41,033 nt of DNA, taken from assembly GCA_019090765.1 (NCBI GenBank), contig JAHRVJ010000184.1, forward strand, positions 1 through 41,033, in the 5' to 3' direction. Shown in pieces: positions 1 to 41,033 of this stretch. Under the pieces are notes generated by a model that ran no database searches, had not been told where the DNA came from, and worked only from the letters and a program-made list of their open reading frames with translations. Source of the stretch: Ilumatobacteraceae bacterium. Lineage in GTDB: Bacteria; Actinomycetota; Acidimicrobiia; Acidimicrobiales; Ilumatobacteraceae. Within the stretch, counting starts at the first letter, position 1, and every line of letters starts with the position of its first letter. The position numbers and the translations under genes were made by a program.

Positions 1-5
1 CCGTC

Positions 6-419
6 TTGAACGTGTTGGTCAACGTCGTGGTGCTCAATCTCTTCGTGGAGTTCGCCGACGAAGTCGTGATTGACTCGTTCTGGATTTCGGTCCTTACTGC
101 CGTGCTGCTCACGGCCATGATCGGCATCCTTGCGAGATTCGAAAAACGCATTCACAGCTATTTCTTCGAGAAGCACTCCTGGCGGTTCGCTGGTGTGGTC
201 ACGATCTGGGCAGTCCTCTTCGGTGGCAAGTTCGTGATGCTCGAGGTTGTCGACATCGTCTTTGGTGATCACGTCTCGCTCGGCCACCTGCTCGAGGTGA
301 TCCTGATCGTCGTGGCAATGATGATCGCCGGCCAGTTGATGCAGGCCATCTATGACAGTCTCGGCGTCAAGGAGGACCCCATTGAGTCCGCCTCAAGTGT
401 AGACAACGAGAGTCCGTGA
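6..419 (+). CDS. hypothetical integral membrane protein (about four hydrophobic helices)
   Basis: 137-aa ORF with a TTG start at 6. The frame stays open to the window edge, so the N-terminus may lie upstream. Four long hydrophobic stretches (VLVNVVVLNLFVEF, FWISVLTAVLLTAMIGILA, FAGVVTIWAVLFGGKFVMLEVV, LLEVILIVVAMMIAGQLM). No family recognised. Confidence 0.5.
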   Translation: MNVLVNVVVLNLFVEFADEVVIDSFWISVLTAVLLTAMIGILARFEKRIHSYFFEKHSWRFAGVVTIWAVLFGGKFVMLEVVDIVFGDHVSLGHLLEVILIVVAMMIAGQLMQAIYDSLGVKEDPIESASSVDNESP

Positions 420-569
420 GCTCAGCCAGCGAACCCGTTGGCGACCAATACTGGGCCGCGATCTCTGACCCGGAGAAACGCACCGCTTAGCCTGCTGCGA
501 GTTCAATCCATGGAGAGTGCCTGTTCAACCCACACGACCAAGTATCGGGCACCCACGGTTCCGTCTTGT

Positions 570-1595
570 CTAGCTAGGACCCAAAGCGTCGCGAACTGCA
601 GGGGCCACCTGGGTACCCAGTAGTTCGATGGCTTCCATTACCAGTTTGTGATCCAGCATTCCGAACGCCATCTGAATAGTGAAACGGGTAAAGCCGAAAA
701 TTTCGTGGTGCGCCAAAATCTTCTCAGTCAGTTGATTTGGCCCGCCAACAAAGAGCGCTCCACTAGGTCCACTTGAAGCATCGAACTGGGCCCGAGTGGC
801 AGGTGGCCAGCCCCTTTCAGCCCCGAGTCTGGTCATGACCTCATTGTGGGGACCGCTGTAAATGTCAGCCGCCCGCTGGCTGGTATCAGCTACGAATCCG
901 TGGACGTTTAGCGACGTCTCGAGGGCCGCCGCGTCGTGCCCCGCTTCTGTGGCCGCCTTGCGGTAGAGATCAAATAGTGGTTTGAACCGGATCGGTTCAC
1001 CGCCGATAATCCCTAGCGCCATTGGTAGTCCAAGACGCCCGGCGCGAACGGCCGATTGTGGGGTTCCCCCGACGGCTACCCAGATCGGAAGCTTCGAGTT
1101 GTATGGCCGGGGGTAGACACCGCAATTGTTAACCGCGTTCATGTGTCGAGACTGTGGCCAATTCAGCTCTTCATCTTCGTTCAACGCCATTAGGACTTGG
1201 AGCTTCTCTTCAAACAAGGTCTCGTAGTCATTCATGGCATAGCCAAACAGCGGGAATGATTCCACGAACGCGCCGCGACCGACCATTATTTCGGCCCGAC
1301 CCTGACTCAAATTGTCAAGGGTTGAGAACTGCTGGAATACCCGAATGGGATCATCGGAACTAAGAACACTGACGGCGCTGGATAGACGAATATGGTTGGT
1401 CTGGGTGGAGGCGGCGGCCAAGGCAACAGCAACTGATGAGGCGGCATAGTCAGACCTATGGTGCTCGCCAAGACCAAAGAAATCTATTCCGACTTCATCG
1501 GCCAGAGTGATCTCTTGCACCAGATTGCGTAGCCGTTGGGAAGGGCTAACGTCGGCCGTTCCAGACTCGGCAAATGTGTAGATTCCAAGCTGCAT
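570..1595 (-). CDS. LLM-class (luciferase-like) flavin-dependent oxidoreductase
   Basis: 341 aa. The N-terminus MQLGIYTFAE...EVGIDFFGLGEHH and overall length are typical of bacterial luciferase-like TIM-barrel oxidoreductases. It lies on the same strand directly downstream of the WYL regulator. Confidence 0.8.
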   Translation of the reverse strand: MQLGIYTFAESGTADVSPSQRLRNLVQEITLADEVGIDFFGLGEHHRSDYAASSVAVALAAASTQTNHIRLSSAVSVLSSDDPIRVFQQFSTLDNLSQGRAEIMVGRGAFVESFPLFGYAMNDYETLFEEKLQVLMALNEDEELNWPQSRHMNAVNNCGVYPRPYNSKLPIWVAVGGTPQSAVRAGRLGLPMALGIIGGEPIRFKPLFDLYRKAATEAGHDAAALETSLNVHGFVADTSQRAADIYSGPHNEVMTRLGAERGWPPATRAQFDASSGPSGALFVGGPNQLTEKILAHHEIFGFTRFTIQMAFGMLDHKLVMEAIELLGTQVAPAVRDALGPS

Positions 1596-1675
1596 TTCCG
1601 CCTAGCGTAACTTGGCGCCGCGGACAGTAGCCGTTGGTTCGTTAGCTTCGAGGCCGACGCGATAGTTGACGCGTC

Positions 1676-2641
1676 TTACCGTTGGTTGAGACGACCGATC
1701 AGCCTGTCCACCTCGTCGGCAACGACGCCGGGTTCGATCACGCGAACCGGCGCGCTAAGCGCCAGTCGAGCCACCGCCATGACGAGCGAATCGATTTGGT
1801 TCGCTTGAAGTCGGATCGTGCAGGAGTCAGCCTCAGTGTCGACGGGCGTGTGCTGGATCCATGACAATGCCTCGGAGACATGTTCGTAGGGGGCCCGCAC
1901 GGCCACCAGTGTTTCGATTTCGAGATGTATCGAGGCGACCGACGCCGCAAGGTATGTGGCAGCGTCGCCGCCGGGGATGTCGCGCGGCGTGAAACGTCCG
2001 CCAGCAAGTTGTACGTCGCTGAGCCGGTCGAGGCGGAACGTGCGCCAATCGGTGCGCCGAAGATCCCATGCAATGAGGTACCAGAGGCGGCCAGCCGAGA
2101 GTAACTGGTGCGGTTCGACCAAACGACGGCTGTAGTCACCGTCGCGGCGTTGATAGCCGAAGCGGACTTCTTCGTGGCCTTGACACGCCGAGGCAAGCAC
2201 GCTGAGTGTCTCGGGGTCGACGACGCTGTCGTCGCGGTGCGCTCGACGCAGCGACACGACACTGCGGTCGAGTTCGGAGACGCGACGCCGTAGGCGGTCG
2301 GGCAGTGTCTGTTCGACTTTGGCGAGTGCCCGCAGCGACGTGTGCTCGATGCCAGCGATCGCGGCACCCGCGGCCGCGCGCAGCCCGACTACGACCGCCA
2401 CGGCTTCGTCATCGTCGAATAGGAGCGGCGGCAGGTGCGCGCCGGCTGCGAGTCGGTATCCGCCATCACTGCCCGGTGTGGCGTCGACTGGGAAGCCCAA
2501 GTCGCGCAACCGATCGACGTCGCGGCGAACTGTCCGCTCGGTAACGTCCAAACGCTCTGCGAGTTCGGCCCCACGCCACAGCCGGTGGGATTGCAGCAGT
2601 GAGAGAAGTTGCAGCGCCCGCCCAGTCGGATCGTTTCGCAC
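1676..2641 (-). CDS. YafY-family transcriptional regulator (N-terminal HTH plus WYL domain)
   Basis: 321 aa. HTH region LSLLQSHRLWRGAELAERLDVTERTVRRDVDRLRDLGFPV and a literal WYL motif (GRLWYLIAWDLRRTDWRTFRLDRL). Confidence 0.85.
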   Translation of the reverse strand: MRNDPTGRALQLLSLLQSHRLWRGAELAERLDVTERTVRRDVDRLRDLGFPVDATPGSDGGYRLAAGAHLPPLLFDDDEAVAVVVGLRAAAGAAIAGIEHTSLRALAKVEQTLPDRLRRRVSELDRSVVSLRRAHRDDSVVDPETLSVLASACQGHEEVRFGYQRRDGDYSRRLVEPHQLLSAGRLWYLIAWDLRRTDWRTFRLDRLSDVQLAGGRFTPRDIPGGDAATYLAASVASIHLEIETLVAVRAPYEHVSEALSWIQHTPVDTEADSCTIRLQANQIDSLVMAVARLALSAPVRVIEPGVVADEVDRLIGRLNQR

Positions 2642-2660
2642 TTAATGAGCTTCTCACAAA

Positions 2661-2683
2661 TTGCGGACATCATCTGTCCGCAA
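2661..2683. promoter_or_regulatory. perfect inverted repeat TTGCGGACA-N5-TGTCCGCAA, candidate operator in the divergent regulator/hydrolase region
   Basis: Read directly: 9-bp arms at 2661..2669 and 2675..2683 are exact reverse complements. It sits 20 bp from the WYL regulator start codon and 57 bp upstream of the hydrolase GTG. Confidence 0.55.
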
Positions 2684-2739
2684 TGACTCTTAGGTTTGGG
2701 TCCCGGCGGGAGACGCCCCCAACAGAAAGAGGACATGCA

Positions 2740-3675
2740 GTGCTAAATCCAACCGAGTTTCCCGAGCCCACGCTGATTTCGGTCAACGGCGTGGAGCTCG
2801 AAGTGTTCGAAGCAGGTCAAGAGAATGCAGGAAGGCCCATTGTGCTCTGCCATGGCTGGCCAGAGCATGCTTTCGCTTGGCGCCATCAGGTGCCCGCACT
2901 TGCTGAAGCGGGCTACCACGTCATCGTCCCGAATCAGCGGGGCTACGGCAATTCGTCTCGTCCGGGCGAGGTCACGGACTACGACATCGAGCACTTGTCG
3001 GGCGACCTCGTCGCGCTTCTCGACTACTACGGCTACGAAGACGCCACCTTTGTCGGTGAGGACTGGGGTGCGCCGGTTGTTTGGGGATTGACCCTCCTAC
3101 ATCCAAACCGCGTGAACAAGGTGATCGCCCTGAGCTTGCCTTACCAAGAGCTCGGCGACCAACCCTGGGTCGAGCTCCTGGAAGAGGCGCTCGGCGACGA
3201 CTTCTACATGGTGCATTTCAATCGAAAGCCCGGCGTCGCCGACGCCGTACTGGAAGAAAACACGTTTCAGTTCCTTCGCAACACCTACCGGAAGAACCGA
3301 CCTCCCGCAGAGCCTCAGCCAGGCAACGCAATGATCAATCTCGCCGAAGCAGAGATCCCGGTCGGCGATCCCGTCATGGGCGACAGCGAACTGGCTGTCT
3401 TCGTCTCCGCCTTCGAAGCATCAGGGTTCACGCCAAGTATCAACTGGTACAGAAACCTTGACCGCAACTGGCACTTGTTGTCGGACGTGGACCCGCTCAT
3501 AGTGCAGCCAGCACTCATGATCTATGGCGACCGCGACTTGGTCGCGAGAAATGACCAGATGGCAGAGTTCGTGCCCAACGTGGAAGTGGTCGCTCTGGAC
3601 TGCGGCCACTGGATCTCCCAAGAAAAGCCGGAAGAAACAAACCAAGCGATCCTGAATTGGCTTCAACAGCAATGA
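2740..3675 (+). CDS. epoxide-hydrolase-like alpha/beta hydrolase
   Basis: HGWP oxyanion motif (LCHGWPEHAFAWRHQ), Asp nucleophile elbow (VGEDWGAPV) and C-terminal catalytic His context (DCGHWISQEKPEE). The ORF track starts at 2599 and overlaps the regulator. I prefer the GTG at 2740, preceded by AAAGAGGA, which gives 311 aa. Confidence 0.85.
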   Translation: MLNPTEFPEPTLISVNGVELEVFEAGQENAGRPIVLCHGWPEHAFAWRHQVPALAEAGYHVIVPNQRGYGNSSRPGEVTDYDIEHLSGDLVALLDYYGYEDATFVGEDWGAPVVWGLTLLHPNRVNKVIALSLPYQELGDQPWVELLEEALGDDFYMVHFNRKPGVADAVLEENTFQFLRNTYRKNRPPAEPQPGNAMINLAEAEIPVGDPVMGDSELAVFVSAFEASGFTPSINWYRNLDRNWHLLSDVDPLIVQPALMIYGDRDLVARNDQMAEFVPNVEVVALDCGHWISQEKPEETNQAILNWLQQQ

Positions 3676-3763
3676 GGCGCCGGACTCGCGACTTCGGCCC
3701 GCCAACACCAACCTGACTAGAGTGTCAGAAACGCGAACCTTCCCACTATTGGAGCAGAAGTAG

Positions 3764-4954
3764 ATGACTGAGCGACTTGCCTTTCCGGTGTTCGACGCCG
3801 ACAACCACCTGTATGAGACGCGGGACGCATTTACCCGCCATCTCCCAGACGAATACCGCGGAGCAATCGACTATGTCGAGGTCCACGGACGAACCAAGAT
3901 TGTTGTGCGTGGCCAAATCTCCAACTACATCCCGAACCCCACGTTCGACCGGATCGGGGTGCCCGGGGTTCAGGAGGAGTACTTCCGGACGGGGAATCCC
4001 GAGGGGAAGTCTGCTCGCGAGATCATCGGTCGCGGTATCGACTGTCCCGATGCCTACCGGAGCGCGGAGCCCAGACTCAAGCATCTAGACGAGCAGGGCC
4101 TCGACTACACACTCATCATTCCTACACTTGCCAGCCTCGTGGAGGAGCGGATGCGCGACGCGCCCGATATGTGCGCCGCGGTGGTCCACTCCCTAAATCA
4201 GTGGATCGCCGAAGAGTGGCCGTTCACGTACGAAGGCCGGCTCTTTTCGACGCCGATCATTTCTCCCGGCCTACTCGACAAGGCGATCGAAGAACTCGAG
4301 TGGGTCCTCGATCAGGGAGCGCGTGCCATTCTGATGCGACCGGCCCCCGCCTGGGGGTACCAGGGTCCGCGGTCGTTTGCCCTGCCCGAGTTCGACCCGT
4401 TCTGGGCGCGTGTGCAAGAAGCAGGGATTCTCACCCTGATCCATGCTTCCGACAGTGGCTATAGCCGCTACGTCAACGAATGGTCAGGGACCAAGAACGA
4501 GATGCAGGCCTTCGCCGAGGCTGACCCGTTCATTCACGCCATGCAGGTTGCCCACCGGGAGATTCAGGACGCCGTCACGTCACTGATCTGCCATGGCACC
4601 TTGGCACGATTCCCCGACCTGAAGTTTGCGTTGGTCGAAAATGGTGCTGGTTGGCTCCCCGGCCTGCTCAAGATGCTCGACCACACCTGGGGTGACATGC
4701 CCCAGAAGTTTGCCGAGAAGCCATCCGACACCTTCAAACGGAACTTCTGGATGCACCCATTCCACGAGGAAGACCCGCAGGGGCTAATCGACTTGATCGG
4801 GTCCGACCATGTCATCTTCGGCTCGGACTATCCGCACGTCGAGGGGCTGGCAAATCCCCTGTCGTACCGTGACGAGCTTGCGGGTATCGCCGACGACGAT
4901 GTCGCCAAGATCATGGGCGGCAACATGATGAAGCTGATGGGAGTCGCCGCATGA
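3764..4954 (+). CDS. Amidohydro_2-family metal-dependent hydrolase (paralog 1)
   Basis: 396 aa. N-terminal FDADNHLYETRDAFTRH and C-terminal IFGSDYPHVEG motifs. Clear paralog of the CDS at 35901..37112. Confidence 0.8.
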   Translation: MTERLAFPVFDADNHLYETRDAFTRHLPDEYRGAIDYVEVHGRTKIVVRGQISNYIPNPTFDRIGVPGVQEEYFRTGNPEGKSAREIIGRGIDCPDAYRSAEPRLKHLDEQGLDYTLIIPTLASLVEERMRDAPDMCAAVVHSLNQWIAEEWPFTYEGRLFSTPIISPGLLDKAIEELEWVLDQGARAILMRPAPAWGYQGPRSFALPEFDPFWARVQEAGILTLIHASDSGYSRYVNEWSGTKNEMQAFAEADPFIHAMQVAHREIQDAVTSLICHGTLARFPDLKFALVENGAGWLPGLLKMLDHTWGDMPQKFAEKPSDTFKRNFWMHPFHEEDPQGLIDLIGSDHVIFGSDYPHVEGLANPLSYRDELAGIADDDVAKIMGGNMMKLMGVAA

Positions 4955-5787
4955 GCGAGCTACCGCCGATATTGGAGTTGACCGAGGCCGGCGACAGCAA
5001 GTTCACGGTGTACCAACCGTCGGAATCAGCCGAGGGCCGAGATGTGGTGTTCAGCGGACAGCTGATGGGTCAGATGATGATGGCCTCGGAACGCGCAGCC
5101 GACTCGCCCAAAGACATTCGCTCGGTCCATATCGTGTTCGCCCGTGCCGGCAGCTACTCCAGCCCAATTGAGGTCGAGGTCGACTCGATGCAGGCTGGCC
5201 GCACGTGGGCGAGCGACACCGTGACTGCAACCCAAGGCGGCAAGTTGCTCAGCCGGGCGACGGTGCTGATGAACATCATCGACGACGATTTGATGCGCCA
5301 CGGCCCCGGAATGCCCGATGTTCCCGGCCCTGCAAGCTTGGATAGCGAAGCTGGCCAGGTGTTCCCGGGCGCCGAATTGCGCCCGGTGCCCGGTGAACCC
5401 AGCTTCGGTGATGTTCCCCTCGCCCGTAAATGGCACCGCTACGCGCCTGGGGTCGACTCCCAGGCAGCGAACCAGGCGATATTGAGTTGGGCGACCTGTG
5501 GAACGATCATCGGGCTGGCGATGCGTGCCCACCGCGACACAGTGAGTATCGAAAACGCCCACCGAACCATGTCGACAGGCGTTATTGCCCAAACGATGCA
5601 CTTTCTGGAACGCTTCGATGTTTCTCAGTGGTTGTTAATCGAGGAAGAGGCGACCAACGCTGCCAATGGTCGCATCTACGGGGGTGGACGGGTGTTCACC
5701 GAAGATGGCCTATTGGTGGCCACCTACCACCAAGACGCGATGGCTAAGGCAGCCGTGGCGCGGCTCGACCCTTCGCGATCGATGTAG
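4951..5787 (+). CDS. acyl-CoA thioesterase II-like (TesB-like double hotdog) protein
   Basis: 278 aa. The N-terminus (ILELTEAGDSKFTVYQP...FSGQLMGQMMMA) and length resemble TesB-type thioesterases. ATGA overlap with the upstream amidohydrolase (ATG 4951, TGA 4952..4954). Confidence 0.65.
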   Translation: MSELPPILELTEAGDSKFTVYQPSESAEGRDVVFSGQLMGQMMMASERAADSPKDIRSVHIVFARAGSYSSPIEVEVDSMQAGRTWASDTVTATQGGKLLSRATVLMNIIDDDLMRHGPGMPDVPGPASLDSEAGQVFPGAELRPVPGEPSFGDVPLARKWHRYAPGVDSQAANQAILSWATCGTIIGLAMRAHRDTVSIENAHRTMSTGVIAQTMHFLERFDVSQWLLIEEEATNAANGRIYGGGRVFTEDGLLVATYHQDAMAKAAVARLDPSRSM

Positions 5788-5818
5788 CGAGAGCCCGGTT
5801 CACTGCGTGTAGGGGGGT

Positions 5819-5837
5819 TCGCCTCTCCAGGCGATTT
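5819..5837 (+). terminator. weak intrinsic-terminator-like hairpin after the thioesterase gene
   Basis: TCGCCT-ctcc-AGGCGA (6-bp stem, 4-nt loop) followed by TTT, in the 75-nt gap between convergent genes. Confidence 0.3.
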
Positions 5838-5862
5838 GGTTAGACCGGCACCGACGCAACCA

Positions 5863-7119
5863 CTACTGACCGAAGAATGCCCGCTGGATCAGGAACGTCG
5901 ATGCATCGATCGCAACTGACTGACTCGCGTAGTCGAGGGTCTGCGTGTTGAAAGGCACTCCTTCGAAGAGTGCTAACAGTGCCAGCGCGTCAACGGTTGA
6001 ATCGCCGAAGCCGCGCCGGGCGACGATTCGCTGCAGTCGATCGAACATCGTCAGCGCAACATCGAATGAGTAGCGATTCAACTCATCGTTCTCCCATTTT
6101 ATTTCGCGCCAGGCGCTGATCACTCCGCCGTTGCTGCGATACGAGGCAAAGTAGATGTCGAGCCAGTGGTGAACGTGCTCGTAGTCGACCTGGTCCGGAA
6201 AAAGCCCGATGATCTCGGCAACCGAGGCCACCGCGTTCTCGGCAAGTTCCTGCAGTAGGGCATCCATGCTTGAGAAGTAGTGGTACAAGCTTCCGTGCGA
6301 TACTCCGGCTCCGGTGGCGATGTCATCGACATGGGTCTCGTGGTATCCGTTGCTTTGGAGCACCTCGGCGCCCACAGCGAGCAACTTCTGCCGTGTCGCA
6401 CGGCCTCTTGGGTGGCTGACATCGCGGCGCTCAAGTGCCAGTGTCGGCCAGTCGGGCTCAGGTGTTGCCAGCCGCGCAACGACCGGCCCAATGTTGATGC
6501 CGGGTTTCGGACCGTGCATGAGTCGGTGCAGCGTTTGGGCGGAACCCTTCACATAGCGTTGCTGGGATAGCTGCCCGAGTCCGGCCCGCCAGAAGTCGAG
6601 CGATCGGACGATGACCGTCAGCGTGATGCTGCCTACTGCGTTCGGAACGGCGTTGCTGGGCAGATCGATCGCAGTATTGATTGCATGACCCAGACGCTTC
6701 GCGACGATCTGGGGACCGTGCGTTGATGTGGTCGGTTCACCGGCCGCTGACGGGAAGGAAGCGAAGACACCCGCGAACACCTCGTAAAGCTCGATCAACT
6801 CGTCGAGCCAGATCTGCAGTTGTCCGACGCCGGATCGGCCCGCGTCGACTTCGACTAATGAGTCGGACAACTTGCCCAGCTCCTTCGCGAGTTCCCCGGC
6901 GAGGGTCCAGAAGACTTCGTCCTTGCTCGAAAAGTACTGATAGAAAGATGGTCGCGAGCACCCCGCGGCTGATGCAATGAGTTCGATTCGGGTGTCGTGG
7001 AAACCATGCTCATCAAATGTGGCAAGAGCAGCGTCGAGGATTTTTCGTCGGGTATTTGCTCCACGTCGCCCGACCCGTGGGCTATCACCAAGTGGAGTGC
7101 GCCTTGTTATCTCCGTCAT
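5863..7119 (-). CDS. TetR-family regulator with two tandem TetR modules in one polypeptide (Mce3R-like architecture)
   Basis: 418 aa. Two separate TetR HTH regions: RRKILDAALATFDEHGFHDTRIELIASAAGCSRPSFYQYFSSKDEVF near the N-terminus and RQKLLAVGAEVLQSNGYHETHVDDIATGAGVSHGSLYHYFSSMDALL from about residue 230. Confidence 0.85.
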   Translation of the reverse strand: MTEITRRTPLGDSPRVGRRGANTRRKILDAALATFDEHGFHDTRIELIASAAGCSRPSFYQYFSSKDEVFWTLAGELAKELGKLSDSLVEVDAGRSGVGQLQIWLDELIELYEVFAGVFASFPSAAGEPTTSTHGPQIVAKRLGHAINTAIDLPSNAVPNAVGSITLTVIVRSLDFWRAGLGQLSQQRYVKGSAQTLHRLMHGPKPGINIGPVVARLATPEPDWPTLALERRDVSHPRGRATRQKLLAVGAEVLQSNGYHETHVDDIATGAGVSHGSLYHYFSSMDALLQELAENAVASVAEIIGLFPDQVDYEHVHHWLDIYFASYRSNGGVISAWREIKWENDELNRYSFDVALTMFDRLQRIVARRGFGDSTVDALALLALFEGVPFNTQTLDYASQSVAIDASTFLIQRAFFGQ

Positions 7120-7275
7120 TCGGTGTCTGTCAATGCAGCGGAGGCCGAGTAGCGCGAGTCCAGGATCTGATCTATTCGATCCTAGACGACGAGGTTGGGC
7201 TGAACCCTAGGGCTCCGGGCTCTCTGCGTGTCCGATCAGGGGAAGCTGTTGACGTCAGCGGGCCCTGTCGTGAGT

Positions 7276-7321
7276 AGCACTCGCGGAGTGCTTTGCTGTC
7301 GCTCGACACGTGTTCTAACAT
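7276..7321 (+). promoter_or_regulatory. candidate promoter and operators upstream of the crotonase gene
   Basis: AGCACT-N5-AGTGCT (7276..7292). TTGCTG (7293..7298) and TAACAT (7316..7321) are separated by 17 nt, as for a -35/-10 pair. The 8-bp palindrome ACACGTGT (7306..7313) lies in the spacer. All read directly; function is inferred. Confidence 0.3.
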
Positions 7322-7381
7322 GGGCGTCACTATTGCGTCTCGGCCAGCGCCGGACGCTCCAACACAACGAGGGGGACCGCC

Positions 7382-8302
7382 ATGAGCGACTACGACTTCA
7401 TCGCCACTGAGCGTCTTGACGAAGGCCGCATCGAGCGAATCATGCTCGATCGTCCCGAGGCGCGCAATGCACAGAACCGCGGCATGCTCGTAGAACTCCA
7501 CGACGCGATGCTCAAGGCCGAAGCCGACGACGACGTGCGTGTGATAATTCTCGGCGGCAGCGGCAAGATGTTCTCTGCTGGCCACGACATGGGGTCGAAG
7601 GTGGCCATGGCCGAGTACTACGGCCCGTCCCAGCATCCGACCCGAGGGGTCAATGGTGGGACGCGCGAAGGCACCGAGGCTTTCCTGATCCAGGAGTGGC
7701 ATTACTACTTCCAGAACACCCTGCGTTGGCGCAACCTGCGCAAGATAACGATCGCTGAGGTTCACGGCCCCGTCTTTGCTGCTGGCTTGATGTTGGCGTG
7801 GTCATGTGACCTGATCGTTGCCGCCGAGAACACCACATTTGCCGACGTCGTAGCCAATCGATTGGGGATTATGGGCGTCGAGTATTTCGCACACCCCTGG
7901 GAGTTCGGTCCCCGTAAGGCCAAAGAGTTGCTGTTGACCGGCGACTCGATCGACGCCGACGAGGCTCATCGCCTCGGAATGGTCAGCAAGGTGTTCCCCA
8001 ACGATGAGTTGGCCGATAAGACCCTCGAGTTCGCGCAACGCATCGCTAACACCCCGACCGTGGCCGCGCTACTCATCAAAGAAGCGGTGAATCAGACCGT
8101 TGACAACATGGGCTTTACCAATGCGCTGAATGCCTCGTTCAGCCTCCATGAACTAAACCACTCACACTGGGCTTCGATCTCCAAAGGTGAACGCGTTTGC
8201 GGCGTGGCCGAGTTCGACGAGGGCATCCAGGATTGGCGGAATGCTCCGCCAGTGCAGGTCGCGCAGAAGGATGCCGTCGGAGGTCAGTCGGGCACGGACT
8301 GA
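7382..8302 (+). CDS. enoyl-CoA hydratase/isomerase (crotonase) family protein
   Basis: 306 aa. LDRPEARNA and the crotonase oxyanion motif FSAGHDMG. SD-like GAGGGGGA upstream. Confidence 0.85.
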   Translation: MSDYDFIATERLDEGRIERIMLDRPEARNAQNRGMLVELHDAMLKAEADDDVRVIILGGSGKMFSAGHDMGSKVAMAEYYGPSQHPTRGVNGGTREGTEAFLIQEWHYYFQNTLRWRNLRKITIAEVHGPVFAAGLMLAWSCDLIVAAENTTFADVVANRLGIMGVEYFAHPWEFGPRKAKELLLTGDSIDADEAHRLGMVSKVFPNDELADKTLEFAQRIANTPTVAALLIKEAVNQTVDNMGFTNALNASFSLHELNHSHWASISKGERVCGVAEFDEGIQDWRNAPPVQVAQKDAVGGQSGTD

Positions 8303-8322
8303 CCGGCAAGTTTTCGCCGTAG

Positions 8323-9807
8323 TTAGCTGATCTTGCGATCGCCTCCGAGCTTTGTTCGGTTGATCTTGCCTGCCTCGGTACGCGGAACTCGATCGACGAT
8401 CTCGTAGGTCTTGGGCACCTTGTATGAAGCAAGCCGACCTTTGCACCATGCAACCAACTCATCGGAGCTCGGGGGAGCGTCGATGTCTGCTACTTGGATG
8501 ATGGCGTGGACTCGATGGCCCCATTCTTCGTCGGGGACGGGCACGACGACCTGATCGACGACTTCTGGGTGGCCCGACAGAGCGTTCTCGACCTCGGCCG
8601 GGAACACGTTGGCGCCACCTGTGATGATCATGTCCTGGCGACGATCAGCGATGTACAGGTAGCCGCTGTCATCGACCCAGCCGAGATCGCCAACGGTGGA
8701 GTATCCGTCGGTCCGCGGTTCTGGCGTGGGCATCCCGATGTATTCAAAGGGCCGACCACCGGCACCGAGGCGCATGAAGATGTGCCCGACTTCGCCAGCG
8801 GGTAATTCGTTGTCGTCGTCATCGCAGATCATCAGGTCACAATCCACGGGTCGGCCCGTCGAGCCCCGATGAGTTGTCCAATCGACACCGTTCATCGAGC
8901 ACAAGCCGAGGCCTTCGCTGGATCCGTACGTGAACCAGAATTTCTCGGGTGGGATCAACTCGAGCCAGCGATCGACCACCCATTCGGGGATCTTGGCGCC
9001 GCCATAGATGAGGCGGCGAATGCTCTCGAAATCGGCGGGGCCGATGTGGTCGAGGCGGGCGATTCGTTGGAGCATGGTGGGGACCAAGACTGAGTACGTG
9101 ATGTCGTGTTTCTTGATCAGTTCGGTCGCCTGTGCGGCATCGAATTTCTCCATTACGAAGATGCTCGAGCCCTCCAACATCAACGGCGCGGTGAACCTGA
9201 ATCCGTTGACGTGATAGAGCGGGCAGCACACCAGGGTGCGGTCCTCGACCCCCTCGTCACTGAGCAGCGATGCGGCCAGCTTGTCACCCGCAACGATCCC
9301 CCGCGATGGCCGCATGATGAGCTTCGGGATCCCGGTCGAACCCGATGATGCCAGTAGGTTGACGATCTCCGAGACGGTGTCGGGAAGAGCGGTCTCGTCA
9401 AGCCCGAGGGTGTCTTTCAAGTCGTCGCTTGTCAGTACTGGGCAGCTTGCCTGGTGGCCGTCGGACACGACGACCGCAGGATCGGCAACCGTGAGCAGTC
9501 GGTCAATTTCCCATTGCGGCATGTCGTGGCGAAGGGGGAGCAGTGTCGCACCGAGCTTCCAAATGGCCAGGGTGACGAGCACGTGTTCGGGAACGCTCCC
9601 GAGTGCCAGGGCGACGATGTCGTCCTTGCCGACACCGTTGGCGATGAGTGATCGGGCGATCTGGTTGGCGCGAGACTCGAGTTCGCCCAGTCGCAGCGGA
9701 GTCTCGCTGCCATCAGGGGCAACGAAGGTCACCCTCACCTCGTCGGGGCGTTCGGCGGCAAGCTCAGTGAGTCGGCGACCGTAGGAGATTTCTTCCATAG
9801 ATGACAT
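8323..9807 (-). CDS. AMP-dependent acyl-CoA synthetase/ligase
   Basis: 494 aa. Variant AMP-binding P-loop LASSGSTGIPKLIM and C-terminal ASYKVPK motif. Its ATG overlaps the stop of the upstream NMO gene (ATGA at 9806..9809 on the minus strand). Confidence 0.85.
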   Translation of the reverse strand: MSSMEEISYGRRLTELAAERPDEVRVTFVAPDGSETPLRLGELESRANQIARSLIANGVGKDDIVALALGSVPEHVLVTLAIWKLGATLLPLRHDMPQWEIDRLLTVADPAVVVSDGHQASCPVLTSDDLKDTLGLDETALPDTVSEIVNLLASSGSTGIPKLIMRPSRGIVAGDKLAASLLSDEGVEDRTLVCCPLYHVNGFRFTAPLMLEGSSIFVMEKFDAAQATELIKKHDITYSVLVPTMLQRIARLDHIGPADFESIRRLIYGGAKIPEWVVDRWLELIPPEKFWFTYGSSEGLGLCSMNGVDWTTHRGSTGRPVDCDLMICDDDDNELPAGEVGHIFMRLGAGGRPFEYIGMPTPEPRTDGYSTVGDLGWVDDSGYLYIADRRQDMIITGGANVFPAEVENALSGHPEVVDQVVVPVPDEEWGHRVHAIIQVADIDAPPSSDELVAWCKGRLASYKVPKTYEIVDRVPRTEAGKINRTKLGGDRKIS

Positions 9808-10937
9808 CAGTGATCCAGTTCGTCAGAAAACGACTCGGCGACTTCGAGGAACTCTTCGACCATGTCCATGACAACACGTCCTGCTGGCAGAGAAGTATTC
9901 ATCCGTCCCACGATCTGCCCGACGGCACCGCCCAGCAACCGGCCCGGACCATCATCAGGGCCCTTCGCCGATCGATCAATCCGCTGTAGCGCCTCGACCA
10001 CGAGGATCGTTTGCAGAGGCATCTCCAGTGGGTTGGGCCCCGATTCACCGTTCCACGCCTCGGTCCATTCCGTTCGGATCTGGCGGGCTGGCTTACCGGT
10101 CAATGATCGGGATCGTTCGGTGTCGCTGCTACTGGCTTTCAGCAGCTTTTCCTTCAGCACCGGGTGGGAGTCTGACTCTTGAGTCGTCAGCCACACGGAT
10201 CCACACCAGACACCTGATGCCCCAAGCGCCATCGCCGCTGCCATCTGACGGCCGCCGCCGATTCCCCCGGCGGCGAGAACTGGTACAGGGGAGACCTCGT
10301 CGACGATTTCGGGGATCAGCACCATCGACGCAACCTCGCCTGTGTGACCTCCCGCCTCGTATCCCTGCGCGATCACGATGTCGACACCCGCGTCTACGTG
10401 CTTGCGCGCATGTCGCGCCTTGCCTGCCAGCGCGGCAACGAGACGTCCGCTCTGATGCACCCGATCAACGACGTCAGGAGGTGGTGTTCCGAGAGCGTTC
10501 GCGATCAGTGCCACATCGTGCTTGAGCGCCACATCGACGAGTGAGGATGCGCCGTCACCTGCCCAGGAAATGAGCCCAGGGCGACGTGGAGTGCCTTCGG
10601 GAAGTGGTTCGACATCGTGAGCGTCGAGCACCTCGGCGACATAGGACTGGTGGTCCTCCGGAATGAACTCGCGAAGCTTCTCTTCGGTGATGTCGCCAAA
10701 TTCTTCTGCAACGGCAAGCTTGGCGGGGATCACGATGTCGACCCCATACGGGCGACCGTCCAGCTCGGCTTCGATGATCGATAGCTCACGGTCGAGCTGT
10801 TCGGCGTCCATCTCGACGGCGCCGAGCACACCCAGCCCTCCTGCCTTGCAGACTGCCACTACTACATCGCGGCAATGGCTGAAGGCAAAAATTGGAAACT
10901 CAATCCCCAGTTTTTCGCACAGATCGTTGTGCAGCAT
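9807..10937 (-). CDS. nitronate monooxygenase (NMO) family flavoprotein, possibly an IpdC-like enoyl-CoA reductase
   Basis: NMO-type N-terminus MLHNDLCEKLGIEFPIFAFSH and a GGIGGGRQMAAAMALGASGVWCGS FMN-binding region. I prefer the ATG at 10937 (AAGAGGAAA SD upstream) over the track start at 10991. Confidence 0.8.
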   Translation of the reverse strand: MLHNDLCEKLGIEFPIFAFSHCRDVVVAVCKAGGLGVLGAVEMDAEQLDRELSIIEAELDGRPYGVDIVIPAKLAVAEEFGDITEEKLREFIPEDHQSYVAEVLDAHDVEPLPEGTPRRPGLISWAGDGASSLVDVALKHDVALIANALGTPPPDVVDRVHQSGRLVAALAGKARHARKHVDAGVDIVIAQGYEAGGHTGEVASMVLIPEIVDEVSPVPVLAAGGIGGGRQMAAAMALGASGVWCGSVWLTTQESDSHPVLKEKLLKASSSDTERSRSLTGKPARQIRTEWTEAWNGESGPNPLEMPLQTILVVEALQRIDRSAKGPDDGPGRLLGGAVGQIVGRMNTSLPAGRVVMDMVEEFLEVAESFSDELDH

Positions 10938-10993
10938 TGATCGTTTCCTCTTTCTAGGTTGTGCAGTCGAGCAGTGCAGCGCCTCGACCAAGC

Positions 10994-11023
10994 GTCTTTA
11001 CACACTACACTTTTTGTAATGAG
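10994..11023. promoter_or_regulatory. box D of the recurrent operator-like motif: GTCTTTACA-N12-TGTAATGAG
   Basis: Lies in the 81-bp divergent region between the NMO and racemase genes. The right arm contains the racemase ATG (11019). TACACT (11006..11011) in the spacer could serve as a -10 for a leaderless transcript. Confidence 0.5.
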
Positions 11024-12197
11024 CACGCAGACGCCCGAAGGCGGTCCGCTCGCCGGGCTACGAGTAATTGAGGTCGCTGGTATCGGCCCTGGACCGTTCG
11101 CGGCGATGATGCTCGCCGACATGGGCGCCGAAGTCCTCCGCATCGATCGAGCGTCCGCGGTCCCGCCGATGCAACCTGTTGACCCCTCGTGGGATCTCCT
11201 CGGGCGCAGCCGACGTTCGGTGGCCGTCGACCTCAAGAATCCCGAGGGCGGGGAATGTGTCCTGCGCCTGTGCGAAAGTGCGGACGTGCTCATCGAGGGC
11301 TTCCGCCCCGGTGTTGCCGAACGGCTCGGATTCGGCCCGACTGAGGCACTCGCCAGAAACTCGACCCTCGTGTACGGGCGAATGACAGGCTTCGGGCAGA
11401 CGGGCCCCCTCGCATCCGCAGCCGGACACGACATCAACTATGTGGCAATATCTGGGGCGCTCTACCACATGGGTCCTGCGGATGCTCCACCTGTGCCGCC
11501 ACTCAACCTTGTGGGTGACTTCGGCGGCGGCGGCATGCTCTTAGCGGTGGGTATTCTGGCCGCGCTCCACGAACGCTCGACATCTGGGAAGGGCCAAGTT
11601 GTGGACGCTGCGATGGTCGACGGATCGGCACTCCTGACAACTGTTCAGCACAGCATCGCGGCGATGGGAATGTGGAATGTGGAGCGGGGGACCAACATCG
11701 TCGACGGCGGTGCGCCGTTCTATGGCACCTATGAAACCTCTGACGGCAAGTACCTCGCGGTGGGCCCCATCGAAGATCGATTCCGACTCGAGTTTGCAAC
11801 GATTCTCGGACTCGACGTCGCGGAGTTGGGAGATCCCTCAGACCCCACGGAATGGCCTAAGGGTCATGACCGTGTTGCCGAAGTGATCCGCCAACGCACC
11901 GCTGAGGATTGGCTGTCGAGAACCGACGGAACCGATGCGTGCGTAACACCCATACTGTCGATCTTTGATGCACCGGATCACCCGCACAACCAGGCACGTC
12001 AAGTGTTCTGCGAGGTCGACGGGATCGCACAACCCAGCCCGGCGCCACGATTCGATCGCACGCCTTCTCCCAATCCAACCGGTGCACCGAACCCCGGTGA
12101 GCACACCGATGAGGGCCTGGCGGCTTGGGGGTTCTCTGATGCCGAGATCGGGAAACTCCGAGACGCCGGAGTAGTTGCCCAGATCCCGAATGGCTGA
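11019..12197 (+). CDS. mcr: alpha-methylacyl-CoA racemase-like family III CoA-transferase (CaiB/BaiF family)
   Basis: GLRVIEVAGIGPGPFAAMMLADMGAEVLRIDR, EGFRPGVAERLG, GHDINY, PLNLVGDFGGGG and GKGQVVDAAMVDGS match my recollection of mycobacterial Mcr closely. Start moved to the ATG at 11019 (MSTQTPEGG). Confidence 0.75.
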   Translation: MSTQTPEGGPLAGLRVIEVAGIGPGPFAAMMLADMGAEVLRIDRASAVPPMQPVDPSWDLLGRSRRSVAVDLKNPEGGECVLRLCESADVLIEGFRPGVAERLGFGPTEALARNSTLVYGRMTGFGQTGPLASAAGHDINYVAISGALYHMGPADAPPVPPLNLVGDFGGGGMLLAVGILAALHERSTSGKGQVVDAAMVDGSALLTTVQHSIAAMGMWNVERGTNIVDGGAPFYGTYETSDGKYLAVGPIEDRFRLEFATILGLDVAELGDPSDPTEWPKGHDRVAEVIRQRTAEDWLSRTDGTDACVTPILSIFDAPDHPHNQARQVFCEVDGIAQPSPAPRFDRTPSPNPTGAPNPGEHTDEGLAAWGFSDAEIGKLRDAGVVAQIPNG

Positions 12198-13328
12198 TCA
12201 GCCGATACCGCGAACAGCGCGCATCACCATTTCTCGATGCACTTCCGATGTCCCTTCGAGGAGTTCGAAAACCTGGGCGTCACGAAGCAGCCGTTCGACT
12301 GTCGCTCCCTGAGCGATCCCATACACCCCGTGAACCGAAACTGCCATCCGGGCCACCTCGAGCGCCTTGTTGGTGACGAACAGCTTGGCGGTCGCGAGTT
12401 CGGTCCCCGCGGCACCCCACATGTCTTTGCACGCTGCGGCCCAGTAAGTGATCTGACGTGATGCCTCGATCGCGGCAACCATGTCGGCAATCAGCCTGTG
12501 AACGGCCTGGAAGTCGATGATCGGGTGTCCCTGCTGCTCGCGATTGCGCGCATAGGTAACTGCTTCTTCGAGACACGTTTGCATCAGGCCGACACAGCTG
12601 GCGCAGATGCCGATCTTGCCCATCGGCATCACATCTTTGAGAGTTGCGAACTGGCCGCCCGTCTTGCCTCCGAGGACGTTTTCGTTCGGGACCTCGACGT
12701 CGAGTACGAGGTCGGTCAGCTCGGTTCCGCGGACCCCGATGATCGGGATTTGAGTGCCTGGCTGGTAGCCCGGCAGATCGGTCGGGACGAGAAACAGGCT
12801 GATGTCATCATCAGGGTCCTTGGCAAAGACGATGCCGATGTCGGAGCTGCGGGCATTCGAAATCCACATTTTTGTCCCGCGAATCAGCCAACCGTCGTCG
12901 GTGCGAGTCGCCCGGGTCGTCATCATCCGGGTATCAGTTCCCGTCTGTGGTTCGGTGAACGCGAGGAACGACGACAACTTCCCCGACAGTAGGTCCGGTA
13001 CCCACTCCCTGATCTGGGCCTCGGTTCCCGCGTGGAGAATGGCGGCGGCCACCAGAGTGTTGGTTTGGAAGTACATGCTCACCGCCGGGAGTACCCGAGA
13101 CAGCTCTTCGTGTAGAACCGCCCAGGCCAGATGGCTCCCGCCTCCACCGCCGTACTCCTCCGGCAGCGGAAGGCCAATTGCCCCCAACTCCCCAAGCTTC
13201 AGTCGCAGCTCGTGCGGCAACAGGACACCTTCGTCGGCAGGTTTCACGTACTGCGTCAGATGTGTGGTTGCGAAGTCCCGGCAGACTGCCCGGTACTCCT
13301 CGATCTCAGGGGGAAGCGCTGACAGCAT
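12198..13328 (-). CDS. acyl-CoA dehydrogenase (canonical type)
   Basis: 376 aa. ACAD signature FLAFTEPQTGTD and C-terminal LLEGTSEVHRE, with Glu at the canonical catalytic-base position. Confidence 0.88.
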   Translation of the reverse strand: MLSALPPEIEEYRAVCRDFATTHLTQYVKPADEGVLLPHELRLKLGELGAIGLPLPEEYGGGGGSHLAWAVLHEELSRVLPAVSMYFQTNTLVAAAILHAGTEAQIREWVPDLLSGKLSSFLAFTEPQTGTDTRMMTTRATRTDDGWLIRGTKMWISNARSSDIGIVFAKDPDDDISLFLVPTDLPGYQPGTQIPIIGVRGTELTDLVLDVEVPNENVLGGKTGGQFATLKDVMPMGKIGICASCVGLMQTCLEEAVTYARNREQQGHPIIDFQAVHRLIADMVAAIEASRQITYWAAACKDMWGAAGTELATAKLFVTNKALEVARMAVSVHGVYGIAQGATVERLLRDAQVFELLEGTSEVHREMVMRAVRGIG

Positions 13329-13373
13329 GCTGTTTACTCCATGAACAATTGGCGGATGCGGAATGTGCGGGCG

Positions 13374-14510
13374 TCACGAGCGTGGTAGGCCGAGAATTCT
13401 TTGGGCGATGATGCTCCGTTGGATCTGACTCGTGCCGCCATAGATGCTCTGAGCGCGCGAGTAGAGGTATTCGAACATCTGGTCGTCGGGCTCCAACACC
13501 GCGCCCGCCTCGCTGAGATCCAGAACAGTTCGACACAGCTCTTGTTCTGCCCGCGTTAGCAGCAGCTTGTCGACCGACCCGGCGGGGCCCGGTGTGGCTC
13601 CGGCTCCGGATGACGCGCGAGCCAGCAGGCTGAGCTGCACCCGAACACGCAATGCCTCGAGGCTGACGAATGCTTCAGCGAGTCGACGGCGCCCGACTTG
13701 ATCTAGCTCGACCTCGCCCGACCGGACGCGAGCTTCGAACCGGCTAAGAGTGTTCGCCAGGCGAGATGTGAACCCAATGTCGGCGGGCCCCCGTTCGAAT
13801 TCGACAGTTGTCATCGCGATGGCCCACCCGGCTCCCGGATCGCCGATCATCTGCGAGGCTGGTATCTCCACATCATCGAAAAACACCTCGGAGAACTCGG
13901 TGTCACCGGTGATCTGCACCAGCGGCCGGACCGAGATCCCAGGGGACTTCATCTCGACGACGAAGGCCGAGATCCCCTTGTGTTTCGGAGCGTCCCGGTC
14001 GGAGCGAGCGAGCAGCAAGCACCAGTCTGCGTACTGCGCGAAGCTGGTCCAGACTTTCTGGCCATTGACTACATAAGTATCGCCTCTGAGATCAGCTCGA
14101 GTCCGAAGTCCGGCGAGGTCAGACCCGGCATCGGGCTCGCTGAACCCTTGACACCACTGTTCCTCACCTGACAGCAACCTGGGCAAGAAACGAGATTGCT
14201 GGTCTGGGGAACCATGCGTCAACATCGGCCGCCCGAGGTACCCAATGGCAGGAGCCGGCATCGTCTCGGACGCTCCGAGTTCCTCGTTGAAGACAGCCTC
14301 GAAATCGTCGGGCAGGCCACGCCCACCGACCTCGGTGGGCCAACTAATGCCCATCCATCCGCCGCTGTACAGCTTCTTGTGCCACTCAACAAAAGCCCGG
14401 TGCCATTGATCGAGGTCATTGCGGGGCGGGCTGTCGACGCGGTTCGCCTTAAGCCATTCCCGGAGTTCCCGACGGAACGCCTGCCGCTGCTGATTCTCAG
14501 AGAAGTCCAT
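13374..14510 (-). CDS. acyl-CoA dehydrogenase
   Basis: CQGFSEPDAGSDLAGLRTRA signature and C-terminal SIYGGTSQIQRSII. Start moved to the ATG at 14510 (MDFSENQQRQAF); the track start at 14636 would run into the divergent gene. Confidence 0.85.
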   Translation of the reverse strand: MDFSENQQRQAFRRELREWLKANRVDSPPRNDLDQWHRAFVEWHKKLYSGGWMGISWPTEVGGRGLPDDFEAVFNEELGASETMPAPAIGYLGRPMLTHGSPDQQSRFLPRLLSGEEQWCQGFSEPDAGSDLAGLRTRADLRGDTYVVNGQKVWTSFAQYADWCLLLARSDRDAPKHKGISAFVVEMKSPGISVRPLVQITGDTEFSEVFFDDVEIPASQMIGDPGAGWAIAMTTVEFERGPADIGFTSRLANTLSRFEARVRSGEVELDQVGRRRLAEAFVSLEALRVRVQLSLLARASSGAGATPGPAGSVDKLLLTRAEQELCRTVLDLSEAGAVLEPDDQMFEYLYSRAQSIYGGTSQIQRSIIAQRILGLPRS

Positions 14511-14565
14511 GTTGCTGCAATCCTTCGTATGTATCATTTCCGAATCCGACCGAAGGAGTTCCCCG

Positions 14566-15570
14566 ATGGACACCATCCTCACCGACGAGCAGAGGATGCT
14601 CCGCTCGATGGCCGAATCGCTCACCGCAGGCATCACGCCTGGAGGTCAAACGACCGAGGAATCGATCTGGTCCCAGCTTGCCGATGCCGGCCTGATCGGG
14701 CTCTCCATCCCCGATGTCGACGGCGGCAGCGGCGGCAGCCTCACCGATACGGTGCTGGTTACCGAAGTGTTGGCTGCAGCGTCGACGCCGCTCGATCAGC
14801 TCTGGAGCGGAGTGATCGCGCCGGCACTGCTGCATGAAGCGGGTGCCGGCGACATTCTCCATGAAGTATGCAGCGGCGCCCGAAGAGTGGCCGTAGCGCT
14901 CGATCGCGGTCTCACCGCACTCGGTCGAGTCGACGACGAGAACGCGATCGTGATCAACCCGGGGCTCGCTCGGGAAGCGCTCGCACTCGATGAAGCTGGT
15001 CGGCTTGTGATCTGCGCAGTTGCGCCCCGCGATGACAGCGCCGACGATCAATTGATCAGCAGTGGTCTCGGCAACGCCACCGAGCCCCCGATCGGTACAC
15101 CGCTCGACGACAGCAGACTCCGTTCTTGGGAGGCGATCTCGCTCACTGCAATTGCCGCGGACGCCGTCGGAGCGGCCGCTGCGGCGCTCGCGCTGGCAGT
15201 CGATTACGCGGCCAACCGGGTTCAGTTCGGTGCTCCGATTGGTTCGTTTCAAGCAATTGCGCACATCTGCGCCGACGACCATGTGAGCGTCGAGGCGTCT
15301 CGCGCTCTCGCCTGGTATGCAGCGTGGGCGGTCGCCTCGGATAACGACCAGTCCCTCCAGTCCGCGCGTACCGCCAAGATTCACGCGACCCAAACCGGCC
15401 GTAGCGTCTGCGAAGACGCCATCCAGGTGCATGGGGGGATCGGTATGACGTGGGAGTGCCCAGCCCACACTCACCTCCGGCGGATGCTGATCAACAGCCG
15501 TTGTCTTGGAGGCAACGACCTGCTCCTTGACCGGACCGCAGATAACAGGTTGGCGCTCGTCGATTCCTAA
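14566..15570 (+). CDS. acyl-CoA dehydrogenase-fold protein, degenerate (candidate non-catalytic beta subunit)
   Basis: 334 aa from the ATG at 14566 (AAGGAG SD upstream). ACAD-like C-terminal domain (FGAPIGSFQAI, VHGGIGMTWE). I could not find the TEPxxGSD signature or the GGTxEIQ motif. Confidence 0.75.
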   Translation: MDTILTDEQRMLRSMAESLTAGITPGGQTTEESIWSQLADAGLIGLSIPDVDGGSGGSLTDTVLVTEVLAAASTPLDQLWSGVIAPALLHEAGAGDILHEVCSGARRVAVALDRGLTALGRVDDENAIVINPGLAREALALDEAGRLVICAVAPRDDSADDQLISSGLGNATEPPIGTPLDDSRLRSWEAISLTAIAADAVGAAAAALALAVDYAANRVQFGAPIGSFQAIAHICADDHVSVEASRALAWYAAWAVASDNDQSLQSARTAKIHATQTGRSVCEDAIQVHGGIGMTWECPAHTHLRRMLINSRCLGGNDLLLDRTADNRLALVDS

Positions 15571-15610
15571 CTCGGAGCCGTTTGGCCACACATGGCAATG
15601 CTCTGAACTC

Positions 15611-15640
15611 TGGTTTACGAAGTGCACGATGTGTAAAGTA
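15611..15640. promoter_or_regulatory. box B of the recurrent operator-like motif: TGGTTTACG-N12-TGTAAAGTA
   Basis: Lies in the 77-nt gap between the two ACAD genes and ends 8 nt before the ATG at 15648. TAAAGT (15634..15639) fits TANNNT. Confidence 0.5.
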
Positions 15641-15647
15641 GCCGCTC

Positions 15648-16958
15648 ATGGCCGACAAGTTGAGAATTCCCACGACCGCGCCCCAACACGGTGGCGGCAC
15701 CGCCGAATACCCTGACCCGCTCCCAATCGAGACGGACGCGTCAGCAGAGGCCGCCGTCGGCGTCGTTCGTGAATGGATCGAGCAGGCAATTCCGGCCGAG
15801 TGGCGGATCGCCGCCGAGAAAGGCGTCGAGCAGCTACGTGAAGTCCGGCCCCGAGAGGCTTATGAACAGTGGTATCCGGCGTTTGCCTCAACGGGTCTCG
15901 CCATACCGCAATGGCCCCGTGCCTACGGCGGGCTAGGCGTCAGCTCGACGACTGCCCGGGCGATCGAGGCTGAACTGGCACCTCACCGGCTCGGTCGATT
16001 GAATATCCTCGGAATCAACCTCGCAGGATCTGCACTGCTCCATTGGGGAACCGAGGAGCAAAAGCGCCGATACCTAATTCCGATCGTGCGCAATGAAGAA
16101 CAGTGGTGCCAATTGTTCAGTGAACCCAACGCCGGTTCCGATCTGCCTTCGCTCGCAGCGTGGGCAACCCGTACGGAAACAGGCTGGCAGATCACCGGCC
16201 AGAAGGTCTGGAACACCTGGGCTGAAAAAGCCGATTTCGGGATTCTCCTGGCCCGCACGAGCCCCGACCTACCAAAGCGGGAAGGGCTCACCTGCGTGAT
16301 CCTCCCGATGCATCAGCCCGGTGTCGAGGTCAGGCCATTACGTCAGTTGACTGGCGACTCGGAGTTCAATGAAGTAATTCTCGACGAGGCGCAAGCTGGC
16401 GACGAGCACCTTCTGGGCAGTGTCGATAACGGCTGGGCGGTTGCCCGCACAGTCCTGTCTGGTGAACGCCAGAACGTCTCGGGCCCGGGGTCGGGCGGGG
16501 GCCTCGACAACTTGGGGGGTCGATCGGTGCATCGACTATTGCAACGTGCGGCCGAGGCCAACCCGGCTGGCCGGCCGGCTGACGACGCGATTTGGCGGCA
16601 ACGCCTGATGAAGCTGTGGAGTGAACACCAGGTGATGCTGTGGACGAACCTAAGGGTCCGCGGTGCCCGCAAGAGCGGCCGCGAACCTGGGGCGAATAGC
16701 TCCATCGGCAAGCTTTTCTCCACCGAACACAACAAACGCCTCCAGGAGGCATGGTTCGACATGACCGCGATGGTCGCCGACGCCGGTGCGACCGAAGAAG
16801 GTCGCCGAGTCCGTTACGGGTTCTTACGTAGCCGAGCCAACACCATTGAAGGTGGAACCTCACAGGTCCAGCGCAATGTGCTCGGCGAGGCCATCTTGGG
16901 TCTGCCGCGTGAGCCCGACCAGTACCACGGCGCATCCTGGCGCGACGTACCCAGATAG
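15648..16958 (+). CDS. acyl-CoA dehydrogenase (candidate catalytic alpha subunit)
   Basis: 436 aa. CQLFSEPNAGSDLPSLAAWA signature and C-terminal IEGGTSQVQRNVLGE. Confidence 0.85.
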   Translation: MADKLRIPTTAPQHGGGTAEYPDPLPIETDASAEAAVGVVREWIEQAIPAEWRIAAEKGVEQLREVRPREAYEQWYPAFASTGLAIPQWPRAYGGLGVSSTTARAIEAELAPHRLGRLNILGINLAGSALLHWGTEEQKRRYLIPIVRNEEQWCQLFSEPNAGSDLPSLAAWATRTETGWQITGQKVWNTWAEKADFGILLARTSPDLPKREGLTCVILPMHQPGVEVRPLRQLTGDSEFNEVILDEAQAGDEHLLGSVDNGWAVARTVLSGERQNVSGPGSGGGLDNLGGRSVHRLLQRAAEANPAGRPADDAIWRQRLMKLWSEHQVMLWTNLRVRGARKSGREPGANSSIGKLFSTEHNKRLQEAWFDMTAMVADAGATEEGRRVRYGFLRSRANTIEGGTSQVQRNVLGEAILGLPREPDQYHGASWRDVPR

Positions 16959-17026
16959 ACGAACCCAGATAACGGCACCGAGTTAGCTGGGACCCGGTCA
17001 CTGCGATCCCGTAAACGCAGATTGGA

Positions 17027-18202
17027 TCAGTGTGGTTCAATCACCAGTTCGAGACGGCTCGGACCACGCATCATCGGGTTGTCGACACGCTTGTACGTCG
17101 CTCCCGGCGCGATCCGGATCGAACTCACGCGTTGTAGTAGAGCCTCGATTGTGAGCCTCACCTCCATCCGAGCGAGCGATGCACCGACACAGAAGTGGAT
17201 CCCATGACCAAACGCGATGTGATCGTGGGTGTTGCCCCGACCTAAGCGGAAGTGATCTGGTTCTTCGAAAACGGTTTCGTCTCTGTTCGCCGAGGTAATC
17301 GAGACGGCCAGCGTCGATTCGGCCGGTATGTCCGCGCCAGCGAACTGTGCGGCATGCGGGCATCTCCGAAAGAGGAACTGGACCGGAGAGTCGAGGCGTA
17401 ACGACTCCTCGATCGCGTCGTCGATGCGTGACGGGTCGTTACGCAGATCGCCGAAGAGCCCCTCGACGGTGGCCATCGAATGTAACAGGTTGCCAATCAG
17501 GTGGGTTGTCGTCTCACTGCCGCCAACGATCACGTTCGTCACGTGGGTCACGATCTCGGTGTCAGAAAATGTCTTGCCGGAATCACCGACGTGGCGGACC
17601 ATTCGCGTAATCAAATCATCGGGCGGATCGGTGGCCCCGCGCCGAGCGATAGCCAGGTCGCGCACATAAGCGGCAAAGTCCTCGGCCGGAGTGACGGAGA
17701 AGTCGCCCGCCGGGTTGAACGCTTCGACAGCGGCGTCGGCCCAGAGACGGAATTGTGGTGCGTCCTCCTCAGGTACTCCGAGCATGTGGGCAATCACGTT
17801 GGTCGGCAGTGGCTTGCCCACGGTCTCGATGGCATCGCCGCCGCCGTGCTCCACCAGGCGGTCCACCAGCATCTCCGCCTGCTCACGAATGTACGGCTCG
17901 GCCTTTCGGAGAGACGAGCGGCCGAGCAGCGAATTGAGCAGCTTTCGGACTTCGGTATGAGCCGGCGGATCGAGTTCTCCGGCGGCAAGTTCTTCGGGGT
18001 CTCGGTCCTCGACCATTGGGGTGAATCCGGCCTGCGGAAATCGCTTGTGGTCGGTCATTGCCTCGGCTGCCTCCGGATGCCGAGTGACCAACCAGACCGT
18101 AGGCATCACTTCGACGGCGGAGGCGTCTTGTCGGAGCTGCGCGAATACGGAGTAGGGATCCTCAAGTTGAGCGGGATCGAACAGGTTGAATTCAACTGAC
18201 AC
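17027..18202 (-). CDS. cytochrome P450
   Basis: Heme-thiolate loop FGHGIHFCVGASLAR, ExxR (EESLRL) and I-helix GGSETTTH. I prefer the GTG at 18202 (GGAG 8 nt upstream, N-terminus VSVEFNLFDPAQLEDPY) over the TTG at 18265. Confidence 0.88.
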   Translation of the reverse strand: MSVEFNLFDPAQLEDPYSVFAQLRQDASAVEVMPTVWLVTRHPEAAEAMTDHKRFPQAGFTPMVEDRDPEELAAGELDPPAHTEVRKLLNSLLGRSSLRKAEPYIREQAEMLVDRLVEHGGGDAIETVGKPLPTNVIAHMLGVPEEDAPQFRLWADAAVEAFNPAGDFSVTPAEDFAAYVRDLAIARRGATDPPDDLITRMVRHVGDSGKTFSDTEIVTHVTNVIVGGSETTTHLIGNLLHSMATVEGLFGDLRNDPSRIDDAIEESLRLDSPVQFLFRRCPHAAQFAGADIPAESTLAVSITSANRDETVFEEPDHFRLGRGNTHDHIAFGHGIHFCVGASLARMEVRLTIEALLQRVSSIRIAPGATYKRVDNPMMRGPSRLELVIEPH

Positions 18203-18303
18203 TTGGTGACTCCATTGCGGACAACCCCATCTCCGATCTGCCCGTCTTGATGACGAGCCAGACAATTAAGACCACACACAACTCGTGTACCGTCAGTCGC
18301 CTC

Positions 18304-18333
18304 GATGATACACTGCGCCCACTTTGTAAAGTG
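18304..18333. promoter_or_regulatory. box C (weakest copy) of the recurrent motif: GATGATACA-N12-TGTAAAGTG
   Basis: Lies in the 194-bp divergent region between the P450 and M24 genes. The right arm is a full match; the left arm keeps only ATACA. Confidence 0.35.
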
Positions 18334-18396
18334 CGTCGTGCCGGTCACCTGGCCGAAACTGGGGCATACGCGCTGATTCAAGGGTGGGGGGACCAA

Positions 18397-19605
18397 ATGA
18401 CCGATATTGATACCGCAATCGATACAAGGGCCATGCAGGCCGAGCGTGGTTCTCGGCTCCGAACGACAATGGACTCGCTCGACCTGGATGCGGTGCTGCT
18501 CAGATACGGACCGAACGTCGACTACGCCTCCGGCCTGCCCACTCCGATCGCCGATTCCAGCCATATCGCGTCCGACCCGTCAGCAGTGCTGGTGATCGCC
18601 TCAGATCCCGTTCCCCATGTCTTCAGCGACTCAGGCGCGATCCCCATCGATATCGACTCGGACCATTCACATCCTCCGCTGGATATCGCTGGCGACGATG
18701 CCGCCGACCGACTCTGGGACGCGATTCGAAGCTGTCTAGGTGACGCTCGGATCTCACTGGGTGTCGACGAACTCACCGCTGCGTTGGCGTGCAACCTCGG
18801 CGGACTCCAGCGTCATACGGATCTGACGGGCGCCGCCACGGTCATGGCAATAGCTCGGTCGTGCAAGAACAGCCACGAAGTGGCGTGCATCGAGAAAGCC
18901 GAGACGATCAACGAACAGGCCGCCGCCGACATCCGAGACCTCCTGATTCCAGGCGCACGACACAATCACGTTGCCGCCGAGTTTGTCTCTAGGGCCCGCG
19001 CCCTTGGAGCAGACGGCAACGTAATCGACCCGATCTTTCATCCCGTGAGGCCGAGGTTGAACGAAGGGCCGTTCACACCTAATGGTGAACCGGCCTTTCC
19101 GCTCCCTGGGTCGGATTACCTCCTGGCCGACGGTGATGTGTGCTGGGTGGACACCGGAATTCTGGTGCACGGATACGCGTCCGACTTCGGCCGCACCTGG
19201 ATCGTGTCAGATGATCCCCAACCGACGGCTGACCAGCACGCCCAGTTCGAACAGTGGCGGGGAGTCGTCGAACGGGTGCTCGAAAAGGTCGGTCCCGGCA
19301 CGACGGGCGCCGAGTTGATGGAAGCAGCTGGGCACGTGCACGGTCGCCGCCCTGTTCTGAACCACTTCTACCTGATCCACGGGATCGGGCTGGAAAGTGC
19401 CGAGATGCCACTCATCGGCACCGATCTTGGGCCGGAGATGGACTCGATGATGATCCTAGAACCCGGCATGGTGTTGGTGCTGGAGCCAGTCATCTGGTCC
19501 GATGGCAGCGGGGGGTACCGCTCCGAAGACATCGTCTTGGTGACCGAAGATGGATATCGGAAACTGAGTGGCGACGACTACTGGCCCTTCCGGAGCGCCT
19601 CATGA
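18397..19605 (+). CDS. M24-family (creatinase/prolidase pita-bread fold) metallohydrolase, metal ligands retained
   Basis: 402 aa from the ATG at 18397. Candidate ligand contexts: CWVDTGILVHGYASDFGRTW (two Asp), IHGIGLE (His), LVLEPV (Glu), YRSEDIV (Glu). Creatinase-like N-domain (LDLDAVLL). Confidence 0.8.
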   Translation: MTDIDTAIDTRAMQAERGSRLRTTMDSLDLDAVLLRYGPNVDYASGLPTPIADSSHIASDPSAVLVIASDPVPHVFSDSGAIPIDIDSDHSHPPLDIAGDDAADRLWDAIRSCLGDARISLGVDELTAALACNLGGLQRHTDLTGAATVMAIARSCKNSHEVACIEKAETINEQAAADIRDLLIPGARHNHVAAEFVSRARALGADGNVIDPIFHPVRPRLNEGPFTPNGEPAFPLPGSDYLLADGDVCWVDTGILVHGYASDFGRTWIVSDDPQPTADQHAQFEQWRGVVERVLEKVGPGTTGAELMEAAGHVHGRRPVLNHFYLIHGIGLESAEMPLIGTDLGPEMDSMMILEPGMVLVLEPVIWSDGSGGYRSEDIVLVTEDGYRKLSGDDYWPFRSAS

Positions 19606-20735
19606 TCAGGCCGGGACCCGAGCAGCTCTCGTCTGCAGCAGTGGACGATGGCACCCCCATCGATTTCAACGAACTCCGTTCGGCTCGGATGCGGAAGGTG
19701 CAATCGGTAATGAGCGATCTGCGAATCGGTCTGCTGCTGCTCGGTGGGGAAGCGAACATCCGCTACGCGGTCGGCGGCCGTCGCCTCTGGACGGCTGGGG
19801 AAAGGCCCTGGGCTCCGACCTGCATCATCTCGGCCTCCGGTGAGGTCCGTTTGATGAGCCAATATGACACTGGGGTACCCCCCGAAGTCTCGCAGGAGAA
19901 TCTCTTCTGTTTGACCTGGAACCCCGCCAACTTCGGTGCGCAGATCGCTGCGGCCGCGAGTGGCGGCATCGAACGTATCGGTCTCGACGGCGCGAGCATG
20001 ACAATGATGGATGTGCTCGATGTAGCAGTACCCGGCGCGACCCTCGTTGATGCCTCGGGCGCCCTCCTGGATGCTCGCTCGTCCAAGCTTCCAGCCGAAG
20101 TCACGCTGCTCGAACTCGCCACTCAACTTGCTGGCGAAGCCTTGCTCGCTGCCAGCCGAACGATCACACCTGGCATAACCATTTCAGAGCTGAGGGGACG
20201 ATTGGAAGCTGCGATCCGTTCGAGATCTGTTTGCGTCCCGGCCGATTCCGACCGACTTGCGCTGCCAGTCCGCAGCGTGTCAGATTTGGTCTCATCGGGT
20301 GACGCAATCGTTATGCGATCCGCCCTGCTGCACGCGGGATACGAGGGAGCCGTCACTCGCACGGCAGTCTGTGGGGCTCCGACTCCCGACCACCGGGCCG
20401 CTGAGCGGGCCTGGCAGCAAGCATGGGAGGCCCTACTGCCGGTCTTTTCGCCCGACCTCGACGGCGCCGGGCTCCACGATGCTCTCGCTGCGATCCCTGC
20501 CGTCGATCTTCGGAAGTCGACGGCCCGCGCGATCGGACTCGGTGTAGAACGAAAGATCGGCGGATCGTTGCATCCCCACGATCCGTTACGGGAAGGTTCC
20601 GTCGTCATGCTCGAATTGACAACTTGCCACGCCGACGCCGAGGTCACCGCTGGCTGCCCAGTCATCGTCGGGCCGAAGGGCGGCGTGACCATGACAACTC
20701 TCCATCCCGCGCCGATCGTTGTCTGCGGCTCGTGA
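19602..20735 (+). CDS. M24-fold paralog with degenerate metal site (candidate non-catalytic partner)
   Basis: 377 aa from the ATG at 19602, in an ATGA overlap with the upstream M24 gene. Equivalent segments read IVMRSALLHAGYEGAVTRTA (both Asp positions replaced) and ARAIGLGVE (His replaced), while VMLELT keeps a Glu. Confidence 0.7.
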   Translation: MIRPGPEQLSSAAVDDGTPIDFNELRSARMRKVQSVMSDLRIGLLLLGGEANIRYAVGGRRLWTAGERPWAPTCIISASGEVRLMSQYDTGVPPEVSQENLFCLTWNPANFGAQIAAAASGGIERIGLDGASMTMMDVLDVAVPGATLVDASGALLDARSSKLPAEVTLLELATQLAGEALLAASRTITPGITISELRGRLEAAIRSRSVCVPADSDRLALPVRSVSDLVSSGDAIVMRSALLHAGYEGAVTRTAVCGAPTPDHRAAERAWQQAWEALLPVFSPDLDGAGLHDALAAIPAVDLRKSTARAIGLGVERKIGGSLHPHDPLREGSVVMLELTTCHADAEVTAGCPVIVGPKGGVTMTTLHPAPIVVCGS

Positions 20736-20825
20736 ATTCGCCTGCCGAAGACCACAACTTGAGGGATCCGATGATCTCACCTCGTCACCAATCCACCATC
20801 AGCCAACCGACATTGCGAGCTTGAC

Positions 20826-22223
20826 ATGACCGACTGGAACCTTTCCACACTCCTTCTCGATCACCCCGCCGAAGACGGCAGCGATCTGCTCCACGGGTCG
20901 AACCGGACATGGACAGCAGGTGAGGCACGTACCGAGGCCCGTGATCTTGCCGGACAACTGCGTGGGGCTGGCGTCGAGCTTGGTGAAGCGGTCGCCGTGC
21001 ACCTTCCTAACGGGCCCGAGGTTGTCATCGCAATGACTGCTATCTGGCTTGTCGGTGCCGTCTTCGTGCCGGTCAACAACCGCCTCCCCGATCCCGAGGT
21101 GGAGCGGATCCTCGCCGACACCGACCCGTCAGTGGTCATCGGCGTCAACGGTTTAGTCGAACGACCTGGCGAACACACGCGCTACGACCCGGGGGTAGCG
21201 CTCGTGCTGTGGACCTCAGGAACAAGCGGCAATCCCAAACCGGTGCTCCACACCCACGCCGCCTACGTGGAGTTGCTCGACCGGGTGCTCGGCCCGCTAC
21301 AGGGTGGCTCCGCCAAGGCGGCGAGGAAACCAGCGGCCAACCTCATTCCTGTCTCGATGGCACTCAATGCCGGTGTCTACAACGCCATGTTCGGGATGCG
21401 GGCGGGGGCCCCACTGGTGATCATGGACCGCTTCTCGGCTCAGGGCTTTATCGAGCTCGTCCAGCGGCACGCGATCCGCTCCAGCGTGCTTCCCCCGGCG
21501 GCAATGAATGAGTTGCTCGACCAGGAGATTGATGATCTCAGCCCGCTGCGGTACATCCGATCGATCACCGCTCCTCTCACCCCGGTATTGGCGCGACGCT
21601 TCACCGAACGATTCGGTGTGATTGTCCTTAATGGATACGGGCAGTCGGAGATCGGCGAGGTGATCGGGTGGACTGCGGCAGATGCGAAGTCCCACCCTGA
21701 CAAGATCGGTGCCGTCGGACGCCCTCACCCCGGCGTTGACATTCGCATCGACGCACCCGACGACAACGGCGTTGGCGAACTGCTGGTCAATCCTCCCAGC
21801 CGGGCAACCGGCTATGCCAGCGACGACGACCTCGCTGACCGTTTGACGGCCGATGGGTTCGTCCGCACCGGCGATCTTGCACGCGTCGACAACGAGGGCT
21901 TCGTCTGGATAGAGGGTCGACTTGGAGATGTCATCAATCGCGGAGGCAATAAGGTTTTCCCGGCTCATGTCGAAGAGGCCCTCATGGCCGTCGACGGTGT
22001 CGTCGACGCGGCGGTCGTCGCTGGCCCCGACGAAAGGCTCGGCGAGATACCGATTGCCTTTGTCGTGACCGATCGCGATGTCAGCGACGATGAGCTCGAA
22101 ACAACTTGCCGTACCCATCTGGCTCCATACAAAGTGCCGGACTCCTATCAACATGTGGAAAGTCTTCCACGCAATGAAATCGGCAAGATCCTGCGTCGCG
22201 ACCTCATCGCCCGACTCGAGTAA
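20826..22223 (+). CDS. AMP-dependent acyl-CoA synthetase/ligase
   Basis: 465 aa. P-loop variant LWTSGTSGNPKPVLH, GYGQSE, and C-terminal APYKVP...LPRNEIGKILR. Confidence 0.85.
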   Translation: MTDWNLSTLLLDHPAEDGSDLLHGSNRTWTAGEARTEARDLAGQLRGAGVELGEAVAVHLPNGPEVVIAMTAIWLVGAVFVPVNNRLPDPEVERILADTDPSVVIGVNGLVERPGEHTRYDPGVALVLWTSGTSGNPKPVLHTHAAYVELLDRVLGPLQGGSAKAARKPAANLIPVSMALNAGVYNAMFGMRAGAPLVIMDRFSAQGFIELVQRHAIRSSVLPPAAMNELLDQEIDDLSPLRYIRSITAPLTPVLARRFTERFGVIVLNGYGQSEIGEVIGWTAADAKSHPDKIGAVGRPHPGVDIRIDAPDDNGVGELLVNPPSRATGYASDDDLADRLTADGFVRTGDLARVDNEGFVWIEGRLGDVINRGGNKVFPAHVEEALMAVDGVVDAAVVAGPDERLGEIPIAFVVTDRDVSDDELETTCRTHLAPYKVPDSYQHVESLPRNEIGKILRRDLIARLE

Positions 22224-22265
22224 CGGGCGTCAGATGGTTCACGTGGCCACACGACCACAACAGCA

Positions 22266-22280
22266 ATCACATCACATCAC
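22266..22280 (+). repeat. (ATCAC)x3 microsatellite inside a CA-rich, G-poor leader
   Basis: Read directly as aATCACATCACATCACaac. It is embedded in the CA-rich tract 22245..22296 upstream of the ligase GTG at 22313. Confidence 0.8.
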
Positions 22281-22312
22281 AACAAAACACACCACGAAGT
22301 GAAAGGACCGAA

Positions 22313-23899
22313 GTGACCGATGCAGCATGGGTGACCATTCCTGAATTGATCGATGACGCGGCGTCGCGTTTTCCCGAAGTAGAAGCGATGGTTGACGGCG
22401 ACGTCCGCTGGACCTTCCCGGAGCTACGCGACGAGGTCAACATTGCAGCTAAGGCCCTCATCGCTAGTGGCGTCAACAAAGGCGACAAAATTGGCGTATG
22501 GGCACCGAATATCTTTGAGTGGGCCGTGGCAGCACTGGGTGTGTACGTCGCGGGCGGTGTTGTTGTCCCAATCAATACGCGCTTCGTCGGCCGTGAGGCC
22601 GCTTACGTGCTCGAACAATCAGAAGCCAAGATCCTGTTCACGGTGACCGATTTCCTGAACTCTGACTACGTCACGATGCTTGACGATGCCGGTCGGCCAG
22701 CCGGGCTGGAGGAGATCATCGTTCTTCGTGGCGCCGTCCCCGATACCGCGACATCTTTCACCGACTTCTTGGCCCGTTCAACACAGGTCACCGATGACCA
22801 ACGTGCCGCGAGGGCCGCGACCGTGACCGGCGACGACCTCTGCCACATCCTGTTCACCTCGGGGACGACCGGCAAGCCGAAGGGCGCGATGCTGATCCAT
22901 TCCGTCATCTGCCGGGCATACCTCGGATGGTGCGACGTGGTCGGTCTAGCTGAAGGCGATCGCTACCTAATCGTCAACCCGTTCTTTCACTCCTTCGGAC
23001 TCAACGCGGGAATCCTCGCCTGTCTGATGAAGGGCGCGACGATGGTCCCTCACCCCGTGTTCGATGTGCCCTCGGTGATGAAACGAATCCCCGAGGAACG
23101 CATCTCGATGTTCCCCGGCCCACCAGCGATTTACCAGACGATCCTCAACTCCCCGGATCTCGATCAGTTCGACATGTCCTCGCTGCGGCTGGCCGTCACC
23201 GGTGCTGCCCCGGTCCCAGTCGAACTCATCGAGCAGATGCGGACCGAACTGCACTTCGAGACGATCATCACGGGTTACGGACTCACGGAGTCGTCAGGAA
23301 TCGCGACAATGTGCAGTGAAGGGGATGATCCCGAAACGATCTCGTCGACATCAGGACGGGCGATCGACGATGTCGAGGTGCAAGTGGTGGACCCGGAGGG
23401 CAATGAGGTTGCAAGGGGTGCACCTGGCGAAGTTGTCATTCGCGGCTACAACCTGATGAAGGGCTACCTCAATGACAAGGCCAAGACGGCCAAAGCCATC
23501 GATGCCGACGGGTGGCTCCACACGGGCGATATCGGGGTGATGGACGATCGCGGGTACATCGACATCACCGACCGCTTGACTGACATGTTCATCAACGGCG
23601 GCTTCAACGCCTACCCGGCCGAGATCGAGGCCGTGATGCTCACCCATCCGGCTATCGGCCAAGTGTCAGTTGTCGGCGTTCCGGATCAGCGCCTCGGAGA
23701 GGTCGGCTACGCATTCGTCGTGACCGCTCCCGAGTCAGACCCGTCCTCCGACGAAGTCATCGGGTGGTGCCGTGAGCAGATGGCCAACTACAAGGTGCCG
23801 CGTCACGTCGAGTTCGTCGAGGCTCTTCCGCTCAACGCCAGTGGCAAGGTACTCAAGTACACGCTCCGCGACGAGGCGAAGACGAAGGTGGCCGAGTAG
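22313..23899 (+). CDS. AMP-dependent acyl-CoA synthetase/ligase (FadD3-like N-terminal pattern, tentative)
   Basis: 528 aa, GTG start with AAAGGA SD. Canonical P-loop LFTSGTTGKPKGAML, GYGLTE, and C-terminal ANYKVPR...LPLNASGKVLK. KIGVWAPNIFEWAVAALGVYVAGGVVVPINTRF resembles my recollection of mycobacterial FadD3; this is not verified. Confidence 0.85.
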   Translation: MTDAAWVTIPELIDDAASRFPEVEAMVDGDVRWTFPELRDEVNIAAKALIASGVNKGDKIGVWAPNIFEWAVAALGVYVAGGVVVPINTRFVGREAAYVLEQSEAKILFTVTDFLNSDYVTMLDDAGRPAGLEEIIVLRGAVPDTATSFTDFLARSTQVTDDQRAARAATVTGDDLCHILFTSGTTGKPKGAMLIHSVICRAYLGWCDVVGLAEGDRYLIVNPFFHSFGLNAGILACLMKGATMVPHPVFDVPSVMKRIPEERISMFPGPPAIYQTILNSPDLDQFDMSSLRLAVTGAAPVPVELIEQMRTELHFETIITGYGLTESSGIATMCSEGDDPETISSTSGRAIDDVEVQVVDPEGNEVARGAPGEVVIRGYNLMKGYLNDKAKTAKAIDADGWLHTGDIGVMDDRGYIDITDRLTDMFINGGFNAYPAEIEAVMLTHPAIGQVSVVGVPDQRLGEVGYAFVVTAPESDPSSDEVIGWCREQMANYKVPRHVEFVEALPLNASGKVLKYTLRDEAKTKVAE

Positions 23900-24411
23900 T
23901 GGATGCATCCGGATTTGGCCTTGCGGTCGGTACGTACGAGGAGGCGCGGGCGATGATTGGCGCGGTCAGTGGCCCTCACTCTGCACAAATTGACGTGTCG
24001 GCTGCCTTGATCAAACTGTTCTGCGCTGCCGTGCAAGATCCCAATCCCCGGTATTGGGACGACGATGTCGAGGGTGGCATCGTGGCGCCTCCGGCGATGC
24101 TGATGACATGGCTGATGCCACTGGAGTGGACGCCGACGGGCCAACGATCGGAGAATCTTCTAGCAGCACAAGTCCCGTTGCCCGGAGAGATTCTGATCAA
24201 TGTCTCCAACGAAGCCGAGTTCTATACCGATGCACGTCCCGGTGACAAACTGTACGTGACGGAGCGTCTCGTCGAAGTGTCGCCGAAGAAGACCACGAGC
24301 GTCGGTAGTGGTCACTTCATCACCACATGCTCGAATTACTACAACCAGCGCGATGAACTGATCGGCGAGATCACCAACGTGATGTTCAGATTCGGAGCAC
24401 CGGAGGCATGA
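23899..24411 (+). CDS. MaoC_dehydrat_N-type hotdog protein (N-terminal half of a split hydratase, ChsH-like)
   Basis: 170 aa. The GTG start overlaps the ligase TAG by 1 nt. KLFCAAVQDPNPRYWDDD is typical of the FAS1-like or MaoC N-terminal hotdog. Confidence 0.7.
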   Translation: MDASGFGLAVGTYEEARAMIGAVSGPHSAQIDVSAALIKLFCAAVQDPNPRYWDDDVEGGIVAPPAMLMTWLMPLEWTPTGQRSENLLAAQVPLPGEILINVSNEAEFYTDARPGDKLYVTERLVEVSPKKTTSVGSGHFITTCSNYYNQRDELIGEITNVMFRFGAPEA

Positions 24412-24836
24412 TGGACCACACCGTTCAAGTGGGCGACGAACTTGCGGAGGTGTCGGATCTGATCACCCGGCGACGGGTCGTGATGAACCCCGGTGTCACC
24501 CTCGACTATTACCCGGGCCATTGGGATCCCGAAACAGCGAAGGCTCAGGGCCAACGCGACATCTTCATCAACACGATGCACTTCATGGGTTTCGTCGACC
24601 GCGTCGCGTTGGAATGGGCCGGATGGAGTAGCCGGTTGTTGCGGCGGAAGATCAAGATGCAGTACTCCATCTGCGCTGGTGACACGATGGTTGCTTCCGG
24701 TTCAGTGCGCGAGGTCGAAGTCGTGGACGGCGCAACTCGCGTCCACATTGACCTCTGGATCCGGAATCAGGACGACGTGCCATGCTGCCTTGCCGACATC
24801 ACGATCGAACTCGGTGCCGTAAGCAGCGACGCCTGA
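24408..24836 (+). CDS. MaoC-like hotdog dehydratase (second half of the split hydratase)
   Basis: 142 aa. ATGA overlap with the preceding hotdog gene. Length and pattern are hotdog-like (YYPGHWDPETAKAQG...INTMHFMGFV). Confidence 0.7.
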   Translation: MMDHTVQVGDELAEVSDLITRRRVVMNPGVTLDYYPGHWDPETAKAQGQRDIFINTMHFMGFVDRVALEWAGWSSRLLRRKIKMQYSICAGDTMVASGSVREVEVVDGATRVHIDLWIRNQDDVPCCLADITIELGAVSSDA

Positions 24837-24882
24837 GTTTCGCCGACACAATCTCCGTTCGATCCTCTGTATCGGACCCACC

Positions 24883-24912
24883 GACTTTACAATGACCCAC
24901 TTGTGTCAACTA
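24883..24912. promoter_or_regulatory. box F of the recurrent motif: GACTTTACA-N12-TGTCAACTA
   Basis: Lies in the 66-nt gap before the crotonase gene. The left arm contains TACAAT (24888..24893). The GTG at 24903 is the last spacer base plus the first two right-arm bases. Confidence 0.5.
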
Positions 24913-25748
24913 GGGTGTCGGGCGTGGAGGAACAGGGGGTACCCAACGACGCTGTGCTCGTTCACGACGTCGACGCTGTCCGTGTGATCGTCATGCATCG
25001 ACCCGACAGCCTCAATGGGCTGAGTACGGAGCTCATCGTCGGGATCGAAACCGCACTCGAAGCCGCCGCTGACGACAATGACGTCGGCGCTGTCGTTCTC
25101 GCTGGCAGTGGAGTCTGTTTCAGCTCCGGTGCTGACTTGGGCCTCGTACGCGATGGGCATGGCAAGTCGCTCGAGCAACTGTGGTCGGAAAACCTGGATG
25201 CCCCACCATCGGGTGATCTCGCCAAACTTGGCGCCAACCGCCTCGCTTTGGCACTTCACGATTTTTCCAAGCCGCTGATCGCAGCCATCGGTGGTGCTGC
25301 TGCAGGCGGCGGAATGGGCCTGGCACTGCTTTGCGACATTCGGCTCGCATCGCCGGACGCCTTCTTCATGACCGTCTTTGCTCGGCTCGGTGTGGCCGCC
25401 GACATGGGCGTCAGCTACACGCTTCCACGCATTGTCGGCCCGAGCATGGCAGCTGAGCTGCTGTTCACGGCGCGGTCCGTCAAGATCGACGAGGCGAAGG
25501 AGATCGGGCTTGTCGACTACGTCGTCTCCGCCGACACGGACCTCCTCGAGGCCGCCGTTGACCTCGGCAAGCGGATCGCCCGGAATCCGGTCGCTGGATT
25601 AGCGGTCATCAAGCAGGCGCTCCGGAACTCGCCGACCGCAACGCTTCGTGAACAGCTCGAACTGGAATGGTCACAGCAGTGTGCGGCCTTCGACGACGAC
25701 GAGACACGCGCCCGAATCGAAGCTGTAATAGCAGGCCTGGAATCATGA
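24903..25748 (+). CDS. enoyl-CoA hydratase/isomerase (crotonase) family protein
   Basis: 281 aa. MHRPDSLNGL and FSSGADLG motifs. The start is uncertain: GTG at 24903, 24915 or 24924 are all in frame. Confidence 0.82.
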   Translation: MSTRVSGVEEQGVPNDAVLVHDVDAVRVIVMHRPDSLNGLSTELIVGIETALEAAADDNDVGAVVLAGSGVCFSSGADLGLVRDGHGKSLEQLWSENLDAPPSGDLAKLGANRLALALHDFSKPLIAAIGGAAAGGGMGLALLCDIRLASPDAFFMTVFARLGVAADMGVSYTLPRIVGPSMAAELLFTARSVKIDEAKEIGLVDYVVSADTDLLEAAVDLGKRIARNPVAGLAVIKQALRNSPTATLREQLELEWSQQCAAFDDDETRARIEAVIAGLES

Positions 25749-25772
25749 TCAACGTCCCCGAGAGGAGCCCGA

Positions 25773-26948
25773 GTGGACCTGACAATCCCTGACTCGATGG
25801 CCGAATTGCGCGCCGAGTTGCGTGACTACTTCGCCAGACTCGTACCACCGGAGGTGGAAGCCGAGCTGGAGCTGGGTGAGTTGGGTGGTGACACGTTCCG
25901 CCGGATCTACCGCACCCTCGGCGAGGATGGCTGGCTCGGAATTGGATGGCCGAAAGAATTCGGAGGTCAGGGCCGCGGCTCGCTGGAGCAGTTCGTCTTC
26001 TTCGACGAGGCCGACAGGGCTGCCGTGCCAGTGCCCTTCCTGACGATCAAGAGCATCGGCCCGATGCTGATGGACCACGGAACACCTGCGCAACAAGCTG
26101 AGTACCTTCCCGCGATTCTGGAGGGCAAGATCCACTTCTCGATCGGGTACACCGAGCCCGACTCAGGGACCGACCTGGCCTCACTTCGGACCGCTGCGTA
26201 CCGTGACGGGGACGAATATGTCATCAGTGGTCAGAAGATCTTCACGAGCTACATCGGTGATGCCGATTACATCTGGCTAGCCGCACGGACTGGCGAGGGG
26301 GTCAAGAAGCACCACGGCATCTCGATCCTGATCGTGCCCCGCGATGCAGTCGGTTTGAGTGTCACGCCAATCGAGATCCTCCCGGGGACGAGAACCTACG
26401 CCACGTACTACGACGACGTCCGGGTGCCGGTCGGCAACCTCGTGGGCGAGGAAGGCAAGGGTTGGGGCCTGATCATGGGCCAGCTCAACTACGAACGGGT
26501 GGCGATGAGTACTCCGGGACGCGTCGAGCGATCGCTGCGTGACGTCACCATCTGGGCGCAACACACCGATGCCGCCGACGGTCGAAAGTTGATCGAACAC
26601 GACTGGGTCAAACACAAGCTGGCCCGCGTGCACGTGTTGCTGGAGTTGCTGCGATTCATGAACTGGCAAGTGGCCTGGCACGCCGGGGAAGGCTCTCTCA
26701 ACCCCGCTGACGCATCGGCGACGAAAGTCTTCGGTAGCGAGGCGTACAACGAGTCGTACCAGCTTCTGTTCGAGGTCACCGGAGCGCTTGGCGGTTTGCG
26801 CAGCGGGTCGGCCGGTGCCGTCGTCGATGGGCGTGTCGAGAACGAATACCGCATCCCGATTGTCATGACATTCGGTGGTGGGACAAACGAAGTCCAGCGG
26901 GACCTGATCAGTGGGTTCGGCCTCGGCTTACCCGTGTCGCGAACCTAG
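25773..26948 (+). CDS. acyl-CoA dehydrogenase (candidate catalytic alpha subunit)
   Basis: 391 aa, GTG start with GAGGAG SD. SIGYTEPDSGTDLASLRTAA signature and C-terminal TFGGGTNEVQRDLI. Confidence 0.87.
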   Translation: MDLTIPDSMAELRAELRDYFARLVPPEVEAELELGELGGDTFRRIYRTLGEDGWLGIGWPKEFGGQGRGSLEQFVFFDEADRAAVPVPFLTIKSIGPMLMDHGTPAQQAEYLPAILEGKIHFSIGYTEPDSGTDLASLRTAAYRDGDEYVISGQKIFTSYIGDADYIWLAARTGEGVKKHHGISILIVPRDAVGLSVTPIEILPGTRTYATYYDDVRVPVGNLVGEEGKGWGLIMGQLNYERVAMSTPGRVERSLRDVTIWAQHTDAADGRKLIEHDWVKHKLARVHVLLELLRFMNWQVAWHAGEGSLNPADASATKVFGSEAYNESYQLLFEVTGALGGLRSGSAGAVVDGRVENEYRIPIVMTFGGGTNEVQRDLISGFGLGLPVSRT

Positions 26949-26958
26949 GGAGGCAGAT

Positions 26959-28068
26959 ATGCGATTCGCAGAAACAGCCGAGCAAGATGAATTGCGAGCG
27001 ACTGTTCGACGGCTCTTCGATTCGGTCACCGTGCAGCCATTGTTGTCGGTCGGTGATCCGTGGGCAGGTGGGGAGCCAGATCTCGAAGCATGGTCTCCAC
27101 TCGCAGATATCGGCGTACTCTCTGCCGGGTCTACTAGCGGTCCGGCGCTCGCGGAACTGGTCATCGTGTTCGAGGAGCTCGGTCGCTCCTCGCTGCATCT
27201 TCCGTTGCTCACTTCGGTTGTGTGTGGCTCGATGCCGCTCCGGCAGTTCGGCGGGGTACAACATCGTGAGCTCGTCGCCGCTGTCGAGAATGGCGAGACC
27301 CGTCTCACATCGTCGGTGATCGGGCAGCCATTCCTGGACCGACCTCTCGAACTTGACCAGCAAGGATCATCACTGCGCCTCAGCGGCCAGGCGAACCTGG
27401 TCCTCGATGCTGCAGGATCAACGGCAATAGTCGCGCTCGGCACTGATGCAGACGCCAACGGATCCACGATGGTCGTCGCACCGCTCGCTGACACGACGAT
27501 CCAGGCCCAGAAAGGGACCGACGGCCTTGAACTGGGCCGAGTTGATTTCGCCGGCGTGGAGATCAGCGAGAACAACGTCGTCGGGCAGCGAGGGCAAGGT
27601 CAAGAAATTTGGGCATGGGTCCGTAACCGGGCGCGCCTTTGCCTGGCCGCGACAATGTTGGGTTCTTCAGTCGCGGCACTCGACCTCACCGCGAACTATG
27701 TACGTGAACGAGAACAATTCGGCAAACCCCTGGCTGCCTTCCAGGCAGTATCCCAGCGCGCTGCCGACTCCTATGTCGATGTCGAGGGAATGAAACTCGC
27801 CACCTGGAATGCGGTCACAGCGCTGGAGGCAGGTCGCGAAGCCGAGCGCTCCGCAACGATCGCAGCGTTCTGGGCGAGCGAGGCCGGGCAACGCGTCGCC
27901 CACTCGGCTCAACACCTCCATGGAGGGATTGGCGTCGACATCTCCTATCCGGTCCATCGCCATTTCTTGAATCTCAAGCAGAACGCGATGCTGCTCGGGC
28001 CGCCCAGTCTTCTCCTGGAGGAGATCGGCGAACTTCTCCCTGAATACCTCGCCGAATCGACTACCTGA
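26959..28068 (+). CDS. acyl-CoA dehydrogenase-fold protein, degenerate (candidate beta subunit)
   Basis: 369 aa from the ATG at 26959 (GGGAGG SD). ACAD C-domain (REQFGKPLAAFQAV, HLHGGIGVDISYP). I found no TEPxxGSD signature, and the C-terminal motif is replaced by MLLGPPSLLLEE. Confidence 0.75.
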   Translation: MRFAETAEQDELRATVRRLFDSVTVQPLLSVGDPWAGGEPDLEAWSPLADIGVLSAGSTSGPALAELVIVFEELGRSSLHLPLLTSVVCGSMPLRQFGGVQHRELVAAVENGETRLTSSVIGQPFLDRPLELDQQGSSLRLSGQANLVLDAAGSTAIVALGTDADANGSTMVVAPLADTTIQAQKGTDGLELGRVDFAGVEISENNVVGQRGQGQEIWAWVRNRARLCLAATMLGSSVAALDLTANYVREREQFGKPLAAFQAVSQRAADSYVDVEGMKLATWNAVTALEAGREAERSATIAAFWASEAGQRVAHSAQHLHGGIGVDISYPVHRHFLNLKQNAMLLGPPSLLLEEIGELLPEYLAESTT

Positions 28069-28084
28069 CGAAGGAGTACACAGC

Positions 28085-28840
28085 ATGGGACGACTGGACA
28101 ACAAGGTGGCCCTGATCACCGGTGGGGCACGCGGCCAGGGCGAAGCCGAATCGCGTCTGTTTGTGGCCGAGGGTGCAAGGGTGGTCATCACCGATGTCTT
28201 GGACGCCGAAGGTGAAAACCTCGCCCGAGAACTCGGCGAGATGGCAACATATGCCCGTCTCGATGTCACCGACGAGGACAACTGGGATCGCGTCATCAGC
28301 GATCTCGGCCCCGGCGGTCTGGACATCCTTGTCAACAATGCTGGCATCGCTCTGATGGCCAGCCTTCTCGACGCAACGCTGGACCACTACCGGAAGGTCA
28401 TCGAAGTCAACCAGGTCGGCACATGGTTGGGCATGCGCGCCGCGGGGCGAGCGATGCGTGACAGCGGCGGTGGATCGATCGTCAACATCTCCTCGATTGA
28501 CGGATTCCATGGGATGCCCGCCATGACCGCCTATGCGTCGAGCAAGTTCGCGGTGCGCGGCATGACAAAGGCAGCGGCATTGGATCTCGGATCACACGGT
28601 ATCCGGGTCAATTCGGTGCACCCTGGCCTAATCGACACACCGATGCTCGTAACCGGTGGCCAAGAGGTTCGGGAGTCACTTGGGAAACTGGCCGAAACGT
28701 TCCCAGTCGGCCGCCTCGGCACTGCCAAAGATGTCGCCCAGGTCGTGCTCTTCCTCGCCTCCGACGAGAGCGGCTACTGCACCGGCACTGAGTTCGTTGT
28801 CGACGGCGGGTTGATTGCCGGCGTCACGTTCGACACCTGA
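28085..28840 (+). CDS. short-chain dehydrogenase/reductase (hydroxysteroid/3-hydroxyacyl-CoA dehydrogenase-like)
   Basis: 251 aa. Cofactor motif TGGARGQG, NNAG, and catalytic YASSK. Confidence 0.88.
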   Translation: MGRLDNKVALITGGARGQGEAESRLFVAEGARVVITDVLDAEGENLARELGEMATYARLDVTDEDNWDRVISDLGPGGLDILVNNAGIALMASLLDATLDHYRKVIEVNQVGTWLGMRAAGRAMRDSGGGSIVNISSIDGFHGMPAMTAYASSKFAVRGMTKAAALDLGSHGIRVNSVHPGLIDTPMLVTGGQEVRESLGKLAETFPVGRLGTAKDVAQVVLFLASDESGYCTGTEFVVDGGLIAGVTFDT

Positions 28841-28867
28841 TCAAGTTGGTGTGACGACCCTGGATGT

Positions 28868-30100
28868 TCAGGTCCGGCACTGTTCGATTACGTCAACGAC
28901 ATCGGCCGGGGGAGCTGGACGCTTCGGTGGTTGCCCGTCGGCGCCGGGCAACAGTACGGTCGCACCACCGGATGCAGTCACAAGGTCGTCCTGATTCGAG
29001 GCTGTAAGCGTGATCCCCACGGAGCCTGGCTCAGATTCACCAACCTCGGCGACCGAACCCCGGACCCAGGTGGCATCACCGACATAGTTGAAGCTGTCGA
29101 TCCGGTCCTCCAACTTCCACAGCCATGCGTCATCGCCCATCCACGAAGTCACCGTGTGCGCAAACCAACAGGTTCTCAAGAATCCGTAGTCGTACGCTCT
29201 AGCAGTGCCGACCTTCCCGGCGAAGGATGCGTCCCAATGGCCGCGCTGAGACGTGTCCGGAACCCCGTTCGGGTCGCGCGGCCAGAGATGGGGGCGAGCA
29301 CGGCGATGTTTCCAGCTAAGTCGCGACGAGAAGGTGCCCTGACCGCTCCAGCCCCAACCGATATGGAAGGAGATCAGATCGGTCACCGTGAGTGGCCCCT
29401 TGACCAGGGTGTCGATCGTGTCGCCGACAGCGACATCGCCCGCCGCTCGGGGCAGCCCGCCACGAGTTTGCTGCGTGGCATACTCCGCATCGATCGCCGC
29501 GATCTCCTCTTTCGACCAGGAATGAGCCTCAGCGCGCTGATTCTCTCCACCGGAACGACGCGATGACGACCGGTCCGTGTTGATGTACCACGTTCGGTAG
29601 GTCGCGAGAGCAGCATCAGCGGCTGGAATATCCGGATCGTCCAACCACCAGACCTGTCGATGATGAACGATCACGCTACGACCACCGCCGAAAGAGCTCG
29701 TCTTGTCTTCGACCTCGGAGACGACGTTGGCCGTCAGCACACGATGACCTTCGGTCAACGGCCGGTGGAATTCCCATTTGCCGCCACCCTGAAATGCCTG
29801 GACCCCCGCGAGCGCACCCGCGGAATCGCGGCGGACGTCGTCGGGCGGTGGCGGACCCACCGGTTGACCCATTGTGGCGATAAATGTCGGTGGAGCGATG
29901 CATCGTCCGTAGCTGCCCGAGGCCGCATATAACGGGTCGCACCACAGCGGATTGTCATCACCGTAACCATTGGCGAAGTGACGAAAACCGTCAGTGGTCG
30001 AGACCAGGTTGAAGGGGTACTTTCCGGTCAGCTGTGATGTCGCCGTGAAGCCGATACGTCGTCGAAGCTGTGCCACCGAATCGTCATTGATTGCTGTCAT
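28868..30100 (-). CDS. fused double-hotdog (MaoC_N plus MaoC-like) acyl dehydratase/hydratase
   Basis: 410 aa. N-terminal FANGYGDDNPLWCDPLYA (MaoC_dehydrat_N type) and a second hotdog-like half (YDYGFLRTCWFAHTVTSWMGDD...GDATWVRGSV). Its start overlaps the TetR gene end by 17 nt. Confidence 0.65.
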   Translation of the reverse strand: MTAINDDSVAQLRRRIGFTATSQLTGKYPFNLVSTTDGFRHFANGYGDDNPLWCDPLYAASGSYGRCIAPPTFIATMGQPVGPPPPDDVRRDSAGALAGVQAFQGGGKWEFHRPLTEGHRVLTANVVSEVEDKTSSFGGGRSVIVHHRQVWWLDDPDIPAADAALATYRTWYINTDRSSSRRSGGENQRAEAHSWSKEEIAAIDAEYATQQTRGGLPRAAGDVAVGDTIDTLVKGPLTVTDLISFHIGWGWSGQGTFSSRLSWKHRRARPHLWPRDPNGVPDTSQRGHWDASFAGKVGTARAYDYGFLRTCWFAHTVTSWMGDDAWLWKLEDRIDSFNYVGDATWVRGSVAEVGESEPGSVGITLTASNQDDLVTASGGATVLLPGADGQPPKRPAPPADVVDVIEQCRT

Positions 30101-30728
30101 GAGGCCGGTCCTCTCCGTTGAGGATTGCTGGCACGATGAACATCATCAGGTACTCCCGAAGTTCGGCGTCGCTTCGATTGCCGCTTCCCATGATCAGTAG
30201 CGACATCATCTGACGAATCAGGAACTCGATCGCCCAGTCGATTCTGGCACCTGGGCGCAGGTAGCCCTCGGCTTCGGCCTCGCCCAGAAAAGGACCGAAT
30301 AACTGTTGTGCCGCGGCGAGCACCGCTTCCGAATTCGCCGCCAGCGACGAGGTGCGGCCCGCGGTATCGGTGGATAAGAGCATTCTCAGCTTGGCATCTT
30401 CAGGAACGCGACGAACGATCGTCAAGATCACCTCGACGAGTTTGTCGTCCAAGCGTTCGATTCCTTCGAGGATCTCGTGAAGTTCGTCACTCAGATGAGC
30501 TGTCTCGCGCAACAACACAGCGAGTGTCAGTTCGTCACGACCGCCCGGGAAATAGCGATACACCGTCGGCCGGGACACCTGTGCTTGGAGAGCGATGTCG
30601 CCGACCGTGGCCTTGTGAACGCCGAATTTTTCGAAACACACTTCGGTCGCGCGGATCAGCCGCTTGCGAGCTTCCTCAAAGGAGCTGGGAGCATCGTGGC
30701 CCCAGCGTGTGTGGGGTTCATCCGCCAT
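30084..30728 (-). CDS. TetR-family transcriptional regulator
   Basis: 214 aa. HTH region RKRLIRATEVCFEKFGVHKATVGDIALQAQVSRPTVYRYFPGGRDEL. Its ATG overlaps the stop of the fused ABC gene (ATGA). Confidence 0.88.
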   Translation of the reverse strand: MADEPHTRWGHDAPSSFEEARKRLIRATEVCFEKFGVHKATVGDIALQAQVSRPTVYRYFPGGRDELTLAVLLRETAHLSDELHEILEGIERLDDKLVEVILTIVRRVPEDAKLRMLLSTDTAGRTSSLAANSEAVLAAAQQLFGPFLGEAEAEGYLRPGARIDWAIEFLIRQMMSLLIMGSGNRSDAELREYLMMFIVPAILNGEDRPHDSNQ

Positions 30729-33421
30729 CAGATCGTACGTCCCGAAGCGCTCTCACCGAAGTAGAGATCCGTAATGATCTGCGAATCGAAGTGTTCGACG
30801 GGGCCTGCGGCAAGGACACGCCCGAGGTCCATGACAACAATGTGATCGGCAATCTCCAGGAGATTGGCAGCCTGTTCAGCGACCAACACAATCGTCGTCC
30901 CGCCGTCGCGCAACTCTGCCATCAGTTCGAACAACGATTCGGTGATCCGCGGCGCCAGGCCGAGCGTCGGTTCGTCTGAAATGAGTAGCTGTGGAGGCCG
31001 GATAAGGAGGGGAGCCATCGTGAGAATCTGCTGCTCGCCACCTGACAGCAGGTTCGCCATCAGCTTCCTCCGTGGAGCCAATGCCGGAAAACGCTGCATC
31101 ACCAGTTCGCGATCCCCGGGATCAGAGAGCCACACTGCGAGGTTCTCCTCGACGGTGAGTCCAGGGAAGATGCCACGGCTCTCGGGGGCCAACACCAGCC
31201 CGATCGAGGCACGCTTGTCAGCGGGCAGCTGCGAGATGTCGACACCGTCGAACTCTACGCTGCCCGCCGTTGACGGCAGCAATCCCGCCATGACTGAGCA
31301 AAGAGTCGACTTGCCAGCGCCATTGGGCCCGACGATGGCCAGTATCCCCCCGCGAGGTACCGAAAAGTCGATGCCGTGTAGGACCTCGACACCTCCGTAA
31401 CCAGCGACGATTCCCTCCAGTCGGCAGATCCCCTGCGATCCATCGTCGATCGATACCTCAGGGCTCGGGGTGGAGGGCGGCTGTTCGTGTTCCAAATAAT
31501 GTTCACGATCAGCCGGCGTCCGGCGACGCCGCTTGAACGTCGACACTGACAGCAGCCCATAGGGATACCGCACTACGGCAACTGCACCGAGACCGAAGAG
31601 GACTTGTGGCCACAAGGTCGAGTCGGTGAACCACCCGACGACACTTGGCAAGAACACAAATGCAAGACCTGCGGCAAAGGCACCACCGACTCGCTGAATG
31701 CCGAAAACGGCGACCACGGCGACCCAGACAAGACCCAATGGGGTGCTGAAGTCTGTGCTCGAGATTCGCATGTTCGTCGACGCCATCAGGGCGCCACCGA
31801 ACCCGGCCACCATCGCCGACACACTGAACATGGTCAGCTTGGCCCTGACCGGCGACACACCCACTGAGGCGGCGGCAACCTCTGAGGAACGCACCGCCCC
31901 CATCGCTCGGCCTGTCGGTGATTTGATGATATTCGTAACGAACAGCGCGAGCAGGCCGAAAATCGCAAGCAACACGATTGCGTATGCGCGATCGCTATCT
32001 AGCGAGATCGGGCCGAGGCTGGGCCGGGGCAACTCTCTTCCGCTCGAGCCCCCCGTTACCGCCTCGATACGAAACACCACTCGGTCAGCCATGAAACCCA
32101 TCGCCAAGGTCGCGAGCGCGAGTGACAGGCCGCCGAGACGCAAGGACGGAATGGCAACCAGCAGGCCCGCAAGCATCGCCACGACGGCACCAACTGCGGC
32201 TGCGAGGAAGAAGGGCCAGCCGTGGCTGGTGAGGATTGCTGCCGTTACAGCGCCCGACATCGCAAAGGCCGCTTGGGCCAGAGAGACCATCGACCCGATG
32301 CCCGTCACGATGACAAACGACAGGAATATCACCGCCATGGCCATTGACTTGGCTGCCAGACTGGCTTGGAATTCGTCGACGAGGAATACCCAACCAATGA
32401 AGGCCACTGCGCACAGTGCCCACGGGAGCCGGCGGCGCCAGGCCACGACATCACCCGAAACATCGGGTGCAGCGGTTTCTTCGATTGTGGTGCCGGCGCG
32501 CCGAGAGCGATCTCGGCCGAGCAGTAGTAGGCCGCCGAGCAGCAGCACGAATGGCACGGCGGAGCGCAACCCCGGCAGCAGTTGTGGCGATACTTCGACG
32601 TACCCTGAGACCAGGCTCTGTACGACTCCGAGGGCAACACCCGCGGCCATCGCGATGGGGATCGACTGGAGCCGGCCGATGACCGCTGCGGCCGTGGCAA
32701 CAAACATCAAGAAGGTGAAGACCGTCGGCTCGAGGTTGAACAAGGGGGCGATCAAGACGCCCGCCAAACCGGCGATAGTTGTGGAGGTGACAGTCGAGAT
32801 ACGTGAAGTTCTCACCGTGTCGATCCCACGAGCCGAAGCGAGGTCAGTCCGGTCGACCGTCGCCCGGATCGACAGGCCGAGCCGAGTATGGCGGATGATT
32901 AACCAGAGGCCTGCAGCCACGATGACCGCGGCGACGAACACGGCAAGTTGATTTGAGTCGAGTACGACGCCGTCGGCGATCTGCCAGCGCGCTGGCGGCG
33001 CTGGCCCCAAGCCCGGTGGCAGGAAGACCTGCTGATCGCTGGCGAGGTCCACGCCGGCAGTGACTGTCAGCCACGACCCGATCAGTAATATCAGCGGTGG
33101 CAGGGCAACGGCAAGACCGATGGTTGCAACAATCCGCACGACCTCGTTGCGGCGAGTTAGAGCCCTGAAAATGATGGTGTCGAGCAGCAGCCCCAAGAGT
33201 GGAGCGAAAACGCCGATCGTCAGCAGAGCCGAGGGGACGATCGCGAGACCAAGACCGCTGTTGAGTTGAAAGAAAACGTAGGCACTGCAGAAGGCGATCG
33301 CGCCGTACGCGAAGTTGAAGACCTTGGTCGTCGTATACGTGAGCACCAACCCGCTGGCAAACAGACCATATATTCCTCCAAAGATGCCGCCGCTGAGCGC
33401 CAGGCTTAGAAACTTGCTCAC
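30728..33421 (-). CDS. fused branched-chain-type ABC transporter: LivH-like permease, LivM-like permease and LivF-like ATPase in one polypeptide
   Basis: 897-aa uninterrupted ORF. The N-terminal roughly 300 aa are a hydrophobic LivH-like domain. The middle is a LivM-like domain (LVDEFQASLAAKSMAMAVIFLSFVIVTGIGSMVSLAQAAF). The C-terminal ATPase has GPNGAGKST, LSGGEQQIL and LLISDEPTLGL. Confidence 0.85.
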   Translation of the reverse strand: MSKFLSLALSGGIFGGIYGLFASGLVLTYTTTKVFNFAYGAIAFCSAYVFFQLNSGLGLAIVPSALLTIGVFAPLLGLLLDTIIFRALTRRNEVVRIVATIGLAVALPPLILLIGSWLTVTAGVDLASDQQVFLPPGLGPAPPARWQIADGVVLDSNQLAVFVAAVIVAAGLWLIIRHTRLGLSIRATVDRTDLASARGIDTVRTSRISTVTSTTIAGLAGVLIAPLFNLEPTVFTFLMFVATAAAVIGRLQSIPIAMAAGVALGVVQSLVSGYVEVSPQLLPGLRSAVPFVLLLGGLLLLGRDRSRRAGTTIEETAAPDVSGDVVAWRRRLPWALCAVAFIGWVFLVDEFQASLAAKSMAMAVIFLSFVIVTGIGSMVSLAQAAFAMSGAVTAAILTSHGWPFFLAAAVGAVVAMLAGLLVAIPSLRLGGLSLALATLAMGFMADRVVFRIEAVTGGSSGRELPRPSLGPISLDSDRAYAIVLLAIFGLLALFVTNIIKSPTGRAMGAVRSSEVAAASVGVSPVRAKLTMFSVSAMVAGFGGALMASTNMRISSTDFSTPLGLVWVAVVAVFGIQRVGGAFAAGLAFVFLPSVVGWFTDSTLWPQVLFGLGAVAVVRYPYGLLSVSTFKRRRRTPADREHYLEHEQPPSTPSPEVSIDDGSQGICRLEGIVAGYGGVEVLHGIDFSVPRGGILAIVGPNGAGKSTLCSVMAGLLPSTAGSVEFDGVDISQLPADKRASIGLVLAPESRGIFPGLTVEENLAVWLSDPGDRELVMQRFPALAPRRKLMANLLSGGEQQILTMAPLLIRPPQLLISDEPTLGLAPRITESLFELMAELRDGGTTIVLVAEQAANLLEIADHIVVMDLGRVLAAGPVEHFDSQIITDLYFGESASGRTI

Positions 33422-34215
33422 GTCGTAGCGCCCGTACCCAGGTATGCATCGTGAACGGCGGTACTGGCGATCACGTCGCTGGCAGGTCCGTCGGCAAGTA
33501 CTTCGCCGAGGTTGAGCGCGGTCAGTGAATCACTCAAAGACATGATGAAGGCGATGTCGTGCTCCACAAGTAGGACGCCACACTTTTCTCCAGCGGCGAC
33601 CATCCGGACTATCTGCGCCAGCCTTTCTGTCTCGACCTCGTCAAGCCCTGATGTCGGCTCGTCAAGCAGGAGGAGTCTCGGTTCATCGACGATCGCGCGA
33701 CCCAATTCAACCATCCGGGCTCGGCCGATTGGCAACGCCGCGGCCAGGATCGAGGCGACATCTTCGAGTTCGCACATCGCCAACACTTCGTCTACCCGGC
33801 GCTGTCGCTCCACCTCCAGTTGTTGCCTGGACGGGACCCGCTTGAGTACGTCGGCAAGAACGCCACCCCCGCCTCCCCGCCATTCGATGGCAGTCAGCAG
33901 ATTGTCCCGAACACTCAGATGGCCAAATACCTGGGCGCGTTGAAAAGTTCTTCGGACACCGAGTCGCGCCCGAGCCGTTGGCGAGCTTCGCGTGATCACG
34001 TCGCTACCGAGCGAAATCTTGCCGGTATCGGCCCGAACGACACCGGCGATCACGTCAAACAACGTGGTCTTACCGGCACCGTTGGGCCCGATGACTCCGT
34101 GGATTTCCCCAGGCGAGACCTGCACCCTCACGTCGCGCAGGGCTTGAACGCCGCCGAAGCTGACGCTCAGGTTTTCGACCGACAGTCCATTGCTGTCGCT
34201 GACTGGGGGGTTCAC
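33418..34215 (-). CDS. ABC transporter ATP-binding protein (LivG-like)
   Basis: 265 aa. Walker A GPNGAGKTT and Walker B LLLLDEPTSGLD. GTGA overlaps at both ends (with the SBP stop and the fused permease start). Confidence 0.88.
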   Translation of the reverse strand: MNPPVSDSNGLSVENLSVSFGGVQALRDVRVQVSPGEIHGVIGPNGAGKTTLFDVIAGVVRADTGKISLGSDVITRSSPTARARLGVRRTFQRAQVFGHLSVRDNLLTAIEWRGGGGGVLADVLKRVPSRQQLEVERQRRVDEVLAMCELEDVASILAAALPIGRARMVELGRAIVDEPRLLLLDEPTSGLDEVETERLAQIVRMVAAGEKCGVLLVEHDIAFIMSLSDSLTALNLGEVLADGPASDVIASTAVHDAYLGTGATT

Positions 34216-35666
34216 CGGATGCAGGTCAACTCAACCGCCTCAACGAAGACGCTGTCAACGACTCCGGCCAGCGCACCACATTCCCTGGGAAACGAATGGG
34301 CTTCCGGGAAGGTGAGAGCCGCAAGAGCCCCTCCGCCATCGAAGACAGTCGAGTTCGCTGCTTCGTAGAATGCTTCGTAGGTCAGGTCGGTTCCAACGGC
34401 CTCCAGGATCTGGCTGAACAGCATCGCCGAGAAGTATCCCGATGCAAGTGGCTGGGTCAGTACGGTTCCCTCGGGAGCAAACTCAGCGACGTCGGCCTTG
34501 AGCTGGGCAATTCCCGGGTTGTCTTCGGACTGGAAAGTGGCGAACCCGACATAGGCAGTTGCGCCCTCGACCGCTTGCGCCGCCGACTCGACCGCCAGGA
34601 CGCGCGGATCGTAGATCGCCGGTGTCGTGACTTTGCCCTCGAATCCGGACGCTTGTAAACGGCCAGCCAACTGGATAGCAGTGGAAGCACCGGAGACGAT
34701 GAACACGACGTCGGGGTTGGCCTCGATAATTCTCTGGGCAAATGGTGTGTAGTCGGTACCGGGATCGATCGGGATTCCGGTGTCAACCAGGACTTCTTCC
34801 AATCCGAGTTCATCGAGGGACCTGAGGTATCGGTCGACGCCAGCACGGGCCGCTTCGGTGTCCTCAGCGGAGAATGCGACCGTCTTCGCATCTGGGTACA
34901 GCTCTGCAATCAGGCCCGGCCATGCGTATGCCGGGTGATCATCGACCTTTGGATTACCGCATCCGTTGAAGCTGAATCCCTCCGGGGTGTCGCAGAACGC
35001 CTCGTGGAATCCCCAACCGAAGTACGGGATTCCGACATCCTGAAGAACCGATGACCCGGCAAAGAAACTGGATACGACTGGCACGACAGCGAACACCTCT
35101 TCCTCTTCGACGAGGCTTCGGGCCTGGGTAATGTTCTGTTCGTTGTTCTCTCCGTCGTCCTTGACTCCGATGAAGTCGATCTGTCGGCCAGCTATACCAC
35201 CGTTGGCGTTGACACTGTCAAAGTAGACCTGGGCGCCGACATCGACTCCTGTGAACGTGGCCAGCCGTGGGCTCGTTAGCGTTGACAAGCCACCGACTTT
35301 CACCGACGTGTCGGTTACTCCTTGAAGCTCCGGTGGATTGGCCTCGAGGTCGAACGCCAATTCGACGATCGGTTCTGGCGGCTCCACGCTGTCAACGGGG
35401 GGATTCACTGTCTCTGCGGGCGGCGCGGCGCTGTCTGTAGGCGGTGCTTCTGTACCGCTGGCTGCCGTTCCATCGGGCGATGCTGTGGCGTCGCTGGTTA
35501 CTGGGTCAGTCTCGACCGTACTGTCATCGCTGTCGCTGCTACAGGCCGCTACGACAATCATCGCGCCTGCGGCCAACGCGGCGATACGCATCTTGCCACT
35601 TCTGGAATGCGCGCGTTGTCGTCCACGTGCCTTCGAGTCGTTGGAATCCACTCGCTGCTTGGTCAT
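34212..35666 (-). CDS. Liv-type (type I periplasmic-binding fold) ABC substrate-binding lipoprotein with a long low-complexity linker
   Basis: 484 aa. GGAGG SD before the ATG at 35666. Signal peptide with lipobox (AGAMIVVAAC, Cys42), followed by about 60 aa rich in Asp/Ser/Thr/Pro (coordinates about 35367..35540). Confidence 0.82.
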   Translation of the reverse strand: MTKQRVDSNDSKARGRQRAHSRSGKMRIAALAAGAMIVVAACSSDSDDSTVETDPVTSDATASPDGTAASGTEAPPTDSAAPPAETVNPPVDSVEPPEPIVELAFDLEANPPELQGVTDTSVKVGGLSTLTSPRLATFTGVDVGAQVYFDSVNANGGIAGRQIDFIGVKDDGENNEQNITQARSLVEEEEVFAVVPVVSSFFAGSSVLQDVGIPYFGWGFHEAFCDTPEGFSFNGCGNPKVDDHPAYAWPGLIAELYPDAKTVAFSAEDTEAARAGVDRYLRSLDELGLEEVLVDTGIPIDPGTDYTPFAQRIIEANPDVVFIVSGASTAIQLAGRLQASGFEGKVTTPAIYDPRVLAVESAAQAVEGATAYVGFATFQSEDNPGIAQLKADVAEFAPEGTVLTQPLASGYFSAMLFSQILEAVGTDLTYEAFYEAANSTVFDGGGALAALTFPEAHSFPRECGALAGVVDSVFVEAVELTCIR

Positions 35667-35776
35667 GAAAGCCTCCCCTTGCGTCCTGCGAACGCTCTAG
35701 TTGACAAAGGGGGTTCAAATGCCGTTCGCACACAGGCGCGATCGTCGCACCCATATTTGGTAGCTCCCCCTACGAT

Positions 35777-35806
35777 TAGTTTACAGTAGCACGCCGATGT
35801 AAACTA
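35777..35806. promoter_or_regulatory. box A, the perfect copy of the recurrent motif: TAGTTTACA-N12-TGTAAACTA
   Basis: The 9-bp arms are exact reverse complements. It lies in the 234-bp divergent region between the transporter operon and the amidohydrolase operon. TACAAT (35809..35814) follows immediately. Confidence 0.6.
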
Positions 35807-35818
35807 GGTACAATCAAT

Positions 35819-35844
35819 GCTGAGCCGACAACGGATTGCTCAGC
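35819..35844 (+). promoter_or_regulatory. inverted repeat GCTGAGC-N12-GCTCAGC in the probable 5' leader of the amidohydrolase operon
   Basis: Read directly: 7-bp perfect arms at 35819..35825 and 35838..35844. It could be an RNA hairpin or a second protein site. Confidence 0.3.
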
Positions 35845-35900
35845 GTCATCTTCGCCGGCAGGGGCACCGGGACTGGCGAGATATTGGAACAGGGGACTAG

Positions 35901-37112
35901 ATGACCACACCGTATTTGCTATTCGATTCGGACAACCATTACTACGAACCACGAGATGCATTCACGCGTCACATGGAAGAGCGCTATCAGGATCGCGCGA
36001 TCCGCGTGGTAACCGACGATCGTGATCGTGACCGAATTCTCATTGGTGACGAACCCTTCACATTCTTGACTCCGCTCTTCCAGGACGCGCCCGCACCGGG
36101 TGCTCTTGCAGAGCTGATGAGGGGCAAGCGCGCCGATACCGGTGAGCGGCCCCACTATGAGATGCAGCCCGAGTTCGTCAACCGGGATGCCCGACTCGCA
36201 GCGATGGATAGACAGGGCGTCGAGTCGGCGGTCATGCTGCCCACGCTCGGCGTCACAGTCGAACACCAGATGCGCCACGACCACGAGGGAACCTTCGCCA
36301 ACCTCAGAGCGTTCAATCGCTGGCTCGAAGAGGACTGGGGCTTCGCCTATGAGGATCGAATCTTCGGCGTCCCGCTCCTCTCTCTCGTCGACATCGACTT
36401 GGCCGTTGAAGAGCTCAAGCGCGTCATCGAGGCCGGAGCACGGATTGTTCACCTGCGGCCGACGCCAGTTGATGGGCGCAACATCGCCGATCCACATTTT
36501 GATCCGTTCTGGGCGCTCTGCAACGAAGCCCGGATCCCTGTTGCGTTTCACATCTGCGAAGCCGGTTACAACGAGCTGATGTCAACGCAGCTCGGTGAGC
36601 TGCCTAATCCTCGGTCTCACAAGCAGTCAGCTCTGCAGTGGGCGATGTTCTTCGGTGATCGACCGATTATGGACACGCTCGCCGCTCTCATCTATGCCGA
36701 CCTATTCGGCCGCTTCCCGAATCTGAAGGTGATGACCATCGAGAACGGATCTTCTTGGCTGCCCTATCTTCTGAAGCGGCTCGACAAGATGAAAGGGATG
36801 GGCCGATTCGGGCAATGGGTTGGCGGTCAGGCCCCAAAGGGACGCCCGAGTGAGATCTTCCGCGAGCACGTTGTCGTGTCGCCGTATTTCGAAGACGATC
36901 ACACTGAACTGATCGACCTGATCGGTGCTGACTCCATTGTGTTCGGCTCCGATTGGCCCCATCCGGAGGGGCTGGCCGAGCCGAGGAGTTACTTGGAAAG
37001 CCTTCCCGACTCGCTCTCGGCATCCGACACGCGCAAGATAATGCGCGACAATGGCCGCCGACTTGTCGGCCTCCCAATCGAGACCCCACCGATGTCGAGC
37101 TCCCCTCAGTGA
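35901..37112 (+). CDS. Amidohydro_2-family metal-dependent hydrolase (paralog 2)
   Basis: 403 aa. FDSDNHYYEPRDAFTRH and VFGSDWPHPEG motifs, colinear with the CDS at 3764..4954. Confidence 0.8.
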   Translation: MTTPYLLFDSDNHYYEPRDAFTRHMEERYQDRAIRVVTDDRDRDRILIGDEPFTFLTPLFQDAPAPGALAELMRGKRADTGERPHYEMQPEFVNRDARLAAMDRQGVESAVMLPTLGVTVEHQMRHDHEGTFANLRAFNRWLEEDWGFAYEDRIFGVPLLSLVDIDLAVEELKRVIEAGARIVHLRPTPVDGRNIADPHFDPFWALCNEARIPVAFHICEAGYNELMSTQLGELPNPRSHKQSALQWAMFFGDRPIMDTLAALIYADLFGRFPNLKVMTIENGSSWLPYLLKRLDKMKGMGRFGQWVGGQAPKGRPSEIFREHVVVSPYFEDDHTELIDLIGADSIVFGSDWPHPEGLAEPRSYLESLPDSLSASDTRKIMRDNGRRLVGLPIETPPMSSSPQ

Positions 37113-37915
37113 GCAACGATCTACCGGCCGAATACGATCTTCCTGAATCGATCGTCGTAACCAGCGACGGCCACGTCCGGATCGTGACCCTGAACCGTCC
37201 GGATCAACTCAACGCGATCGTCCCAGCTCTTCACGACGGATTGACGCACCTATGGCGACAACTTGCCGAAGATAACGATGCGCGGGCGGTCGTTCTCACC
37301 GGCGCCGGTCGAGCATTCAGCGCCGGAGGTGACCTCGATACCCTTCAGATCCAGATCGACGATGCCGACGCCCGTCGAGCGAGTATGCGCCAGGCCGGCG
37401 AACTTGTGCACGAGATCATCTCCTGCCCGCTTCCCATCGTGGCTGCCGTCAACGGCCCAGCAGTCGGGCTCGGTGCGACCATCGCCACGTGCTGTGACAT
37501 GGTCTATCTCGCCGAGTCTGCATTCCTTTCCGATCCGCACATTGCAATCGGGCTCGTGGCTGGCGATGGGGCAGTCGCTAGCTGGCCGCTGGCTGCCGGC
37601 CTACTCAGAGCCAAGGAGTACATCCTGACCGGAGACCGGATATCTGCCGAAGAGGCTTACCGTGTCGGGCTCGCCAATCGAGTCTTTCCGGCAGAAGAAT
37701 TGCTATCCGCGGCGCTTGCGACTGCGAAACGGCTGGCCGACCTACCTCCGTTTGCCGTGCAGCAAACCAAGCTGGCGCTCAACCAACACCTGGCAGCGGC
37801 CGTCGGGATCACGCTTCCCTTCGCCCTCGCCGCCCAGAGTGAGAGCTTCACGACACCCGACGTTGCCGCGGCGCTTGCAGCACTCAAGGCCAAGACGGAC
37901 AGACGAGACACGTAG
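37109..37915 (+). CDS. enoyl-CoA hydratase/isomerase (crotonase) family protein
   Basis: 268 aa from the GTG at 37109 (GTGA overlap with the amidohydrolase stop). LNRPDQLNAI and FSAGGDLD motifs. The track start at 36953 lies inside the upstream gene. Confidence 0.82.
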   Translation: MSNDLPAEYDLPESIVVTSDGHVRIVTLNRPDQLNAIVPALHDGLTHLWRQLAEDNDARAVVLTGAGRAFSAGGDLDTLQIQIDDADARRASMRQAGELVHEIISCPLPIVAAVNGPAVGLGATIATCCDMVYLAESAFLSDPHIAIGLVAGDGAVASWPLAAGLLRAKEYILTGDRISAEEAYRVGLANRVFPAEELLSAALATAKRLADLPPFAVQQTKLALNQHLAAAVGITLPFALAAQSESFTTPDVAAALAALKAKTDRRDT

Positions 37916-37952
37916 CCGAGCCACGCTCGATTACCGCGATCCCCACAAGACC

Positions 37953-37982
37953 TTCACCCACAACACCCTCACCCACAACGAC
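37953..37982 (+). repeat. two tandem 15-bp units (TTCACCCACAACACC / CTCACCCACAACGAC) in a CA-rich leader
   Basis: Read directly. 12 of 15 positions are identical, and CACCCACAAC is exact in both copies (37955..37964 and 37970..37979). Confidence 0.8.
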
Positions 37983-38008
37983 ATCACCGAAGCAACTGGA
38001 GCGAATAC

Positions 38009-39625
38009 GTGAGCAACAGATTGACCCTGGCAGGACTGGTAGACGAGCGCTGGAGCGCACTCGGAGAGAAGCCTTATGCGCTGTACGACGACGTCCCGGT
38101 CACTTGGGGGGACCTGCGCCGACGGAGCATCCGCGTCGCCAATGTTCTCAACGGACGGGGGCTCGAACCCGGCGATGTCGTCGGTATCTACCTCAACAAC
38201 TGTCCAGAGATCATGGACATTCTGGTCGCCGCGTCGAGGCTCGGAGTGCTCGCGGTCCCGATCAACACGGCCCAGGTGGGGGACTTCCTGTCCCACCAAG
38301 TGAACGAGGCAGGGTTCGAATTGGTGATTACCGAACCCGCTCTGTTTCCGCGTCTCGAACAGATCCAAGACGATGTGCCCGGTCTGCAAGACGTTCTGGT
38401 GGCTCGCGCGGAGGGGCTGGTTGATCTCCCAGGACTTCGGAGCCGATACAACGTCGCGGATGTATCGGTCCTGTATGAGGGCACGGAGTCTCATTTGGAG
38501 ACCGACCATCAACCAGATCCCGGAGACCCGCTCGCCATCTTGTTCACGTCTGGCACGACTGGCAAGTCCAAGGGCGTGGTGGTCTCGAACCACTATTTCG
38601 TCAACGGTGCACGGGTCATCGCTGAGAACAACGAGATGCTCAGAACCGACGTGTGGTATGGCGCTGTACCCCTGTTCCACTTCAGTGGTCTCCTCGGGGT
38701 GCTCGGTTGCGCGATGTGGGTGGGATGTACTGCGATCCTCGACAGTTGGTTCAGCCTCACGGGAACCTGGGATCAGGTTCGTAAGTACAACTGCACCGGC
38801 ATGATTCTGGTTGGCCCGATGCTGAACATGGTTTGGGATCTTCCGGAGGACCCCTCGGATGCAGACCTGCCGATCAGGGTTCTCGGCGCTGCCCCGATAC
38901 CTCCTGGGTGGATCGAGCCGATTCAGGAAAGGTACAACTGCAGGCTTGTCACGATGTACGGCATGACCGAGTGTTTCCCAATTTCTGTGCACAACCTCAA
39001 CGACGTGATGAAACCGGGCACTGCCGGAAAGCCCAACTCGTCATTCGACGTTCAGATCGTCGATGACCACGATCAAGCTGTCGCACCGGGCGAGGTGGGC
39101 GAGATCGTCGCCCGACCGAAAGAGCCGAATGTGATGTTCGAAGGGTATTTCAACCGTCCTGAGGAGACCCTCGAACGAATGCGCACCCTCTGGTTCCACA
39201 CTGGCGACTACGGCCGCATCGATGAGGATGGTTACGTCACTTTTGTTGACCGCAAGAAGGACGCCTTGCGCCGCCGCGGAGAGAACATGTCCTCCATGGA
39301 GGTGGAAGCTGCCCTGATCGGTCATCCGGCCATCGCCGACGCGGCGGTGGTGGCCGTCCCCAGCCCACTCGGGGAGGACGACGTAAAGGCATGCCTGGTC
39401 CGCACGGACGACAGCGTCACACACGAAGAGCTCATCCGGTATTGCGAGGAGCACATTCCGTTCTTCGCGATCCCTCGATACATCGAGTTTGTAGATCACT
39501 TGCCACGCAATGCAGTTGGCCGGGTACTCAAGTTCACACTTCGAGAAGAAGGTATCAACGACGCCACCTGGGACCGAGACGAAGCCGGCATCAAGATCAA
39601 GAAGTTGAAGCCGACTCGGCACTGA
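38009..39625 (+). CDS. AMP-dependent acyl-CoA synthetase/ligase
   Basis: 538 aa, GTG start with GGAG SD. P-loop LFTSGTTGKSKGVVV, YGMTE, and C-terminal FAIPRYIEFVDHLPRNAVGRVLK. Confidence 0.87.
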   Translation: MSNRLTLAGLVDERWSALGEKPYALYDDVPVTWGDLRRRSIRVANVLNGRGLEPGDVVGIYLNNCPEIMDILVAASRLGVLAVPINTAQVGDFLSHQVNEAGFELVITEPALFPRLEQIQDDVPGLQDVLVARAEGLVDLPGLRSRYNVADVSVLYEGTESHLETDHQPDPGDPLAILFTSGTTGKSKGVVVSNHYFVNGARVIAENNEMLRTDVWYGAVPLFHFSGLLGVLGCAMWVGCTAILDSWFSLTGTWDQVRKYNCTGMILVGPMLNMVWDLPEDPSDADLPIRVLGAAPIPPGWIEPIQERYNCRLVTMYGMTECFPISVHNLNDVMKPGTAGKPNSSFDVQIVDDHDQAVAPGEVGEIVARPKEPNVMFEGYFNRPEETLERMRTLWFHTGDYGRIDEDGYVTFVDRKKDALRRRGENMSSMEVEAALIGHPAIADAAVVAVPSPLGEDDVKACLVRTDDSVTHEELIRYCEEHIPFFAIPRYIEFVDHLPRNAVGRVLKFTLREEGINDATWDRDEAGIKIKKLKPTRH

Positions 39626-39632
39626 TTTTACA

Positions 39633-39664
39633 TACTTTACGAGTTCTGGATATTGTAACGTTAC
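39633..39664. promoter_or_regulatory. box E of the recurrent motif (TACTTTACG-N12-TGTAACGTT), overlapping the 10-bp palindrome GTAACGTTAC
   Basis: Lies in the 86-nt gap upstream of the Rieske oxygenase gene. An extra half-site-like TTTACA sits at 39627..39632. TATTGT (39651..39656) fits TANNNT. Confidence 0.45.
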
Positions 39665-39711
39665 GACTCGAGGGCGGCTCCGCCTTCGGCTAGCAAGAAA
39701 GACTTCACCAC

Positions 39712-40749
39712 ATGCCAAATGCTCTCAGTTCCCCTCAACATCCGTTTCCCCGAGGCTGGTTTCAAATCGGCCGATCGCACGAGTTGCTCGCTGGCGACGT
39801 GCGGGCAGTCAAGTACTTCGGCAAGGACCTCGTGCTGTTCCGTAACGAGAGTGGCGAAGTAGGTCTGTTGGACGCTCATTGCCAGCACCTCGGCGCCCAT
39901 CTCGGGGTAGGCGGCAAGGTCAACGGTGACTCTGTGCAGTGCCCCTGGCACGGATGGTGCTGGGACACCGAGGGTCGTAACACCGCAATCCCATACAGCG
40001 TCGAAGATTGCAAGCCGAACGTTCGGGTTGGAAATTGGCACGTCCGGGAGTGGTACGGAAACATTGTCACTTGGAACGATTGGGAGCCCGGCGGTGAGCC
40101 GTATTGGGAACCCCCGAAGATCCCTGAACTCGAAGGAGACGACTTCTACTCACTGCACAACGAGTACAGCGACCACCTCTGGAAAGTCAAGTGCCATCCT
40201 CAGATGCCGTTGGAGAACGCTGTTGATTTCGCTCACATCGAGTATGTCCATGGCCACACGGACCCGCCGGAACTGGTCGAGGTTCGCAGCAAAGACCACT
40301 GGATCCGTTTCGATGTCGCCGTCGAATACGGACGGGGCAAGAAGTCAACCTGGCTGACGCCTGGCGGGCCAGTGGAATCGATGATGGAGATCGAAGGTTT
40401 CGGAATCGGCTTCGGAACAGTTCGATTCCCTGGCATCTGGCCAACGGTGATGGTTACCAGCATCACCCCAATCGATGAGAACTACTCCGCTTACTATTTC
40501 CAGCAAGCATCGAAACGAGGCGAGGGCGAGACAGGTGACCTTCCCGAGGGAATGGCGAAGTCCATGATCGACCTCCAGGTCGGGGTTATCCCTCAGGACT
40601 TCCCGATCTGGGAGAACATGGAGTACCTGGAGAATCCGAACCCTGCACGCGAAGAAGGCAAGGACCTACTTCAACTGCGCAGCTGGTGTGCGCAGTTCTA
40701 CCCGCCGTCCGTCGGCGACATCCCGCCGGTCAACGCCTCTCGCGCCTGA
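39712..40749 (+). CDS. KshA-like Rieske [2Fe-2S] non-heme-iron oxygenase, terminal oxygenase subunit
   Basis: 345 aa. Rieske ligands CQHLGAHL...CPWHGWCW, mononuclear iron region ENAVDFAHIEYVHGH, N-terminal PRGWFQIG and C-terminal LRSWCAQFY. These parallel 3-ketosteroid 9-alpha-hydroxylase KshA as I recall it. Confidence 0.82.
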   Translation: MPNALSSPQHPFPRGWFQIGRSHELLAGDVRAVKYFGKDLVLFRNESGEVGLLDAHCQHLGAHLGVGGKVNGDSVQCPWHGWCWDTEGRNTAIPYSVEDCKPNVRVGNWHVREWYGNIVTWNDWEPGGEPYWEPPKIPELEGDDFYSLHNEYSDHLWKVKCHPQMPLENAVDFAHIEYVHGHTDPPELVEVRSKDHWIRFDVAVEYGRGKKSTWLTPGGPVESMMEIEGFGIGFGTVRFPGIWPTVMVTSITPIDENYSAYYFQQASKRGEGETGDLPEGMAKSMIDLQVGVIPQDFPIWENMEYLENPNPAREEGKDLLQLRSWCAQFYPPSVGDIPPVNASRA

Positions 40750-40773
40750 GGCGCACAGCGGGTTAATCGGGGC

Positions 40774-40815
40774 CAACGGCGGTCGGGGAGTAATGAGGTC
40801 TCCTCACCGCCGTTG
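40774..40815 (+). terminator. long imperfect hairpin 25 nt after the Rieske gene stop (terminator or RNA-stabilising stem, no U tract)
   Basis: CAACGGCGGT (40774..40783) pairs with ACCGCCGTTG (40806..40815). An inner GGGGAG/CUCCUC helix with one bulge and one G-U pair gives about 16 bp around a 9-nt loop. Confidence 0.45.
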
Positions 40816-41033
40816 CGCTGCCAGGTGAAGGCCCGGATCACCCGTAGGGATCGCCTGACACGTTCTCGGCACGCTCAAGCGGAGCATCATTTGGTGACAG
40901 AGCTGGCTTGTTTGCCAGTCCCTTGAGTCATTGTCCGGGTACTGGTACATGCTGTCGCACTGTCGACGGGAGGATTACTCTGGGGTGATCGCGCCCCGCC
41001 GACCTATTGGCCGTGTCCACTCCCGGCCGTCAG

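Follow-up and report, generated by a model that had tools for sequence, protein, structure and literature searches.

Six copies of a 30-bp palindromic box as putative operators of a TetR-family repressor in a degradation-type gene cluster of an Ilumatobacteraceae bacterium

The window analysed in this work, a DNA stretch of 41,033 nucleotides from an uncultured Ilumatobacteraceae bacterium, contains six copies (A-F) of the same box, which precede up to nine putative transcription units. Unit 1 (28868..35666, minus strand) encodes a PBP, an ABC ATPase, a fused ABC permease-ATPase, a TetR-family regulator and a double-hotdog FAS1_DH protein, and shares box A with unit 2 (35901..39625, plus strand), which codes for an amidohydrolase_2 protein, an enoyl-CoA hydratase and an AMP-ligase. 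Unit 3 (box E; 39712..40749, plus strand) encodes a KshA_C-type Rieske oxygenase, at which the cluster ends, with unrelated genes beyond. Unit 4 (box F; 24924..28840, plus strand) includes ECH, two ACAD and SDR genes. Box C is shared by unit 5 (18397..24836, plus strand), with two M24/creatinase-like proteins, two AMP-ligases and a hotdog/MaoC pair, and unit 6 (17027..18202, minus strand), a cytochrome P450 gene. An ACAD gene constitutes unit 7 (box B; 15648..16958, plus strand), and box D is shared by unit 8 (11019..12197, plus strand), encoding a family III CoA-transferase/racemase-type protein, and unit 9 (8323..10937, minus strand), encoding an NMO-type flavoprotein and an AMP-ligase.

Judging from the predicted proteins, this gene set corresponds to a fatty-acid/alicyclic-type degradation cluster. 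It had been described as steroid-like in the initial annotation, and the KshA_C-type Rieske oxygenase and the paired ACAD and MaoC genes would fit that description. However, none of the window proteins reached an equivalog cut-off in the NCBIfam search, and the expected hallmark genes of steroid-ring degradation (KstD, HsaA-D, IpdAB and thiolase) were absent from the Pfam annotation of the window.

When up to two mismatches were allowed, the pattern TTTACA-N12-TGTAAA gave exactly six matches in the window (10997, 15614, 18307, 24886, 35780 and 39636), all of them in non-coding DNA, which makes up 5.8% of the window. No match was found in coding DNA at this threshold, as had been proposed, and all six boxes were recovered where the initial annotation had placed them. 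Each box is a 30-bp palindrome with a 12-nt spacer (6/6), and any other spacer length between 0 and 24 produced only 0-2 matches. The trinucleotides TAC and TGT are invariant among the six boxes, and the spacer carries almost no information, so that the fixed spacing and the invariant positions described previously were borne out by both the spacer scan and the position-weight matrix. The literal pattern TTTAC(A/G)-N12-TGTAA(A/C) was too strict: it fits boxes A, B and E but not C (left arm GATACA), D (right arm TGTAAT) or F (right arm TGTCAA).

Box A (35777..35806; TAGTTTACA-GTAGCACGCCGA-TGTAAACTA) has perfect 9-bp arms, is the only perfect palindrome of the six and the best site (30.5 bits). 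On either side of it, the PBP operon (to which the TetR gene belongs) and the amidohydrolase operon diverge, with their start codons ATG 35666 and ATG 35901 at distances of 110 and 94 nt, respectively. Box B (15611..15640; TGGTTTACG-AAGTGCACGATG-TGTAAAGTA) ends 7 nt ahead of ATG 15648, the start of an ACAD gene that lacks a Shine-Dalgarno sequence. Its right arm contains TAAAGT, which suggests that it carries the -10 element of a leaderless promoter, because this hexamer fits the actinobacterial -10 form TANNNT and lies 8 nt before ATG 15648. Box C (18304..18333; GATGATACA-CTGCGCCCACTT-TGTAAAGTG) separates the P450 gene, which starts at GTG 18202 on the minus strand, from the divergently oriented M24 operon (ATG 18397). 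Box D (10994..11023; GTCTTTACA-CACTACACTTTT-TGTAATGAG) is likewise placed between divergent genes, those for NMO (minus strand, starting at ATG 10937) and for the CoA-transferase, and has a TANNNT -10 candidate (TACACT) in its spacer, 7 nt upstream of ATG 11019. This ATG, contained in the right arm TGTAATG, is the start chosen by gene callers both here (392 aa) and in a related organism (L034:5314); the boxes are therefore intergenic with the exception of this arm. Boxes B and D overlap the start regions of apparently leaderless genes. Box E (39633..39662; TACTTTACG-AGTTCTGGATAT-TGTAACGTT; 24.2 bits) is found 7 nt past the AMP-ligase stop codon and 49 nt ahead of ATG 39712 of the KshA-like Rieske oxygenase gene. 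Box F (24883..24912; GACTTTACA-ATGACCCACTTG-TGTCAACTA; 26.0 bits) precedes the ECH-ACAD-ACAD-SDR unit and lies 46 nt past the MaoC stop codon, its distance to the ECH start being 11 nt (GTG 24924) or 41 nt (GTG 24954).

The enrichment of the motif was assessed against the intergenic DNA alone (2.4 kb), which is richer in AT than the genes: 2000 shuffles that preserved its dinucleotide composition contained a mean of 0.022 matches and a maximum of 1, versus the 6 observed. In an unbiased count of every inverted 6-mer with spacers of 0-20 in intergenic DNA, TTTACA/N12 and its register shifts ranked top with 6 sites, the best unrelated motif reaching 3. A position-weight matrix, trained on the same six sites that it then scores, gave them 20.6-30.5 bits and the next best window position 6.3 bits, a gap of 14 bits below the sixth site. 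Further sites were sought in 10 kb beyond each end of the window (61 kb of genome scanned in total) and none was found. The motif is thus over-represented, symmetric, of fixed geometry and confined to promoter-proximal DNA of the cluster. The term cluster-wide used in the initial annotation applies to the many units preceded by a box, but not to the left 11 kb or to three ACAD genes at 12198-15570, which have none.

A single relative was found (loci L001 and L034; identity of 77% for TetR, 86% for ACAD and 85% for ECH), in which conservation was compared for four of the six boxes (A-D); no contig of this relative covers box F. All four boxes are present at orthologous positions (4/4). Box A (L001:2597-2626) retains 12/12 positions of the core hexamers and 9/12 of the spacer. 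Box B is identical (30/30) in L034 and L035, within a 46-bp perfect block that extends through the ATG, and the N-terminal peptide of the ACAD that starts at ATG 15648 is also conserved. Box C keeps its arms in L034 with a single change (TGTAAA to TGTAAC), with 6/12 spacer positions differing, and box D is kept as GTTACA...TGTAAT, with the ATG inside the box in both organisms. Divergence amounted to 2/48 columns (4%) in the core hexamers, 11/48 (23%) in the spacers and 194/474 (41%) in other intergenic columns (Fisher p = 3e-8 for core versus other intergenic DNA and 0.014 for core versus spacer). From this comparison, the box arms are under purifying selection. Consensus deviations arise independently in either arm and without compensation, which fits a homodimeric DNA reader rather than an RNA stem. 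No box was found in 230 kb searched around PBP and ACAD homologues of organisms that lack this TetR. The enrichment over intergenic shuffles, the confinement to the cluster and the arm-selective conservation in the relative agree with the earlier proposal of a shared operator-type element.

The TetR-family regulator proposed as binder (30084..30728, minus strand; 214 aa; Pfam TetR_N) is probably co-transcribed from the box A promoter region, because a one-base overlap of its start codon with the stop codon of the preceding ABC gene couples the two translationally. The location of its gene in an operon that starts at box A, the one perfect palindrome, suggests autoregulation. The 77% identical orthologue of the relative is found in the matching operon next to the conserved box A, although about 100-140 nt separate it from the ABC gene, which makes co-transcription less certain in that organism. 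Only two relatives of this protein (77% and 43% identical) were found among 5.8 billion proteins, so that it is rare and lineage-specific. Its AlphaFold model (pLDDT 87) gave the acyl-CoA-binding FadR proteins of Bacillus and Thermus as best PDB folds in Foldseek; these matches, weak (E about 1e-5 to 1e-6, TM 0.55-0.65) and reflecting the general TetR fold, are a hint of an acyl-CoA effector. Considering gene position, the one related genome and the analogy with known systems, it seems fairly probable that the six boxes are operators of a single repressor, most likely this single-domain TetR. It had been one of two binders initially proposed and is now favoured for its own operon at box A and its conservation in the relative, whereas the double TetR at 5863-7119 is disfavoured.

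The boxes could also be operators of a protein encoded outside the window or of the WYL/HTH protein at 1676-2641, the TetR gene at 30084 being merely one more regulated gene. What links the TetR to the boxes is its position, a single co-occurrence and the resemblance to the TtgR and PmeR systems, the genome scan extends over 61 kb, and other dimeric or tetrameric families also read wide-spaced inverted repeats. Nevertheless, this reading is unlikely, since the sites are confined to the TetR-carrying cluster, the operon of the TetR itself begins at the highest-scoring box, the one perfect palindrome, and half-site and spacing match known TetR-family operators. In addition, the WYL gene promoter carries a different perfect inverted repeat (TTGCGGACA-N5-TGTCCGCAA) and no TTTACA box.

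Binding by the double TetR (5863-7119) is considered quite improbable, even though it lies in the window at 4 kb from box D, has two TetR_N domains and has as best PDB match Mce3R, a lipid gene regulator of Mycobacterium tuberculosis that, like the double TetR, adjoins lipid-catabolic genes. This match covers the first HTH region alone (residues 16-68). Mce3R binds through two non-identical HTH motifs to asymmetric, non-palindromic 25-bp sites (PMC11667970), whereas the box described here is symmetric. Moreover, the 262-bp promoter region of the double TetR gene has no box, and the relative keeps boxes D, B and C but carries an ACAD gene, not the double TetR, upstream of its ECH orthologue (85% identical).

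A promoter role, with TTTACA as -35 and TG-TAAAsT as extended -10 read by RNA polymerase or an alternative sigma factor, is very improbable. TTTACA shares 5/6 positions with TTGACA, the hexamers TAAAGT, TAAACT and TAACGT fit the TANNNT form, and that of box B is 8 nt ahead of a leaderless ATG; however, the hexamers are 14-15 bp apart, outside the 16-18 bp range, a sigma-70 scan of the box A region found nothing, the -10 candidate of box D is in the spacer and not in the arm, the distance from box to start codon varies from overlapping to 110 nt, and a promoter does not need two-fold symmetry or the perfect 9-bp arms of box A. Dispersed palindromic repeats (REP/MITE-like) or RNA hairpins (terminators or processing sites) are hardly credible, because, although the boxes are inverted repeats of intergenic DNA and two of them (E and F) closely follow stop codons, the boxes have nothing but their arms in common (spacers and flanks being unrelated), no compensatory arm changes occur, an arm hairpin was predicted for A and D only, with folding not significantly above shuffles at any site (z -1.7 to +0.9), no T run follows any box, no terminator-like site was found at A, and an Rfam search of the window gave no match.

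If the single-domain TetR is the repressor, two of its dimers would occupy a 30-bp box, one on either arm, as with TtgR and QacR. Two-dimer binding is suggested by the centre-to-centre distance of the hexamers, which at 18 bp exceeds the reach of the two HTH motifs in a single TetR dimer; it is a geometric argument only, since the spacer has no conserved inner half-sites of the QacR IR1 kind. The bound repressor would block RNA polymerase, the box overlapping or abutting core promoter elements: at box B the right arm would carry the -10 of the leaderless gene, and box D would cover the -10 and the start codon. Through box A, the repressor would also control the operon that encodes it. Its release could be triggered by an acyl-CoA or another intermediate of the pathway, formed after import by the co-regulated ABC transporter, and would turn on as many as nine transcription units (about 24 genes) together. 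If true, the gene switch itself would be of a familiar type, and only the lineage would be new.

The regulon logic proposed is that of KstR and KstR2 in actinobacterial steroid catabolism, in which a TetR repressor reads a palindromic operator repeated before many operons, regulates itself and responds to a CoA-thioester or pathway intermediate. The operators differ, as initially claimed: in the window, TnnAACnnGTTnnA gave one chance-level match inside a gene and AnCAAGnnCTTGnT none. KstR-type operators are short single-dimer sites, unlike the 30-bp boxes. Against the NCBIfam KstR equivalog, the double TetR scored 31.9 bits (cut-off 280) and the single TetR had no match.

By sequence, the box is not a new operator type, its half-site and spacing being those of TtgR (Pseudomonas putida ttgR/ttgABC) and PmeR (P. 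syringae pmeR/mexAB-oprM). The published operator oligonucleotides of TtgR (CAGTATTTACAAACAACCATGAATGTAAGTATATTC) and PmeR (GTTTACAAACAACCGCGAATGTAAGTAT) correspond to TTTACA-N12-TGTAAG (PMC4538802). The boxes described here have the form TTTACR-N12-TGTAAA and the same geometry, and in both cases the reader is a TetR-family repressor (a candidate here) and the operator overlaps divergent promoters that include that of the regulator. For TtgR, the minimal site is reported to be a 30-mer on which two dimers bind cooperatively (Krell et al. 2007, J Mol Biol 369:1188). In contrast, TtgR and PmeR each use one operator for a single RND efflux operon and respond to drugs and flavonoids, whereas six putative operators precede catabolic and uptake operons here, and the TtgR/PmeR spacer (AACAACCnnGAA) is not shared by the boxes. 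The window TetR is not a TtgR orthologue, its weak similarity being restricted to the generic HTH region (E about 3e-4), and the identical half-site may be a coincidence.

Two dimers on 28-30 bp operators are an established TetR binding mode, found in QacR, CgmR, SlmA, CprB, Ms6564 and FadR (5GPC), with the dimers on opposite faces (PMC6018408). Like the operators of QacR (IR1), CgmR, CprB, SlmA and Bacillus halodurans FadR (5GPC), the boxes are pseudo-palindromes of about 28-30 bp whose outer arms a single dimer could not span. The palindrome of QacR IR1 extends over its full length, whereas conservation in the boxes is limited to the outer 6-9 bp of each arm, the inner 12 bp being variable. 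The FadR proteins of B. halodurans and B. subtilis are among the best structural matches to the AlphaFold model of the TetR.

The six inverted-repeat sites of about 30 bp described in the initial annotation were all found where it had placed them, namely box A at position 35777, box B at 15611, box C at 18304, box D at 10994, box E at 39633 and box F at 24883 of the forward strand. The literal pattern TTTAC(A/G)-N12-TGTAA(A/C) is matched by boxes A, B and E, whereas C, D and F each deviate from it in one arm. A search of the window for TTTACA-N12-TGTAAA with up to two mismatches retrieved exactly six matches, so that the 12-nt spacer holds for all of them, and the other spacers from 0 to 24 gave 0-2 matches each. 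TAC and TGT are invariant across the six boxes, as had been claimed, and the information content of the twelve spacer columns is 0.1-0.4 bits per column. Box A is the only perfect palindrome, with perfect arms of 9 bp. In the gene map of the window, built from ORFs, Pfam and start-codon context, non-coding DNA accounts for 2368 bp (5.8%) and includes all six matches. The proposal that the boxes lie outside genes needs one amendment, because the right arm of box D, TGTAATG, holds the ATG of the CoA-transferase gene, which is the start chosen by independent gene calls in two organisms.

Shuffled controls, suggested by the initial annotation, were restricted to the intergenic segments because these have a higher AT content than the genes. 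With dinucleotides preserved, a mean of 0.022 matches and a maximum of 1 per shuffle (n=2000) were obtained, compared to the 6 observed. When every inverted hexamer with spacers of 0-20 was counted in the intergenic DNA, TTTACA with a 12-nt spacer and its register shifts ranked first with 6 sites, and the best unrelated inverted hexamer reached 3 sites. A weight matrix was also built from the arms, symmetrised and trained on the same six boxes that it scores; it gave them 20.6-30.5 bits and everything else in the window at most 6.3 bits.

The boxes are distributed over a catabolic gene cluster, at distances from the start codons that range from overlapping to 110 nt. Box D is located between NMO/AMP-ligase and the family III CoA-transferase, box B 7 nt before ACAD, and box C between P450 and a unit comprising M24-M24-ligase-ligase-hotdog-MaoC. 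Box F precedes ECH-ACAD-ACAD-SDR, box A separates the PBP-ABC-ABC-TetR-FAS1_DH operon from the amidohydrolase-ECH-ligase operon, and box E precedes a KshA_C-type Rieske oxygenase. The regulon would not be fully cluster-wide: no box occurs at three ACAD genes (12198-15570) or in the first 11 kb at the left end, where luciferase, WYL regulator, hydrolases, double TetR and ECH are encoded. In the 10 kb past either window end only unrelated genes and no box were found. Around 24 genes of the cluster, including those of the Liv-type ABC importer and the repressor, are marked by the boxes and are probably switched together.

Two local features of these intergenic regions were also observed. Just 55 bp (14511-14565) separate two divergent ACAD genes, with both ribosome-binding sites inside; this gap lacks a box, is too short for two promoters, and is conserved in contig L034 of a related organism (GTATCAT core). 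Box E is preceded by an extra half-site, TTTTACATAC (39626-39635), and a second small palindrome, GTAACGTTAC (39655-39664), shares bases with its right arm, so that it may be a composite site.

The description of the gene set as steroid-like is tentative. It draws on the KshA_C domain and the paired ACAD and MaoC genes, but uptake is of the Liv-type ABC kind and none of the expected hallmark steroid-ring genes appears in the Pfam annotation of the window. None of ten cluster proteins received an equivalog-level name from NCBIfam. Among named organisms, the nearest homologues (34-58% identity) occur in Acidimicrobiia, Mycolicibacterium, a Mycobacteriales genome and Frankia. The window derives from a metagenome, in which several SCHR21-1 scaffolds carry these genes as well.

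The TetR protein encoded at 30084-30728 (minus strand), hereafter the single TetR, is very rare: among 5.8 billion proteins, one was found at 77% and one at 43% identity. The sample of the 77% relative (ERZ25039601) provided two contigs, L001 and L034, syntenic with the window. They cover the regions of boxes A, B, C and D, and E and F fall outside any contig of this organism. All four covered boxes are kept in this comparison, of a kind that the initial annotation had proposed. Box A reads AAGTTTACA-TCAGTCTGCTAC-TGTAAACTA in the relative, box B is 30/30 identical within a 46-bp perfect block, box C retains its arms with 6/12 spacer bases changed, and box D is retained as GTTACA...TGTAAT. Over the four aligned regions, the window and the relative differed at 2/48 positions of the core hexamers, 3/24 of the arm ends (outer three bases), 11/48 of the spacers and 194/474 of the remaining intergenic DNA (Fisher p of 3e-8 for core versus other intergenic DNA and 0.014 for core versus spacer). 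The relative also shows an insertion without counterpart in the window (L034:11250-14166), between the ACAD and P450 genes, which contains a DDE transposase, an FtsX fragment and a FAD_binding_8 protein. Within a G5C4 run, the N-terminus of its ACAD also shows a +1 frame change (L034:9940-10015), probably an assembly error.

Taken as sequence elements, the boxes are well supported as a candidate protein-binding site. Three other readings were considered. As for an RNA stem, boxes A and D alone fold through the arms; no site folded significantly better than shuffles (z from -1.7 to +0.9), deviations in the arms are never compensated, and no Rfam family matched in the window. Copies of a dispersed palindromic repeat of the REP or MITE type would be expected to be alike over their whole length, and the boxes share their arms with spacers and flanks that are unrelated. 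A plain promoter of the sigma-70/SigA type was rejected, since the hexamers would be 14-15 bp apart instead of the 16-18 bp needed, the motif is symmetric, not directional, and its position relative to the start codons varies as given above; a sigma-70 consensus scan of the box A region gave no match.

Three regulators are encoded in the window: a WYL protein (1676-2641), the double TetR (5863-7119) and the single TetR. Both TetR proteins had been put forward as binders, and the evidence favours the single one. Its gene is placed within the operon that starts at box A, that is, inside the regulated genes and with a box at its own promoter. One base is shared between its start codon and the stop codon of the ABC gene before it, so that both are probably co-transcribed from the box A region. 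The same operon arrangement, with a conserved box A, is present in contig L001 of the relative. The double TetR is disfavoured, as its own 262-bp divergent region with ECH (7120-7381) has no TTTACA box; the relative keeps boxes D, B and C but has an ACAD gene, not the double TetR, ahead of its ECH orthologue (85% identical). The WYL protein has a perfect inverted repeat of its own (2661-2683) and no TTTACA box at its promoter. The assignment of the boxes as the operator of the resident single TetR is reasonably supported.

Separate palindromes were noted beside the two other regulators. The repeat at 2661-2683, TTGCGGACA-TCATC-TGTCCGCAA, lies between the divergent WYL/HTH gene (minus strand) and an alpha/beta-hydrolase gene (2740-3675), and is probably the operator of the WYL regulator itself, which would have a small regulon of its own in the left part of the window. 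The divergent region of the double TetR contains AGCACTC-GCG-GAGTGCT (7276-7292); in L034, two ACAD genes stand in place of the double TetR and the entire divergent region.

The centre-to-centre distance of the two hexamers in each box is 18 bp, more than the two HTH motifs of a single TetR dimer can span. On a minimal 30-mer, two cooperating dimers of TtgR were reportedly described by Krell et al. in 2007. The operator oligonucleotides of TtgR, CAGTATTTACAAACAACCATGAATGTAAGTATATTC, and PmeR, GTTTACAAACAACCGCGAATGTAAGTAT, both contain TTTACA-N12-TGTAAG (PMC4538802), and the boxes, at 0-2 mismatches from TTTACA-N12-TGTAAA, follow the same grammar in half-site and spacing. Long operators occupied by two TetR dimers have been described for QacR, CgmR, CprB, SlmA, Ms6564 and B. 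halodurans FadR (PMC6018408). The characteristic features of two-dimer operators, a pseudo-palindrome of about 28-30 bp and outer arms at a fixed distance, are present in the six boxes. The regulators themselves differ: the single TetR is no orthologue of TtgR or PmeR, just the HTH region aligns (E 1.6e-4 to 3.9e-4), and many other TetR proteins score as well as TtgR or better against it. The targets differ too, as TtgR and PmeR control a divergently transcribed RND efflux operon, whereas the boxes are found at ACAD, ECH, AMP-ligase, P450, Rieske oxygenase and Liv-type ABC importer genes.

The logic of one TetR protein with many operators in one catabolic cluster is that of KstR and KstR2. The box had been considered distinct from both operators, and the searches agree: the KstR operator TnnAACnnGTTnnA has one match, inside the P450 coding region and at chance level (16/100 shuffles), and the KstR2 operator AnCAAGnnCTTGnT has no match in the window. 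None of the ten cluster proteins compared reaches the KstR equivalog cut-off. The single TetR is a member of neither the KstR/KstR2 nor the TtgR/PmeR family, and no NCBIfam equivalog cut-off is approached. The BkaR operator, GTTA-N-T-N4-A-N-TAAC, also differs from the box. Mce3R reads asymmetric, non-palindromic sites of about 25 bp through two different HTH motifs of one chain (PMC11667970); the box is two-fold symmetric and therefore not of this type. The double TetR resembles Mce3R in architecture and first HTH region only.

Because the spacing is too wide for one dimer and the grammar is that of TtgR/PmeR, we infer, by analogy with these and other TetR proteins, that two dimers of the single TetR would occupy each box. 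Repression would probably occur by promoter occlusion. In box B, TAAAGT is located in the right arm, 8 nt before an ATG without ribosome-binding site whose N-terminal peptide is conserved in the relative, and in box D, TACACT lies in the spacer, 7 nt before the ATG within the box; both boxes are at the starts of apparently leaderless genes and overlap TANNNT hexamers. The inducer could be an acyl-CoA or a CoA-ester of the pathway, a guess consistent with the gene content. The AlphaFold model of the single TetR (pLDDT 87) has as closest folds the acyl-CoA-sensing FadR of Bacillus and Thermus, with weak structural scores typical of the TetR fold in general.

A broader reading is offered tentatively, as possible rather than probable: a lineage-restricted TetR without characterised orthologue would have arrived at the TtgR/PmeR operator grammar, and the six boxes would join Liv-type ABC uptake (not Mce), P450 and KshA-like Rieske oxygenation and beta-oxidation of an alicyclic or sterol-like substrate in an uncultured actinobacterium. 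If true, such clusters would have a third, independent master switch of the KstR-like kind, and a two-dimer TetR operator would serve a multi-operon regulon. The exact match to the TtgR/PmeR grammar is a small but useful data point on the reading of the same DNA by TetR proteins that have little similarity in sequence. No concept is changed, since repeated palindromic operators are a familiar feature of TetR-controlled catabolic regulons. A single protein with a single 30-bp probe, together with a screen of ligands, would provide an experimental handle, and the screen would also reveal the substrate; a possible biosensor part is offered as well.

Wider searches yielded no further members of this regulon. 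For footprinting, the single TetR has one close relative alone. Homologues of the PBP (45-65%) and of ACAD (60%) without this TetR, from GC-richer genomes with other gene contexts, had no box in 230 kb, and the P450 had nothing above 32% identity among 185,579 GTDB species genomes. A literature search with the hexamer pair and 'TetR' gave irrelevant matches and no further members. A metagenome scan with AGTTTACA-N12-TGTAAACT retrieved at least 120 loci; among those listed there was no TetR ORF and no further member, and most were on AT-rich contigs and are probably chance matches. Four GC-rich contigs share CGAAGTTTACAC-GG-TGTAAACTT-TGTAAACTTCG (L107:5274-5309, L056:1421-1456, L049:1615-1650 and L139:3632-3667), in L107 and L139 next to housekeeping genes (purD/xseA and 2-oxoacid dehydrogenase E2/E3, respectively). 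This looks like a dispersed repeat, or like a site for a different factor, in an unrelated organism. Paralogues of the single TetR with 38% identity are divergent from MPAB_Lcp_cat genes (L011:9945-9985, L012:9965-10000 and L014:1645-1680), and a long composite palindrome, CTGAGACATGAAACATATCAAGTCTCATGTCTCAG, is found in the short stretch that separates the two genes, with a different operator grammar in this sister clade.

Other elements were observed in the window. An inverted repeat, CTGAC-TAGAGT-GTCAG (3713-3728), precedes by 36 nt an amidohydrolase gene with its start at 3764. C/A-rich, G/T-poor leaders at 22256-22295 and 37955-37988, with CACCCACAAC occurring twice, lie directly upstream of two AMP-ligase genes and could serve in translation control or be bound by an RNA-binding protein; where the relative should have the second leader, it carries a tandem repeat (L001:395-470).
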